This document shows, piece by piece, positions 1 to 64,000 of a stretch of 64,000 bases of DNA (positions within the stretch are counted from its first letter, which is position 1; every line of letters begins with the position of its first letter). The notes under the pieces are model-generated. The model was given only the letters and a program-made list of their open reading frames with translations. It made no database searches and was not told where the DNA came from. The stretch is taken from assembly GCA_047947115.1 (NCBI GenBank), contig CP170459.1, positions 800,001 to 864,000 of the forward strand, read 5' to 3'. A program made the position numbers and the translations under genes. The stretch is from Verrucomicrobiota bacterium (GTDB lineage: Bacteria; Verrucomicrobiota; Verrucomicrobiia; Limisphaerales; AAA164-E04).

Positions 1-1203
1 GAAAACCTAGGGACCACCGAACAGGAACTCAGTCAAGTGAAAGGAGTGAACGTCCCGGTCATGCTGGAACAACCCAAGGGACAAAAGCGGACGACAGAAA
101 TTTTCCTCCGAGGAAACTGGTTGGATCGACTGCCGCATTTCGAAAAGGTTTTGGACAAAGTGTGCTTCCTGCGCACCATGACAACCGACCAATTCAACCA
201 CGCACCCGCCCAACTGCTCCTCCACACCGGCAGTCCCAATCTGGGATCCGCCAGCGCCGGAGCCTGGGCCACCTACGGCCTGGGTTCGGAAAATGAGAAC
301 CTGCCCGGTTACATCGTGTTGTTGAGCGGCGGCAAAGTACCGAGTGCGGGAAAATCCGTCTGGGGTTCGGGTTTTCTGCCCAGCGTTTACCAAGGCGTAC
401 AATGCCGCAGCGAAGGCGACCCTGTCCTCTACTTATCCAATCCAGCGGGGGTTGACCAAACACTTCGAGGCAAAGTGGTCGACGCCGTGGCGCGCATGAA
501 CCGAAAGACCTACGAATCCCTTGGAGATCCGGAAACCATCACCCGCATCGCCCAATACGAAATGGCTTTCCGCATGCAGACAAGCGCTACCGATGCATTC
601 AATATCCAACAAGAACCCGAACACGTTCACTCCCTCTACGGCACCGAACCCGGCAGAGAGAGTTTCGCCAACAACTGCCTGCTGGCGCGCCGACTTGTGG
701 AACGCGGAGTGCGTTATGTCCAACTCTTCGACTGGGGCTGGGATTCCCATGGCGCGGGTGAAAGCGAAGCTTTGAACGCGGGATTCAAAACCAAATGCCA
801 ACAAACCGACCGACCGCTCATGGCGCTCCTCACGGACCTGGAACAACGCGGTTTATTGAACGACACACTGGTCATCTGGGGCGGTGAATTCGGACGCACC
901 CCCATGCAGGAAAACCGTGGCGGCCGCAAAATGAAATTCGCCGGACGCGATCATCATCCCTCTGCCTTCACCATGTGGATGGCAGGCGGCGGCGTGAAAG
1001 GCGGATTCAGCTACGGAGAAACCGACGAAATCGGATTCCTCCCCGTGGTCAACCCCGTCCAGGTCCAGGACCTTCACCGAACCAAACTCCACCTCCTCGG
1101 CCTCGACCACGAACACCTCACCTACCCCTGGGCCGGCGGCCTCGACCAACGCCTGACAACGTTCACAAAAGAAGCAAGTCTGTTGAATGATATTCTGGCA
1201 TGA
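1..1203 (+). CDS. DUF1501 (sulfatase-like, PVC) protein, 5'-partial, apparently fused to a PSD1/DUF1553-type N-terminal segment
   Basis: Frame is open from base 1. DUF1501 motifs: MTTDQFNHAPAQ, WGSGFLPSVYQG, YEMAFRMQ, WDSH, WGGEFGRTP, GRDHHP. The first ~40 codons (PVMLEQ...RTTEIFLRGNWLD) resemble a different family. Confidence 0.8.
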   Translation, partial: ENLGTTEQELSQVKGVNVPVMLEQPKGQKRTTEIFLRGNWLDRLPHFEKVLDKVCFLRTMTTDQFNHAPAQLLLHTGSPNLGSASAGAWATYGLGSENENLPGYIVLLSGGKVPSAGKSVWGSGFLPSVYQGVQCRSEGDPVLYLSNPAGVDQTLRGKVVDAVARMNRKTYESLGDPETITRIAQYEMAFRMQTSATDAFNIQQEPEHVHSLYGTEPGRESFANNCLLARRLVERGVRYVQLFDWGWDSHGAGESEALNAGFKTKCQQTDRPLMALLTDLEQRGLLNDTLVIWGGEFGRTPMQENRGGRKMKFAGRDHHPSAFTMWMAGGGVKGGFSYGETDEIGFLPVVNPVQVQDLHRTKLHLLGLDHEHLTYPWAGGLDQRLTTFTKEASLLNDILA

Positions 1204-1213
1204 TCTATGACAG

Positions 1214-2263
1214 CTAAAACTCAACTTGCTCGTTCAAACGTTGAAACAGCTTATCCCAAATACCCGGAAAGGGAGCGCTTAACATGGTGCGGAGCATGAT
1301 TTCGTAAACGTCCGCCCGGACGACTTTGGCAGGTTGGGTGTTTGGCTGGGGTGGAGAGGTCATCATGCTGATGGTGCGGATCCCCAATAAGATCGGCCAG
1401 GAACAGGAAAGCCGGACACGAGTCCATGATGAGGGCAGCGCCATCGTGTAGCGCCACCCATCCGTCAGACAATCGATCGCCAGGTGCACATGATCCTTCC
1501 AGAGTTCCTTGAAGGCTTCGTTATGGGGATCGGGAGTTTCCGGGCGCCATCCGGTTGGCTCCCACATTTGCCGTGGCAGGTAGCAGCGTCCAATGGAAAG
1601 ATCTTTTTGAAAATCGCGCAGGATGTTCACCAGTTGAAGACCCTGGCCATACCGAATCCCCAGTCGTTCCATCTCCTCGGGTGATTCCCCGGTCCGACCC
1701 CGCAAATGAGTCAGACACATGCGTGTCCAAAACGCACCGACACTGCCGGCAACCCGGTAGGTATAATCATTCAAATCATCCGGTGTATCGAGACTGACAA
1801 TTTTGGAATCCTTGCTGGAATGAAAACGTTTGAGATCGAGCTTTTGACCGCTGATGATGATGTCCAGCACTTCCCGAATCAACACGCGATCCTCCTCAGT
1901 CGAATGACGCAGCACGTCAATTGCCTGGTGACAGACCCGCAAAAGTTCGGCCTCCGAATCATCAGCCTGCTTTTTGATAAAGGCATTCATGGACGGAGCC
2001 GAAGCATCCTGCGATTGTACCGCGTAACCGTAGGCATCCAGCAATGCCAGACGTTGATCCGCAGGGAGCAACTCGGTATCCGCAATGGTATCCGAAGCAC
2101 GCGCTAGCAAATAAGCCAATCCGATCTGATTCCGCACCGGTTTTGGCAGAACATTGAGTGTCAGATAAAACGACCGCGACACCCGCCGCAGCAAATCGGT
2201 CAACAACGTTTCTTTGGTATGTTCACGCATTGGGGTCATGGTATGTTCACGCATTGGGGTCAC
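1214..2263 (-). CDS. squalene/phytoene synthase family protein
   Basis: VSRSFYLTL, AYLLARASDTIAD, YTYRVAGSVG and GLQLVNILRD...D...GRCYLP motifs. Start is either GTG 2263 or ATG 2239 because of a 24-bp duplication. Confidence 0.88.
   Translation of the reverse strand: MTPMREHTMTPMREHTKETLLTDLLRRVSRSFYLTLNVLPKPVRNQIGLAYLLARASDTIADTELLPADQRLALLDAYGYAVQSQDASAPSMNAFIKKQADDSEAELLRVCHQAIDVLRHSTEEDRVLIREVLDIIISGQKLDLKRFHSSKDSKIVSLDTPDDLNDYTYRVAGSVGAFWTRMCLTHLRGRTGESPEEMERLGIRYGQGLQLVNILRDFQKDLSIGRCYLPRQMWEPTGWRPETPDPHNEAFKELWKDHVHLAIDCLTDGWRYTMALPSSWTRVRLSCSWPILLGIRTISMMTSPPQPNTQPAKVVRADVYEIMLRTMLSAPFPGIWDKLFQRLNEQVEF
2216..2263. repeat. 24-bp tandem duplication over the start of the squalene synthase gene
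   Basis: GGTATGTTCACGCATTGGGGTCA(T/C) twice, at 2216-2239 and 2240-2263; encodes MTPMREHT twice. Confidence 0.95.
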
Positions 2264-2401
2264 GTCTCAACATTCAACATTTACTCTTTTCCTGAACATG
2301 AGGTTTTTGAATTCATTCGATCAGACCATCGTTTGACTGCGTCCTGTTTAAAGGCAAACCAATCCTCTCAGTTTTACAAGCAAGGACGAGGGCACTACTC
2401 A

Positions 2402-3814
2402 TTAATCCTTCAATTCATTCTTCCAGAACTTGATCTGCTTTCGGACTTCTTTCACCCCCGGAGATCCTGTCATCTGCCGACGTTCCATCGCGCGTTTTAT
2501 GTTAAAAACTTCGAGCGCCTGCTTGGTTAAGCGTTTATCAATCTTCTTGAGATCAGATGCGCGCAGTTTATCGAGCGGACGATTCAAAGATTCGGAGACA
2601 CCCACAACGGCTCCTACCAGGTGATGGGCTTCACGAAACGCCACCCCCTGTTCCACCAACCAGTCCGCCAGATCAGTTGCCAGCAAGACCGGGTCGCTGG
2701 CGGCATCCATGCAGTTTTCATGACGCACGGTGATATGCCCGATCATGCCCGCCATGATGCGAAGGCAGGCTCGCAGCGTGTCAGCAGTGTCGAAGAGTCG
2801 TTCCTTGTCTTCCTGCAGGTCTCGGTTGTAGGTCATCGGCAAGCCTTTTATCAGTGTCAGCAAAGACATCAAGTTACCGATCACGCGTCCCGATTTACCA
2901 CGTGTCAATTCGGCCATGTCCGGATTCTTCTTCTGAGGCATCAGGGATGATCCGGTGGTGTATTCATCTGAGATGCGGATGAAATCAAATTCGGAACTCG
3001 ACCAAAGAATGAGATCTTCCGACAAACGCGAAAGGTGAACCGCGGTCAAAGCAGCTGCCGAGCAGAACTCGACAATGTAGTCCCGGTCGCTGACGGCATC
3101 CATGGAGTTGCGTGAAATCACAGGTTCGTCCTCCAGATTCACAAACCCTAGTTCCTCGGCCACCATTTTGCGATTCAGTTTCAAAGTAGATCCCGCCAAG
3201 GCTCCGCTTCCGAGGGGACATACGTTGACACGTTCAAAGGTGTCCCTGAAACGCCCCTTGTCGCGATCCAGCATTTCCACGTAAGCCAATAAATGATGCG
3301 CGAAGTAAACCGGTTGGGCGCGTTGCAGGTGTGTGTAACCCGGGATCAGGGTTTCCTTGTTGCGATCGCCCAGTTGAACCATCGCCAACTGCAAGGTGTG
3401 CAATTCCGCCATCACATCGACGATCTCTTCGCGCATCCACATCCGCATGTCGAGCGCGACCTGGTCATTGCGTGACCGAGCGGTATGGAGTTTGGCTCCG
3501 GCGGGAACGCGTTTGGTCAGCCCGGCTTCGATGTTCATGTGAACGTCTTCCAGCTCGGTCTTCCACTCGAAGTTGCCATCCTCGATTTCCTCACCGATTT
3601 TGCCGAGCCCTTCGAGAATCTCCTGCAACTCGGCGGCGGTCAGCACACCGATGGATTTCAGCATGCGGGCGTGGGCCATAGACCCGATGATGTCATGACG
3701 CCAGAGTCGCCAGTCGAATGAAACGGACTCTGAAAATTTCAGCACTTCTTCAGCAGGTCCTTTACTGAAACGACCACTGCGGCTGACTGTTTGGGATGGT
3801 TTGGGTGCACTCAT
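2402..3814 (-). CDS. argH: argininosuccinate lyase
   Basis: EDVHMNIE, HTARSRNDQV, PGYTHLQRAQP, GSSLMPQKKNPD signature, YNRDLQEDK. Confidence 0.97.
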   Translation of the reverse strand: MSAPKPSQTVSRSGRFSKGPAEEVLKFSESVSFDWRLWRHDIIGSMAHARMLKSIGVLTAAELQEILEGLGKIGEEIEDGNFEWKTELEDVHMNIEAGLTKRVPAGAKLHTARSRNDQVALDMRMWMREEIVDVMAELHTLQLAMVQLGDRNKETLIPGYTHLQRAQPVYFAHHLLAYVEMLDRDKGRFRDTFERVNVCPLGSGALAGSTLKLNRKMVAEELGFVNLEDEPVISRNSMDAVSDRDYIVEFCSAAALTAVHLSRLSEDLILWSSSEFDFIRISDEYTTGSSLMPQKKNPDMAELTRGKSGRVIGNLMSLLTLIKGLPMTYNRDLQEDKERLFDTADTLRACLRIMAGMIGHITVRHENCMDAASDPVLLATDLADWLVEQGVAFREAHHLVGAVVGVSESLNRPLDKLRASDLKKIDKRLTKQALEVFNIKRAMERRQMTGSPGVKEVRKQIKFWKNELKD

Positions 3815-3815
3815 A

Positions 3816-5303
3816 TCAGGCTCCTACGTTTTTCTTGATGTCCTTGAGTTGGGTAAATTCGGGTTTCTCTTTGTAATACTCGTCCAGCGGATAACAGCCG
3901 CTGATCAATCCGTTGCGTGGAGCCGTCGTGCAATCACTGAACGTTCGGCAAATGGCTCTTGGCGTCAGCGAGCCCTTGGTGGTGGCATCGGCCAGGATGT
4001 CAGGATAACTCAGAGTCATACGACCCAAGCCAACCATATCGGTCCATCCTTCGCGCACATTGTGCTGTGCCACGTGCGGCAGGTATTCCTGCAGGTAACT
4101 GTAAGCCGTGCCGACAACGGCGAGGGACGAAGGTGTCTTGGCTTTGATTTGTCGCACGACCTGGATTTGTCGCTCGACATCGATCAAGGGATCATGCGCA
4201 GGCTGATACCCATCCGAGGGCGGGTAAGCTGCCGGGCGCTGCATGTGCGGGTTGTAATAAGGTGAACCGGCGCTGACATTCAGGATCTTCACCCCAAGCG
4301 ATACGCACAAGTCGACGAATTGAAAGGTCTCCGTCAAATCGTACTCCAGAGGATTATCCGGATTGATACCAAAGCCATACCGATAAGGCAGACAATGATC
4401 GTAAGGTTCCGGTATACCCGGGCCGAGTTTTCCCGGAACGGAAAGCTCTGGATCAGGCCGGAAAGGAACGAAGTCGAAAGCGCTCAAACGAACACCGATG
4501 TCAATGTTGTTACCGGAAGCGCGAATACCTTCGACGATCTCGCGGAGGATGCACGTACGATTTTCAAAGGAACCCCCGTAGTTGCCCGGCCGGGTGTGCG
4601 CTCCAAGAAATTCGTGCAAGAGGTATCCGTGACAATGTTTGATGTCCACAAAATCCGCTCCGGCATCACGGGCGACTGCCGCAGCTTCGACATATTTCGC
4701 GATCAATGCCCGCACATCGTCATCGGACAATATCTGATCATCGGAGGTGACATGGAATTTTTTATCGAGAATCGGGTGGCGATAAGCGATGCGTGATTCC
4801 CAGCGTGCTTTTTCATTTGGACGACAAAAGCGTCCCGAATGGGTCAATTGAAAACCGATCACCAAATCATCCGTTCTGCCATAATGCTCTTCGTGTGCCT
4901 GGGTCAGTGTGTTCACCAGAGAGCCTAGACTTTTCTCGCGTCCTTTCTGAATGATGAGTTGGTTTGGATTTGCCCGTCCATCGGGTCTCACCGCCATGGC
5001 TTCTCCACCATAAATCAGTTTGGCGCCACTGACTCCAAACCGGTGCCAACGCCGCACGACTTCTTCGGTCGGTTCACCATCGGTCGTGGCATCCCAACCT
5101 TCCATGGGATGGATCGCCCAGCGATTGCCGATGCTTTTTCCGTTGATGATGACACCCGATACGGGCTGTGTCAGCGGGGACTGATCACCCGTTGCCAGAT
5201 CATCGTCACAACGCAGGTCCAGACCAAGTAACTGCACGTGCTCCCGAAAAGCTGCAGGTGTTTTCAGTGTCGGGATACGAGTTAATTTAAAAGGTTCCGT
5301 CAT
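3816..5303 (-). CDS. NADH:flavin oxidoreductase (Old Yellow Enzyme-like TIM barrel)
   Basis: NRWAIHPMEGWD, QLTHSGR, GADFVDIKHCHGYLLHEFL, YGGSFENR; C-terminal CRTFSDC...GC. Confidence 0.9.
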   Translation of the reverse strand: MTEPFKLTRIPTLKTPAAFREHVQLLGLDLRCDDDLATGDQSPLTQPVSGVIINGKSIGNRWAIHPMEGWDATTDGEPTEEVVRRWHRFGVSGAKLIYGGEAMAVRPDGRANPNQLIIQKGREKSLGSLVNTLTQAHEEHYGRTDDLVIGFQLTHSGRFCRPNEKARWESRIAYRHPILDKKFHVTSDDQILSDDDVRALIAKYVEAAAVARDAGADFVDIKHCHGYLLHEFLGAHTRPGNYGGSFENRTCILREIVEGIRASGNNIDIGVRLSAFDFVPFRPDPELSVPGKLGPGIPEPYDHCLPYRYGFGINPDNPLEYDLTETFQFVDLCVSLGVKILNVSAGSPYYNPHMQRPAAYPPSDGYQPAHDPLIDVERQIQVVRQIKAKTPSSLAVVGTAYSYLQEYLPHVAQHNVREGWTDMVGLGRMTLSYPDILADATTKGSLTPRAICRTFSDCTTAPRNGLISGCYPLDEYYKEKPEFTQLKDIKKNVGA

Positions 5304-5354
5304 GATTCAAACTATCTGTCAAAATGGAAAACTGTTGAAGAGACCCATACCTTT

Positions 5355-6743
5355 TCAATCCAGGCAGCCGAAAAATGTCAGGTATGGCTGTTTCTTGGCG
5401 AGACGATAGACCAGCAAGGCCAGCTCGCGCATGTGGTAATCCCCCCACATGGAACTCTCCCCACAAGGAATTTTCTTGCCGCGCGGGATGTGATCCCAGT
5501 TGTTGGGCCGGTGGTAAATCGAATGCAGCAACAGACCTTGATGTTTGTCGTTTGTGGAAAGATAAGGCTCTTCGAGCAAAGAAGCGGTGACGGTCAATCC
5601 AGCCTGGACATATTGTTCTGCCGCCTGCTTTTTGCCTTTGGATTTCAAATAATTCCCCAGACGAATCAGGCCCTGAGCCGCAATGGCGGCAGCCGAACTA
5701 TCCACCGGTTCCCAGTCGTTGTATGGGTCCGAGGGGTGGTCCAGATAATCACCGAGCCGATGAAGATTAGGTGCGCCGGTATCCCACATCGGAATGCCGT
5801 CGGTGCAGGTGTTTTCCAGGTAAAAATCCGAAGTTGCCTCCGCAGCTTTAAGCATCATGGCCTCGATCTGCTTGCGTCCACCCAGTGGTTGGAGTTCTTT
5901 GTCGGAGACGGTCTTGAGGAACTCCAATTGTTCGGCATAACCGCAAATCGCCCAGGCCAGCCCGCGTGTCCAAGTACTGAACGGCGCATAACCCTGCTGG
6001 GAATTCGGGCATCGATAGTTGCCGTCCTTCACGTTGAAAACACTTTCATGCGCCGTGCGACCTCGCACATCGTAGGCATCGCGTCCTTCTCCGTAGTAGA
6101 CACCATAGTCTGCCGTGCTCTGAGCGTGCTCGACGAGGCGCTTCAAAAGCGAAATCGGTTTGTCGTTCTCAGCCATCAAGACATGTCCCAATCGATGCGC
6201 CACACCAAGAGCCCGCATCGATCGGATCGTGTCGATGAACAGGGAATGGGGTCCATTAAAAGAATGCACGAACCCCCCGCCATTGGCAATGGTCGTCCAG
6301 CGCGATGCCTGCACAGCACCGGAAACTTTCAAGGCCAGTTCGTAGAAGTTCTGCTCAAATTCGTTTTGCGGAATGCGTTTTTCACGCATCAATCGCAGCA
6401 GATTTCCATAGGTGGAAACGTTGTTGAATCCATGATCGTGAACCCCTATGTGCGAAACATGAGTGGCCATGCGCTGAACGGTCTGATCGCGCCCGATCTT
6501 TAAAAATGGTTTCTGGTTCGTCGCATCATACTGCAGCACAGCGGCGCCATACTGGAACCCTTGGGTCCATTCGGTCCAACCGCGCGTCGCATACTTGCCA
6601 CGAACGGTAAACACGGGAGTTCCCTGCGAGGGTTTCCAGTTTTTCTCGATGCTCAGGATCTTCTTACCTGAAAGATCCCACATACGCTCCACCGCCGGAA
6701 CCAGCTTGGTCGGCGTCAATTTCGAATCAATTTTAATGGCCAT
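5355..6743 (-). CDS. glycoside hydrolase family 88-like (unsaturated glucuronyl hydrolase-type)
   Basis: WTEWTQGF, HDHGF, STWTRGLAW, DSSAAAIAA and WGDYH motifs. Confidence 0.85.
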   Translation of the reverse strand: MAIKIDSKLTPTKLVPAVERMWDLSGKKILSIEKNWKPSQGTPVFTVRGKYATRGWTEWTQGFQYGAAVLQYDATNQKPFLKIGRDQTVQRMATHVSHIGVHDHGFNNVSTYGNLLRLMREKRIPQNEFEQNFYELALKVSGAVQASRWTTIANGGGFVHSFNGPHSLFIDTIRSMRALGVAHRLGHVLMAENDKPISLLKRLVEHAQSTADYGVYYGEGRDAYDVRGRTAHESVFNVKDGNYRCPNSQQGYAPFSTWTRGLAWAICGYAEQLEFLKTVSDKELQPLGGRKQIEAMMLKAAEATSDFYLENTCTDGIPMWDTGAPNLHRLGDYLDHPSDPYNDWEPVDSSAAAIAAQGLIRLGNYLKSKGKKQAAEQYVQAGLTVTASLLEEPYLSTNDKHQGLLLHSIYHRPNNWDHIPRGKKIPCGESSMWGDYHMRELALLVYRLAKKQPYLTFFGCLD

Positions 6744-7050
6744 GTCTTAATCTCTGAAACTCAAGATATGCCGCAGGCGATTCCGACGGAACAAAGACAA
6801 CCATCGAATGAAGCACCCCGGCAACCAGGACACGTTACAAAGAAACCATTGGAGCGTCACCTACGTTTTTAAGGAGGGGTCACTGGAATTGAATCTTAGT
6901 AACTCACAATAAAAAAGCTGCTTCCTTGACGAATCTCAATTCCAATCCTCGAGTTTCCTTTGATGGTTAACCTATTACACGCATACGAAGAATCTGGACA
7001 ACCATAAAAATAATAGGTCTGTCCCTTTAATAGAGCCAAAAGATGCCATG

Positions 7051-7086
7051 TTGACAGTTTGCTGGTTTTCTGGTTTTATTGCTAAT
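7051..7086 (+). promoter_or_regulatory. putative sigma70 promoter/operator of the vapBC-like operon
   Basis: TTGACA at 7051-7056, then tandem CTGGTTTT twice (7062-7077), directly before the GTG start at 7087. Confidence 0.5.
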
Positions 7087-7368
7087 GTGAAAACTACGAT
7101 AGATTTGCCGGCCGAACTGGTTAGGGAAATGAAGATCCGAGCGGCCAGTGAAGGTAGAAAGTTAAAAGATGTTGCGGCGGAGATCATGCGGCTAGGACTT
7201 GAACAACCCCGAACTCCTGACTATTCAAAAGTACAGCATCGCGTTCGCTTTCCAATCATTGAATGTTCACCTCCAGTTGCGCCTGCCAAGGATTTAACAC
7301 CTGACGAACTCAACGAGATCTTATTACAACAGGAAGCTGAATGGCACCATGACACTACCAGACATTAA
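7087..7368 (+). CDS. vapB: VapB-type ribbon-helix-helix antitoxin
   Basis: (M)KTTIDLPAELVREMKIRAASEGRKLKDV RHH-like N-terminus; overlaps the PIN gene. Confidence 0.8.
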   Translation: MKTTIDLPAELVREMKIRAASEGRKLKDVAAEIMRLGLEQPRTPDYSKVQHRVRFPIIECSPPVAPAKDLTPDELNEILLQQEAEWHHDTTRH

Positions 7369-7789
7369 CGTATGGTTGGCCTTGGCGGTGTCAGGTCACA
7401 CACATCATCAAACAGCTCGATCCTGGTTTGAGAGCCAGACCAAACCAAAATCCATTCATTTTTGTCGCACCACTCAGTTGGGATTGTTGAAATTATTGAC
7501 GACAAAGTCAGTGATCGCCCCATACAACCTGCCTCCACTCAGGAATATCGAGGCATTTCAAGTCCTGGATGCATTCCTGGAAGATGAATGCGTTACGTTT
7601 GCTTCTGAACCTAAGGATGTCATGGCAACTTGGCGCATGTTTTCCGAACAACGAACCACATCCCCTAAACTCTGGATGGATGCCTGGTTGGCCGCCTTCG
7701 CGACGTGCGCAGATTTTCAACTGGTTACGCTGGATAAAGGTTTCTCTCAATTCTCCGGATTGAATTTTCTCCTTTTGGAGAGTACCTAG
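7349..7789 (+). CDS. vapC: VapC PIN-domain ribonuclease toxin
   Basis: LPDINVWLAL...HHQTARSW, WMDAWLAAFA, LVTLDKGF PIN acidic residues. Confidence 0.9.
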   Translation: MTLPDINVWLALAVSGHTHHQTARSWFESQTKPKSIHFCRTTQLGLLKLLTTKSVIAPYNLPPLRNIEAFQVLDAFLEDECVTFASEPKDVMATWRMFSEQRTTSPKLWMDAWLAAFATCADFQLVTLDKGFSQFSGLNFLLLEST

Positions 7790-7804
7790 GCCTATAATCA
7801 TCAC

Positions 7805-8959
7805 ATGATCGGTCCAGCACAACACATAGCTTCTTCGTGTTTCCAAAACACGATCCTTGGCCTTTTCTTAATGCCATTCGTGTGGCTCACACCGATTTCC
7901 ATTGCAGACGAAACAGCACACTCCACCACCACCTTTCCCGGCAAGACTTGGGAGGAGCGATCTACCGCAGAAGTTGGATTGCAGGAATCATTTCTAGTGA
8001 AGATTCAGGAATACCTCAAAGGGCGTGGCATGATTGTCAAAGATGGCTTTCGCGTCTTCAGTTGGGGCGATGTGAGTAAAGCGGGAGACGTCGCTTCAGC
8101 CGCCAAACCCGTCTATACCCACTTTCTTGCTTATGCCGTGGAAACCGGCAGCTTGGGTTCGTTCGATCAGAAAGTTGAAGACATCCGCCCGGAACTGGGC
8201 TCTATCAATACCAATCTGAATGACAAAGACCGCCAAATGACCTTCACACATCTCGCCAACCAGACGGCCTGCTATGGCGTGAGCGAAGCGCCGGGATCTG
8301 CCTTTGATTACAATGATTTTCAGATGGCCTTATTTTGGGACAGTTTGTTTGAGGGAGTTTACGGAGTGGAGAAAAGCAAGGTCGACGAAGAGGTCTTTCA
8401 CCCCTTGCTAACGAACCCGCTTCAATTTGAAGATCCGGTCAGCATGCTGGCGTTTGGAGCAAAGGACCGGGCAGGTCGCCTTAAAATTTCGCCACGCGAT
8501 TTTTGTCGTTTCGGATGGCTATACCTGAATGAAGGGCGTTGGGGAAACAAGCAGATCCTCCAACCCGAACATGTTCGTATGATCACCCAATCGCCACTTC
8601 CGGTTTCCCTTCCGCGCACGAAAGGGATGGAAGCAGACATGCTGCCCGATCAACGGAGCATCGGCTCGCGCAACATCCCCGATAACCAAACGGATCATTA
8701 CGGTTCCTACAGTTGGCTGTGGTGGATCAATGGGAAACGCTCAAGCGGGCAACGATTCTGGCCGGATGCTCCTGTGGGCGCATTCGCCTGCCTGGGACAT
8801 CAACACGGCAAACGCGGCATGGTGGTGATTCCGGAATGGAACATGGTGATGAGTTGGAATGACACGGATCTGGACAATAAATCCTGGTCGGATTCTCAGG
8901 TTGATCCGCATCCTTTGAACCCTGTGTTCAAATGGATAAGCGAAGCATTAAAAAGGTAG
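7805..8959 (+). CDS. serine hydrolase (beta-lactamase family), probably exported
   Basis: SAAK (SxxK), PGSAFDYND, ISPRDFCRFGWLYLNEGRW, YSWLWW. Confidence 0.85.
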   Translation: MIGPAQHIASSCFQNTILGLFLMPFVWLTPISIADETAHSTTTFPGKTWEERSTAEVGLQESFLVKIQEYLKGRGMIVKDGFRVFSWGDVSKAGDVASAAKPVYTHFLAYAVETGSLGSFDQKVEDIRPELGSINTNLNDKDRQMTFTHLANQTACYGVSEAPGSAFDYNDFQMALFWDSLFEGVYGVEKSKVDEEVFHPLLTNPLQFEDPVSMLAFGAKDRAGRLKISPRDFCRFGWLYLNEGRWGNKQILQPEHVRMITQSPLPVSLPRTKGMEADMLPDQRSIGSRNIPDNQTDHYGSYSWLWWINGKRSSGQRFWPDAPVGAFACLGHQHGKRGMVVIPEWNMVMSWNDTDLDNKSWSDSQVDPHPLNPVFKWISEALKR

Positions 8960-9197
8960 CGACGGGTCGTCCCCGGCCCGTCCCTTGTGGCATCCAATTT
9001 TAGGTTGATTCAAGTTTGGGGAGCCACAAAGTATTCAATTTCCCGCACCACAATCAGGATCAGTCTGTCTCACATTTACGTTAAAAGCTACTCCGACTAA
9101 AATGGTGGGGTTGGGAATACCATAGGCTTCCCAATCGAACGGTATATGAAAAGATGATAGCCATAAGGGACGGGCCGGGGACGACCCGTCGCTACCT
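8954..9197. repeat. REPIN/MITE-like element family B, copy 1 (reverse orientation)
   Basis: 39-bp terminal inverted repeat with 1 mismatch (8953-8991 vs 9160-9198, AAGGTAGCGACGGGTCGTCCCCGGCCCGTCCCTTGTGGC). Internal TTGGGAAGCCTATG box on the minus strand. Confidence 0.85.
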
Positions 9198-9214
9198 TAT
9201 TGGGCCGTTCCGAT

Positions 9215-10294
9215 CTATCCTTCCTTTTCCACCTTCAAACGCAACTGGCCGCAGGCGGCATCGATATCATGGCCTTTTTCCCGGCGAAGGGTTGCTTTGA
9301 CGCCGCGCTGGATGAGACCTTCCAAAAAGCTCTCTTGAACGTCCTCCGCAGGGCGTTTCCAGGAAAGGCCATCCACCGAGTTATAAGGAATCAGGTTGAC
9401 CTTCGAATGCATCTTCTGGGCCCAGTCCGCCAGCGGCGCGACCTGATCCATACCATCGTTCACCCCTGCGATCAGGATGTATTCGAAGGTGATCATCTTC
9501 CCTTTTTCGCGTATGTAAGTCTGACAAGCATCCATGAGCACCTGAATGGGATATTTCCGATTCACCGGCATGATCTGAGAACGCACTTCATCCGTAGCGC
9601 CATGCAACGAAATGGCCAGACGAAATTGGTAGGGCTCCTTTGCCAACAATTCAATCTGAGGGGCCAGACCACTTGTGGAAATGGTGATCTTGCGGGCACC
9701 TATGTTGCACCCCCAAGGCGCGTTCACAATCGAAAGCGCCTTCATGAGATGATCGTAATTGGCCATCGGCTCCCCCATCCCCATGATGACGAGATTGTTC
9801 ACTTTGCGATCCTGGTCCTTGCCCAGTTTGGATCGAAAATAATGTTCCACCCAGAGTAATTGTCCGACAATTTCCTCGGGCAATAAATTGCGTTTCCATC
9901 CATCCAAACCGCTGGCGCAGAATTTGCATCCGTACGCACATCCTACTTGTGTCGAAACACACAAAGTATGACGATCGCTGGCTTCTCCGTAAAGCGCGGG
10001 GTTGGCGGGAATCAAAACGCTTTCAACCATGGCCCCGTCCTCAAGACGCCAGAGAAATTTCTGGGTGGTGTCATCGCTCCCCTGTTTTCGAACACACTCA
10101 GGCAAAGCGCTTCGGAAATCCTGACTCAACTTCTCTCTGAGCTTTTTTGGCAGATTAGACATCTCATCGATGTCCCCCACTCGTTTGCGATAGATCCAGT
10201 CCAGAATCTGCCCACCACGGTATGCAGGTTCTCCCCACTCTTTGAGGTGATCTTGGAGGATTTCGGGGGTGAGAGATTGGAGGCAGACAGACAT
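9215..10294 (-). CDS. rlmN: 23S rRNA (adenine2503-C2)/tRNA methyltransferase, radical SAM
   Basis: CVSTQVGCAYGCKFCASG, MGMGEP, ISTSG, AISLH, VNLIPYN, DIDAACGQL. Confidence 0.96.
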   Translation of the reverse strand: MSVCLQSLTPEILQDHLKEWGEPAYRGGQILDWIYRKRVGDIDEMSNLPKKLREKLSQDFRSALPECVRKQGSDDTTQKFLWRLEDGAMVESVLIPANPALYGEASDRHTLCVSTQVGCAYGCKFCASGLDGWKRNLLPEEIVGQLLWVEHYFRSKLGKDQDRKVNNLVIMGMGEPMANYDHLMKALSIVNAPWGCNIGARKITISTSGLAPQIELLAKEPYQFRLAISLHGATDEVRSQIMPVNRKYPIQVLMDACQTYIREKGKMITFEYILIAGVNDGMDQVAPLADWAQKMHSKVNLIPYNSVDGLSWKRPAEDVQESFLEGLIQRGVKATLRREKGHDIDAACGQLRLKVEKEG

Positions 10295-10341
10295 AAAAAG
10301 CAAAACCCGGCCGATTCCACCTATGGAACCGACCGGGATGA
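10295..10341 (-). terminator. rho-independent terminator after glgP
   Basis: Minus strand reads CCCGGTCGGTTCCA-loop-TGGAATCGGCCGGG followed by TTTTGCTTTTT. Confidence 0.7.
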
Positions 10342-10345
10342 ATGT

Positions 10346-12481
10346 TTATTCGCCAGTGAGGTAATACTTGTTGGCGTAATCCTGCACCATACGCCAGGTA
10401 TTGTATTCCGGCGTGAGCGTGGAGATGGATCGACGGATTTTTTGAATCCACTGACGCGGCACTCCTGCGGCATCGCGGTTGTAAAAGGTGGGAATCACCT
10501 CGTCATTAAGAACCTTATAGAGGTTTTCGCTGTCAACACGATCCTGCTCTTCGATGGAATCAGGATGCGAATCCGGTCCGATGGCAAAACCGTTGGTGCC
10601 ATCGAAACCTTCACGCCACCAACCGTCCATGATGCTCATGTTCAAACACCCATGCGCGGAAGTTTTCTGGCCACTGGTTCCGGAAGCTTCCAATGGACGA
10701 CGTGGATTGTTCAACCATACATCACAACCGGACACCATCTGACGGGCCACATGGATGTCGTAGTTCTCAAGGAACACCAGGTGTCCATGCAATTCCGTGT
10801 GTTTGCTGAGGTGGATGATGTGTTGAATGAAACGCTTACCTTCATCATCGCGAGGATGCGCTTTTCCGGCAAAGATAAACTGAATAGGGCGCTGCTTGTC
10901 TTTGACCAGTTTAACGATGTGCTCGAACTGCTGGAAGATGAGCGGAGCGCGCTTGTATGTCGCAAAACGTCGCGCAAATCCGATCGTAAGAACGTCCGGG
11001 TTCAGCAGATGATCGTAGGTGATGAAGTTTTCCCGTTTCAAATTCTGGCTTTGAATCAACAGTCGACGACGGGCAAACTCGATCAACTCACGCCGCAACA
11101 CCGAGCGCAATGCCCATATCTCCTCATCGGAAACAAACCCAGGATCCTCCATGCGTTGCCAGAATTCGGGAGTGTTCAAATCCGTTTCCCAACCCTCTCC
11201 CAAACGACGACGGAAGAATCGGCGCAAAGGCCCTTTCATCCAACCGGCAACATGTACCCCGTTCGTAATGTGCCCAATCGGCACTTCTTCAACGGATTTG
11301 CCAGGGTAAAGTCCCTGCCACATCTGGCGACTGATTTCACCATGAAGTTCACTCACACCATTGGCAGTACGTGAATACTTGAGCGCCAGAACCGTCATGC
11401 AGAAAGGTTCCGATTCATCCCCCTGCTGCACGCGCCCCATGTCCATGAACTCCTGATGAGAAATCTTGAGGTTGGAAGCAAAGCGATGTGCGGCATACTG
11501 CACCAGATCGCTGCTGAAACGATCATGACCGGCTTCCACAGGAGTATGCGTGGTGAAAATACATTCCTTGGTGGTTAATGCTTTGGCTTCATCCAGGGAA
11601 CTGCCTGCAGCCAGCTTCTCACGCATCAGTTCCAGGGTCAGGAATGCGGCGTGCCCTTCATTCATGTGAAACACGGAAGGCTGAAGACCCAGCGCACGCA
11701 ACATGCGAACGCCACCGACACCCAGCAGGATTTCCTGCATGATGCGCGTCGTGCTGTCGCCGCCATAAACCCGCAGGGTGAGATCACGATAGTGTTCCTC
11801 GTTCTCGGGCAGGTTGGTATCCATCAGGTAAAGGGGAATGCGCCCCACATTGACCTGCCATACTTTGAATTTCACCTGACTCGTGGCGATTTGCACCATG
11901 CAGGTCAACTGCTCACCTTTGGCATCAAGAACAGCCTCCATGGGCAGGTTTCGAGGGTTGAGTATGGAATAGTATTCCGTCTGCCAGTTTTCCTCGTTGA
12001 TGGTCTGCATGAAGTAGCCCTGACGATAAAACAGGCTGATCCCTACAAACGGCAACCCCAGATCACTGGCCGACTTGGCGTGATCCCCTGCCAGAATGCC
12101 CAGTCCGCCTGCAGCGATGGGGAGAGTTTCGCTGAGACCAAACTCGGCCGAGAAATAAGCGACCGGCTTGTCATTTAATTTCTGCGCGTTCTCAGCGGCC
12201 CAGGTGTTGGGCTCGTTCATGTAGGCATCGAATTTTTTCAACACATCCCGTACTGCATCGGCAAATGCCGGTTCCTGCAATCGGGTACGGAGTTCGTAAT
12301 CGGATACCTCGTGCAACACGGCAACCGCGTTGTGATACAGGTTTTGCCAGGCACGCGGGGAAAGCTTGTGAAAGATTTCCTGCGCTTCCTGGTTCCAGGT
12401 CCACCAAAGGTTGCGGGCAAGCCGGTTCAACCCGAGGATCAGTTCAGATAATTCCGCTGAAGAAAGCGGTTCAGTTTTCAT
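10346..12481 (-). CDS. glgP: alpha-glucan (glycogen) phosphorylase
   Basis: AYFSAEFG, GGLGILAGDH, HMNEGH, GFARRFATYKR, EASGTSGQK (PLP lysine). Confidence 0.96.
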   Translation of the reverse strand: MKTEPLSSAELSELILGLNRLARNLWWTWNQEAQEIFHKLSPRAWQNLYHNAVAVLHEVSDYELRTRLQEPAFADAVRDVLKKFDAYMNEPNTWAAENAQKLNDKPVAYFSAEFGLSETLPIAAGGLGILAGDHAKSASDLGLPFVGISLFYRQGYFMQTINEENWQTEYYSILNPRNLPMEAVLDAKGEQLTCMVQIATSQVKFKVWQVNVGRIPLYLMDTNLPENEEHYRDLTLRVYGGDSTTRIMQEILLGVGGVRMLRALGLQPSVFHMNEGHAAFLTLELMREKLAAGSSLDEAKALTTKECIFTTHTPVEAGHDRFSSDLVQYAAHRFASNLKISHQEFMDMGRVQQGDESEPFCMTVLALKYSRTANGVSELHGEISRQMWQGLYPGKSVEEVPIGHITNGVHVAGWMKGPLRRFFRRRLGEGWETDLNTPEFWQRMEDPGFVSDEEIWALRSVLRRELIEFARRRLLIQSQNLKRENFITYDHLLNPDVLTIGFARRFATYKRAPLIFQQFEHIVKLVKDKQRPIQFIFAGKAHPRDDEGKRFIQHIIHLSKHTELHGHLVFLENYDIHVARQMVSGCDVWLNNPRRPLEASGTSGQKTSAHGCLNMSIMDGWWREGFDGTNGFAIGPDSHPDSIEEQDRVDSENLYKVLNDEVIPTFYNRDAAGVPRQWIQKIRRSISTLTPEYNTWRMVQDYANKYYLTGE

Positions 12482-12761
12482 AGTCCAAGTTCAGATTTAA
12501 GGTTAATCAAAGGTCGGAAACGGCAAGAAATGCCACTACCAACATGTGAGCAAAGACAAAACGATGGGTTTTGGCAATCTATTGTTTCCCCGAAGAAATA
12601 AGGACCCGCCCCCCGCCCAAGAACGCATACCCACGCCAAGGCACTCTGAAACGTGTTGTACAGCACCGCTCTGAACACCTTCCACATGCCCCAGTCGGGT
12701 TAAAATACTGCGAACCTGAGCCTAAACGTCGAATGTGCCCTCGCGGATGGATGAGGGTAGA

Positions 12762-13141
12762 CTAGCCCCCTGCACCCAGACTATACGGCCAGGTCACAGC
12801 CAGACTGACAAACCCCTTGCGCTCAAGGATCGGTTTACTCATCGGAGCGGCATCCACCGACAGATATCGATGGCCTTTTGGTCGCAGCTTCCTTTAAACG
12901 CGTGGTCAGCAACGCAGAATAGATCCCTTTTTGGCGAAGTCTCGGAATCACGGCTCCCCCATGCAGTTCGGGAGACGGAGATCCGGGTAAATACTCCACC
13001 CATCCGGATCCGACAACCTCCTCCTTTGCCTTCACATGGAGCCTGTCGCACGAGATATCCCAGGTCCTCTCGCTTGAAGCCCGCAAAGCTCATGGTTCCG
13101 CGGTCTTTGATATACTCTTCTTTTACAGATTCTCGATCCAT
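12762..13141 (-). pseudogene. GNAT acetyltransferase pseudogene (internal deletion plus frameshift)
   Basis: Three pieces in different frames: MDRESVKEEYIKDR...YLVRQAPCEGKGG; EVVGSGWVEYLPGSPSPELHGGAVIPRLRQKGIYSALLTTRLKEAATK (acetyl-CoA motif A, RQKG); and, after one extra A at 12876-12879, GHRYLSVDAAPMSKPILERKGFVSLAVTWPY...TAG. Confidence 0.75.
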
Positions 13142-13173
13142 CACGGAAAATGAGCGAAGCCAATCAGCTTGGA

Positions 13174-13770
13174 TCAGGACTTGCGAGCAACCGTCACCGT
13201 ATCGAAGGCTGCTTCCATCGGAAATCCCAGTGGCGCCAGCAGCTTCGATATCAAAATACGCTTCTTGCTCTGCCATTCCATACCGATGCCGGGGACCACT
13301 TTTTTGATGCCTTTGGACTCGATACTCTCGCACTTGGAAAGCACCACTTCCAAACCCGCCTCCTCAGAAACAGCCCGCATCCCATCCGGATACGCGCGCC
13401 AGCAATCCTGGGGATGTTCGTGGTAAGGCCAACTGACCGGATTCAAGGTGATGACCAAACCGCCCTTTTTGGTAATACGCGCCAGTTCCTTCATCCACGC
13501 CCAAATCTTGGGAACATGCTCAAACACTTGCGCGGAAAACACCAGATCATAAGATTCGTCTTCGATCGGAAACGTATAAGGATCGACGTTTCGGTAAGTA
13601 AGCCGTTCGTCATCGGTGATATCCAATGTGTCCCATTGACCCGATCCACCGGTGGCAAGCTTGCAGTAGGGAGACGGGAAATCAGACGGCCCGATTTCAA
13701 GAATACGTTCGGCATCCTTGAAATAACTCTGGGCGTAGGCTTCAAAAAGTAATCGACTGTTGTTGTGCAT
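13174..13770 (-). CDS. class I SAM-dependent methyltransferase
   Basis: ILEIGP, SYDLVFSAQVFEHV, ELARITKKGG, WPYHEHPQDCWR. Confidence 0.88.
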   Translation of the reverse strand: MHNNSRLLFEAYAQSYFKDAERILEIGPSDFPSPYCKLATGGSGQWDTLDITDDERLTYRNVDPYTFPIEDESYDLVFSAQVFEHVPKIWAWMKELARITKKGGLVITLNPVSWPYHEHPQDCWRAYPDGMRAVSEEAGLEVVLSKCESIESKGIKKVVPGIGMEWQSKKRILISKLLAPLGFPMEAAFDTVTVARKS

Positions 13771-13794
13771 GTGTTTCTTGATTGATGAAGAACT

Positions 13795-14310
13795 CTACCG
13801 GGATTTCCTGCCATAGAGCAAGTCAACCTGTGTCTCGCCGGTGAGATATTGAATGACTTCCATGACATTCGGATCGGCTTTGGACTCGGGAAAATGAACG
13901 AGAAACCATCGAACCTTGCCTTCCGGCAACAATTCTTCGTCTGGTAAAATCGGATGTTCCTCCCAAGGTTTGGGCAATTGTTCCCACAGCCCACGTTGGG
14001 ATTCACTCAACAGGATAATGCGCGACGCATTCAAATCAGGCAATGTCACCTCGGGAACCGAACCTGTCTGCAGGGGAATCCGTTTGACTTGTATACCATG
14101 AGCCAATTCGTAAGCCGTCATCAGTTCCTTGAACATCTCGCCAATACCGGATTCCACATACATTTCGACCGCTTTCAGAGATCGCTGACCTTCGGGCAAT
14201 GGTCCGGTATCCTTCTGCATCGTCAACACACTGGCACGCCACCAGGTGAGCAACGACAAAGCCACCACCGTGGACACAAGAATCAAGATATTTTCCTTCC
14301 GACGCGTCAT
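13795..14310 (-). CDS. hypothetical membrane-anchored protein (weakly substrate-binding-protein-like)
   Basis: Basic N-terminus plus hydrophobic helix; co-oriented with the methyltransferase, 24 bp upstream of it. Confidence 0.55.
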   Translation of the reverse strand: MTRRKENILILVSTVVALSLLTWWRASVLTMQKDTGPLPEGQRSLKAVEMYVESGIGEMFKELMTAYELAHGIQVKRIPLQTGSVPEVTLPDLNASRIILLSESQRGLWEQLPKPWEEHPILPDEELLPEGKVRWFLVHFPESKADPNVMEVIQYLTGETQVDLLYGRKSR

Positions 14311-14395
14311 TTCCGAAATGTTGACGACAATAGCGCGCAATTGCAAACCAAGCTTACAGATATGTGCAAACCAGCGATCCTATTCGGACACTTCA

Positions 14396-14604
14396 GGTAG
14401 TGCGTGCCGTCCCTGGTGTGCTCCTTGTGGTGTTCAAACTCTCCAATCACCTTCCATTTCGGGAAGCCTACAATTCTCGAAATCCCGATCTGCATTCGAA
14501 TATAAACAAAGGAATTTATCGTTCAGATGCGCCGGCGCTTTCCTTTGGATGACATCATTACTCTCGGATGCCATAAGGGGCGCATCGGGACGATACGATC
14601 TACC
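14396..14604. repeat. REPIN/MITE-like element family B, copy 2
   Basis: GGTAG...CCTTGTGG left end; CAATCACCTTCCATTTCGGGAAGCC and TTTCCTTTGGATG boxes; GCCATAAGG...CTACC right end. Confidence 0.8.
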
Positions 14605-14605
14605 T

Positions 14606-14707
14606 GTGGGGAACCCGCTGCCGCGGATCCGTCAGCGCGCTGAGGGGTATGAAGACTTATGGTGGCATTCGGACACAACACCGGCCGAGCAGCAGCTCAG
14701 CCCTACC
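14606..14707. repeat. single degenerate unit of the 123-bp REP-doublet family A
   Basis: GTGGGGAACCCGCTGCCGCGGATCC...TTCGGACAC...GGCCGAGCAGCAGCTCAGCCCTACC matches the array unit at 20207. Confidence 0.85.
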
Positions 14708-14774
14708 CGAAACCAATTCAATTCGCTCGCATTTTGATTCGACTCCCCCCTCCCGCGCTTGGCAAATTGCCCGC

Positions 14775-15440
14775 ATGTCGGAATCTTTGCCATGGAACAA
14801 TGAAATCGAAGCGGCTTCTTTGGTGATCTGGGATTATCATTGCCTGAAAAGGCCTGTCGAACCAGCTGAAATGATCCTGATCCTCGGAAGCCACGATTTG
14901 CGCGTCGGTGACCGCGCGGCAGAACTTTATCACGCGGGCATGGCTCCTCTGCTGTTATTCACCGGTGGATATGGAAACTGGACCGATGGCGTCTTTGAAA
15001 AGCCGGAAGCCGAACTCATTTCCGAACGAGCCATGGAATGCGGCGTCCCGGCGGAAGCCATTCTCAAAGAACCCAACGCCACCAACACCGGGGAAAACAT
15101 CCGAAACTCCAAAGCGCTTCTGAAAGAAAAAGGCATTCAAATCGAGAAAGCCATCGCCATCCAAAAACCTTACATGGAGCGCCGCGCCTACGCTTCCCTT
15201 TGCAAGCAATGGACGGAAATCGAATGGCAGATCACATCACCTCAACTCAGTTTCCACCAATATTGCAACGCTGACATCACCCAGGAACTCGTCACCGAAA
15301 TCATGGTCGGCGACCTGGAGCGCATCATTGAATACCCCAAACTCGGATACCAAACCGAACAGGAAATGCCGGAATCCGTTCTGGAAGCCTGGCGGTTTCT
15401 CATCAAGGAAGGCTATGATGGGCATTTGATGGCGAAGTGA
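14775..15440 (+). CDS. YdcF/DUF218 family protein
   Basis: IWDYH, ILILGSHD, LFTGGYG, EPNATNTGEN, QKPYMERRAYA. Confidence 0.9.
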   Translation: MSESLPWNNEIEAASLVIWDYHCLKRPVEPAEMILILGSHDLRVGDRAAELYHAGMAPLLLFTGGYGNWTDGVFEKPEAELISERAMECGVPAEAILKEPNATNTGENIRNSKALLKEKGIQIEKAIAIQKPYMERRAYASLCKQWTEIEWQITSPQLSFHQYCNADITQELVTEIMVGDLERIIEYPKLGYQTEQEMPESVLEAWRFLIKEGYDGHLMAK

Positions 15441-15490
15441 GGAGTGAATGAATATTGCAATTAAGGAACACAAAGTCTATCTTTGGAATC

Positions 15491-15706
15491 ATGATGAATG
15501 CGGAAACAATTATTAGTGACATACAAAGTCTACCTGCATCCGAACAACAAAAAGTGCACGAGTTTTTTCTTACTCAGCAAATCCCTGACATCCACCAAAA
15601 GGTTCAAGCCGGAATTGATCAACTGAATAAAGGGATGGTCGTAGAAGGTGACGCTATGTTTCAGAGATTACTTGCAAAAGCTAAATCAATTGCTGATCCC
15701 AAATGA
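15491..15706 (+). CDS. putative ParD-like antitoxin
   Basis: Small ORF with ATGA overlap into the parE gene; KVQAGIDQLNKGMVVEG resembles ParD C-termini. Confidence 0.7.
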   Translation: MMNAETIISDIQSLPASEQQKVHEFFLTQQIPDIHQKVQAGIDQLNKGMVVEGDAMFQRLLAKAKSIADPK

Positions 15707-15996
15707 AGCGGCCAACTTTTACCAGGTTGGCGGAACAAGATCTTGATGACATTTTAAACTACATCGCTCTGGACAATCCTAAAGCAGCGGTAAAGTTTGT
15801 TTTAACAATAAAGAAGAAATGTGAGTTTTTGGCGTTGTTTCCTGAGATTGGAATGCTCAAGTTGGATTTAGGTGCAGGTATTAGGAGTTTTCCGGTTCGC
15901 AATTACTTGATTATATATCGCGCCTCAGATGAAGGAATTGAAGTAGCAAGAATCCTAAGCGGATTTCGCAGGCTTCCCCAGTTTTTCAGGCATTAA
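15703..15996 (+). CDS. parE: ParE/RelE family toxin
   Basis: FTRLAEQDLDDILNYIALDNPKAA...FPEIG...RSFPVRNYLIIYR...IEVARIL. Confidence 0.9.
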   Translation: MKRPTFTRLAEQDLDDILNYIALDNPKAAVKFVLTIKKKCEFLALFPEIGMLKLDLGAGIRSFPVRNYLIIYRASDEGIEVARILSGFRRLPQFFRH

Positions 15997-18971
15997 TCCA
16001 ATTCCCGCAACGCCATCCCCGTGAAACTCCCTTTACATTTCTTGACCGTTTCCGGAGTCCCGCACGCCACCAGTTCACCACCGCCATCACCACCCTCCGG
16101 GCCCAGATCCAGAATCCAATCAGAACTCTTGATCACATCGATGTGATGCTCGATCATGATGACCGAATGGCCTGCATCCACCAAATCCTGAAACAAATTC
16201 AGCAGAATCCGCACATCTTCAAAATGCAGACCGGTCGTGGGTTCATCAAAAACATACAGACAATGCTTCGGACCATTGCGCATGCCCGATATTTGAGTGA
16301 GGTGCTTGACCAGTTTGAGGCGTTGGCTTTCCCCTCCACTCAAAGTATTGACCGGTTGACCCAGTTGCAAATAGCCCAATCCCGCCCTTTGCAGCCATTC
16401 CAGCCCATACCCCGCCTTTTGAGCATGACGTGATTCGGGAAGGGATTGGAGGAAATCCAACACCTCATCCACCGTCGCTTCCAACAGATCGGCAATGCTC
16501 CAGGAACGGCGCGGTTTCTTCGATCTACCTTCGCTTTCCTCAACAAGCTTGATCTCCAAAATCTGCGGTCGATAGCGACGCCCTTCGCACTCGGGACAGC
16601 GTATGAAAATGTCGCTTAAAAACTGCATCTCAATCTTCTCAAAACCCACCCCCTTGCAGTGCTGGCACTGGCCGGTCTTTGAATTAAAACTGAAGTTGCC
16701 CGGTTTGAGTTTCTTTTTCTTAGCATCGTTCGTCTGAGCAAACAGCTCTCTTATGGAATCGAACGCCCCGATGTACACTGCCGGATTGGATCGCGGCGTT
16801 CGCCCGATGGGAGACTGATCCACCAGCACCGTTTCATCGATCACTTTAGCACCGCTAAGTTTTGCAGCTTTTGAACCGGCATCGGATTCGGACAAATCCG
16901 AATCCTCATCATCAAACGTTTTCTCGAGCGTCAAATCCTGATTCAAACTATCCTTTAATAAAGGAATCAACACCTCACGCACCAAGGTCGTTTTGCCAGA
17001 CCCACTGACACCGGTGATGCAAACCAATCGATTCAAAGGGATGGCAACAGACAGGTCCTTGAGATTAAACTTGCAGGCATGCTCGATTCGCAACCAACCG
17101 GATTTCGACCTCGGATTCACCGGACGCGCACGGAACGCATCGATGTTCAGATGACCAGAGAGGTATTTACCCGTCAACGATTGAGCCGATTCGAGAAGTT
17201 TCGAAACAGTCCCTTGAAACACCACATTGCCCCCGGATTCGCCGTGCCCCGGACCGATGTCGATGATCTGATCCGCAGCTTCCATCATCTTCGCCTCGTG
17301 CTCCACCACCACAACCGTGTTTCCCAGATCACGCAGTTGTTGCAGGATTTGAATAAGCCGATCCGTATCACGCGGATGAAGCCCCACACTGGGTTCGTCC
17401 AACACGTAAAGTGTATTGACGAGACGCGTGCCAAGGCAACTGGTTAGATTCACTCGTTCGGTTTCCCCGCCGGAAAGGCTGCGCGTCGGTCGGTCCAGAG
17501 TGAGGTAATCCAACCCAACCTCCACCATGAACGCCAAACGCGACTGTATCTCATCCAACACCAAACCGAGGGGTTCGGTCGATTTGGGTTTGAATCGATC
17601 CCGCCAGGACTGTAACGCGCGTAACGCTTCCCCCAAAGGAAGCCGATAAAATTCAGGCAACGATATTCCGTGCTTTGAAGCACCTTCCAACGGCATGCGG
17701 TAATTCAAAGCATCCGGCTTTAACCGATTGCCATGGCAAGAAGGACACATCTTGTAAGTGCGATAACGCGCCAACAACACGCGCACATGCATCTTGTAAG
17801 ACTTCGATTCCAACCACCGAAAATAACCCCTCACCCCATACCAGGCCTTCGGCCACTGATGCTCCGCGTCCTTCCCGTAATCCGGATCCCCTTCCAGCAC
17901 CCATGCCTGCAAATCCTCCGACATTTTTTCAAAGGGCACGTTTGTGGGAACCTTGCGCTTGCGACAGAAAGAGATCAGATCATTCTGACATTCCACCCCA
18001 TGTCCGGTCTGCCAAGGTTTGACAACTCCGTCAGCTATGGAAAGCCGGGTATCTGGAATCGCCGACATAAGGTCGATGGTGATCACCCGGCCAAACCCTT
18101 TGCATTCAGGGCATGCGCCGACGGGATTGTTGAAACTGAACAAGGAAGGCGTCGGCTCCCGGTAATCCAGATCACAATGCGAACAATGCCGGTGGAGCGA
18201 ATGACGTTTCATGCGGGACTCCTTACGATAATCCCTCTCAAAAACCCGAACCGTTAAATGTCCTTTCCCAAAATGATAAGCCTGTTCACAAGCCTCCACA
18301 AATCTGGAGCGCGATTTGGCGTCCAGACGCAGCCTGTCCAGCACAATTGTCAGGTGTTTAGGTTTCAACCCTTCCAAGGAAGGCAGCGATTCCTCCAGGC
18401 GCATGGGTTCGTCATCAACCAGCAAACGCCTGAATCCCTGCTGCTCTACCAAACCAAGCGATTCACTCAAACTAAGCTTGGAACTTAAGGGCACATCAAA
18501 GGTCACCATCACCGTTTCACCCGGTGCAGCTTCGGACCAATGTTTCCAAACAAAGCCAGGATCCTCCTCACGCACCACCTCCCCGCATTCCGAACAAAAC
18601 AACTCTGCTTTTTGCGCCCACAACACCTTGGCGTGATCGCAAATCTCGGTCATGGTCCCTATGGTGGATCGGGTGGTCTTGACAGCATTGCGTTGTTCAA
18701 TCGCAATGGCAGGCGGGATGCCCTCGATTCGATCGACCTTGGGTTTGTCCATTCGATCGAAAAACTGGCGGGCGTAAGGCGTGAACGTTTCGATATAACG
18801 ACGCTGCCCCTCGGCATAAAGCGTATCAAAAGCCAGCGAACTTTTTCCCGACCCACTCAATCCGGTCACCACCACCAACTTGCCAAGTGGAATATCCAAA
18901 TCAAAATCCTTGAGGTTGTTATGACGAACCCCACGCAATCGAATGCAATTGTCCCGCTTCTTCCTGGGCAT
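15993..18971 (-). CDS. uvrA: excinuclease ABC subunit A
   Basis: Two Walker A motifs (GLSGSGKSS, GVSGSGKTT), two LSGGE signatures, zinc-finger cysteines, EGQRRYIE. Confidence 0.95.
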   Translation of the reverse strand: MPRKKRDNCIRLRGVRHNNLKDFDLDIPLGKLVVVTGLSGSGKSSLAFDTLYAEGQRRYIETFTPYARQFFDRMDKPKVDRIEGIPPAIAIEQRNAVKTTRSTIGTMTEICDHAKVLWAQKAELFCSECGEVVREEDPGFVWKHWSEAAPGETVMVTFDVPLSSKLSLSESLGLVEQQGFRRLLVDDEPMRLEESLPSLEGLKPKHLTIVLDRLRLDAKSRSRFVEACEQAYHFGKGHLTVRVFERDYRKESRMKRHSLHRHCSHCDLDYREPTPSLFSFNNPVGACPECKGFGRVITIDLMSAIPDTRLSIADGVVKPWQTGHGVECQNDLISFCRKRKVPTNVPFEKMSEDLQAWVLEGDPDYGKDAEHQWPKAWYGVRGYFRWLESKSYKMHVRVLLARYRTYKMCPSCHGNRLKPDALNYRMPLEGASKHGISLPEFYRLPLGEALRALQSWRDRFKPKSTEPLGLVLDEIQSRLAFMVEVGLDYLTLDRPTRSLSGGETERVNLTSCLGTRLVNTLYVLDEPSVGLHPRDTDRLIQILQQLRDLGNTVVVVEHEAKMMEAADQIIDIGPGHGESGGNVVFQGTVSKLLESAQSLTGKYLSGHLNIDAFRARPVNPRSKSGWLRIEHACKFNLKDLSVAIPLNRLVCITGVSGSGKTTLVREVLIPLLKDSLNQDLTLEKTFDDEDSDLSESDAGSKAAKLSGAKVIDETVLVDQSPIGRTPRSNPAVYIGAFDSIRELFAQTNDAKKKKLKPGNFSFNSKTGQCQHCKGVGFEKIEMQFLSDIFIRCPECEGRRYRPQILEIKLVEESEGRSKKPRRSWSIADLLEATVDEVLDFLQSLPESRHAQKAGYGLEWLQRAGLGYLQLGQPVNTLSGGESQRLKLVKHLTQISGMRNGPKHCLYVFDEPTTGLHFEDVRILLNLFQDLVDAGHSVIMIEHHIDVIKSSDWILDLGPEGGDGGGELVACGTPETVKKCKGSFTGMALRELD

Positions 18972-19067
18972 GAGGCCGAAACTCTATCTCAGATGTCATT
19001 CATGTCAATGGGCTGGTATTTTTGCTCCACATTCAATACTTCAGACCAACACGCGACTGGCGCAATT

Positions 19068-19253
19068 TTTTGGAATGCTGTGGCTCGACACAGCTTTGGA
19101 TACGCCAGGGAAACGTTGTGGTCTCCTCGTGCAGACTGCACTCCATTACTAACAATGGAAGCACTTCAAGTGGATGTTCAAACCATTCGATATTGGACAC
19201 TGCTTGAGTACACGCACCGTATCCAGAGCGGTGATGCTCACCGCACTCCAGAA
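19068..19253. repeat. REP doublet family C (GGAGTGC type), copy 1, 186 bp
   Basis: TTTGGAATGCTGTGGCTCGACACAGCTTTGGAT...ATCCAGAGCGGTGATGCTCACCGCACTCCAGA inverted arms. Confidence 0.85.
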
Positions 19254-19339
19254 GGCGCAACAGGAACAGCCAAGCTGAAAGAACCTGACTGACGCGGAAT
19301 GGGCGTCGAAAATTATTATAAAAATTCCTCAAATATCCC

Positions 19340-19413
19340 TTGTGGATGATCGCTGGGATTCTTGCCTGTTTTTGCCTGAGGAGCATGTCTGGAAGTTCAA
19401 TGGTTGTCTTCAT
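19340..19413 (-). pseudogene. truncated VapB-like antitoxin remnant
   Basis: ATG at 19413 gives MKTTIELPDMLLRQKQAR, similar to the antitoxin start at 7087. Similarity is then lost and no toxin follows; the 3' limit is approximate. Confidence 0.5.
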
Positions 19414-19489
19414 TTGAGTTATGATAGTGAATACGGGGTTTGGCCAATGCACCACTTACAAGGGTTGCCAAAAGAAAATTCAGACAAGC

Positions 19490-19537
19490 CTCTGCGTCAC
19501 TGCGTCTCTAGTCCCGATTCATCGGGACGGGCATGAG
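19490..19537. repeat. short repeat family E, copy 1
   Basis: CTCTGCGTCACTGCGTCTCTA-GTCCCGA ttca TCGGGAC-GGGCATGAG; related copy at 39486. Confidence 0.6.
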
Positions 19538-19619
19538 GATTAACAAGTCTGAACGGATTCGCTTAAGCAAATACTTTTAGCAATAGATAAAGGTTTTCTA
19601 ATCAATCGCAATGATCCTA

Positions 19620-19661
19620 TTGACAGTTGATTTTTTTTGCGTACACTAATCCTGTACGCTT
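19620..19661 (+). promoter_or_regulatory. yefM-yoeB promoter with palindromic operator
   Basis: TTGACA (19620), 16 bp, TACACT. Perfect palindrome GCGTACA-N7-TGTACGC (19639-19659) overlaps the -10 box. ATG at 19662 has no Shine-Dalgarno. Confidence 0.75.
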
Positions 19662-19925
19662 ATGGAAGCTACCTATTCAGAAACCAGATCGAATTTCGCG
19701 TCATTGTGGGATAAAGTCATCGACGAACGGGAACCTCTCACCATCCATCGTCGAGGCGCGGAAGACGTGTCGCTTTTGCCGACCGCTGAGTTGCGAAGTC
19801 TGCAGGAAACGGCCTATCTGATGCGGTCCCCAAAAAACGCAAGGCGTTTGCTCGAAGCGCTCATGTCCTCTATCGAGCAACAAGGTGAAACAGTCTCCTT
19901 GGAGACACTTCGAAAAGATCTGTGA
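19662..19925 (+). CDS. yefM: Phd/YefM antitoxin
   Basis: TYSETRSNFASLWDKV...ETAYLMRSPKNARRL. Confidence 0.93.
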   Translation: MEATYSETRSNFASLWDKVIDEREPLTIHRRGAEDVSLLPTAELRSLQETAYLMRSPKNARRLLEALMSSIEQQGETVSLETLRKDL

Positions 19926-19929
19926 AACC

Positions 19930-20199
19930 GTGACCAGGAAGAAACGTATCTGCATTGTTCAAGAGCAATTCCGAGAAGACCTTCGCACCTGGATAAAACA
20001 AGACAAAAAAATTGCTTCGAAGGTCCTGGACATGGTGGAGGAGGTATTGAAAACCCCATTTGAAGGCCGGGGAAAACCGGAACCATTGAAATACCTCCCA
20101 GGAAATGTATGGTCACGCAGAATCACACATGAAGATCGATTGGTTTACAGGGTTTATGACGACAAGGTCGATTTTCTTCAGGCAAAATACCATTATTAA
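19930..20199 (+). CDS. yoeB: Txe/YoeB toxin
   Basis: TPFEGRGKPEPLKY, WSRRITHEDRLVY, C-terminal YHY. GTG start at 19930 is inferred. Confidence 0.93.
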   Translation: MTRKKRICIVQEQFREDLRTWIKQDKKIASKVLDMVEEVLKTPFEGRGKPEPLKYLPGNVWSRRITHEDRLVYRVYDDKVDFLQAKYHY

Positions 20200-20206
20200 T
20201 ACAGGA

Positions 20207-21072
20207 GGTAGGGACCTGCTGCAGCAGGTCCGTGAGCGCGTTTGAAACATTCGAAACCTTGCGGGGTTATTCGGACACACCAACGGCCGAGCAGCAGCTC
20301 AGCCCTACCAATAGCTGGCGCACTTCACCGGTAGGGACCTGCTGCCGCAGGTCCGTGAGCGCGTTTGAAACATTCGAAACCTTGCAGGGTTATTCGGACA
20401 CACCAACGGCCGAGCAGCAGCTCAGCCCTGCCAATAGCTGGCGCATTACACCGGTAGGGACCCGCTGCCGCAGGTCCGCGAGCGCGTTTGAAACATTCGA
20501 AACCTTGCGGGGTTATTCGGACACACCAACGGCCGAGCAGCAGCTCAGCCCTACCAATAGCTGGCGCACTTCACCGGTAGGGACCTGCTGCCGCAGGTCC
20601 GTGAGCGCGTTTGAAACATTCGAAACCTTGCAGGGTTATTCGGACACACCAACGGCCGAGCAGCAGCTCAGCCCTGCCAATAGCTGGTGCACTGCACAGG
20701 TAGGGACCTGCTGCCGCAGGTCCGCGAACGCGTTTGAAACATTCGAAACCTTGCAGGGTTATTCGGACACACCAACGGCCGAGCAGCAGCTCAGCCCTAC
20801 CAATAGCTGGTGCACTACACAGGTAGGGACCTGCTGCCGCAGGTCCGCGAGCGCGTAAGAAACATTCGAAACCTTGCAGGGGTATTCGGACACGCCAACG
20901 GCCGAGCAGCAGCTCAGCCCTACCAATAGCTGGTGCACTGCACAGGTAGGGACCTGCTGCCGCAGGTCCGCGAACGCGTTTGAAACATTCGAAACCTTGC
21001 AGGGTTATTCGGACACACCAACGGCCGAGCAGCAGCTCAGCCCTACCAATAGCTGGCGTACTTCACCGGTAG
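20207..21072 (+). repeat. tandem array of 7 x 123-bp REP-doublet units (family A, BIME-like)
   Basis: Units start at 20207, 20330, 20453, 20576, 20699, 20822 and 20945. Each is GGTAGGGACCTGCTGCCGCAGGTCC + 53 bp + GGCCGAGCAGCAGCTCAGCCCTACC + 20 bp. Confidence 0.97.
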
Positions 21073-21194
21073 ATAAGTTCCACCTCGTTCCCTTTTTTAA
21101 ACCTATAGGTATCTCCTGACCAAGTGACGTGGAACGCGGGAAGATTTCACCCTGCCGATCGCCTGCGGCATTTCCATTGTGCAGGTAATGGATT

Positions 21195-22439
21195 TCACAA
21201 CCCACAAGGTCTGAAGTGGGCTCTAGACGGAGCTTGCCCCTCCAGGCTGTGCAACAATGCTTCGGCGCACGCTTTCGCAAATGCTGGATCGTTGATTTCC
21301 GCATCTTGTTCGATCACGGGTATGTCGGAGCGAAGATGATCTTTGATGCCTTTGAACAATGCTTCGTCTGCAGCAGTATCATGGAAGGATTGTCCGGGTG
21401 CGCTGATCACGCTGATCGCTTTCAGCGGCAACAAGACCGTAACAGGAGCTGTGTAAGCATTGATCTTTTCAGCCAGAATGCGTCCGAGTTTTGCGCATTC
21501 TTCTTGATTCGTGCGCATCAAAGTGACTTGTGGATTGTGATGGTAAAACGTTCTGCCCGCGAATTTGGAAGGCACGGTCTCTGGTTCTCCAAAATTGACC
21601 ATGTCCAGACACCCGGGCACTACAATCGCCGGTAACTTCGCCTTGCCGGTGGCTTCATGACGATGAGGGCCGGCGGATAATACTCCTCCCACGAGTTCAT
21701 CGGCCCACTCGGTTGCCGTGATGTCGAGCACGCCCACCACCAAACCGCTTTCGATCAGCGATTCCATGCAACGGCCACCGGATCCGGTAGAATGAAACAC
21801 CAGCACTTCGTAGCCGGCCTGTTCCAGGATTATCCTGGCTTCCTCGACACATTGAGTGGTGTTGCCGAACATACTGGCCACGATGATGGGTTTGTCTTCT
21901 GTTGCATCTACTTTGGATTCCACCATCCCGCAGATGGCTCCCGCCCCCCGAGTGAAGATCGTTCGTGAAATGCGGTTGAGTCCCGACACATCCACGATGC
22001 TGGGCATCATGACAATGTCTTTGGTACCGACATAATGTTCCGTGTTGCCGCTGGCCAAAGTGGAAATCATCAACTTGGGAAAACCCACCGGAAGCGCCCG
22101 CATGGCAGCGGTGGCAATCGCTGTTCCGCCACCACCGCCCAGCGACACAACACCTTGAATGCCTCCTTCCTTAACCAATTGCTGCAGCAGCACAGGAGCA
22201 GCTTTAGCCATGGCGGCCACCGATTCACCGCGATCTTGTCTGGCCAGCACCGCATTCAAATCGATTTCTCCGGCGGCGGCCACTTCTTCGCGGGTGATCT
22301 GATGTGCCACGGTCGCGGGAGCCCCCGTGCCGACGTCGATCATCAGAGTTTCATGACCGTGCTTGCGAATCTCGTGCGCGATGAAGGCATGCTCGGCGCC
22401 CTTGGTATCCAAGGTTCCGAGGACTGCGATGGTTGCCAT
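21195..22439 (-). CDS. Tm-1-like ATP-binding domain protein (UPF0261)
   Basis: LGTLDTKG, GGGGGT, PVGFPKLMIST, SMFGNTT, VFHSTGSGG, PGCLDMVNFG. Confidence 0.92.
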   Translation of the reverse strand: MATIAVLGTLDTKGAEHAFIAHEIRKHGHETLMIDVGTGAPATVAHQITREEVAAAGEIDLNAVLARQDRGESVAAMAKAAPVLLQQLVKEGGIQGVVSLGGGGGTAIATAAMRALPVGFPKLMISTLASGNTEHYVGTKDIVMMPSIVDVSGLNRISRTIFTRGAGAICGMVESKVDATEDKPIIVASMFGNTTQCVEEARIILEQAGYEVLVFHSTGSGGRCMESLIESGLVVGVLDITATEWADELVGGVLSAGPHRHEATGKAKLPAIVVPGCLDMVNFGEPETVPSKFAGRTFYHHNPQVTLMRTNQEECAKLGRILAEKINAYTAPVTVLLPLKAISVISAPGQSFHDTAADEALFKGIKDHLRSDIPVIEQDAEINDPAFAKACAEALLHSLEGQAPSRAHFRPCGL

Positions 22440-22484
22440 GGTTGGGAGGGATTATGAAGATTTCAGTCGTGCTTCATCATACGC

Positions 22485-23198
22485 TCAAGGCTTCTCCGAA
22501 ACCCACTTCAAGGCATTCTTCAGAATTGTTTGATAAGCCTCATGACTGTGCGACTGCCCATCATGACCCAAAGTAATTCCCACGACACGGGCTTTCGGAT
22601 GTTTGATGATGAACACGCTTGGGTAATGATCATTCTTGATCTTGGAATAGGCGGTCGCCAACACTTCGATACCGGGCCCCCTGGGATCGACTTTCTGATA
22701 ATAGAGCTCATCCGTGATCTCAAATGTGACAGGAACACCTTTCATCACCGGATGCTCCTCATCGACCACGTCCACCGTGAAGGGCCCCAAACGATCGTGA
22801 CCTCTCGCGCCGCCACCTGCCAGATCGCGATTGAACTCCGGCCAATCCCTCCAGCTGTACCAAAGCGCGGAATGAACCAGCAACATGCCTTTGCCTTCGT
22901 TCAGGTGCTGAACGATCGCATCTTTGGAGGCCTGATCTTCAAAAGGTTTGTTGTTGCTCAGATATAGCACATCCACACCCGCGATCGTTTCCTTCATATC
23001 GGATGTTTTCTCGGTGTAATCCACTATCACATCGGAACTCTCCAGCAGCTTTTTATCAGCCAGATTGAACCAACGTTGAAAATCGTGATAGGTACCTCCC
23101 CCGACAATCAGTGTGTTTAACGGATCAGCCGACGTAACGCCGCAAACAAGAACCAATGCACAAATGGATGCCCAACGATGGAGAATATATTTTTTCAT
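22485..23198 (-). CDS. ThuA-like (trehalose utilisation) domain protein with signal peptide
   Basis: Signal peptide; GGGTYHDF, HPVMKGV...ITDELY, LGHD. Confidence 0.85.
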   Translation of the reverse strand: MKKYILHRWASICALVLVCGVTSADPLNTLIVGGGTYHDFQRWFNLADKKLLESSDVIVDYTEKTSDMKETIAGVDVLYLSNNKPFEDQASKDAIVQHLNEGKGMLLVHSALWYSWRDWPEFNRDLAGGGARGHDRLGPFTVDVVDEEHPVMKGVPVTFEITDELYYQKVDPRGPGIEVLATAYSKIKNDHYPSVFIIKHPKARVVGITLGHDGQSHSHEAYQTILKNALKWVSEKP

Positions 23199-23264
23199 AA
23201 ATGACGTAACCGGGTTGATCAGTATTGAAGTGAATCAGACACGCGCGGTCAAGCGCCACACGCC

Positions 23265-24146
23265 TTAAAATTTGAATTTTCCGGCAGCGGGAGCTTTAAG
23301 GGATTTGAATTTACGGGTGAGTTGAGTGAGGGATTCCTCAACTGCCATGCGTTCCAGAGAACTGGCACCCACAAAACCCAGCACATCCGAATGCTTCATG
23401 ATTTTGTCGGCATCTTCCGGCGTGTTGATGGGTCCACCGTGCGCCAAAAAGATCACATCCTTGCGGTGTTGTTGCACGGCATCGATGATTTCTTTGCAAC
23501 GCTGGATCGCAAAATCCCAGGTTACCACCGCATTGGTCACTCCAATCGAACCACCCACAGTCGTGCCTACGTGCACGATGATCGCATCCGCTCCGGCCTT
23601 GGCCATCTCCACGGCTTCTTCGGGTGTGGCGACATACACAACGGAAAACAAATCCATCTTCCGCGCCAAAGCAACCATCTCAAATTCCTTCTTCACGCTC
23701 ATCCCGGTCTCCTCCAGCACACCCCGGAAATGACCGTCGACAATGGTATGGGTCGGGAAATTGTTCACCCCCGAAAACCCCATATCCTTGACCTGAAGCA
23801 ACCAGTGCCACATCCGACGCCGTGGATCCGTGGCGTGCACCCCGCAGATCACCGGCACTTCCTCCACCACCGGCAACACTTCAAACTCCCCGATCTCCAT
23901 CGCCACCGCATTGGCATCCCCGTAGGCCATCAGGCCACAGGTGGAACCATGCCCGGACATACGATAACGTCCCGAGTTATAAATAATGATCAAATCCCCC
24001 CCACCCTTTTCAATAAACTTGGCGGAGATGCCGGTTCCGGCGCCTGCAGCGATGATGGCGTCCCCTTGCTTGATCGTTTCATGAAGTCGCTCGATGACTT
24101 CCTTGCGTGTGTAAGGATTCCCCTTACCTGTCCATGGGTTTGGCAT
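23265..24146 (-). CDS. phosphoenolpyruvate hydrolase family / TIM-barrel signal transduction protein
   Basis: GAGTGISAK, IYNSGRYRM, YGDAN, GVNNFPT, HGGPI, GASSLER. Confidence 0.92.
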   Translation of the reverse strand: MPNPWTGKGNPYTRKEVIERLHETIKQGDAIIAAGAGTGISAKFIEKGGGDLIIIYNSGRYRMSGHGSTCGLMAYGDANAVAMEIGEFEVLPVVEEVPVICGVHATDPRRRMWHWLLQVKDMGFSGVNNFPTHTIVDGHFRGVLEETGMSVKKEFEMVALARKMDLFSVVYVATPEEAVEMAKAGADAIIVHVGTTVGGSIGVTNAVVTWDFAIQRCKEIIDAVQQHRKDVIFLAHGGPINTPEDADKIMKHSDVLGFVGASSLERMAVEESLTQLTRKFKSLKAPAAGKFKF

Positions 24147-24205
24147 AATTAAAAAGTAACGTGTTCAGAAATTCTAGCTTTGCGACGATTGAATTTCCAT
24201 CAAGT

Positions 24206-24607
24206 TCATTCATTGAACTGATAGAGTTCAATAGGAATGTGTTTGGCATAATGGACAAAGTCCTTGTCTTTACTGAGGATTGATATCTTCCATTTGATCG
24301 AACAGGCACAAATTAAGAAATCGGTATGGGATCCCTGGATCCCCCTGCTTCGACAGAGATTGAAACAGGATGCTGCCATCTCAAAAATTGGCTCTTCAAT
24401 GATGTGACTCGGAAACGCCCTCAATGAGTTTTTGATCTGTTCATATTGAGTGAAGTTCTTAATCCCTGATAGGATCTCCTGTCTGATCGGCCCGATCATC
24501 ACCACTTCACCGTTTGCAATCAGGTTTCTGAGAGTGGTCACACTCTTGCCTGATCTACCCTTTTTCCGGAATGCTTCAGACCAGACATCGGAATCAACGA
24601 TGACCAT
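24206..24607 (-). CDS. vapC: VapC PIN-domain toxin
   Basis: IVDSDVWS, QEILSG, TDFLICA, SKDKDF. Confidence 0.92.
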   Translation of the reverse strand: MVIVDSDVWSEAFRKKGRSGKSVTTLRNLIANGEVVMIGPIRQEILSGIKNFTQYEQIKNSLRAFPSHIIEEPIFEMAASCFNLCRSRGIQGSHTDFLICACSIKWKISILSKDKDFVHYAKHIPIELYQFNE

Positions 24608-24804
24608 TACAGCCTCCGGGCCTTTTTAGGTTGGTAATCGTCGAAATATTCCACCGTCCCAAAAAGATCCAGCACCTTTTGTTGCTCCCGTCGAACAATA
24701 AATTCTTTCAATGCTTCGTTGACCGTATCCTTCTTCGTCCTCTTTCCCCCTATTTTTAGAGCTTTGTTTAACAGCTCATCATCTATTGCCAAATTTGTCG
24801 CCAT
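24607..24804 (-). CDS. vapB: VapB antitoxin
   Basis: MATNLAIDDELLNKALKIGGKRTKKDTVNEALKEF; TAATG overlap with vapC. Confidence 0.92.
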   Translation of the reverse strand: MATNLAIDDELLNKALKIGGKRTKKDTVNEALKEFIVRREQQKVLDLFGTVEYFDDYQPKKARRL

Positions 24805-24839
24805 GTGTAGACACTTACACAAATGTGGCACATAGTCAA
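24804..24839 (-). promoter_or_regulatory. vapBC promoter/operator
   Basis: Minus strand has a TTGACT -35 (24834-24839) and the palindrome TGTGTA-N6-TACACA (24804-24821) abutting the ATG. Confidence 0.6.
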
Positions 24840-25881
24840 TCAAACTGGTTTTCAACGGAAGTACATTCTGGTCAGATTATCAACAACAATTATCAGATTG
24901 ATATTACTGTGGGAGCTAAACACTACTTCGCTTTGGTAGGCTTGAGCGAACCAGCACTTCAGGATGAGGTTGTTGGTGGCCTTGTGCCTTTCAAACTTTC
25001 GGAAGCAGAGCATCAGTTCATGCTCCAAGAGACAGATATTGCTGTAGATGTAGATTCTGCGGTTGATGCTGCTGAACAATCTTTCAGCGAAAGCTACCCA
25101 AATGGGAACATTTACTTCAAAAAGAGCAGATTTTACAAAGGTTCTGCACTGCATTCACTGAGATATTCAACAGTTTTGGGGCGTGTTGGTTGTTTCTAAT
25201 ATAGTTTAAAATACTGCAATTTGATGTTTTTGCTATAAATAAAACCCAATCAAATACCAACAGAACACCAACAAAACCCAACCAAATACCAACAAAACGA
25301 AGATAAATTATCTTATTCCAAAGCCATTTTGATTAAATAAAGGCCATAAAATGCTGTCTTTATGGCTTTTTTGCTTTTCCACACCATTTTTAAATCAAGA
25401 ACTTGTTGTTTATTTTTATAAATAGCAATCAAGATGGCCTTTGTGACGTAAATCGACACAACCAAACATCTGGTCAAATTCTCATCGGATACTCGCGAAG
25501 TTGTCCCTCCTCTCTAAAAGCAAGCAAGTGTTCAGCAACATTTGAAATAAAGGGTAGGGTCTTCTTCTACCTCTCAACAGTCACTAGGCTGTTCACCTAC
25601 CCTTCAACCAAGTAACTAAAATTAAATCTGAAAAAAATTTTCATCTTCTTTGGTAATGTTTGTTAGATTCTTGCTTTTTGCCTCATTGGGCATGCCCATA
25701 TCATTACTACAGCAGACATTTCAACGGCCTCCATATCTATTATGATGAAATGCAATAATCGAACTTGCTTTAATAGGATTAAAACCATATTAAAGAGTTC
25801 GTTTTGGCGTTTTGAGATTGATCTGGATGCAGATCTGCATAGCACCTTCTGCTATGCATCAAAATGCAGAAAACCCTGAAA
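24840..25881. other. AT-rich islet with a start-less ORF fragment (ending 25199) and CCAA(C/A)-type short repeats
   Basis: Visibly lower GC than the flanks; ATACCAACAGAACACCAACAAAACCCAACCAAATACCAACAAAAC at ~25254-25298; no recognisable intact gene. Confidence 0.6.
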
Positions 25882-25958
25882 GCACCGGTAGATCAACTGG
25901 ATAGATCATCTGACTTCGGATCAGAGGGTTGGGGGTTCGAATCCCTCCCGGTGTACCA
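25882..25958 (+). tRNA. tRNA-Arg, anticodon TCG
   Basis: 77-nt cloverleaf: acceptor GCACCGG/CCGGTGT, D-stem GATC/GATC, anticodon arm TCTGA-CTTCGGA-TCAGA, T-arm GGGGG-TTCGAAT-CCCTC, encoded CCA. Confidence 0.95.
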
Positions 25959-25963
25959 TTTGC

Positions 25964-27334
25964 TTACCCCTTAAATTCCGCTACCAATCCCTGCAATGTC
26001 TGTCGTGCATCGCCGAAGAGCATGCGGGAGTTTTCACGGAAGAAGAGGGCGTTGTCGATGCCGGCAAAGCCGGAGGCCATGGAGCGTTTCATGACAATCA
26101 CCGTTCTGGCTTTGTGGGCTTCGATGATGGGCATGCCGTGAATCGGGCTGGATGGATCTTCCGCTGCCGCAGGGTTCACGATGTCGTTGGCGCCGATGAT
26201 CAGGCAGACATCGACGGTTTCCATCACGGGGTTGATGGCTTCCATTTCCACCAGTTGTTCGTAGGGTACGTTGGCTTCAGCCAATAATACGTTCATGTGG
26301 CCCGGCATACGTCCTGCAACGGGGTGGATGGCGTATTGAACTTGTGCGCCGTTGGCTTCCAGGATTTGACCGAGTTCGTGCACGGCGTGTTGGGCTTGGG
26401 CCACTGCCATGCCGTATCCAGGTACGACAGCGACTGATCGGGCGGCTTCCAATAGAATAAAGGTGTCTTCAACTGAGATGGGTTTGACCTCGCCTTCGAT
26501 TTTGTCCTGTTTCTTGGAGGTGGATGCCGAACCAAATCCACTGAACAACACGTTCCCCAGGGAACGGTTCATGGCTTTGCACATGATCTGGGTGAGGATG
26601 ATGCCGCTGGCTCCGACCAGGGAGCCGGTCACGACCAAAACGTTGTTCCGCAAAACGAATCCCGTCGCACAAGCTGCCAAACCCGAATAACTGTTGAGCA
26701 AGGCAATGATCACCGGCATGTCCGCTCCACCAATGGGAATCGTGGTCAGCACACCCAACAACAAAGCCACTCCGAGGACAATATGGAAAAAGGTCAAATT
26801 GGCTCCCCCCCCCGCACAGAATGCAACAGTCAAACCCACAACCGCGAGAATCAACACCAGATTCAAGGGCTTTTGTCCGGGAAACAGGAACGGTCGGCCG
26901 GGGAGTTTACCACTGAGTTTTCCCCAGGCGATTAAACTTCCAGTAAAAGTAAGCGCTCCGATGAAAACGGAAATGAGCACGGTGGCGTTTTGAAACACTT
27001 CAGGAGATGGCGATCGCCGATGAGCTTCCCAAGCGACGAGCAAGCTGGCCAGACCTCCCGACCCGTTGAAGAGAGCCACCATTTCCGGCATCGAAGTCAT
27101 GGCCACCAACCGGGCGGCCAGCGCTCCGATGACGGTTCCCGCCACCACGCCGACGACGATCCATTGAAAATCCAGAATGCCTTTGTTGAGCAATGTGACG
27201 ATGATCGCCAGCAGCATGCCGGATGCTGAGAGCATGTTCCCACGCCGGGCTGTGTCGGGCGAGCTGAGTTGTTTGATACCAAAAATGAAGGCGCCCGCGC
27301 TGAGCATGTAGGCTATGTCGATCCAGTGGTTCAT
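25964..27334 (-). CDS. pntB: NAD(P) transhydrogenase subunit beta
   Basis: MPEMVALFNG, IGGADMPV, NSYSG, PGYGMAVAQAQ, HPVAGRMPGHMNVLLAE. Confidence 0.97.
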   Translation of the reverse strand: MNHWIDIAYMLSAGAFIFGIKQLSSPDTARRGNMLSASGMLLAIIVTLLNKGILDFQWIVVGVVAGTVIGALAARLVAMTSMPEMVALFNGSGGLASLLVAWEAHRRSPSPEVFQNATVLISVFIGALTFTGSLIAWGKLSGKLPGRPFLFPGQKPLNLVLILAVVGLTVAFCAGGGANLTFFHIVLGVALLLGVLTTIPIGGADMPVIIALLNSYSGLAACATGFVLRNNVLVVTGSLVGASGIILTQIMCKAMNRSLGNVLFSGFGSASTSKKQDKIEGEVKPISVEDTFILLEAARSVAVVPGYGMAVAQAQHAVHELGQILEANGAQVQYAIHPVAGRMPGHMNVLLAEANVPYEQLVEMEAINPVMETVDVCLIIGANDIVNPAAAEDPSSPIHGMPIIEAHKARTVIVMKRSMASGFAGIDNALFFRENSRMLFGDARQTLQGLVAEFKG

Positions 27335-27630
27335 CGCTTGTCACCCTTCTTTTTGAACATTTCCAACATACGATCAGTGACCAGGTATCCTCCGACGACA
27401 TTGACCGTTGCCGCGATCAGGGCGATCAACCCCAACCACCGACTGAGGGTATCATCGGTTCCCGAACCTGCCGCCAGCAACGCCCCGACGATGGCGATGC
27501 CGGAAATGGCGTTGGATCCGGACATCAGGGGTGTATGCAACATGGACGGAACCTTGGAGATCAATTCAAATCCAAGCACGGCCGAAAGTAAGAAGATGAA
27601 GAAGAGATAAATGAGTAAAGTTGTTTCCAT
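27331..27630 (-). CDS. pntA: NAD(P) transhydrogenase subunit alpha part 2 (membrane)
   Basis: VPSMLHTPLMSGSNAISG, NVVGGYLVTDRMLEMF. Confidence 0.95.
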   Translation of the reverse strand: METTLLIYLFFIFLLSAVLGFELISKVPSMLHTPLMSGSNAISGIAIVGALLAAGSGTDDTLSRWLGLIALIAATVNVVGGYLVTDRMLEMFKKKGDKR

Positions 27631-27641
27631 AACGTTGTTGA

Positions 27642-28775
27642 TTAGGAATGGATGGACTGAAACTGCGGATGAATGATTTTCCCTTCGTAGGCGATCAGGC
27701 AGGATTTCATGATCTCGTCCTCAAGGTCCCATTTCCAGGTTTTGGTTTCCTTGTCCCAGAATTCGGTGATGAGATGCACCAGATTGCTTGCGTACATCTG
27801 GCTGGCATGGAAGGCGACCCGACCGGGAAGTTTCGAAAAGCCGATCAATTTAACCCCATTGATATCCACGATCTCGTCGAGTTGAATCCCTTCAACATTG
27901 CCACCGGTTTCCACCGCCAGGTCCACCACAACGGTACCCGGCTCCATGGCATTGACGATGTCTTTGGTGACGATCTTGGGAGCGGGTTTGCCGAAGACCT
28001 GTGCCGTGGTGATCACGATGTCGGCGTTGCGATAAAACTTGAGCATGGCTTCACGTTGTTTGGCCAATTGCTCATCCGTCAATGCCTTGGCATAGCCTTG
28101 ATCAGTCTGCCCGGTTTCACCCACATCGATCTGGGCAAAACGTGCCCCCAGAGATTCGACCTGTTCGCGCACCACCGGACGAGTATCGTAGGCGGTCACT
28201 TGAGCCCCAAGACGGCGGGCTGTGGCAATGGCCTGCAATCCGGCCACACCGGCACCGACCACCAGCACCCGACAAGGTTGAATGGTTCCTGCAGCCGTCA
28301 TCATCATGGGAAACGCCTTGGTCGTATGGTTGGCGGCGATCAATACAGCCACATATCCCGCCAGATTTGCCTGAGAGGTCAAAGCGTCCATGCGTTGGGC
28401 GCGGGTGATGCGGGGCACCATTTCAATGCCGATCGCGTTGATTTGCTTGCGGGCCAGGGTTCCAACCGGTGAGGTCTTGTCGAAGGGGTTCAAGAAACCG
28501 ATGTGCAAGGAGCCTGACTGCATCTGTTCAACATCCTCTTGTGCAGGAGGATGAAAGCGCAGCACAATGTCGGCATTAGATACAACCTTCGTGCGATCAG
28601 ACTCCACACTCGCGCCGGCTTTCTCATAGGCTTCATCGGGAATGCCACTTAAGGCGCCCAATCCAGCCTCCACCACCACCTCCGCTCCCAAGGCAACCAA
28701 CTTGGTCACCGATTCGGGAACCATGGCGGTTCGCTGTTCTCCCGGTAATATTTCGGATGGTATCCCGATCTTCAT
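27642..28775 (-). CDS. pntA: NAD(P) transhydrogenase subunit alpha part 1
   Basis: PRITRAQRMDAL, MMTAAGT, GAGVAGLQAIATA, DLAVETGGN. Confidence 0.96.
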   Translation of the reverse strand: MKIGIPSEILPGEQRTAMVPESVTKLVALGAEVVVEAGLGALSGIPDEAYEKAGASVESDRTKVVSNADIVLRFHPPAQEDVEQMQSGSLHIGFLNPFDKTSPVGTLARKQINAIGIEMVPRITRAQRMDALTSQANLAGYVAVLIAANHTTKAFPMMMTAAGTIQPCRVLVVGAGVAGLQAIATARRLGAQVTAYDTRPVVREQVESLGARFAQIDVGETGQTDQGYAKALTDEQLAKQREAMLKFYRNADIVITTAQVFGKPAPKIVTKDIVNAMEPGTVVVDLAVETGGNVEGIQLDEIVDINGVKLIGFSKLPGRVAFHASQMYASNLVHLITEFWDKETKTWKWDLEDEIMKSCLIAYEGKIIHPQFQSIHS

Positions 28776-28964
28776 AATGCTTAAGCTGGTGAGGGTATTG
28801 TGAAGGAAACGCGGTTCCAGACCAAGCCAATATTGACTTTGAAATAAGATAAGACACAGAGCAGAATGACCGAAGCATCTCCTTTAGGCTTTTCTTTGAA
28901 TCCCGATTTGTCACACTACATCTTATTCCGAAAACCTAGAATCCAGTTTAAGGACGATAACCTT

Positions 28965-29930
28965 ATGAATAGTTTTTTGAACAAGAAATGGATATTTCCC
29001 ATATGGGCGTGTTTGACAATCTTGACGCTGAGCGGAACGCTCTCGGCCGGGTCACTTTCGCTCCTCGAAACCAAAGAGACCATCGAAATCAGGGATGCAG
29101 ACCAGACGATGCTGGTTTATCACAAGGCAGCTGTTCCTCAACCGGAGGGAAAGGACCCAGTTTACGCTCGCAGCGGATTTATCCATCCACTCAAATCTCC
29201 TTCGGGCGGTGTGGTGACCAGCATCCATGCCGATGATCATGTCCATCACGTCGGTCTCTGGCATGCCTGGGTAAAGACGGAACACAAAGACCGTCACTTC
29301 GATTTTTGGAATCTCGGAGACAAGACCGGCAAAGTGCGATTCGTCAAAACTCTTTCATCATTCAGTCAAGGAGAATCCGTTGGATTCTCGGTTCAACAGG
29401 AACAAGTCGGCATGACCAGCGAAGGCACAAAGGAAGAAGTCGTTCTAAACGAGATTTTAACCGTTCAAGTTCAGAAAAGAGACGGCAGTTACCTTGTCGA
29501 CTACGACACGGAACAGACCAATGTGACCGATGCGCCACTGAATCTCCCCGCGTATCGCTATGGCGGCTGCATCGCCTATCGCGCCCCCTATCATTGGAAC
29601 AAGGAGAACAGCAACTACCTCACCTCTGAAGGCAAAGACCGCAGCAATGGTCACACCACCCGCGGACGCTGGTGCGCGATGTTTGGCCCCACCGATCAGG
29701 GAGACGCCACGCTGGCCATTCTTTGTCACCCGGAAAACCGCGATGCCCCGCAGCGCATGCGTGTGTGGCCCGATGGAAAAGTGTTTTTCAACTACGTCCC
29801 CATTCAGGAAACCGGGTGGGCGCTCAAACCGAACGAACCCTCCACCATGCGTTATCGCGTGGTCATCTCCGACGGCAAGGCAAACGCCGATCGTTTGAAC
29901 GCATTTTGGAACCATTACTCCAAGGAATAA
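28965..29930 (+). CDS. PmoA/DUF6807 family exported protein
   Basis: Signal peptide; RSGFIHPL, DHVHHVGLW, YRYGG, HPEN. Confidence 0.75.
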   Translation: MNSFLNKKWIFPIWACLTILTLSGTLSAGSLSLLETKETIEIRDADQTMLVYHKAAVPQPEGKDPVYARSGFIHPLKSPSGGVVTSIHADDHVHHVGLWHAWVKTEHKDRHFDFWNLGDKTGKVRFVKTLSSFSQGESVGFSVQQEQVGMTSEGTKEEVVLNEILTVQVQKRDGSYLVDYDTEQTNVTDAPLNLPAYRYGGCIAYRAPYHWNKENSNYLTSEGKDRSNGHTTRGRWCAMFGPTDQGDATLAILCHPENRDAPQRMRVWPDGKVFFNYVPIQETGWALKPNEPSTMRYRVVISDGKANADRLNAFWNHYSKE

Positions 29931-29959
29931 TCCAACAAGAACAACCATCCTCAAAAAAC

Positions 29960-31009
29960 ATGAAGATCAAAAACTCATTGTTGCATATTGCCCTGATCGC
30001 ACTCATCACCCCTTCAGTGACGAGTTCGGCGGAAACCGTCAAAGAAAGATTGGCGGCGACCCCATATCACCTGGTCTACGAAAAATACGCCGATAACAAC
30101 TGGGAATTATTTGTTTCCAAAGCCGATGGCACCGGCGAGCACAACCTGACCAACACCCCGGATCAACACGAACTATACCCCCAGGTATCACCTGACGGAA
30201 AACGACTATGCTTTGTCTCCGACAAGGGTTCCGGACGCAACACAGTGCGGAGCGTCTATGTGATGAACATCGATGGCTCAGACCGGAAGCTGGTAGCCCA
30301 TGAGGCGCGTCAGCCTTGTTGGACTAATACCAGCGACACCATCCTCTATTTACCACAGGAGTATTCCAAATGGAACGTGGTGGATTACTTCACAAAGGGA
30401 TTGGTTTATTACAACGTCGAAACGGGGGCAAAGCGCGAGCACCCCAACAGCGCCGCACTGCATCACCTTTACAACCCCAGCATGTCACCGGACGGCAAAT
30501 GGATTGTATCGACAGTACACGCTGGCATGGGATACAAGCACGCCATCCTGTTGATCGAAGCCGAAGGCACCGCCATTCACAGTCTGGAAATCCCCGGATG
30601 CCGCCCGACTTTCAGTCCCAATGGCAAATATGTTGCCTGGGGTCCCGGGGATCATGAAATTGCGGTCGGTGAAATCGATTGGGCAGCCAACCCGCCAAAA
30701 ATCAAAAAGAAATGGTTGTCCGTGAAAGACGAAGTCAACAAGGTGTACCATGTTGACTGGTCACCCAACAGCGCCTTCCTGAGCATCAGCCGGGGTGTCA
30801 AAAGCGACGGTGATTTGTCCAAACCGGGCACACACCAATCAGCCTGCGAAATCGTCGGAGTTTATGCCAAAGACTGGAACGTCATTGCAGTGCCTCTTGA
30901 TAAAGGACCAGAAATCGACCTGTCCAAAGCAACCGCAGATCAGTTCCTCCAAGTAACTCGGGACGGAAGCAGCAACAAGGAATCCGATTGGTTTACCCCT
31001 GCCAAATAA
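29960..31009 (+). CDS. TolB-like (PD40) beta-propeller exported protein
   Basis: Signal peptide; repeated P-x-x-SPDGK / FSPNGK / WSPN motifs. Confidence 0.85.
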   Translation: MKIKNSLLHIALIALITPSVTSSAETVKERLAATPYHLVYEKYADNNWELFVSKADGTGEHNLTNTPDQHELYPQVSPDGKRLCFVSDKGSGRNTVRSVYVMNIDGSDRKLVAHEARQPCWTNTSDTILYLPQEYSKWNVVDYFTKGLVYYNVETGAKREHPNSAALHHLYNPSMSPDGKWIVSTVHAGMGYKHAILLIEAEGTAIHSLEIPGCRPTFSPNGKYVAWGPGDHEIAVGEIDWAANPPKIKKKWLSVKDEVNKVYHVDWSPNSAFLSISRGVKSDGDLSKPGTHQSACEIVGVYAKDWNVIAVPLDKGPEIDLSKATADQFLQVTRDGSSNKESDWFTPAK

Positions 31010-31013
31010 TCAC

Positions 31014-31937
31014 ATGAATCATTGGCATAAAATCTGCGCCGGTCTGTGCGGTGCCATGGAATTGCTGACGCTCGTCGGATGTGGTCCTTCGCCTTCGAAT
31101 GAGCAAGCCTCTCCCGCTGCAAAATCCTCGTCCGGCATGATGTCGTTTCCGGTCAGGACGGCTTCCGGCATCGACATGATATTTCTGGAAGGCGGCGCTT
31201 TTACCATGGGCAGCGACAAGGAAAGTCCCGACGAAGGTCCGGCCCATGAAGTCACTTTGAGCCCGTTCCTGATCGATCAGTTTGAGGTCACGCATGCACA
31301 GTTTGAAAAAGTGCAAATGCCCAACCCGTCCCACTGGCAGGACGACCCCCAAAAGCCAGTGGAACAAGTGCGGTGGCGCGATGCCAAGCTCTACTGCAAT
31401 GAACGATCCTTGCTGGAAGGATTGACACCTTGCTACGACGAGACGAAAGAAGGCTGGCCCTGCAACTACGAGGCAAACGGATACCGTCTCCCCTCGGAAG
31501 CCGAATGGGAATTTGCGGCGCGTGCCGGATCAAAGGATCGTTATCCCTTTGGCGAACGTGCGCTCAATCAGTCGGCGTGGTTCGGTGACAATGCCGGCAA
31601 GCAAACCCACGTCGTCGGCACCCGACGTCCCAATGACTGGGGCATTCACGACATGTATGGGAATGTGTCCGAATGGTGCCAGGATGCCTACCAGGAAGAT
31701 TACTACGCACAGAGTCCCAAAGAGAATCCCAGAGGCCCTGCCGACACACTTGAAAACAACAAGCGCGTCATGCGTGGCGGATCATGGAAATCCACCGCGG
31801 AAATGTGCCGGGTAACCTTCCGTCAAGGCCAGCAAACAGGAGATTCGGACGCATGTTTCTTCACCGACTTCTGCGGTTTCCGCTGCGTGCGATCCATCAC
31901 CCAGGACGAAGCGGAAAAGTTAGTGGTCACCCCATGA
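31014..31937 (+). CDS. formylglycine-generating enzyme (SUMF1/FGE-sulfatase) domain protein, possible lipoprotein
   Basis: FTMGS, DEGPAHEV, YRLPSEAEWEFAARAG, DMYGNVSEW, RGGSW, GFRCVR; LVGC lipobox-like. Confidence 0.9.
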   Translation: MNHWHKICAGLCGAMELLTLVGCGPSPSNEQASPAAKSSSGMMSFPVRTASGIDMIFLEGGAFTMGSDKESPDEGPAHEVTLSPFLIDQFEVTHAQFEKVQMPNPSHWQDDPQKPVEQVRWRDAKLYCNERSLLEGLTPCYDETKEGWPCNYEANGYRLPSEAEWEFAARAGSKDRYPFGERALNQSAWFGDNAGKQTHVVGTRRPNDWGIHDMYGNVSEWCQDAYQEDYYAQSPKENPRGPADTLENNKRVMRGGSWKSTAEMCRVTFRQGQQTGDSDACFFTDFCGFRCVRSITQDEAEKLVVTP

Positions 31938-31953
31938 ACAACAAGATGAATTG

Positions 31954-32295
31954 GGTAGGGACCTGCTGCCGCAGGTCCGCGAGCGCGTTTGAAACATTCG
32001 AAACCTTGCAGGGTTATTCGGACATGCCAACGGCCGAGCAGCAGCTCAGCCCTACCAATTGCTGGTGCACTGCACCGGTAGGGACCTGCTGCCGCAGGTC
32101 CGTGAGCGCGTTTGAAACATTCGAAACCTTGCAGGGTTATTCGGACATGACAACGGCCGAGCAGCAGCTCAGCCCTACCAATTGCTGGTGCACTGCACCG
32201 GTAGGGACCTGCTGCCGCAGGTCCGCGAGCGCGTTTGAAACATTCGAAACCTTGCAGGGTTATTCGGACATGACAACGGCCGAGCAGCAGCTCAG
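31954..32295 (+). repeat. tandem array of ~2.8 x 123-bp family A units
   Basis: Units at 31954, 32077 and 32200, nearly identical to the 20207 array; last unit truncated within the second REP. Confidence 0.96.
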
Positions 32296-32421
32296 TTATC
32301 ACCTTGTGAGAAAGTTTACTCAGAAGATCTCAACCATGGACAATGTTATGACAGGGTCACAGTGATCAATCCATTCATGAAATAATCATTTTGGGGATAA
32401 ACCAAATCCATACCTAAACAA

Positions 32422-34032
32422 ATGCTGTTCCACACCTGGACATTTCTGATTTTCTTCCCAATCGTCTTTTTGGGCTATCTCGCTCTCAAAAAGACACCGC
32501 TGCGCATTCCCTGGCTGTTGGCGGCTTCGTATGTTTTTTACGGGTGGTGGAATCCATATTACCTCTTGCTAATCGTTTACTCCACGGCTTTGGACTATTA
32601 TGTCGTGGCCTGGATGGAGGCCTGCGGGCCGCCGGGATCCAAACCAAGTCCGGATCACGGATGGGGCGACTTAATTAAGCTCAAACTTTCCCATGCTTCA
32701 CTCAACATCGCAGCATGGGTGGGACGTCTGGGATTTTTCGGCAGTGTTCTCTTATGGTTCGTTGGCCCTCTGGGATCCAAGGCCGTTTGTGTTCTCAGCG
32801 GTATTTTGTGCCTCACCATCATGTTCGCGGCGGCGCGACGCAGTCGCAAGGCATGGCTTTGGGCCAGTATGTTGAACAATCTTTCCCTGCTGTTTTATTT
32901 CAAATACGCCGACTTTTTCATTGAGAACGCCAACCAGCTGTTCACACGGATGGGCATGTCCATGCAATGGCCGGAAGCCGCCACACTCATGCCCTTTGGT
33001 TGGGAATACCTGCTTCCTGTTGGCATCTCCTTTTACACCTTTCAATCGATGAGCTACACCATCGATTACTATCTGGGCAACCTGGCCCGTGAAAAAAACT
33101 TCCTGCGATTCGCCACCTATGTCGCGTTTTTCCCACAACTCGTGGCCGGCCCCATCGAACGCGCCTCGTCCCTCCTGCCGCAATTTGAAGCCGCACCCAA
33201 AATTCGGCTGAAAGACCTGAGCGATGGCGCTTCGCTGTTCCTGATTGGTTTGTTCAAAAAACTCGCATTGGCCAACTACCTGTCATTCTACGTCGAACGC
33301 GTCTACGGCATGCCGGACGAATACAGCGGCGCGGCACTGGCCCTGGCAACGATCGCTTTCGCCTGGCAGATCTATTTCGATTTCAGCGGCTACACCGACA
33401 TGGCTCGCGGCATCGCCCTGATGATGGGTTACAAACTCATGCTGAATTTCAACCGCCCCTACCTCGCCACCAGTCTCGGGGATTTCTGGTCGCGCTGGCA
33501 CATCAGCCTTTCGACGTGGTTTCGGGATTATGTTTACATCCCACTGGGCGGAAACCGCAATGGACCGGCCAAAGCGTATCTCTATCTGGGCATCACTTTT
33601 CTGCTGTCCGCCATCTGGCATGGCGCCGCATGGACCTTTATCGTTTGGGGAGTGCTGCACGCGCTCGGCACCATGATCACGCGTGAACTGGAGCGCAAGG
33701 AATGGTATCACGAGCGAGTTCCCATAGCCGTGAAGCGATTCTTGATTTTTGGATTCGTCACCTTCGCCTGGATCTTTTTCAGAGCGGAAACCATGCAGGA
33801 CGCCTGGCTGATCGTCACCCGCATCTTCTCCAGCGCCTGGTCGGATCCAGCCATGCCGGCGTTGATGCTCGGTTTGATCGCTCTGATTTGGGTCTACCAA
33901 TGGTTACAGGAATACAATCTGCGGCCATGGACGGAAACCGCCTGGTTCAAAGTGGCCGGATCGGTGTTCATGCTGATCTGGCTGTGCTTTTTCAGTTCAT
34001 CCGGTGGGGCATTCATTTATTTTCAATTCTAA
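32422..34032 (+). CDS. MBOAT family O-acyltransferase (AlgI/DltB-like)
   Basis: ASYVFYGWW, LPVGISFYTFQSMSY, FFPQLVAGPIER, YFDFSGYTD, FWSRWHISLSTWFRDYVYIPLGG, WHGA, C-terminal FIYFQF. Confidence 0.95.
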   Translation: MLFHTWTFLIFFPIVFLGYLALKKTPLRIPWLLAASYVFYGWWNPYYLLLIVYSTALDYYVVAWMEACGPPGSKPSPDHGWGDLIKLKLSHASLNIAAWVGRLGFFGSVLLWFVGPLGSKAVCVLSGILCLTIMFAAARRSRKAWLWASMLNNLSLLFYFKYADFFIENANQLFTRMGMSMQWPEAATLMPFGWEYLLPVGISFYTFQSMSYTIDYYLGNLAREKNFLRFATYVAFFPQLVAGPIERASSLLPQFEAAPKIRLKDLSDGASLFLIGLFKKLALANYLSFYVERVYGMPDEYSGAALALATIAFAWQIYFDFSGYTDMARGIALMMGYKLMLNFNRPYLATSLGDFWSRWHISLSTWFRDYVYIPLGGNRNGPAKAYLYLGITFLLSAIWHGAAWTFIVWGVLHALGTMITRELERKEWYHERVPIAVKRFLIFGFVTFAWIFFRAETMQDAWLIVTRIFSSAWSDPAMPALMLGLIALIWVYQWLQEYNLRPWTETAWFKVAGSVFMLIWLCFFSSSGGAFIYFQF

Positions 34033-34038
34033 CCGCAC

Positions 34039-35220
34039 ATGACCACTGAAACGAAACCAAGCACCACATTGTCAGACAGCCGGCGTCGCATGCGCGGACA
34101 CTTGCCGCACGCCTTTCTGCTGACGCCATGGCAATGGTGCACGGTAGTCATCCTGTTTTTGTGCGTGGTTTTCGGATTGCCGAAGGGTTGGAAAAGCTGG
34201 GAGACATTCGAACCGGAAGTTAATTACCGTGTGCCTTACGAAGCCAGTCAGGATTATTGGCAATACGAGCGTCACCTTGATGATCGCAATGAATCGGACA
34301 CCATCTATTTCGTGGGAGACTCGGTCGTCTGGGGCGAATACGTCAGTCCGGACGGAACCTGGTCGGCCTTTCTCAACGAACAATCAGGCGGCAAACCCCA
34401 GTTTGTCAATCAGGCATTGAATGGACTGTATCCCCTAGCCCTCGAAGGATTGATTACACATTACGCCGAAGGTTTGTCCGGGAGAAAGGTCATGCTCCAT
34501 TGTAATCTCCTGTGGATGAGCAGCCCCCAGGCAGACCTGTCTCAAGCCAAGGAACAGGTCTTCAATCATCCAACTTTGGTGCCACAGTTTCGCCCCAGGA
34601 TTCCCAGCTACCACGCTGATATTGACACGCGACTCGGCCGCGCCATCGGGCATCGCTGGTCATTCCTGGGCTGGGTGCGTCACCTTCAAATCCAATACTG
34701 GGATCAGAAAGATCCCTACGCCTGGACACTCGCAGATGATGGCAAATATCCCCCTTCCTATCCCAACACCTACCGCATGCCATGGTCGGAACTCGATTTC
34801 ACTTTGCTCAGCGAACCCGACCCCGATCCTGAACGCGGAGTAGACAGCAAGCGTCACAGCCCCTGGTCCACCGACGGCATCGGCACGCAGCGATTCGATT
34901 GGGTGGAGTTAAAGGATTCGTTGCAATGGGCCGCGTTCCAACGCCTCTGCAAACTCCTGCAACAACGCAACAATCAGTTCATCATCATTCTCGGCCCATT
35001 CAACAAACACATCATGGCCCCCGAAAACCGGACTCGTTTTGAGAGCATTGAATCCGGCGTCAAACAATGGTTCGTATCAACCAACATCCCATTCGTCGCA
35101 ACGGAGCTTTTGGACAGTGCACTCTACGGCGACGCCAGTCACCCATTGACAGAAGGCTATCGCAATTTGGCGGTTGAATTGTGGAATGATCCGAATTTCA
35201 CGGATTGGTTGAGTCAGTAA
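34039..35220 (+). CDS. SGNH-like (AlgJ/DltD-type) partner protein, membrane-anchored
   Basis: N-terminal TM helix, FVGDSV block I, C-terminal DASH (DxxH); follows the MBOAT gene. Confidence 0.65.
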   Translation: MTTETKPSTTLSDSRRRMRGHLPHAFLLTPWQWCTVVILFLCVVFGLPKGWKSWETFEPEVNYRVPYEASQDYWQYERHLDDRNESDTIYFVGDSVVWGEYVSPDGTWSAFLNEQSGGKPQFVNQALNGLYPLALEGLITHYAEGLSGRKVMLHCNLLWMSSPQADLSQAKEQVFNHPTLVPQFRPRIPSYHADIDTRLGRAIGHRWSFLGWVRHLQIQYWDQKDPYAWTLADDGKYPPSYPNTYRMPWSELDFTLLSEPDPDPERGVDSKRHSPWSTDGIGTQRFDWVELKDSLQWAAFQRLCKLLQQRNNQFIIILGPFNKHIMAPENRTRFESIESGVKQWFVSTNIPFVATELLDSALYGDASHPLTEGYRNLAVELWNDPNFTDWLSQ

Positions 35221-35241
35221 ATCTCGTGAATCTTGGATAGG

Positions 35242-35446
35242 GGTAGCGCGTGGCATCCCTGGCGCGACCCTTGTGGCTTTCGAATGACAATCACTTTCCG
35301 TTTTGGGAAGCCAACCGTATTCAATCCCCCCACTCTGCGGCACGTGGCAAGGGGGATTTGCGGTTTCTATGACGTCTGGATTTCCTTTGAACAGCATTCG
35401 TGAACAAGTAGGCCACAAGGTGCGGACCGGGACGGTCCGATCTACC
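35242..35446. repeat. REPIN/MITE-like element family B, copy 3
   Basis: GGTAG...CCTTGTGGC, TTTTGGGAAGCC, TTTCCTTTG, GCCACAAGG...CTACC. Confidence 0.82.
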
Positions 35447-35558
35447 TGAAGACTACCCCGGGTAGCGTGTTGAGGATTTGGGAAAACTCGTAACGTTGTA
35501 CGGACGCGGCACCTGACGCGCGACAGCGCAGCCCTACCGGGGAATCAAAGCATTCCAA

Positions 35559-36758
35559 TCACTGAAACCGCTGCCCACCGATATAAACGTCCTTCACACG
35601 CAGTTCCCCGTCCAGCACCAGAAAGTCAGCCCGTTTACCCACTTCCAAACTCCCAATTTCATCATCCATGCCGACACGCTCGGCAGGTGTGAGGCTTCCC
35701 ATGCGAACTGCTTCGTGAATTTCAACTGAAGTGTTTTCGTACATGTTGCGCACCATGGTGTCCATGCCGACGACGGAACTTGCCAGCGATTTTCTAGTGA
35801 CAAAACCCACCTTCCCATCACTTTCGAACCATGCGCCGTCGGATTCCGGACCGAACCGGTATTTGCCGGGAGGCATGCCCATGGCACGGTTGGCATCAGT
35901 CACCAGACAGAGGCGATCCGGACCGATCATACGATAGGCAAACTCCAACAGCTCGGGAGCCAGGTGTTCGCCATCGGCAATGACTTCGGTGCTCATTTCA
36001 GGTTCCATCAACACAAACTGTTCCATGCTGCCCTGCATTGGAAATCCGTATTGTTCCCGAACGCCCGAAATAGAACTCATGGCACACCAGAAATGATCCA
36101 CGTGACGCATCCCTGCCTCAAAGGCCTTGGCCATTTCCGTCCAGGTCGAATTGGAATGGCCGCATGTCACCAGATAACCGCGTTCGCTGGCTTCCCGATA
36201 AAACTCTGCCGCTCCAGGTAACTCAGCGGCACAGGTCGCCACTTGAATGATACCCAGATCAAAGCATTTCACATACTCCTCCGGTTTCGGGTCACGCCTG
36301 CCGTCCACCGAATGACAACCCACTTTATCAGCGGCAAAATACGGGCCGTAATAATGCACGCCACCAATGCGTGCCCCGTCCGACAACTGATACCCTTCCT
36401 GCACAGCCAGGCAGGCATGGAGCATTTTGTCGATCTGCTCGGGAAGGCCCGTCGTGGTCGTTGGGAAGATGGTCGTGGTTCCGTGCCGGGCATGGATGCG
36501 GTTGGCGATTTTGACCGCTTCAGTCGTGCCATCCATGTAATCGGCGTTGTCTCCGCCATGCACATGGATGTCGACATATCCCGGAGCAATCCAGCCTTCT
36601 TTTATTTGAACAACGGCATCAGCGTCCGTCACCGGAGCCATTCCCCAGAAGCCCGCATATTCGATAACCCCATCTTGAGCGATCAAACAACCGTCCTCCA
36701 ACAAGGAGTCCGGCAAGACAAGATTTCCACGAACGACGATGCGGTCTGAAGAGGGCAT
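35559..36758 (-). CDS. nagA: N-acetylglucosamine-6-phosphate deacetylase family amidohydrolase
   Basis: PGYVDIHVHG, GTTTIFPT, GHSN, IADGEH, LVTDA, GSLEVGKRAD. Confidence 0.85.
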   Translation of the reverse strand: MPSSDRIVVRGNLVLPDSLLEDGCLIAQDGVIEYAGFWGMAPVTDADAVVQIKEGWIAPGYVDIHVHGGDNADYMDGTTEAVKIANRIHARHGTTTIFPTTTTGLPEQIDKMLHACLAVQEGYQLSDGARIGGVHYYGPYFAADKVGCHSVDGRRDPKPEEYVKCFDLGIIQVATCAAELPGAAEFYREASERGYLVTCGHSNSTWTEMAKAFEAGMRHVDHFWCAMSSISGVREQYGFPMQGSMEQFVLMEPEMSTEVIADGEHLAPELLEFAYRMIGPDRLCLVTDANRAMGMPPGKYRFGPESDGAWFESDGKVGFVTRKSLASSVVGMDTMVRNMYENTSVEIHEAVRMGSLTPAERVGMDDEIGSLEVGKRADFLVLDGELRVKDVYIGGQRFQ

Positions 36759-36779
36759 GAGATGGGGGAAGGGAAACAA

Positions 36780-37520
36780 TTACCGACGGTCCTGTAGTTT
36801 GGCCAGGAGTCTGAGGATTTCGATGTAAAGCCAAACCAAGGTCACCATCAGGCCCAATGCCCCAACCCATTCCATGTATTTTGGAGCGCCGGCAGCTGCC
36901 CCGTTCTCAATAAAATCAAAATCCAGCACCAAGTTTAAGGCCGCAATCACAACGACCACCAAACTGAAAATAATGCCAAACGTGCCAGAGCTATGAATGA
37001 TGGAGATTCCAGAACCAAAGAAGCTCATGATGAAACTGATGAAATAAACTAAACAAATGGCGCCCGTTGCGGCAAAGATGCCCAGTCGGAAATTCTGGGT
37101 CGCCTTGATAAATCCGGTTTGATACGCAAAAAGCAAACTGAACAAAGTTCCAAACGTAAGACAAATAGCATTAAAAACCAAACCATCTCCCGCTTTCATT
37201 TGGTAAAATGCGGATATGCCGCCCAGGAACAAACCTTCCAGCAGAGCGTATGCAGGCGCGGTAAGCCCACCCCAAGTTGGTTTGAACATTGTCGCCAAGG
37301 CCATGATGAATCCACCGATTCCTCCCCCGATCATCCACGGCATGGCGTTTCCTCCGGTAGCGGCCATTCTCCACGTCATTGAAGCGGAAATAACGGTGAG
37401 AAATAACATGATACCGGTTTTCATGACCGTGCCCTGAATGGTCATGGTATCGGAACCGGCGAACGAACCCATGCGTGAAAAGGTGCGTTGATTCAAAACT
37501 GGATTTGCTGTGCGCATCAT
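36780..37520 (-). CDS. Bax inhibitor-1/YccA family membrane protein
   Basis: MTIQGTVMKT, YALLEGLFLGGIS, LDFDFIE...APKYMEW, LVWLYIEILRLL. Confidence 0.92.
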   Translation of the reverse strand: MMRTANPVLNQRTFSRMGSFAGSDTMTIQGTVMKTGIMLFLTVISASMTWRMAATGGNAMPWMIGGGIGGFIMALATMFKPTWGGLTAPAYALLEGLFLGGISAFYQMKAGDGLVFNAICLTFGTLFSLLFAYQTGFIKATQNFRLGIFAATGAICLVYFISFIMSFFGSGISIIHSSGTFGIIFSLVVVVIAALNLVLDFDFIENGAAAGAPKYMEWVGALGLMVTLVWLYIEILRLLAKLQDRR

Positions 37521-37632
37521 ATGCCCAGACTATTACTATGATATGGAATGATATGCAAGGATATGGCCATATAATCGAACTCCCTGCAAAATAACTATTT
37601 GTCCCCGATCGCGTCGATGAGCGCCGAAATAA

Positions 37633-37817
37633 TTTGGATTGCGGTGGCTCGACACCGCTTTGGATACGGTCCGCATCCCCAAGTCGGATTCAACTATTGC
37701 AGGCCTGAACTTGTACCGTAGATGTTCCTCGTTGAGTGAATGGGAGTGAGTCGGTGTCAGTGCTCCATGACGTTTCCCTGGCGTATCCAAAGCGGTGTCG
37801 AGCCACCGCAGTCCAGA
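37633..37817. repeat. REP doublet family C, copy 2, 185 bp
   Basis: TTTGGATTGCGGTGGCTCGACACCGCTTTGGATACG ... CGTATCCAAAGCGGTGTCGAGCCACCGCAGTCCA. Confidence 0.9.
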
Positions 37818-37877
37818 GAACGCTACCTCAATCCATATCCATCGGAATGAAAGGCACAACTCCGACCTGTTCTCCGG

Positions 37878-39155
37878 TCATTCATCCAAAGTCAATCCCA
37901 AAGCCTTCCGTCGCAACATTTCCAATCCCTGATTGGCGGTCACGAACTTGAAGGTTTCACGATCGTAGGGATTCAGTTTGCGCACGATGTGCGTGCCTGA
38001 TGAATCGGCCACTGCCATGAACACGGTCCCAACCGGTTTTTCCTCGCTACCACCCGACGGTCCGGCAATGCCAGTCACGGACAACGCCAGATCAGCGCCC
38101 GAACATTTGAGAGCGCCCTCCACCATCTCGCGTGCGCTTGCTTCACTGACAGCGCCCTGTTTTTCGAGTGTGTCCGAAGAAACCTGCAACACTCTTTGCT
38201 TGGCTTCGTTGGCATAAGAAACCACGCCGGTATGCAACACATCGGAGGCTCCGGGAACATTGGTGATACGATGCGCGATGTAGCCACCTGTGCAGGATTC
38301 GGCCAGCGCGATCTTCATTCCTTTTTCCCGACAAGCCGCCACCAATGCGGATTCCAAGGAAGCCTCACCCTCCCCATAGATCAAATCGCCAAGATCCTCA
38401 TAAGCCACCTCACCAGCTTGAGTCACGATGGCGTCAGCATCCGAACAGGACGCAATGAACCGGATATCCACCTCCCCACTCCTGGCACAATAGCCGATAT
38501 CAAGTCCGGCTTCGACCAATCCTTGCAACTTGGGAGACAAACGTTCTTCCACCCAGCTTTCACCAAGTCCACTGGTTCTCAGGATGCGATAGGCAAAGGG
38601 GGTTTCAAGAGGCAATGTTTCGTTTAACCACGGCATGAACTGATCCCGAAACATCGGGTGCAATTCACGCGGCGGGCCAGGGAACATCACGATCCAGGCA
38701 GGTTTTTCCCCTTCCCGAAATGGATTGGGGTGCAGGGGAATCAACAATCCGGGCGCGGTGCCGAATGCATTCATCAAACAGGTGGCCCCCTCAGGCACCA
38801 TGGCTTGAATGGTCACGCGCTCGGGCATGATCTTCCCCCGACGTTCGAAGTAAGAGCGAATGTGTTCGACCACTTTCTCGGATTTGTGAAGCGGACGCTG
38901 GATGAGTTCCGCAAGAAAATCACGTGTGCGATCATCCGAAGTCGGTCCCAGACCACCTGTAACAAGAATCAGATCCGCCCGTTTGAGAGCTTCACTCAAC
39001 GCTCCCTGAATCGCCGGTCCGGTATCCGACACGGTGCATTGGTAACTCAAGGAATAGCCCGCGGCGGAAAGCTGCCGGGCAATCCAAGCCTGATGGGTAT
39101 TGGAGGTCTGACCGAGCAACAACTCACTGCCCGTATTGATCAATTCGATATGCAT
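37878..39155 (-). CDS. cinA: CinA family (MoCF-biosynth + PncC NMN deamidase)
   Basis: GSELLLG, GGLGPTSDD, PGPPRE, AESCTGG, TGIAGPSGG. Confidence 0.94.
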   Translation of the reverse strand: MHIELINTGSELLLGQTSNTHQAWIARQLSAAGYSLSYQCTVSDTGPAIQGALSEALKRADLILVTGGLGPTSDDRTRDFLAELIQRPLHKSEKVVEHIRSYFERRGKIMPERVTIQAMVPEGATCLMNAFGTAPGLLIPLHPNPFREGEKPAWIVMFPGPPRELHPMFRDQFMPWLNETLPLETPFAYRILRTSGLGESWVEERLSPKLQGLVEAGLDIGYCARSGEVDIRFIASCSDADAIVTQAGEVAYEDLGDLIYGEGEASLESALVAACREKGMKIALAESCTGGYIAHRITNVPGASDVLHTGVVSYANEAKQRVLQVSSDTLEKQGAVSEASAREMVEGALKCSGADLALSVTGIAGPSGGSEEKPVGTVFMAVADSSGTHIVRKLNPYDRETFKFVTANQGLEMLRRKALGLTLDE

Positions 39156-39213
39156 GCGGACAACAACATTCCAAGAATCCTCAAAACATCAACCGAAAAG
39201 GTGGTAACCGCAA

Positions 39214-39449
39214 GGCAGATTGCCGAGGAGTCGGGATCTCGATGCACCCCTTGAGGCAACCCCAAGCAGAAATGTCCTCCAAAGGAAATCCCTGACTCAA
39301 AGGAAAAAAAACTGCTGACAGCATCTAAAACCATGAAAGGCCATTGAATACCTGCTGGCTTCCCGAAACGAAAATGGATTGCAATTCAAACACCACATGG
39401 AGCGCGCCAGGGATCCACGCAGTCGCGGGACAGGCAGGCACGCACTACC
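39214..39449. repeat. REPIN/MITE-like element family B, copy 4 (reverse orientation, degenerate)
   Basis: Minus strand: GGTAGTGCGTGCC...CCCTGGCGCGCTCCATGTGG, TTTCGGGAAGCC, TTTCCTTTGG, GCCTCAAGGGG...CTGCC. Confidence 0.75.
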
Positions 39450-39485
39450 TGCCGACAGATCTCCGTGAATCCTTTGCATCTCCAA

Positions 39486-39531
39486 CTCCGCGCCTCTGCG
39501 CCTCTAGTTCCGCTCGCGGAACGGGCGTGAG
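39486..39531. repeat. short repeat family E, copy 2
   Basis: CTCCGCGCCTCTGCGCCTCTA-GTTCCG ctcg CGGAAC-GGGCGTGAG. Confidence 0.6.
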
Positions 39532-39541
39532 AACAAAACAC

Positions 39542-40603
39542 TCACTCACTCTTGGGATACGACCCCAGCACCTTCACCGAGTTACATTCCTTCTCCAGCA
39601 ACTCGATGGCTTGCTTGACGTTTTCATCGTCCGTGTGCCCATCAAAATCAATGAAGAAGAAATACTCCCACGCCTTGCGTTTGCTTGGACGGGATTCGAT
39701 CTTGGTCATGTTCAACTTCATGGACTCAAACGGCGCAATGGCCCGATGCAAGGCCCCGACACTGTGGGAAATGCTCAGCATCAAACTGGTGCGATCATCC
39801 CCGGTCGGAGGACTGCATTGCCTGCCCAGCACCAAAAACCGAGTGGCATTGGCGGAGTTATCCTGAATGTCGGATTCCAAAATATTCAACCCGTAATATT
39901 CGGCAGCGAGGGCTCCGGCAATAGCGGCAGCGCCTGGCTCCTTGGCGGCCAGTTCGGCGGCACGGGTCGTGGAACTGGTTTCGATGATCTCCGCATTCGG
40001 CATCTGTGTCTGAAGCCAAATGCGACACTGCCCCATGGGCTGTGGATGTGTGTAGATTTTCTGGATGCTGGCACGGTCACTGGCACTCAACAGGCAGTGT
40101 TGAATCTTCATCACGATCTGCGCGACAATCTTCAGCTCACTATCCACAAACATATCCAGAGTGTGCGTCACCACACCCTCGGTTGAGTTTTCCACGGGCA
40201 CCACACCGTAATCGGCTCTGCCTTTGGACACTTCCACAAAAACATCCCCAATGGTCTTTAATGCGGTGCATTCCAAACTGGCGCCAAATTTTCGAATGGC
40301 AGCCTGATGGGTATAAGTGGCTTCGGGACCAAAGAAAGCAATCTTGACCGGTTTTTCCAGGGCGATCGCAGCGGACATGATCTCACGATACACTGCCTTG
40401 AGCGATTCGTTTGGCAACTGCCCGTTGTTGAGACGACAAATGCGATCGAACACGGCCTTTTCCCTATGCGGCGCATAAATGGACCCGCCCTCCTGCAGCT
40501 TGATCTTCCCAATGGAAAGCACGTGGCCTATCCGTTCGTTCAACAAAGCCACGATCCGTTCATCAATAGCATCAATCGCCGCGCGATGTTCTTCTAAACT
40601 CAT
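39542..40603 (-). CDS. pheA: chorismate mutase / prephenate dehydratase (P-protein)
   Basis: N-terminal AroQ domain, PVENSTEG, NATRF, TKIESRP, ACT domain, LGSYP. Confidence 0.96.
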   Translation of the reverse strand: MSLEEHRAAIDAIDERIVALLNERIGHVLSIGKIKLQEGGSIYAPHREKAVFDRICRLNNGQLPNESLKAVYREIMSAAIALEKPVKIAFFGPEATYTHQAAIRKFGASLECTALKTIGDVFVEVSKGRADYGVVPVENSTEGVVTHTLDMFVDSELKIVAQIVMKIQHCLLSASDRASIQKIYTHPQPMGQCRIWLQTQMPNAEIIETSSTTRAAELAAKEPGAAAIAGALAAEYYGLNILESDIQDNSANATRFLVLGRQCSPPTGDDRTSLMLSISHSVGALHRAIAPFESMKLNMTKIESRPSKRKAWEYFFFIDFDGHTDDENVKQAIELLEKECNSVKVLGSYPKSE

Positions 40604-40686
40604 ATTCCTGATGTTCCGTTATTCAATTCCAGCAAACCAAAACGGATCCCGCATCCGCCCCCCAAATCATAATCTTGATCATGATC

Positions 40687-41553
40687 TTAATCTTCGTCCT
40701 CGTCATCAACTAAATCCTCATCCTCATCCTCATCCTCATCCTCGTCATCTACATCGTCCTCGAATGCGCCTGATTCTTCATCATCCGCATCGTCGTCTTC
40801 ATCAAATTCGTCCTCACCCTCATCTTCATCGTCATCAAAAAGCTCTTCGTCATCATCCTCAACATCATCCCCGTCGTCCGCATTCTCTTCGTCGTCTTCA
40901 GTATCGGCATCGGCCAAATCACCATCATCTTCACCTTCGTCATCATCCTCATCTGATTCGTCCTCATCGAGACTGGGGGGCTTTTCAACCGGAATCCGTC
41001 GAAGTTCATCCGCAGCGGGCAAACCTTCCAAATCCTTTAGACCAAAATACTCAAGGAACAGTTCCGTGGTTCGGAAAGTCATCGGACGTCCCAACACTTC
41101 CGCACGGCCCGCCTGTTCGACCAAGCCGCGGTCGATCAACATTTTCAACACACCATCCACCGACACACCGCGAATCTGCTCGGCTTCGGCACGGGTGAGG
41201 GGTTGACGATAGGCGATGATCGCCAGAGTCTCCAGGGCCGCTTGAGTCAGGCGTGCCGGTTTCGGACGATGCCCGAACAAGGCCTTGACCCACGGCGCGT
41301 AATCCGGCGAATTGACGAATTGCCAAGAGCCCGCCACACAAACCAGACGAAAACTACGTCCCAAATCCTGATATTCCACCGACAAAGATTCCAATGCCTT
41401 TTCAATGGCCATCGGCTTGGCATCTTCCACTTCTTTCGGAATGGCCGTGTCGGAATGAGCCGGGGCTTCCTTGAGACACTGACGCAGCTCCGCAATCGAC
41501 AAAGGCTTTTGCGACGAAAACAAGATGGATTCCAGAACAAGCTTCAATTCCAT
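40687..41553 (-). CDS. scpB: SMC-Scp complex subunit ScpB with long acidic tail
   Basis: AALETLAIIAYRQP, IRGV, GRP...TT..FLEYFGL..L..LP. Confidence 0.95.
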   Translation of the reverse strand: MELKLVLESILFSSQKPLSIAELRQCLKEAPAHSDTAIPKEVEDAKPMAIEKALESLSVEYQDLGRSFRLVCVAGSWQFVNSPDYAPWVKALFGHRPKPARLTQAALETLAIIAYRQPLTRAEAEQIRGVSVDGVLKMLIDRGLVEQAGRAEVLGRPMTFRTTELFLEYFGLKDLEGLPAADELRRIPVEKPPSLDEDESDEDDDEGEDDGDLADADTEDDEENADDGDDVEDDDEELFDDDEDEGEDEFDEDDDADDEESGAFEDDVDDEDEDEDEDEDLVDDEDED

Positions 41554-41561
41554 GGATCGTA

Positions 41562-42374
41562 TCACTCTGGAGTGTTCAGGTCGGGCTCGGCGTCCTCGCC
41601 TTGAGCTTCAGTTGCATCTGAATCAGCCCCCGATTCGTCTTCGGGCGGAGCCACTTCAATTTCGATTTCCTCAAAAGGACCGGGTTGAATCGCCTGGAGC
41701 TGCTTCATGCGAATCATCTCCAACAACGCCAAAAAGGTCACCACCACCTCCTGCCGAGTACGATCCTGCTCAAATAGTTCCGAAAATTTGAAACGGGTTT
41801 GAGTGCGAATGCGCTCCCGGAACATTTCGATTTTCTGACTCACCGACCAGGCATCCGCGGAAATTTCCCGTGCACCTTCTGATTTTTCCTCGATCCGCTG
41901 GAGAATGGTTCCCACCGCTTTGACCAAATCAAAGACGCTGACATCCGGCTTGGGAGCCTCACGCGTTTCGATCAATTTGAAGTTGGGTTTGGGAGCATGA
42001 CGCACAAAAATCGACTCCTGTTCCAGTTCCTTCTCCTTCAATTGGGCGGCGGCATCCTTGAATTTCTTATACTCCACCAACTGACGAATCAGTTCCCAAC
42101 GAGGGTCATCCCCCTCGTCATCATCATCCAGAACGACCTGTTTATCCTTGGGCAGCAACTCTTTGCTCTTGATGTACATCAAAGTGGCCGCCATCACCAC
42201 AAACTCACCCGCCACCTCGAGGTCGAGTTCCCGCATAAACTCGACATACTGGATGAATTCGGTCGCCAACTGAGTGAGATTGACCTGATAAATATCCACC
42301 TCCTGCTTCCTTACCAGGTAAAGAAGCAGATCCATCGGCCCTTCAAAGACATCAAACTGGACTTTATATTCCAT
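41562..42374 (-). CDS. scpA: segregation/condensation protein A
   Basis: FEGPMDLLLYLV, EFVVMAATLMYIKS, VVTFLALLEM. Confidence 0.95.
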   Translation of the reverse strand: MEYKVQFDVFEGPMDLLLYLVRKQEVDIYQVNLTQLATEFIQYVEFMRELDLEVAGEFVVMAATLMYIKSKELLPKDKQVVLDDDDEGDDPRWELIRQLVEYKKFKDAAAQLKEKELEQESIFVRHAPKPNFKLIETREAPKPDVSVFDLVKAVGTILQRIEEKSEGAREISADAWSVSQKIEMFRERIRTQTRFKFSELFEQDRTRQEVVVTFLALLEMIRMKQLQAIQPGPFEEIEIEVAPPEDESGADSDATEAQGEDAEPDLNTPE

Positions 42375-42459
42375 CAGTCGGCAACCGATCATAAGCCCTC
42401 CCAAACCCCCTTGGCAACACAGTAACCCCCCAAAGATCACCCCCAAAGATCACCCCCAA

Positions 42460-42523
42460 GTAGCCGCCTTTAGCGAAAGTAGCCGCTTTCGCTATACAGT
42501 AGCCGCTTTCGCCAGAAAGTGGC
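42460..42523 (+). repeat. GTAG-type REP family D, three tandem copies (two partial)
   Basis: GTAGCCGC(C/T)TT at 42460, 42479 and 42499; full form GTAGCCGCTTTCGCCAGAAAGTGGC. Preceded by tandem CCCCCAAAGATCA. Confidence 0.8.
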
Positions 42524-42534
42524 AACCACCTCCA

Positions 42535-42760
42535 GGTAGAATCCCGCGGCTGCGTGGATCCCTGGCGCGTCCCTTGTGGCTTTCGAACTTCAATCACCTT
42601 ACATTTTGGGAAGCCTATGATTACCGGATTATCAATGCCTCACAATCTGTGCGCCCGTTCTCAAGAAAAATGTGGCGCTCTGTCACGTCGGGGTTTTCCT
42701 TTGGATGTCAATTTTGATCAGGAATGCCACAAGGGGCGGACCGAGACGATCAGCTCTACC
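42535..42760. repeat. REPIN/MITE-like element family B, copy 5
   Basis: GGTAG...CCCTTGTGGC, CAATCACCTT, TTTTGGGAAGCCTATG, TTTCCTTTGGATG, GCCACAAGG...CTACC. Confidence 0.82.
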
Positions 42761-42782
42761 TGCAGCACACTCCAGGTAGAAC

Positions 42783-42807
42783 GTAGCCGCCTTCGCCAGA
42801 AGGTGGC
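42783..42807 (+). repeat. REP family D copy
   Basis: GTAGCCGCCTTCGCCAGAAGGTGGC, with a compensatory C/G change relative to the other copies. Confidence 0.8.
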
Positions 42808-42823
42808 CCCCTCAACGCTCCCA

Positions 42824-44389
42824 CTATCTCAACATCCCCGGCCAAGGCCAGACCCAGTCATTCTGGTCGTATTGATAACGTGTGATACGGTTTTCGGTCA
42901 CGGTTTGGTAGGGAATGCCCCCATCGTCTTTGGCATTCCAACCAATGCTGTAGAGACGGAAATCACCATCATCGGTCAGGTGATATTTGAAATCTCCACC
43001 AAGAATCGGATCTTTGGGGAGTGTTTCGATGTATGTTGGCTCCAGTTCCTGAAGCGTTTCAGGATACTGCTGGTTTGTTAGCCGGTAACGTTCCAAGGAG
43101 CACACGATAGGGACCATGCTGAAATGGGTTTGAGTAACCCATCTTTGCTGTAGCCTCCAGGATCCATGGGTGGTGATAAGCGGATTGGCCCCCAACATCC
43201 GAATCGCCATCGAGGAAGCCATCCAACCTTCACACTGCTTGAAAGCTTGAACGTAAACCGCCGGATCAAAAGGATGGGATTGTCTCAGTCCATCAATTTG
43301 AATCTGAATGATTCTTGAATACTGAACACCTAACATCTTGTGCCACCCACTTGGTATCCATCTTACCTTCTTTACCTGTTCTGACGTATAAAAATTACTT
43401 TCGATATTCTCTGACGGAGATTTTCTTTGTCCCTTCAGACACCAATCCAACTTTCCTGCCCGCTCGCTTTGCTCAACTTCTACCAACGGTTTCAGACAAT
43501 CCAGTTTTCCATAGTACGACTGAAAATAATCAAGATGCTTTTCTTTCCATCGGTGCTGGAGCAATCCTTGCCAAACAGGATTTAGTGCCACACCGTGACA
43601 TGCCAATCTAACCAGACGCCCTAAGGCAAATGGATCTTTTTCAAGACTAAGGGAAAGATCGTTTGCTTTTACAACCCAATAAAAAGCTGCATCTACATCG
43701 CCTTTCTCCAGAGAAAGAGCGGCCAGCGAAGCGAAATGCAAATTGATGGCCTTGAATTTTGCATATGTATGAAACTTGGTCTCTTGCGGTTCTTTTTGCT
43801 TTTTAGGTAAAGCAAAATAGGGTCTGGTAGTTAGCTCCTTCTCGATAGCTTCTCTGATTGGGCGATAATAATCCAGAACACCGAGCAACCAGTCTACATC
43901 GCTCACTCCAGGCTGTATTGTATCAAATGGGAGAATCACTCCACTTGCATGCGCTTCTTCAATGAGTTTTTCAAAATAGGAAACAGTGTGCTCATGCGTG
44001 ACCAACTCAGTTCGAAAAAAAGAACTATGACCAATCGTCATAAATTCTGGTAGGAGTATTTGGTCTTCCGAAATCTTTAATTTCCAGTATTGAGGACCAT
44101 CTTTGAGCTTATATGGAACGTAATCCCGAAACAACGGAATCATGGCGAGATTCTGTTCGTCTGGAATTTGAGGATGTTGAAAATCGTTGAGATCGACCGG
44201 TTCGCCTTTGGCTTTCAACGAAGCCAACTCACGTTCCAACGCTCGCGCGCCACGCCAGTTTTCGATGGCCCACGCCAGCGCCACAAGCGTGATCAATCCA
44301 ACACATAGGGATAGATTGAATCGAAACAAACGCACGAAAAACCGTTTCCAATTGATGGTGCTGTTCCTGGTTAATTTGAAAAAACTCAT
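42824..44389 (-). CDS. hypothetical membrane-anchored protein with pseudopilin (GspG)-like C-terminal motif
   Basis: N-terminal TM then ENWRG; C-terminal LERYRL...YPETLQEL.P.YI..LPKDP...F.Y...F.LYSIGWN..DDGG. Confidence 0.7.
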   Translation of the reverse strand: MSFFKLTRNSTINWKRFFVRLFRFNLSLCVGLITLVALAWAIENWRGARALERELASLKAKGEPVDLNDFQHPQIPDEQNLAMIPLFRDYVPYKLKDGPQYWKLKISEDQILLPEFMTIGHSSFFRTELVTHEHTVSYFEKLIEEAHASGVILPFDTIQPGVSDVDWLLGVLDYYRPIREAIEKELTTRPYFALPKKQKEPQETKFHTYAKFKAINLHFASLAALSLEKGDVDAAFYWVVKANDLSLSLEKDPFALGRLVRLACHGVALNPVWQGLLQHRWKEKHLDYFQSYYGKLDCLKPLVEVEQSERAGKLDWCLKGQRKSPSENIESNFYTSEQVKKVRWIPSGWHKMLGVQYSRIIQIQIDGLRQSHPFDPAVYVQAFKQCEGWMASSMAIRMLGANPLITTHGSWRLQQRWVTQTHFSMVPIVCSLERYRLTNQQYPETLQELEPTYIETLPKDPILGGDFKYHLTDDGDFRLYSIGWNAKDDGGIPYQTVTENRITRYQYDQNDWVWPWPGMLR

Positions 44390-44467
44390 ACTGCTTGAAA
44401 ATTAAATTTAGAAACCTACGGGCACCTCTCAACAAACTCCGAAACCGCCCAGATACGCCAAACCCAC

Positions 44468-44501
44468 TTTGGAGTGCGGTGGCTCGACACCGCACTCCAA
44501 A
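44468..44501. repeat. collapsed family C element (single hairpin)
   Basis: TTTGGAGTGCGGTG-gctcga-CACCGCACTCCAAA, a perfect 14-bp stem. Confidence 0.85.
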
Positions 44502-44744
44502 TGGCGCTTGCGTGCTTCGTTTGGGATTGGGCTCCATGGAAAAGCTCTTCCTTTTCGCGATCGAAAGTCAAGCCAACCCTGCGGTCCGGGCGCAGCATCC
44601 GATCGAGGCACTTGCTGTTCGACTGGTGCATTAGGAACTACGTGAAAATCATCCATCCACTCCAAAAGATTCAATCCAATTACCAATTTATTGGGAAAGC
44701 CTCCCCCACCAGCCGCTTTAGCGCAAGCAACCGCTCTAGAACAA

Positions 44745-44769
44745 GTAGCCGCTTTCGCCAGAAAGTGGC
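44745..44769 (+). repeat. REP family D copy
   Basis: GTAGCCGCTTTCGCCAGAAAGTGGC, identical to 42499-42523. Confidence 0.85.
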
Positions 44770-44990
44770 AAACGAACCCGTGTCCACAAAGCCCTTCGAA
44801 CATACCAGGGCAAAAGCTATTCGATGGAGACACGTCTGGCTTTAGGTGTACCCAAGGCTTCCCACGTTCTATTCTCTTTATGCACGAACGCTATCAGGTG
44901 GAAGTTTGGGACTTGATGGAACAAGTTCCTCCAGTGGAAAAGAAGGGATTTGCGTTGCCGAGAGTTTTTGGTGTCTTTTACGATGCGTCC

Positions 44991-47171
44991 ATGGTTTTTC
45001 GTGTATTGATGGCGGGAATGTCTCTTTTGGCGGGGTCCTTTCAGGCTAAAGGAGCGGATCCTCAGGCTGCCTGGAGTTTGGAGGATGCCTCGGCGCGGCA
45101 GGCACTCCCTTCGTTTAAGGTTATTCCCGCGGCGGATCTTGATGCGTTGACGAATGCGTCGGCGGTTGAGTTAACTCCCGGAGTAGCTGAAGGTGATTGG
45201 CATCGTTCTCACGGAAATCACTCATCAGACAGGTATTCTACGTTGAAACAAATTCACCGGGGGAACGTTTCCCGTCTGGAGGTAGCCTGGATTTATCATT
45301 CCAATGATGGAAAGGGAAATATCCAATGCAATCCGATCTCGGTCGACGGGACGATTTATGCCCCGACCGTGGGTGGACATGTGGTTGCGTTGGATGGAAG
45401 TTCCGGAGTTGAGAAATGGCGTTTCAAACCGGAAGGCCAACCTGCCTTTCGTGGCTTGACGTGGTGGGGTGGCGCTGCGGATGGGAAAGCCCGATTGATG
45501 TTCAATGCGGGTGATTGGCTTTACCTGCTCCATCCTGAATCAGGGCAGCCCTTTGAATCTTTTGGAGACCAGGGACGCGTCCGAACCGGTCACTTCAGAG
45601 TCGCACCAGCGATTTACGAAAACAGGATCCTCATCGCGGGTTATGGTGGGGATGCGTTTGCTTTTGATTTGTTCACGGGCGAAAAACGCTGGACCTTCCA
45701 CACCAAACCCGAACCCGGCACATTCGGCAGTGACACATGGAGCCGAATTGAAAGCGGCGCCAATTGCTGGAGCGGCACCGCATTGGACGCATCACGCGGC
45801 ATCTTCTTCCTCACCACCGGCAGTCCCAAACCCAACTTCATCGGCACCGGTCATCTGGGAGACAATTTGTTCAGCAATTGTGTGATCGCTCTGGACACTC
45901 GGACGGGCGAACGGCTGTGGCATTTTCAGGAGATCCGACACGACATCTGGGATCTGGATATCCCAGCCCCTCCTGTGCTGGTTTCGGTGGAGCGTAACGG
46001 CAAACGAGTGGACGCGGTGGCGGCTGTCACGAAAATCGGCAACACACTTTTATTGGATCGCGTGTCAGGTCAACCGTTGTTTCCTTTTCGTCTCCGAAGG
46101 ACGCCTGTATCGAAACTACATGGCGAACGAACCTCCCCATATCAACCGGACTTGCAGTGGCCGCAACCCTTCTCGCGGCAGCGTTTCGGAATGGACCAGA
46201 TCACGAACCTCTCCGAAGAAGCCCGGCAAGCGGTGTTATCTCAGCTGAATGATCCCGATACAGATATTCAATCCAACATGGGTTGGTTCGAACCATTTGA
46301 AGCGGGCAAACCAACTGCCTTATTCGGCATTCATGGCGGGGCTGAATGGATGGGGGCTTCATTTGATCGCGAGACTGGATTCCTATATGTGACTTCCAAC
46401 GAACTGCCCTGGTTTCCCACCGTATCCAGGATCCCCTTTCCGGTGGATACAAGTACAGAACCCGCCACCGAAGGACGCAGGCTTTACGAGCAACACTGCA
46501 TGGTTTGTCATGGCACGGCACGCGAAGGCGTTGGCGTCAATCCACCCTTGATCCAAGTCGGCAAACGTAAAACCGAAGAAGAAATCCGAACCCTTCTCAA
46601 GACCGGACGCAACCTGATGCCTGCCGCCGAAATGTTGGATGCGAACATGACAGATGCCGTAGTGGATTACGTGTTAGAACGTGATCGAACATCCAGCCAA
46701 GCCACCGAACAGGCCGAATCAAGACCAGCCTACACTTACAACGGGTACCCGAAACTCCTGGACCACGAAGGGTACCCCGGCTGCAAACCGCCCTGGGGAA
46801 CACTGAACTGCATCGACCTCAACCAAGGCACACTCCGATGGCAGGTCCCCCTCGGCGAACACCAACGACTGACTGAACGAGGCATTCCGATCACGGGAAC
46901 CGAAAACTTCGGCGGAGCCACCGTCACCGCCGGAGGCCTGGTCTTTGCGGCAGGAACCCGCGACCTCAAAATTCGCGCTTTCGACAAACATACCGGCGAG
47001 GAACTCTGGTCCCATGCACTTCCCTTCGGAGGTTTTGCGCCACCGTCCACCTATCTGGCCAACGGTCGTCAATTCATCCTCATCCCGGCCACTGGCGGCG
47101 GCAAACTGGGCGGCCTCATGGGAGACGCTTATGTGGCGTTTAGGTTGTCTGTTGATGATGAAAGTTTTTGA
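44991..47171 (+). CDS. PQQ-dependent (glucose/quinate-type) dehydrogenase with inserted cytochrome c domain
   Basis: RYSTLKQI...NV..LEVAW, WHFQEIRHDIWDLD, CMVCH heme motif, KPPWGTL, TENFGG..VTAGGLVF. Confidence 0.9.
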   Translation: MVFRVLMAGMSLLAGSFQAKGADPQAAWSLEDASARQALPSFKVIPAADLDALTNASAVELTPGVAEGDWHRSHGNHSSDRYSTLKQIHRGNVSRLEVAWIYHSNDGKGNIQCNPISVDGTIYAPTVGGHVVALDGSSGVEKWRFKPEGQPAFRGLTWWGGAADGKARLMFNAGDWLYLLHPESGQPFESFGDQGRVRTGHFRVAPAIYENRILIAGYGGDAFAFDLFTGEKRWTFHTKPEPGTFGSDTWSRIESGANCWSGTALDASRGIFFLTTGSPKPNFIGTGHLGDNLFSNCVIALDTRTGERLWHFQEIRHDIWDLDIPAPPVLVSVERNGKRVDAVAAVTKIGNTLLLDRVSGQPLFPFRLRRTPVSKLHGERTSPYQPDLQWPQPFSRQRFGMDQITNLSEEARQAVLSQLNDPDTDIQSNMGWFEPFEAGKPTALFGIHGGAEWMGASFDRETGFLYVTSNELPWFPTVSRIPFPVDTSTEPATEGRRLYEQHCMVCHGTAREGVGVNPPLIQVGKRKTEEEIRTLLKTGRNLMPAAEMLDANMTDAVVDYVLERDRTSSQATEQAESRPAYTYNGYPKLLDHEGYPGCKPPWGTLNCIDLNQGTLRWQVPLGEHQRLTERGIPITGTENFGGATVTAGGLVFAAGTRDLKIRAFDKHTGEELWSHALPFGGFAPPSTYLANGRQFILIPATGGGKLGGLMGDAYVAFRLSVDDESF

Positions 47172-47240
47172 GAAAAAAATGGGGCTGGGTGGAACCAGCC
47201 CCTCCATGATCCAACAATTTATTTGGGTAATTTCTTTACC

Positions 47241-48782
47241 CTACTCCCACTCGATGGTGGCCGGAGGTTTGCTGGAGATGTCGAAGCAGACGCGGTTGGC
47301 ACCTTTGACTTCATTGATGATGCGGTTGGACATCTTTTCGAGCACCTGGTAGGGGAGTTTCACCCAGTCGGCGGTCATGCCGTCCTTGGAATCCACCACG
47401 CGCACGGCGATGGTGTATTCGTACGTGCGTTCGTCTCCCATGACACCGACGCTCTTGACCGGCAACAACACCGCGAAGGCTTGCCACACTTTGTAATACC
47501 AGTCGCTGGCTTTCATTTCTTCCAGGACAATGGTGTCAGCTTCTTTCAAAATACGCAGGCGTTCACGGGTGACTTCACCGAGGATGCGTACGGCCAATCC
47601 CGGTCCGGGGAATGGATGACGGTAGACCATGTTTTTGGGCAGCCCCAGTTCCAGTCCCAAGAGCCGAACCTCGTCCTTGAACAGACATTTCAGCGGTTCG
47701 AGGAGTTTGAATTTCAGGTTTTTCGGCAAGCCTCCGACGTTGTGATGGCTCTTAATCAAGGCAGCCGGATTACCGGCAATGGGGACGGACTCGATCACGT
47801 CGGGATACAAGGTTCCCTGCGCCAGGAAGGTGGCGTCACCGACTTTTTTGGTGGCATTAGTGAAGGCTTCGATAAATGCTTTGCCGATGATTTTGCGTTT
47901 GCGTTCCGGGCTGGTGATTCCTTTGAGGCGTTTTAGAAACATCGGGGTGGCATTTTCGTAACGCAGTTTCATTTTGAAATTGTGCTGAAACATCTCGCGT
48001 ACGGCATCGGCTTCGTTGGCCCTGAGCAAGCCGTTGTTTACAAAGATACAGGTCAATTGATCACCAATGGCGCGATGGATCAGCGCGGCAGCGACACTGG
48101 AATCGACTCCACCACTGAGCCCCAGAATCACCTTGTCATTCCCGACCTCCTGGCGAATTTCCTCAACTGCCTGGTCGAGGTAGTTGAGCATGGTCCAGTT
48201 GCGTCCGCATTTACAGATATCGTAAACAAAATTGTCGATGATGACACTTCCGCGCGGTGTGTGGACAACCTCAGGATGGAACTGAAGTCCGTAACGTTTG
48301 CGTTTGGAATCTTCAATGGCCGCGAAATCGGAATTCTCGGTAACGGCAACTGCTTTGAATCCGGTGGGGAGTTTGGTAAGCTTGTCGCTGTGTGAGTTCC
48401 AGACTTGAATACGTTTTGGCAAACTACGGAACAGTGGACTGCTCTTATCCTTTATTTCGAGAGTCCCTTTGCCATACTCACGCTTCAAACCTCGTTCCAC
48501 CTTGCCTTTAAGCGAGTGGGCCAGCACCTGGAGCCCGTAGCAGATCCCAAGCATGGGTGCTTTGAGTTTGAAGACGGCCGGATCCGGCATGGGTGCTTCC
48601 TCGTCGAAGACACTACAGGGTCCTCCAGAGAGAATGATTCCCTTTGGTTTCATCTTCGCAATCTCCGCCGCAGGCGTGTCGTAGGGCAGGATAGTGGAGT
48701 ACACCTGGCACTCACGAATACGCCGGGCGATTACCTGGGTGTATTGCGAACCAAAATCGAGTATGATAATTTGCTCCTTCAT
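47241..48782 (-). CDS. guaA: GMP synthase (glutamine-hydrolysing)
   Basis: [42 protein letters not shown]. Confidence 0.98.
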
Positions 48783-48880
48783 GGGAACGGAAATCGGTTT
48801 TTATGCGGAAAAAACATGCTGCTGACGAGCAAAAACTATATTAAATTTGACGCTGCTTTCCGAAAGAATGCAAGCAAACG

Positions 48881-49318
48881 ATGAGCTGGCTGCTAAGATT
48901 ACTGGCGATGGGGGGGCTATGGAAGAAGCTTTCCGGCACCTACCAACAGACCACGACAGGCATCCGCCAGGCGAAATCCTTCGCCAGCGGAGTCATGGAA
49001 AAGCATGTCCAGAGCACGCTGGAACAGGCCGAAATGGGGGATCGTGAGGCGATTTTTGAAATGGCAGAGCGATTTTACGAAGGTCGCTGTGTGCCAATGG
49101 ATTATGAAATCGCCGCGGGTTGGTTCCTAAAAGCGGCCGAACTGGGCCACACCAAGGCCCAGACGAATCTGGGCATGATGTTATGGATCGGACGGGGATG
49201 TACCCGTGATCGTGAAACGGCCCTTCATTGGATCAAAACCGCCGCCAAGAAACAATACGAACCCGCCCAGGAGCTGCTTCTGGAAATCCGCAAGAAGCAC
49301 GGTGGGAATACGCGGTAG
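48881..49318 (+). CDS. Sel1/TPR repeat protein
   Basis: WFLKAAELGHTKAQTNLG...GRG...A..W...AA. Confidence 0.85.
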   Translation: MSWLLRLLAMGGLWKKLSGTYQQTTTGIRQAKSFASGVMEKHVQSTLEQAEMGDREAIFEMAERFYEGRCVPMDYEIAAGWFLKAAELGHTKAQTNLGMMLWIGRGCTRDRETALHWIKTAAKKQYEPAQELLLEIRKKHGGNTR

Positions 49319-49363
49319 AACGTTCAGAACGATCAATCCATGTCCTTCAACGCAAGGGAAAAA

Positions 49364-49550
49364 TCTGGAATGCGGTGAGCATCGCCGCTCTGGACACCTT
49401 TCGGAACCATTTCAGCATTCGATAGCTGTGAAATTTCCGTATTCTCCAATGGCATCTGTGACCTGAGAAACCAGATCCCAAAAGAGAATCAGAATGCCAT
49501 AAATCAATTCGAAACATATCCAAAGCTGTGTCAAGCTACAGCACTCCATA
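49364..49550. repeat. REP doublet family C, copy 3, 187 bp
   Basis: TCTGGAATGCGGTGAGCATCGCCGCTCTGGA ... ATCCAAAGCTGTGTCAAGCTACAGCACTCCATA. Confidence 0.85.
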
Positions 49551-49559
49551 AGGTGTTTG

Positions 49560-50004
49560 GCGTATCCGCATGACGCAACTGGTCTCCCTTATCTCCAGCG
49601 CGCTCGCGGACCTGCGGCAGCAGGTCCCTTCCGGAGGAGGCAGCCTTTTGGCTGGTAGGGATGTGCTGCTGCACGTCCGGTGGCGTGTCCGCATGACGCA
49701 ACTGGTCTCCCTTATCTCCAGCGCGCTCGCAGACCTGCGGCAGCAGGTCCCTTCCGGAGAAGGCAGCCTTTTGGCTGGTAGGGATGTGCTGCTGCACGTC
49801 CGGTGGCGTGTCCGCATGACGCAACTGGTCTCCCATTAATCTCCAGCGCGCTCACGGACCTGCGGCAGCAGGTCCCTACCGGAGGGGGACAGCCTTTTGG
49901 CTGGTAGGGATGTGCTGCTGCACGTCCGGTGGCGTGTCCGCATGACGCAACTGGTCTCCCTTATCTCCAGCGCGCTCGCAGACCTGCGGCAGCAGGTCCC
50001 TACC
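49560..50004 (-). repeat. tandem array of ~3.6 units, divergent family A variant (123, 123, 126 bp)
   Basis: CATGACGC recurs at 49569, 49692, 49815 and 49941. The reverse complement has the same first REP and GCGAGCGCG / CGGACAC motifs but a different second REP and spacer. Confidence 0.95.
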
Positions 50005-50021
50005 CGGGGGTGAAGCTCGGT

Positions 50022-53000
50022 TTATTTCTCTTTACCTGGGATCACATGGACGGTGTGGTGCACGCGGGTGCGGATGTTTTGACCGCCGGTGGTTTTAACG
50101 TCGATGTTCAGCTCCATCATGTGCGCTGGACGCCAGTTGTCGATGTGGAGCAGGACGGATTTGCCGTCAGGTTGCAATTCGCTTCCGGTGACGGACATGG
50201 AAGTCCAGCCTGTTTTCCATTCATTGGGAGGCAGGTGGCGTTGATCCAGTTCGTATTCCTGCGAACCGTATTCCTGATTCCACAGAATGTCCGAGGCACG
50301 CAGACTGAAGCTGCCGGGGTCATTTGCGGTGGACGGATCAAGCGGTTCGGTGAAGGTGACTTTCAACCCGGATGGAGTTGCCTGCAACCCGGACGGCATG
50401 GCGACCGGTTTGCCGGTGTAACGGATGCGGTCGAGACCTCCATCACGTCCGGCATTGGATTGCCATCCCTTCAGTCCCGAGATGTAAAGCTGCCCGTCGC
50501 GTTCATTGAAGCGAAGGCGCATCACACTGGAGGTCGGTCGCAGCGGGAATTTCACCACACCGCCCTGCATTTGGTTCCCGACCTTTTCCTTGAGCACGAG
50601 GTACAGGGAACTTTGTCCATAGGAACCATGCAGCATTTCGCCCTGGAACGGTCCCCAACGATCACTGGTCACCCAACCTTGTCCACCACCTGAGTTGTCC
50701 ACACCTTTGGGCAACCATGCAAGGGGTCTGGGTTCTTCGCTTGGATCCCAGAATTCCTCGCGTCCGTTGCGACGATCCTCCACGGTGGCGGTGGTTTTCA
50801 TTTGATCACGGTGCTCGTAGGAATCGATCACCCCGAGAAAATCGTCCGGTTCCACCCAATTGATCGGGCATCGTGGCACAAAAGTTCCTTCATTGTCCCC
50901 TGTTGTGACTTGTCCGGTCGGACTGACTCCGATGCCGTTAGGCGCGCGCAATCCGCTTGCGTATCGGATCAAAGTGCTTCCGTCCTTGCTCACCTTGAGA
51001 ACCGATCCATGATGGGCGCTCATGCGCTCGAAACTGCGTCCGCCCCCTCGCACGGGCGAGCCAAAAGCGAAAAGGAAATTACCTTCAGGATCGGTGTGCA
51101 GATCGAACAGGAAGGCGTGGAATCCAGAGGTCAGTTCCCAGTCGTTGTTGAAGTTTTCGTAGTAGTCCGCTTCGCCGTCCTTGTTGAAATCATGATAACG
51201 CGTGATCTGATCGTCACTGACGGTGTAGATGACATCGTCCACTATTTTCAAACCGAGCGGTTCATGGATACCGGATGCAAACCGTTTCCATTCGAGCTGG
51301 TCGAGGTCGTCGTCGATGCCGCGGACAATCCAGACATCCCCGTCCCAAGTGCAAAGCGCGGCGGAAGTTCCTCCTGAGAAGAAATCGAAACCACCTACAC
51401 GAATATCGACTCCATAAGGGTTCTCGTAAGGCAAGGTCAAGCGATCGAGCACATAGGGTTCCTCGCCGGATTCATCGGCCAATTCACCCTGGGTTGTGAC
51501 GATTTCCGGCCAACGCACCGAGCCACCATTGATCAGGTTCCAAAGGGTAATGGATTCGCTGTGCACATTTTCGGGAAGATGCTGATCGCCTCGCCAGATG
51601 AGCACTTCAACTTGATAATCGCGCGCAGCGGCAGAGAGCTTCAAACGAGCCTGTCCACCCTCGATCACCAATCGTGCTCCGTCCGGTTTGGCTGCAACTC
51701 TCAAGTGAGCATTCCCGACCTTGAGTGTGGTATCGGACAATCGCTCGCCACCTTCGGGTGCATCCGCCAGCACAAGGGTTAATGGTTTACTGTGGGCTTC
51801 CAGCTCCAGACGACGGGAGATGGCTTTGGTTTCGCCGGCTTGAACGAGGGACGGGTGCTCGAGTACTTTGGTGCTTCCGACGGTATAGTGGAACACCACG
51901 TTGTCTCCGTGCCGATACAAGCCCTTGTAATGCGTCCAATCCTTCGGCAAATGACCCAGAGCCGGGTAACTGCTGTTGCGTGGATCTTCGAAACCTCCGT
52001 TGGCATCGGCCCAACCGGGAGTTGCGCCGGTGGCGATGAGAGGTTCCACACGCAGGTTCGGAAACGCTCCATGTCCTCCGGTAAAAGGCAGCCCTTCAAA
52101 GCGCAACCCGCCCTCCAGCCAGGCGGCTGCCATGCGCATGGTGTCGGTGTCAAAGACAACCGCTGCCTTGCCTTCTGGATCAAGACGTACCACATGACTG
52201 CGAAAGGTAACATTTTCTCCACGATCATCCATTCCCACACGGACAGCGGTTCCGATCAAGGAACCATATTTGGAGGGTATGGGTTCATCGTTGCGCGCCA
52301 CATTGCCCCCCTGGGCGGGGCGCCCTTCGCTGAAGGATTCCCATGCTTCTCGATCCCATTGGACAGAGGCAAATGCCTTGACCGAGTGCAGCAGTTGGTC
52401 GGCGGGGATCACCTGCTTGGTTTGGCCCGGAGGTGTCCATGAAAGAACGCAACCCTGACCGCCGCCCATTTCGTGGAAGATCAGATTGATGTCATGCCGG
52501 CCGGCTTCCAGTTCGATTTCCTCCGTTTCTTCGGAGAAGCTGTGCGCTCCCATGAAGCTCATGACCGTATCGTCACCGATCATCAGTCTCGCCCCGTCGT
52601 CAGAAGCCAAATGAATCTTGTAGGTGCCGCTTTCGGGTACGACAAGATTACCGGTCCATCGCACAAGGAAAGAATCCCTCAATTTGGAACCGTAAAAGTC
52701 GTCGTTGGAATTGGGAAAATTGATTCTGGAATCCACTCGCACAAAAAATGGGCGTGAGCGATTCATGCGACGGAGAAACCGGTTCCAATCTCCATTCACA
52801 CGATAATATTCACCAACCAAACCGGGCGCCATTCCAGGAGGCTGTTTGACGGCCAGGTCCTGCAGGTAGTCGAACAACGCTTCAAATTGTTTGTCCGCAT
52901 CTCCGTCAAAATGTTGCGCGAGCGGGGAAACATTGTTTTCGGTAAAGCGGGGCATGATGGAAGTCGGTATGATGCGCTGCGGATTGCGCATCCATTGTTG

Positions 53001-54851
53001 GTAAAATTCCGATCGCAGACGTCCGGGGGCCAGCTTCAGATTGGGTCCGGCCCCTTCAAACACAGCCACGGCGGGCTGGGAACCGATGGCATGACAGGCG
53101 TTGCAGCTGAATCCTTCGATCCCCGCCAGTTTTTCACCGATCGCAATGTGGTCCACACTCCCGGGCTCCCGGGTTTCGATCTTATCAGAAAGCCCGGCGG
53201 CATGAGCAAAACCGGTTGCCAGGTTCTCAGCGCGTGAACGCCAGGCAGGCATGCGGGCTTTGAGCCAGGGGCGGGTTTTTTCCGGCGTTTCACCTTTCAG
53301 CAGAGAGGCCGTCCAGTCGGCTTGCAATTTGAATCCAAGATGATCCAATGACGGGATTTTCTGAGGGGGTTGAGAAAGGGCTTCGTCTTCGTTTGCGGAG
53401 ACCGTTTCCGTACGCACCAGGTGGGCGACGTCTTCGCTGTATTGATCGCGCCAGGCGGCAACGGAATCTCTTTCGTGACAGGCGGCACATCGCAGGCGTT
53501 CAAATTGGCGTGCCGCAAATTCCTGAGGAATCGAATGTCCCAACGACGCCACAAGGCGTTTGGCCGTTTCGGGTTCGGCAGCTTGATTCAAAGCGTTCAA
53601 GTCCTGGTGAAACAACGGCGCATTCGACCGGGCATTACCGGAGTCCAGACAACCCTCCTTGGACCCCAGAACAGCGGCAAGGGAAGGTGCTGCGAATGTG
53701 TTTTGAACTCCGTCCAGCTCATGACAATTCAGACAGCCGGAGGAGGCCACCAATTGTTTTCCCATTGTCGGATCACCAAAAGTGAGTTCGGTGGCGGCTC
53801 CGGTGTCCTTGCCCAATGAGCGGATGAAAGCGGCCAGGTTTTCTGCTTCACCGCGGGACAGTTCAAATGTGGGCATGCGGGTGTCGGCATAATGCTGGGC
53901 GGGTTGTTGGAGAAATCCACCCAACACTCCCAAACCATACTTGCGTCCGGCTCCGGCGAGGGAAATGCGATCAGCGGTGTCTTCCTCCATGGTATGGCAG
54001 GCATAGCACCCAAGTTCCTGGAACAAATGGCCACCTTCCTCGGCAATCCCCTGCCCCAGACGGTCCGTGCGACCTGTTTGAGTCGCCAGGAAGGCTGCAA
54101 TATGGGCCGATTTTTGCGAGGCATCGTCTCCACGGAAAACGCGCGGCATGTGAGCGCTCTTCCGAATCGATTGGGGATCCCGAATCCAGTCCGCCATCCA
54201 CGCCGCATTCAATCGACTCCCGATACCATTGAAAGAAGGTCCTTTTTCCAATGCTTCCGGCATGTTGATTTCCAACCCGGGCTGGTGACAAGCGGCGCAT
54301 TTTTGATTGGCCAGTTCGGTTCGTGCGGTTCTCAAAACCGAATCCAAGCCGGTTTCAGGAGATTTCAACACACTTGCAGGGACCGGTTCGAATGCGAAGC
54401 CATCGCTTTTCCAGAACAATCGCAGTTGGGCATCGCCTGCAGCCGGGCTGGTGTATTCGATGCGCAGAGCATGTTCACCTTGTGAAAGCGTCAGGGTCCG
54501 GGACGGAGTGCCCCAGTCGGAAGCGACATTTGCTCCGTCCACAAACAATGTGGCCTGCCCACGACCTCTCATTTCGAACGTGATCGGTTGCCGGGCATTC
54601 AAAGCCAGCTGTGTGGTTATCTTTGCTTTGAACAGTCCTTGATCAAGAAAAGGTGTCGGAGCGTTGCCTGCCGGGACATAGATGGCCGGGTGCCGATCCA
54701 CGCGCCTGTCCATGTGTTCTCCCTGTTGAAACTCGACATGCACATTGGCGGACAAAGCCATAACATGGCACACGGACATGACTCCTATGAACCGTTGAAG
54801 GAAACGTTTCAAGTTGGAGCTGGGATTCGAATGAGTCTTCAATTCTTTCAT
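50022..54851 (-). CDS. large exported multi-heme c-type cytochrome with PA14 domains and C-terminal DUF6797/beta-propeller region
   Basis: Five CxxCH motifs (CAACH, CYACH, CLNCH, CAACH, CNACH); PA14 motif ASDDGARL; FDTDTMR; SGLRAPNG. Confidence 0.8.
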   Translation of the reverse strand: MKELKTHSNPSSNLKRFLQRFIGVMSVCHVMALSANVHVEFQQGEHMDRRVDRHPAIYVPAGNAPTPFLDQGLFKAKITTQLALNARQPITFEMRGRGQATLFVDGANVASDWGTPSRTLTLSQGEHALRIEYTSPAAGDAQLRLFWKSDGFAFEPVPASVLKSPETGLDSVLRTARTELANQKCAACHQPGLEINMPEALEKGPSFNGIGSRLNAAWMADWIRDPQSIRKSAHMPRVFRGDDASQKSAHIAAFLATQTGRTDRLGQGIAEEGGHLFQELGCYACHTMEEDTADRISLAGAGRKYGLGVLGGFLQQPAQHYADTRMPTFELSRGEAENLAAFIRSLGKDTGAATELTFGDPTMGKQLVASSGCLNCHELDGVQNTFAAPSLAAVLGSKEGCLDSGNARSNAPLFHQDLNALNQAAEPETAKRLVASLGHSIPQEFAARQFERLRCAACHERDSVAAWRDQYSEDVAHLVRTETVSANEDEALSQPPQKIPSLDHLGFKLQADWTASLLKGETPEKTRPWLKARMPAWRSRAENLATGFAHAAGLSDKIETREPGSVDHIAIGEKLAGIEGFSCNACHAIGSQPAVAVFEGAGPNLKLAPGRLRSEFYQQWMRNPQRIIPTSIMPRFTENNVSPLAQHFDGDADKQFEALFDYLQDLAVKQPPGMAPGLVGEYYRVNGDWNRFLRRMNRSRPFFVRVDSRINFPNSNDDFYGSKLRDSFLVRWTGNLVVPESGTYKIHLASDDGARLMIGDDTVMSFMGAHSFSEETEEIELEAGRHDINLIFHEMGGGQGCVLSWTPPGQTKQVIPADQLLHSVKAFASVQWDREAWESFSEGRPAQGGNVARNDEPIPSKYGSLIGTAVRVGMDDRGENVTFRSHVVRLDPEGKAAVVFDTDTMRMAAAWLEGGLRFEGLPFTGGHGAFPNLRVEPLIATGATPGWADANGGFEDPRNSSYPALGHLPKDWTHYKGLYRHGDNVVFHYTVGSTKVLEHPSLVQAGETKAISRRLELEAHSKPLTLVLADAPEGGERLSDTTLKVGNAHLRVAAKPDGARLVIEGGQARLKLSAAARDYQVEVLIWRGDQHLPENVHSESITLWNLINGGSVRWPEIVTTQGELADESGEEPYVLDRLTLPYENPYGVDIRVGGFDFFSGGTSAALCTWDGDVWIVRGIDDDLDQLEWKRFASGIHEPLGLKIVDDVIYTVSDDQITRYHDFNKDGEADYYENFNNDWELTSGFHAFLFDLHTDPEGNFLFAFGSPVRGGGRSFERMSAHHGSVLKVSKDGSTLIRYASGLRAPNGIGVSPTGQVTTGDNEGTFVPRCPINWVEPDDFLGVIDSYEHRDQMKTTATVEDRRNGREEFWDPSEEPRPLAWLPKGVDNSGGGQGWVTSDRWGPFQGEMLHGSYGQSSLYLVLKEKVGNQMQGGVVKFPLRPTSSVMRLRFNERDGQLYISGLKGWQSNAGRDGGLDRIRYTGKPVAMPSGLQATPSGLKVTFTEPLDPSTANDPGSFSLRASDILWNQEYGSQEYELDQRHLPPNEWKTGWTSMSVTGSELQPDGKSVLLHIDNWRPAHMMELNIDVKTTGGQNIRTRVHHTVHVIPGKEK

Positions 54852-54964
54852 GAGTCTTGGGGGCCGTTCGAGCCGGGAAGTTAGTATTGGGATGAAATGA
54901 TTTTGGTCAAGCGGGCATTTTCAAATCTGGACGTGCAGCACGCCTGCGTGCAGAATGCTGCCCT

Positions 54965-55873
54965 ATGCGATCCCATTGCCAAGATAGGAAGCAATCATCT
55001 GCCATTTCGAGGAGAAAGTTTATCAAGATGAGCGGCGTCACATCCCTTGCATTCGCCACCCACATTCAAGGTGACGAACATTCGACCAAGCCTATACGCA
55101 TTGGGCTGATTACAGATATTCACTATGCGGATCTGGACACCGCGGGATCACGGCACTACCGGGATTCCGTCACCAAGGTGCGGGAAGCGGTGAGGATTTT
55201 CAATGAGGCCGAACCTGACATCGTCATTTGTCTCGGTGATCTGATCGATGCCGGAGCGACGGTGGAAAAGGAGTACGCTCACCTGGAAGCCATGGCACGT
55301 GAGTTCAAAGAACTGAACGCACCCACCCGCTTTGTTTTGGGTAATCATTGTGTGTATACCTTGACCAAGCAGGAATTTTTAAAAGGTGTCGGGCAGGATC
55401 GCAGTTACGATGCGCTGACCCATATTGGAATCCGGCTTGTATTCCTGGACGCTTGTTTCACGAAGGCGGGGGAGGATTACGGACGAAAAAATTATAACTG
55501 GACGGACACCGAAATTCCGGAAAAGGAACGTGATTGGTTGAAGTCCGTCTTGTCGGAGGGTCAACGCCCCACCCTGGTCTTTGTGCATCAGCGTTTGGAT
55601 GTGGAAGGCTCATACGGTGTGCATAGTGCAAAGGAAGTCCGCGGGATTCTTGAAGATTCGAAGCAAGTTGTTGCGGTTTTCCAGGGTCACAACCACGTCA
55701 ACGACCACAAAACCATCAACGGCATTCATTACCTGACCATGAACGCAGTCATCGAGGGACCGGCTCCGGCAAACAACTCTTTTGCCGTGCTGGATTATTC
55801 TCCGGCAGACCAACGTATCCGCATCGAAGGACACCACCACCAAAAGAACTACACTCTTTCCCCGGAAGCATAA
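54965..55873 (+). CDS. calcineurin-like metallophosphoesterase with Tat signal
   Basis: SRRKFI; DIH, GDLID, GNH, VH, GHNH metal ligands. Confidence 0.9.
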   Translation: MRSHCQDRKQSSAISRRKFIKMSGVTSLAFATHIQGDEHSTKPIRIGLITDIHYADLDTAGSRHYRDSVTKVREAVRIFNEAEPDIVICLGDLIDAGATVEKEYAHLEAMAREFKELNAPTRFVLGNHCVYTLTKQEFLKGVGQDRSYDALTHIGIRLVFLDACFTKAGEDYGRKNYNWTDTEIPEKERDWLKSVLSEGQRPTLVFVHQRLDVEGSYGVHSAKEVRGILEDSKQVVAVFQGHNHVNDHKTINGIHYLTMNAVIEGPAPANNSFAVLDYSPADQRIRIEGHHHQKNYTLSPEA

Positions 55874-55882
55874 GGTACTATT

Positions 55883-57484
55883 TTGAAGATACGCTTTTTT
55901 CCAAAAAACATGCCGGACGCGCTTTGGAAGCGCATCCTGATCCGAACCGTTCTGATAGGATTTTACAGCTTCATTTTGCTGGTTCTGTTGATTGCAGGCA
56001 TCATCGGGGCGTTTCAGATTCCGGCGGTCTCTGGATTGTTTTTCAAAACAATGTTGAAGATGGGGTGGGAAGATTTCCCACCCCAGAAACCGCCCGTAGC
56101 GGAGGCAGCGACACCGCCTGCGTTTACCTCAAGCATCACGCCTCAACCTGAAACGGCCAGTGAGCTGTTCCAATGGGACCAGGTCTGGCAAGCGCACATT
56201 CGATTTAACAGCAATCAGTGGCATCAATTATCTCCACTGAAAATCCCCCCTTCACCCGGAGCATTTTCCCCCAAGATGACTTTACGGAACCCAAAAGCAA
56301 GTCGGGCCGGGTTGTTGGGCGTGATGGGATGGGATCTCCCCTGGTCCAAAGCGGAATCGCTTCATTTCAACGGACAAATCTTCACCAACATCGCTGCACG
56401 CTACAAGGGGAACGGCACCTTCCTGGAGTCCAAACAGAACTACAAGCGGTCGTTCAAACTGGACCTGAATGAATTTGTCAAAGGTCAGAAACTGGCCAAA
56501 CAGGAAACTGTTAATTTTCACAACCTCCTGGCCGACCGCAGTCGCATGAATGATGCATTGGGGTATCGGTATTTCAGGATGGCCGGGGTGCCGAGTCCGC
56601 GCACCACATTTGTGGATATGACATTGGAGATCGATGAGATGTTACCCCCTTCAATGCTGGGACTTTACCTGATGGTGGAGAAACCCGACAACAAGTGGCT
56701 GAAAGACTTCTTTGGTAAGGAAGGCGGAGCGGTTTTCAAACCCGTCACATTGACACTATTTAAATACCTGAGTGATAACTGGGCAGATTATGCGCCGGTC
56801 TATGGTCCAAAGTCCGATTTAACGGATGCACAAAAACAGCATTTAATCTCGACCGCAAAATGGTTTTCAAATGTTTCACCTGAAACCATATCCAATGAAA
56901 TGGGACAGTATTTTGACATCGATCTGACCGCTCGCTTTTTTGCTGGTCAGGTGATTTTGTCCAATTGTGACGGCATCCTGTTCAATGGCCAGAACTTCCT
57001 AATGGTCATGGCCCCAGAAACAAATCTCATTTCATTTGCACCTTGGGACCTGGATCATTCCTGGGGCGAGTTTCCGTTCACAGGCTCCTATTCAGATCGA
57101 ATCCATGCGAGCATCCATCAACCTTGGATCGGTGAGAACTTCTTTGTAGAGAAACTCTTTCAGGCGGAGATTTTCAAGGAAGCCTATCTTGCAGCTATGC
57201 GTGACCAACTCTCCAATACCTTTGATGAAGCAACACTTACGCATGAAGTGGATCATTTGGCAGCCATTCTCTCGCCTATTGTAAAAAAAGAATCCGAACA
57301 CCGATTTGAACAGTTTCAAAAATCTTCATTGGACACGGATCAACCAGGCGTCGCCAGCTCCAACCCTATGGATCCCAACCGCCCCGTTCACCAACTGAAA
57401 CGCTTTGTTCGCGAAAGAAAGCAATCCATCGAATCGCAACTTTCTGGAGAGGAAGAAGGTATCCATATCTCGGTCGAATTTTAA
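55883..57484 (+). CDS. CotH kinase family protein
   Basis: RYKGNGT, KRSFKLDL, AGVPSPR, GLYLMVE, PWDLD. Start is TTG 55883 or ATG 55910. Confidence 0.88.
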   Translation: MKIRFFPKNMPDALWKRILIRTVLIGFYSFILLVLLIAGIIGAFQIPAVSGLFFKTMLKMGWEDFPPQKPPVAEAATPPAFTSSITPQPETASELFQWDQVWQAHIRFNSNQWHQLSPLKIPPSPGAFSPKMTLRNPKASRAGLLGVMGWDLPWSKAESLHFNGQIFTNIAARYKGNGTFLESKQNYKRSFKLDLNEFVKGQKLAKQETVNFHNLLADRSRMNDALGYRYFRMAGVPSPRTTFVDMTLEIDEMLPPSMLGLYLMVEKPDNKWLKDFFGKEGGAVFKPVTLTLFKYLSDNWADYAPVYGPKSDLTDAQKQHLISTAKWFSNVSPETISNEMGQYFDIDLTARFFAGQVILSNCDGILFNGQNFLMVMAPETNLISFAPWDLDHSWGEFPFTGSYSDRIHASIHQPWIGENFFVEKLFQAEIFKEAYLAAMRDQLSNTFDEATLTHEVDHLAAILSPIVKKESEHRFEQFQKSSLDTDQPGVASSNPMDPNRPVHQLKRFVRERKQSIESQLSGEEEGIHISVEF

Positions 57485-57675
57485 TGGAAACCCCGATTGA
57501 CGCATTGTACTATAGGCTCCCAAAAACGCACCATCCACCTCTTCAAGAATGTCGGATTTTCGCATTTTTGGTTTGCTAGCACCCTCATTTTGACTTAGTA
57601 TTTTCGTCTCTCGAACCTAAGAGCCTGAGTAGGAATTCGTATCGGGGGCGGTAGCAACCATTCTGGAAGAAGCAG

Positions 57676-59226
57676 ATGATTCAGACGAACGACAGGGCGA
57701 TCCATTCCGGCACCATATTGTGCCCGGACGAGGCGAATTATCTGCTCGATGCGACTCAGGATGCCATTCTTGTCATATCTACCGACCGACGAATAATTTA
57801 CGCAAACAAAGGTATCGCCAACATGGTCGGAATGCGACCCTCGGAATTAATTGGGGCTGATCTGATCGAATTATTGTTTGATCATCCCGAATCGACAGCA
57901 GATGTGTTGACTGCTCTCGATTCCTGCCAAAAGTGTGGCCGATGGGCAGGCATGCTCCAGCTTTCTCAGGATGATGAAGTCACCATCCAGTTCCAGACCC
58001 GATGGAACCTTTTGTCTTCCTTTCGAGATCATTATCCAGCCATCCTGATGGTGGCAACGGACACGACCGAACAACGCAATCTGGAAAGCAAGCTGCGTCG
58101 CACACAAAGACTGGAAAGCTTGGGAACCATGGCTACCGGTATTGCGCATGACCTGAACAACATCCTGACTCCTATTGTCATTTGCTCAGGCATGCTTCGC
58201 ACGGCCACGGAAAATCCTCAATGCGATCAGTATCTGGACGCAATTGAGAAAAACGCAAAGCGCGGCGCGGACGTGATCAAGCAGATCCTTACCTTCGCGC
58301 GTGGCGGCAACGGGAAGAAATCGCATTTCAGCATCGGGATCATTCTGAAAGAAATCACCCGAATGGTCTCCGAAACGTTTCCGAAATCCATCGAATGCGA
58401 CGCACACTTTTCCCTCAATGCATGGCCAGTGTTTGGAAACGCCACACAATTGCATCAGGTGTTCATGAACCTTCTCATCAACGCACGCGATGCCATGCTT
58501 CCCGATGGAGGTCGGATCAAAATTTCGCTCCAGAACAGACACCTTACCCAAAAGGACGTTTCCCTGATGTCCGATGGCTGCCCGGGCGCGTATCTGGTCG
58601 TGGATGTGGAGGATTCGGGAGTAGGCATTAGAAACACTGATTTGGAACGCATCTTTGATCCCTTCTTCACCACAAAGCCCGCCGAACACGGAACGGGATT
58701 GGGATTGGCAACAGTCCGGGGTATCATCCAGGAGCATGGAGGGTTTATTTTGGTCAAATCCAGCTTCGGACATGGCACGCTTTTCAAAGTCTTTTTACCG
58801 GCAAATCCGAATGCCATCATTGAAAACCCTTACCCGAAAACTTACAACAAAGTGAGAAGCGGGAACGGCGAGACCATTCTGGTGGTGGACGATGAGCCAT
58901 CCATTGGGGCTTTGGTGAGCAAGGCATTGGAAGAAAACGGATACAGCCCCATACAGGCAAAAGACGGAGTGGAAGCCATTGAAACATATCTGCAGCACAA
59001 GGCATCAATGGTCATCACTGATTTGGACATGCCGCAGTTGAACGGCGTCAGCCTCCTGAGGACTTTGAAAAAGCTGGAGCCCGGGCTTCGTTCGATCTGC
59101 ATTTCGGGAAACGTCACCGATGAGGTTTCCGAACAATTGGAGAAATTGGGAGTCCGAACCATTCTGAGCAAACCCTTTCAAATAACCACCCTCTTGGATC
59201 ACGTCCACGAGGTACTCCAGAAGTAG
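57676..59226 (+). CDS. hybrid sensor histidine kinase (PAS-HisKA-HATPase-REC)
   Basis: GIAHDLNN H-box, NLLINARDAM, FDPFFTTK, GTGLGL; receiver VVDDE...TDLDMP...KPF. Confidence 0.93.
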   Translation: MIQTNDRAIHSGTILCPDEANYLLDATQDAILVISTDRRIIYANKGIANMVGMRPSELIGADLIELLFDHPESTADVLTALDSCQKCGRWAGMLQLSQDDEVTIQFQTRWNLLSSFRDHYPAILMVATDTTEQRNLESKLRRTQRLESLGTMATGIAHDLNNILTPIVICSGMLRTATENPQCDQYLDAIEKNAKRGADVIKQILTFARGGNGKKSHFSIGIILKEITRMVSETFPKSIECDAHFSLNAWPVFGNATQLHQVFMNLLINARDAMLPDGGRIKISLQNRHLTQKDVSLMSDGCPGAYLVVDVEDSGVGIRNTDLERIFDPFFTTKPAEHGTGLGLATVRGIIQEHGGFILVKSSFGHGTLFKVFLPANPNAIIENPYPKTYNKVRSGNGETILVVDDEPSIGALVSKALEENGYSPIQAKDGVEAIETYLQHKASMVITDLDMPQLNGVSLLRTLKKLEPGLRSICISGNVTDEVSEQLEKLGVRTILSKPFQITTLLDHVHEVLQK

Positions 59227-59336
59227 CATCCCGTTTTTTTGGCAACAACTTTTTCGAATCGGCCGCTCAAGGATCATATTCGAACCTGTACATCACAAAA
59301 CTTTGACAAACTCATCCATTTGTCGACAATTCGAGT

Positions 59337-60218
59337 ATGATGATCAACTGGATGCGAAACGTGTTCATTGCCGGCCTGTTGGGCGTGACCCTGTCCCATG
59401 TTGCTTCGGCGGAGGAACAGGACCATCTGCCGATGGAAGCCAGGTATCAGGAAGGGGTTCCCAAGGGCAGCGTCACCGAGTATGTCTGGGACACCAGCGA
59501 AACCTTTCCCGGAACTTGGCGACAGTATTGGGTCTACGTGCCGGCACAATATGATCCGGACCGTGAAACGGCGGTCATGGTGTTTCAGGATGGGGAGCGT
59601 TTTTTGGATCCGCAAGGCAACTTCCATGTCCCCGCCGTTTTCGACAATCTGATTCATGTTGGTGAAATGCCGGTCACGATCGGCATCTTTATCAATCCAG
59701 GCAACCGGGGGATGCCCGAGCCGAATCAACGGCGTTACAACAATCGAAGCATCGAGTATGACACCCCGGACGCCACTTATGCGAAGTTTCTGCTGGAGGA
59801 AATCCTGCCGGAAGTCGGACGACATTATCGTTTAAGCAATGATCCGGAGTTGCGTGCCATCTGCGGAAACAGTTCGGGAGGTATTTGTGCATTTACCGTG
59901 GCTTGGGAACGTCCGGATGCGTTCCGCAAAGTGGTCAGTCACATCGGCAGCTTTGTCAACATCCGCGGAGGCCACAGCTACCCCGCCATGATTCGGAAGA
60001 CCGAACGAAAACCCCTGCGGGTCTTTTTGCAGGATGGCATGAACGACCTGGACAACGCACACGGAAACTGGCCACTTGCGAACAAACAGATGGAAAAAGC
60101 GTTGCGCTTCATGGAATATGATTATCGCATGGTTTGGGGAACAGGCGCCCACAGCTCAAAACATGGAGGTCAGATATTCCCGCAGACCATGCGCTGGTTG
60201 TGGCGGGATTTCCATTGA
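59337..60218 (+). CDS. exported esterase (enterochelin esterase-like alpha/beta hydrolase)
   Basis: Signal peptide; YVPAQY, VFQDG, GNSSG nucleophile motif. Confidence 0.88.
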   Translation: MMINWMRNVFIAGLLGVTLSHVASAEEQDHLPMEARYQEGVPKGSVTEYVWDTSETFPGTWRQYWVYVPAQYDPDRETAVMVFQDGERFLDPQGNFHVPAVFDNLIHVGEMPVTIGIFINPGNRGMPEPNQRRYNNRSIEYDTPDATYAKFLLEEILPEVGRHYRLSNDPELRAICGNSSGGICAFTVAWERPDAFRKVVSHIGSFVNIRGGHSYPAMIRKTERKPLRVFLQDGMNDLDNAHGNWPLANKQMEKALRFMEYDYRMVWGTGAHSSKHGGQIFPQTMRWLWRDFH

Positions 60219-60361
60219 TGAACCAAATACAATCTCAAGAGGCAAAAAGCGGACAATCCCGATCAAAAGGAATCCAGCAAGACGGACTCCGATCCGTCAC
60301 GAAAGTTATAACTTGATCGAGCGCAACCTTTACACGAAAAATCTGTTAGAAACTATCAAAT

Positions 60362-60967
60362 ATGCCGACAACACAGGACTCCGATGTAGAACTCATGCTG
60401 CAGGTTCAGCAAGGTGATCTTGTGTCCTTTGAAGGCCTGGTAGATCGTTACAAGCAACCCATATTCAATCTGATTTACCGGATGCTGCGCGATGCAGATG
60501 AGGCAGAGGACATTGCGCAGAAAGTATTTATTCAGGTCTACAAGGCCTCCGAACGTTACCGACCAACCGCACAGTTTTCCACCTGGATATTCACCATCGC
60601 CCGGAACCTGACACTCAACGAAATACGCAGAAGATCCCGCAAGCCCAACACCGATTCGCTGGACGCAACCATCGATCCGGAAGGCGATCAGATTCCGAGG
60701 GAATATGGAGACGTCAAAAGCAAGGATGCCAGAGAGGAAGCCATGAGGCGCGAGTTGCTGGACCGGATCGATCTGGGCATTTCGGAACTTCCTGAAAACC
60801 AGCGGGCCGCCATTCTTTTATGCAAGGAAGGCGACGTCAGCTATGATGAAATTGCCAAGATCCTGAATTGCTCTGTGTCGGCTGTTAAATCATTGCTTTT
60901 CCGTGCAAGAGAAACCCTTAAGCGCCGGATCAAGCATTATGTCTCCACAGGCGATTGGGAGGAATGA
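60362..60967 (+). CDS. ECF sigma-70 factor
   Basis: AEDIAQKVF, FSTWIFTIARN, LPENQR, SYDEIA, VKSLLFRAR. Confidence 0.94.
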   Translation: MPTTQDSDVELMLQVQQGDLVSFEGLVDRYKQPIFNLIYRMLRDADEAEDIAQKVFIQVYKASERYRPTAQFSTWIFTIARNLTLNEIRRRSRKPNTDSLDATIDPEGDQIPREYGDVKSKDAREEAMRRELLDRIDLGISELPENQRAAILLCKEGDVSYDEIAKILNCSVSAVKSLLFRARETLKRRIKHYVSTGDWEE

Positions 60968-61041
60968 AGTACGCATCCCATCAAAATGAACCTTTCGGAG
61001 CAACTTTTGATGGAAAACAGTTTTAGAGTAAATTGGACGTT

Positions 61042-61554
61042 ATGAAAAACCGTAGTTACCAGGATTGGATTGACCTGCATTGGCAGCGAACTCTGACACC
61101 AGAGGAGACTGGCCAGTGGGAAGCATTCCTTCAAGAAAACCCGGACCATCGCGAAGAGTGGAAGTGGGACCAACAGTTGATGGAAGGCGTGCATCATTTG
61201 GCGGATGTGCCATTATCCAACAACTTTACCTCACGCGTCATCCGATCCGTCGAACACCTGCAACCGGACTCGGTGACTCAGGAGTCGGAAGCTCGCAGGA
61301 GCGAATCCGGAGGGTGGGCCAAATGGTGGTCCCTGCCCGGCATTCGAATTGCCGGAACAAGTGTCGTCCTATTGGCGGGTTTTTGGCTGTGGCAATGGGA
61401 TCCCACGGCTCCCAGCATGGTGGAAAGCATCACCACCGTCACTCAGGCGGAGACAGCTCCAACGGTGGAGGAACTTGAAAATTTTGACGCAATCAGCGGT
61501 TTGGCGCAAACGAGCACAGATGTTGATTGGGAACTGGTCTTTGCGATGGACTGA
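61042..61554 (+). CDS. putative anti-sigma factor
   Basis: Follows the ECF sigma gene; single TM helix; SNNFTSRV motif. Confidence 0.7.
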   Translation: MKNRSYQDWIDLHWQRTLTPEETGQWEAFLQENPDHREEWKWDQQLMEGVHHLADVPLSNNFTSRVIRSVEHLQPDSVTQESEARRSESGGWAKWWSLPGIRIAGTSVVLLAGFWLWQWDPTAPSMVESITTVTQAETAPTVEELENFDAISGLAQTSTDVDWELVFAMD

Positions 61555-62561
61555 TGACTTGGGAGCGCATACGCATGAAACAACTACCTTTCAGAATCGC
61601 TGCATTCCCGGCTTTGGCCGCCGTGGGATGCCTTTGCATGGTCCTGGCACAGGAAGGACCCAAAATCCCTCCCCTGCGTACAGCATCCCTGCGCACCTCT
61701 CCAACTGTCCCCAGCGTCAAGGACTCCCCCATCAGCCATATCAGAAACCTTCTGGCCGCCGCGCCCGAGCAACGAAAGGATCTCCTGGATCAACATACGC
61801 CCACCACACGAGCCTTCTGGGAACGTAAAGTGACGGAATATGCCGCGATGGATGAAGACGAACGGGATCGACGTCTTCGGGATGCTCAGTTGCACTGGTA
61901 CCTGATGCTGATCCTTCGCACTCCATCCGACCAACGAGAGGTCAAACTGCTCGAACTCCCGGAAACAGAACGCGGCTTGATTTCTGATCGGGTCCGTGAA
62001 TGGGAAGACCTCCCGAACGATCTCCAGATGGATATCATGACCCATCTCCCAGCGCTGAAGTATGTCGGGCAACTTGCTTCATTGTCGCCAGGAGACAGAG
62101 AAAAAGCCCTGGCCGAAGCCAAAAAGAATGGAACCGGCGCTGAGTACCTTTCAGTCGGGTGGAGCACATTGGACGTCGAACGCCGCAGGGCGATGTTCCT
62201 CGGGTATCAAAAATTTTTCACACTGGAACAGCGCCGTCAGGAGAAGGTGCTCGCCAAGATCCCCATGCCCCAACGTCAAACCCTCCAATCCAGACTTGAG
62301 CAACTCGAAAACCTAAGCCCCGACGTGCGTCAGAAATGCCTGGACGCTCTGCAAAAGTATGCCCACATGACGCCGGAAGAACGAATTCTCTTCCGCGCCA
62401 CGGCCGAACGCTGGAAACAAATGGAACCTGCCGAACACGACGTTTGGAGAAAAGTGGTCACTCGCATCCCACCTATCCCATCCGTCAGAGTAAGAACCCT
62501 TCCACCGATTCCTGGCAGTAGAAATGACGACGGATTACCTCCACTTCCCGACAAGCTATAA
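61554..62561 (+). CDS. DUF3106-like helical exported protein
   Basis: TGATG overlap with the upstream gene; repeated W..L...R / MTPEER units; Pro-rich tail. Confidence 0.7.
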   Translation: MTWERIRMKQLPFRIAAFPALAAVGCLCMVLAQEGPKIPPLRTASLRTSPTVPSVKDSPISHIRNLLAAAPEQRKDLLDQHTPTTRAFWERKVTEYAAMDEDERDRRLRDAQLHWYLMLILRTPSDQREVKLLELPETERGLISDRVREWEDLPNDLQMDIMTHLPALKYVGQLASLSPGDREKALAEAKKNGTGAEYLSVGWSTLDVERRRAMFLGYQKFFTLEQRRQEKVLAKIPMPQRQTLQSRLEQLENLSPDVRQKCLDALQKYAHMTPEERILFRATAERWKQMEPAEHDVWRKVVTRIPPIPSVRVRTLPPIPGSRNDDGLPPLPDKL

Positions 62562-64000
62562 TCAAGGTACTGTTTCGATGCGGTAAAAGCGGTAATCATC
62601 TCCCGCTTCAGAATCAATCATCACCGTCACATCATTTTGTGCGGTCACAGGTTCGCCTCTCACCACCCATGGGTCGCCCACAACATCACGACGGCTGTAC
62701 AGTTGGTATTTGACTCCCGGGCTGCTTTGAAAGGAAACACTGGCGCCTTCCAAAGTAACTTCCACGCTGAGCAGAGCGAATGGTGGGACCACCGATGCCG
62801 GGGTTGAGGATGCATTTGTCGGATCCGAGCCGGCTTCGAATTCCTGGGTATTGGTATAGCCATCGCCATCCGCGTCAAAGTCAGGTGAAGCCTCCGGTCC
62901 GGTCCAACGGGTAAAATAATTGCGCTGAAACTGATCGTTCAGACCATCTGCGTTGTAGTCAGGATCCTTGGGCAACACGTCGATGAAGCCGTTGGCATAA
63001 GCCACATTGTCGCCTTGACGCAACTCGAACGATCTGACCCCGGGTAACGCATCTTCATCCACCGAAACCTGAATGTAGTAGGCAGAAAGAGTGCCATTGC
63101 GAAAGGGATCTGCTCGATACTGACTTAGAGTCGTTGTCACTCCGCTTCCGCGCACCGACAAAACGGCATCTTCGGGGAGATTCTCACCATAGACACCGAT
63201 CCAGACAGCTCGCTCTCCCTGCGTCACAGCCGTCGGAGCCACATTGATAGTCAAAGTATTCAAAGAATTCACCTTTTGCTGGATGCCTTGTAGGCGAAAG
63301 GCGGGTTCTCCCTGCTGAACATCCACATCAGCCTGGGATACCCCAGCTGCCGTCACACTCACAGGGATTGGCTCGCTCGGAAGATAATCGGTCCGGATAT
63401 CCTGAAATTCAGCAAAATTGATCACAAACCAAGGAATCAGATAACGTTGCGCATCAATCGGAGGCATCGGAGTGACCCTCAAGATGTAATCCCCAGGCGG
63501 AACTGCGGTCATTTCATAGAATCCCTGCTCCCAGACAAGTGTCTTGGCCCGACTCACCGTGCCCCGGACAGGGTTTCCATCCAAATCTTCCAACACGATG
63601 ACAGCGCCATGCAGATTCTCAGCTCCCATGGTCACCTGACCACGGATTTTACCCACTGTGCTCAGGAAGTTTCCCTCGGGATAGAAGGACTGCACGAACG
63701 CCCGATCATCATCGCTCAAATCCAACTGAGAATTAAGTCCGCGCTGTGCCTCATAAACCATGGTGGAAGCGCCGAGCGTAGAATGCTCCAGGCCAATGAG
63801 ATGACCGATTTCGTGCAGCGCAATGGCTTCCACACTGACGGCAAGCGGTACGCTGGAGTCATATTTGGTGAACCATTTGTGGTTCACTCCGTTGAAGACT
63901 ATATCCGACTCCACCACGCTGTAATCACCAAAGAAAGCCCGGTAGGTCAGACCAAACCGGCCTCGAATGTCGTCCTTTTCACCATTCACCAACGTGGTGT
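62562..64000 (-). CDS. matrixin (M10) metalloprotease with carboxypeptidase-regulatory-like, Ig-like and TSP3-like domains; 5'-partial
   Basis: HEIGHLIGLEHS zinc motif with Met-turn STM; DADGDGYTN..EF.AGSDP. Confidence 0.85.
   Translation of the reverse strand, partial: TTLVNGEKDDIRGRFGLTYRAFFGDYSVVESDIVFNGVNHKWFTKYDSSVPLAVSVEAIALHEIGHLIGLEHSTLGASTMVYEAQRGLNSQLDLSDDDRAFVQSFYPEGNFLSTVGKIRGQVTMGAENLHGAVIVLEDLDGNPVRGTVSRAKTLVWEQGFYEMTAVPPGDYILRVTPMPPIDAQRYLIPWFVINFAEFQDIRTDYLPSEPIPVSVTAAGVSQADVDVQQGEPAFRLQGIQQKVNSLNTLTINVAPTAVTQGERAVWIGVYGENLPEDAVLSVRGSGVTTTLSQYRADPFRNGTLSAYYIQVSVDEDALPGVRSFELRQGDNVAYANGFIDVLPKDPDYNADGLNDQFQRNYFTRWTGPEASPDFDADGDGYTNTQEFEAGSDPTNASSTPASVVPPFALLSVEVTLEGASVSFQSSPGVKYQLYSRRDVVGDPWVVRGEPVTAQNDVTVMIDSEAGDDYRFYRIETVP

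What the first reader, a model, noticed from the sequence alone, without database searches (positions are those of the whole stretch)
20207..50004. Three REP-doublet arrays keep the same 123-bp period despite diverged interiors
Seen: arrays at 20207-21072 (7 units) and 31954-32295 (~2.8 units) have the layout 25+53+25+20 bp. The reverse-oriented array at 49560-50004 has 25+52+25+21 bp, with a largely different spacer and linker but still 123 bp (one unit is 126). The second hairpin differs by compensatory changes (GGCTGAGC/GCTCGGCC vs GGATGTGC/GCACGTCC, same TGCT loop), and GAGCGCG and CGGACAC persist inside the spacer. Established: GTAG-plus-hairpin REPs are substrates of RAYT (TnpA-REP) HUH nucleases, and tandem doublets form BIMEs. 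Inference: structure and spacing, not just sequence, are constrained. Near-identity within each array suggests recent local amplification.
Basis: partly seen in the sequence, partly recalled or inferred. Interest (0 to 1): 0.7.

Follow-up and report, generated by a model that had tools for sequence, protein, structure and literature searches.

The report
REP doublet arrays with own transposase
The three arrays are tandem copies of a ~100-base paired-hairpin repeat found at about 50 places in this bacterial genome and on both sides of a transposase-like gene that likely copies it, so they are a new member of a known kind of bacterial repeat, and 123 bases is the commonest unit length rather than a fixed one.

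Summary
The arrays are real and belong to one genome-wide family of GTAG-headed REP doublets: 99 units at 52 loci in a single-contig, probably Verrucomicrobiota genome. A single-copy RAYT gene lies 4.5 Mb beyond the window, inside a cluster of the same doublets. Its relatives carry the same REP (22 of 29 loci).

Spacer length is conserved: 52-53 nt at 33 of 36 complete loci, at 55% mean identity, with fewer indels than my neutral simulations give. The stems covary strongly. The interiors are decayed homologues, not unrelated sequences.

123 bp is a mode, not a rule. Periods of 120, 122-124, 132-134 and 217 occur. The same REP, near close RAYT relatives in other genera, has spacers of 0-156 nt. 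Orthologous sites in two congeners hold 0-1 units where this genome has 2-7, which supports local amplification.

Conserved spacer length, compensatory changes and tandem clusters are already described for REPINs and BIMEs. Earlier scan notes report similar systems in other Verrucomicrobiota, but none for this sequence. Verdict: new member of a known kind.

The parts
20207..21072 (+). Array 1: 7 REP doublets with 53-nt spacer and 20-nt linker, period 123; starts 8 nt after a yoeB stop codon. (The cognate RAYT gene lies outside the window, at G000:C1:5390959-5391420, minus strand.)
20208..20231 (+). First y REP: GTAG plus 8-bp stem and 4-nt loop, GTAG on the + strand
20232..20284 (+). 53-nt spacer, homologous to the family consensus
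20285..20308 (-). First z REP: GTAG on the - strand, with a T.G wobble at stem position 4
20310..20329 (+). 20-nt linker between facing GTAG heads
31954..32295 (+). Array 2: 2.8 units, 6-9 differences per unit from array 1; the orthologous site in congener G007 holds one doublet plus a partial y
49558..50004 (-). Array 3: 3.6 units, spacers 52/54/52, linkers 21-22, steps 124/125/123
14611..14707 (+). Solo doublet of the same family: decayed y head, 52-nt spacer, z stem identical to arrays 1-2
35464..35538 (+). Partial doublet (spacer plus z)

Best explanation
The three arrays are tandem copies of a polar REP doublet (REPIN/BIME type) that occurs at about 50 loci in the genome and flanks a single RAYT gene, which likely copies it. 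Shown: each unit has two GTAG-headed 8-bp hairpins on opposite strands, a 52-53-nt spacer descended from one ancestor, and a 19-22-nt linker; stems covary; unit numbers differ at orthologous sites between species; the copy next to the RAYT is the closest to the family consensus. Inferred from TnpA-REP biochemistry in other bacteria: the RAYT binds one hairpin in single-stranded DNA, cuts and rejoins nearby, seeds a unit at a new intergenic site, and the unit is then multiplied in place. Inferred: the spacer length is inherited with the unit and modestly selected, because copies that keep the geometry stay copyable. So about 123 bp is this genus's main unit length, not a universal ruler.
For: Family: 99 units at 52 loci. 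RAYT at G000 5.391 Mb lies inside three such doublets. It has HLH and YxxxNP motifs, E 2.8e-6 to E. coli TnpA-REP 4ER8 and E 5e-16 to NF047646. H69 and H71 are kept in 31 of 31 aligned loci, Y125 in 30 of 31; crude pS 0.82-0.93 against pN 0.18-0.23. The same REP lies within 500 nt at 24 of 31 RAYT loci, or 22 of 29 without the own locus and one apparent duplicate. 32 of 35 genomes with a RAYT match at E<=1e-55 hold the REP, against 118 of 301 overall (counted by hand; partly circular, and kin are not independent). The RAYT-flanking spacer is 85% identical to the consensus, median 68%. Covariation: 5 of the top 6 MI-APC pairs are stem pairs; 108 of 128 variable positions are Watson-Crick in 32 distinct stems, against 57 shuffled, maximum 76. 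At z position 4, 15 of 25 loci show C.A on the y strand, which is T.G on z's own GTAG strand; this fits each hairpin being read on its own strand. Copy number: G001 has 1 unit where G000 has 2 at two sites; G007 has about 1.3 units at the array-2 site and none at the array-1 site. The nearest sequence relative lies within 100 kb for 7 of 34 loci, 1.3 expected, P 0.0006. Length: 33 of 36 loci have 52-53 nt; P<0.001 at an indel:substitution ratio of 0.036 or more.
Against: No cleavage, transposition or expression of this RAYT is shown. It scores under the NF047646 cut-off (58.9 vs 80) and the Pfam Y1_Tnp cut-off (17 vs 23), and has FQ where described subclasses have WQ. The length test depends on my assumed indel model: P 0.04 at ratio 0.02 and 0.35 at 0.01. 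It also rests on a tree from 53-nt rows and on the 36 of 52 loci that kept both hairpins. No replichore bias, 27 vs 25 loci. No genome-wide distance decay, Mantel P 0.19. In G007 the RAYT is flanked by units with a different, roughly 72-nt spacer. Filled/empty site pairs were too diverged to fix the insertion ends. By distinct stem, the G.T over A.C excess is modest: 14:3 against 19:9.5 shuffled.
Confidence: 0.85

Rival explanations
1. Length conservation needs no selection: all copies descend from one ancestral doublet, indels are simply rare, and stems are kept perfect by palindrome repair (template switching; recalled knowledge).
For: Spacers share one consensus. Other lengths exist and amplify well: a 63-nt spacer in a 10-unit array, 62 nt in G001, about 72 nt in G007. 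Other genera show 0-156 nt. At an indel ratio of 0.01 the peak is expected, P 0.35.
Against: The within-array ratio is 3 indels to 84 substitutions (0.036), at which the peak has P<0.001. Five of 6 parsed orthologous spacer pairs (73-94% identity) have no indel; at the array-2 site the spacer aligns gap-free at 74% while neighbouring intergenic DNA aligns poorly. A T.G wobble persists over 8 stem backgrounds, which repair should erase.
Confidence: 0.3
2. The doublets are kept mainly as RNA structures (terminators or mRNA stabilisers) after gene ends, and spacing reflects an RNA fold.
For: Nearly all loci are intergenic by a crude ORF call (4 of 52 overlap a called ORF), and many sit just after a stop codon. 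Such roles are described for REPs (PMC3733652 passages). It can be a secondary use.
Against: No orientation preference to the nearest 3' end: 24 y-first vs 18 z-first; 10 of 52 loci lie between divergent genes. No covariation inside the spacer or between y and z. The two hairpins favour wobbles on opposite strands.
Confidence: 0.1
3. The whole unit length is measured, for example by the amplification step or a double-stranded-DNA-binding protein, in steps of about one helical turn (about 123 and about 134).
For: Spacer and linker lengths are negatively correlated over 15 loci (r -0.53, one-sided P 0.025; the sum is 73 at 8 of 15). A period of 132-134 is reached three ways: long hairpin, 63+21, and about 72+11 in G007.
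Against: The loci are related, so P is overstated. Periods 120, 122, 124, 125 and 217 exist. There are few independent length classes.
Confidence: 0.12
4. The arrays are assembly expansions.
For: Long reads were not examined.
Against: 7 of 7 units are distinct. Arrays of period 123 and 120 occur in independent assemblies G007 and G001.
Confidence: 0.02

Closest known systems
REPINs and RAYTs of Pseudomonas fluorescens SBW25 (PMC3116915; passages and section 10 part 1 read)
   Same: Inverted REP doublets with a modal spacing, a spacer whose 'critical features' are length and hairpin capacity, compensatory changes, tandem clusters of near-identical units, and a RAYT flanked by them.
   Different: Here the two REPs have different stems and show no y-z covariation. 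The ends pair in the MFE fold at only 16 of 36 loci. The linker length is also narrow (19-22 nt at 16 of 17 loci with a true linker), and stems vary much more between loci.
E. coli BIME-2 and TnpA-REP (PMC3333891 passages; PDB 4ER8)
   Same: Two different REP types alternating in tandem; copies alike within a locus and variable between loci; copy number varying between strains; a REPtron.
   Different: BIME-2 linkers vary in length and sequence and the REPs are long and bulged. Here the stems are short, near-perfect 8-bp stems and spacer length is held.
Group 3 / subclass 2.5 TnpA-REP systems, e.g. S. maltophilia Sm (PMC8266576 part 1 and passages; PMC6006769 passages)
   Same: Short near-perfect palindrome directly after GTAG; protein about 151 aa with DH[LF]H.
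   Different: P0001 has FQ for WQ and YVRQNP for YI[VI]ANP. Subclass 2.5 was described mainly from xanthomonads and pseudomonads.
GTAG families of Opitutus terrae (PMC3733652; passages, section 4 part 1, supplement search)
   Same: [quoted passage not shown]
   Different: The two O. terrae dimer types with a quoted gap (GTAG-17, GTAG-19) have partners 1-2 bp apart. The consensus figure was not visible, so identity with GTAG-17 to -20 could not be checked.

Membership tests
REP (GTAG type) | GTAG tetranucleotide at the foot of a short palindrome | tested here: met
   122 of 142 structure-scan hits have an exact GTAG and a fully paired stem
REP (GTAG type) | Many dispersed, extragenic copies | tested here: met
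   119 exact matches vs 0 control; 4 of 52 loci overlap a crudely called ORF
REPIN | Inverted doublet at a modal distance | tested here: met
   Model-free: 14 of 16 loci at 52-54 nt
REPIN | Doublet folds into one long hairpin | tested here: inconclusive
   Ends pair in 16 of 36 MFE folds; variable y and z positions are not complementary, 2-6 of 24-34 at four registers
BIME-2-like array | Tandem alternation of two REP types, homogeneous within a locus, variable in copy number | tested here: met
REPtron | Single-copy Y1 HUH gene flanked by the same REPs | tested here: met
   one match in G000 at E<=1e-15
RAYT (class 2 TnpA-Y1) | HuH motif and Y---NP motif | tested here: met
   definition from PMC6006769
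RAYT (NF047646 equivalog) | Score over the curated cut-off of 80 bits | tested here: not met
   58.9 bits, E 5e-16
RAYT group 3 / subclass 2.5 | DH[LF]H, WQ and YI[VI]ANP motifs, about 151 aa | tested here: inconclusive
   Length and DHLH fit; F at the W position in 29 of 31 loci; no tree with reference groups was built
RAYT-REP system | GTAG-dependent cleavage and strand transfer on single-stranded REP | not testable with these tools
   needs purified protein
CRISPR array | Constant repeats with unique spacers | tested here: not met
   Spacers are near-identical within arrays and homologous between loci; no Rfam match but one tRNA in the window

The most novel reading that the evidence does not exclude
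A Verrucomicrobiota RAYT clade outside the described groups amplifies REP doublets with a built-in length ruler. Spacer and linker lengths compensate, and differently built units converge on about 123 or about 134 bp, one helical turn apart, which would make unit length itself the selected trait.
Probability: 0.12. Interest if true: 0.55.

Novelty: new member of a known kind. Interest (0 to 1): 0.27.

Why it matters
It is a modest addition. It extends REP-RAYT systems to a Verrucomicrobiota order (REP in 118 of 301 genomes searched); one full-text search for Verrucomicrobi + REP + RAYT returned a single paper. The family is a good natural experiment for the open question of how REPINs are copied. 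One conserved RAYT clade serves 32 stem variants in one genome and very different doublet geometries between genera, so recognition (GTAG-GG, GC-TGCY-GC, paired stem) can be separated from spacing.

Tried and rejected
- Pfam PF01797 search of the genome missed the cognate RAYT; NF047646 and a motif scan found it.
- The pattern had one base too many and gave 0 in the own genome; superseded.
- Automatic hairpin parsing miscalled some long z hairpins. Fixed, where 7 units were added and 1 dropped by hand; one more fixed. 16 of 52 loci were left out of the length test as partial; most show no indel over the part matched.
- RAYT absence in G001 rejected as a finding: the orthologous site is a 100-N scaffold gap.
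- Mini-hairpin next to y: 28-30 of 34 paired but no two-sided change, so unsupported.
- Leading/lagging strand bias: none. Mantel test: not significant.
- ORFs read across the arrays give only spurious Pfam hits with 0 passing stretches. Rfam: nothing.
- Contigs of 4 runs from 4 studies laid on the RAYT locus cover most or all of the gene and run into its REPs; 2 of 4 show a head-to-tail junction absent from this genome (likeness 90). It may be an extra unit, a circle or a linker variant, so it is a weak hint only.
- Scan look-up by sequence found nothing. Paper search on template switching gave nothing relevant (listing only).
Full report
Observation. The three arrays are at the stated places with TRF period 123. 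Each unit is a y REP (GTAG, 8-bp stem, 4-nt loop), a 52-53-nt spacer, a z REP on the other strand and a 20-22-nt linker. Array 3 steps are 124, 125 and 123 from y to y. All 7 units of array 1 differ, by 3-10 bases, and arrays 1 and 2 differ by 6-9 per unit. The labels y and z are mine, borrowed from E. coli usage.

Genome-wide family. The window is 800001-864000 of a single 6.08-Mb contig. The REP pattern has 119 exact matches and the reversed control 0. A profile found 99 non-overlapping units at 52 loci. Among 36 loci with both hairpins (78 units; 7 added and 1 dropped by hand), spacers are 53 nt at 19, 52 at 14, and 51, 62 and 63 at one each. Without the profile, 14 of 16 loci have 52-54 nt, one 63 and one 104. 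Periods are 122-124 at most arrays, 132-134 where a hairpin is extended or the spacer is 63 nt, and 217 in a mosaic. Congener G001 has a 120-bp array.

Interiors. Spacers align almost without gaps to one consensus. Mean identity is 55%; the middle is 47% against 27% from composition. They are decayed homologues. A tree of 36 spacers has about 630 substitutions and 5-17 indel events. In simulations on that tree, with my own indel size model, the observed peak has P<0.001 at an indel:substitution ratio of 0.036 (the within-array value, 3 to 84), 0.04 at 0.02 and 0.35 at 0.01. Five of 6 parsed orthologous pairs in G001 and G007 have no indel at 73-94% identity; a seventh could not be parsed. Length is probably constrained, but the test depends on the neutral ratio and on a short alignment.

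Structure. Over 34 loci, 5 of the 6 strongest MI-APC pairs are stem pairs inside y or z. None supports a fold in the spacer or pairing of y with z at variable positions. In 32 distinct stems, 108 of 128 variable positions are Watson-Crick, against 57 shuffled. The z stem keeps a T.G wobble on its own GTAG strand at 15 of 25 loci, over 8 stem backgrounds. This fits recognition of each hairpin in single-stranded DNA, as shown for TnpA-REP (PMC8266576, PMC3333891), better than one RNA fold. The G.T excess by distinct stem is modest (14:3 against 19:9.5). Many linkers fold into a small hairpin, but weakly.

Cognate enzyme. A 153-aa gene outside the window, at G000:C1:5390959-5391420 (minus strand), lies between doublets of this family, and its stop codon is part of a GTAG. 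It matches E. coli TnpA-REP and NF047646 below cut-off. It keeps HLH and YxxxNP across 31 aligned loci and shows a crude pN far below pS. Its flanking spacer is the closest to the consensus. 92 of 301 genomes of the order have a match at E<=1e-15, and 118 of 301 have the REP. The REP is within 500 nt at 22 of 29 foreign RAYT loci. Contigs from 4 runs of 4 studies also carry most or all of the gene, running into its REPs. Outside the genus the doublet spacers run from 0 to 156 nt, and G007's own RAYT is flanked by units with a roughly 72-nt spacer and period 134. The 52-53-nt geometry is therefore a trait of this genus's main unit (G000, G001, G007), not of the enzyme clade.

History of the window's arrays. 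G007 has one doublet plus a partial y at the array-2 site, in the same orientation, and nothing at the array-1 site. G001 has other sequence where array 1's right end would be. Arrays 1 and 2 are each other's nearest relatives, 11.7 kb apart, and such close pairs are in excess (7 of 34 within 100 kb, P 0.0006), although there is no general distance trend. Inference: array 1 is a short-range copy of the array-2 unit, amplified in place. G001 has 1 unit where G000 has 2 at two sites, and several G001 units have empty sites in G000.

Mechanism. Shown: anatomy, family, covariation, linkage to a RAYT, gain and loss of units. Inferred from PMC3333891 and PMC8266576: RAYT binding, cutting at nearby dinucleotides, strand transfer, and a two-step spread of seeding and local amplification. 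Host recombination between adjacent units could also change copy number. Not shown: activity, expression, insertion ends.

Comparison. PMC3116915 already names length and hairpin capacity as the critical spacer features, and reports compensatory changes and tandem clusters. PMC3733652 reports spacers that differ in sequence but not length, and GTAG repeats in O. terrae. Its consensus figure and the supplements not held as text could not be seen and may contain this REP. The two bioRxiv papers (10.1101/119735, 10.1101/2021.07.10.451892; passages only, supplements not seen) tie REPINs to RAYT groups 2 and 3. P0001 is nearest group 3 by motif but not placed. PMC3686654 was seen as passages only. 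Four paper searches showed no description of this family; most subscription papers are not searched.

Verdict. A real feature and a new member of the REP-RAYT kind; interest 0.27. What remains open is whether total unit length is measured. The hint is a spacer-linker compensation (r -0.53, 15 related loci) and three routes to about 134 bp; periods of 120, 122, 124 and 125 weigh against it.

Noticed in passing
window 19662-20199 (+): YefM-YoeB toxin-antitoxin pair ending 8 nt before array 1; part of this region is also present, without the array, in G007.
   Followed up: partly
window about 21072-21245: Array 1's right end abuts a member of the 186-197-bp repeat family that forms arrays elsewhere, e.g. 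G000 3.837 Mb; probably the family of note e1-2077256.
   Followed up: no
G000:C1:2361013-2361936 and 1507900-1508800: Two more RAYT-like genes, each flanked by a different abundant repeat family (GTAGCCGC-type and GGTAG-ATC/GGACG-type); the second looks truncated.
   Followed up: partly
G000:C1:385144-386247, 775417-776472, 1066017-1067063, 2128346-2128678: Three long Y1-transposase-like frames (about 350 aa) and one IS200-like gene.
   Followed up: no
G000:C1:4517455-4519683 and 4802713-4803278: Two CRISPR-like arrays with periods 61 and 66.
   Followed up: no
G000:C1:2296295-2297050: 217-bp mosaic array alternating this doublet with an unrelated spacer and other REP variants.
   Followed up: partly
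family alignment: Spacers are strongly G>C skewed on the y strand (middle: G 328, C 123) with no replichore bias; unexplained.
   Followed up: partly
family alignment; L045: The last 12 nt of the spacer echo the start of the z hairpin; a 40-nt spacer in G007 looks like slippage between the two.
   Followed up: no
L008:1225-2160: Head-to-tail junction at the RAYT cluster in 2 of 4 runs: extra unit, circle or linker variant.
   Followed up: partly
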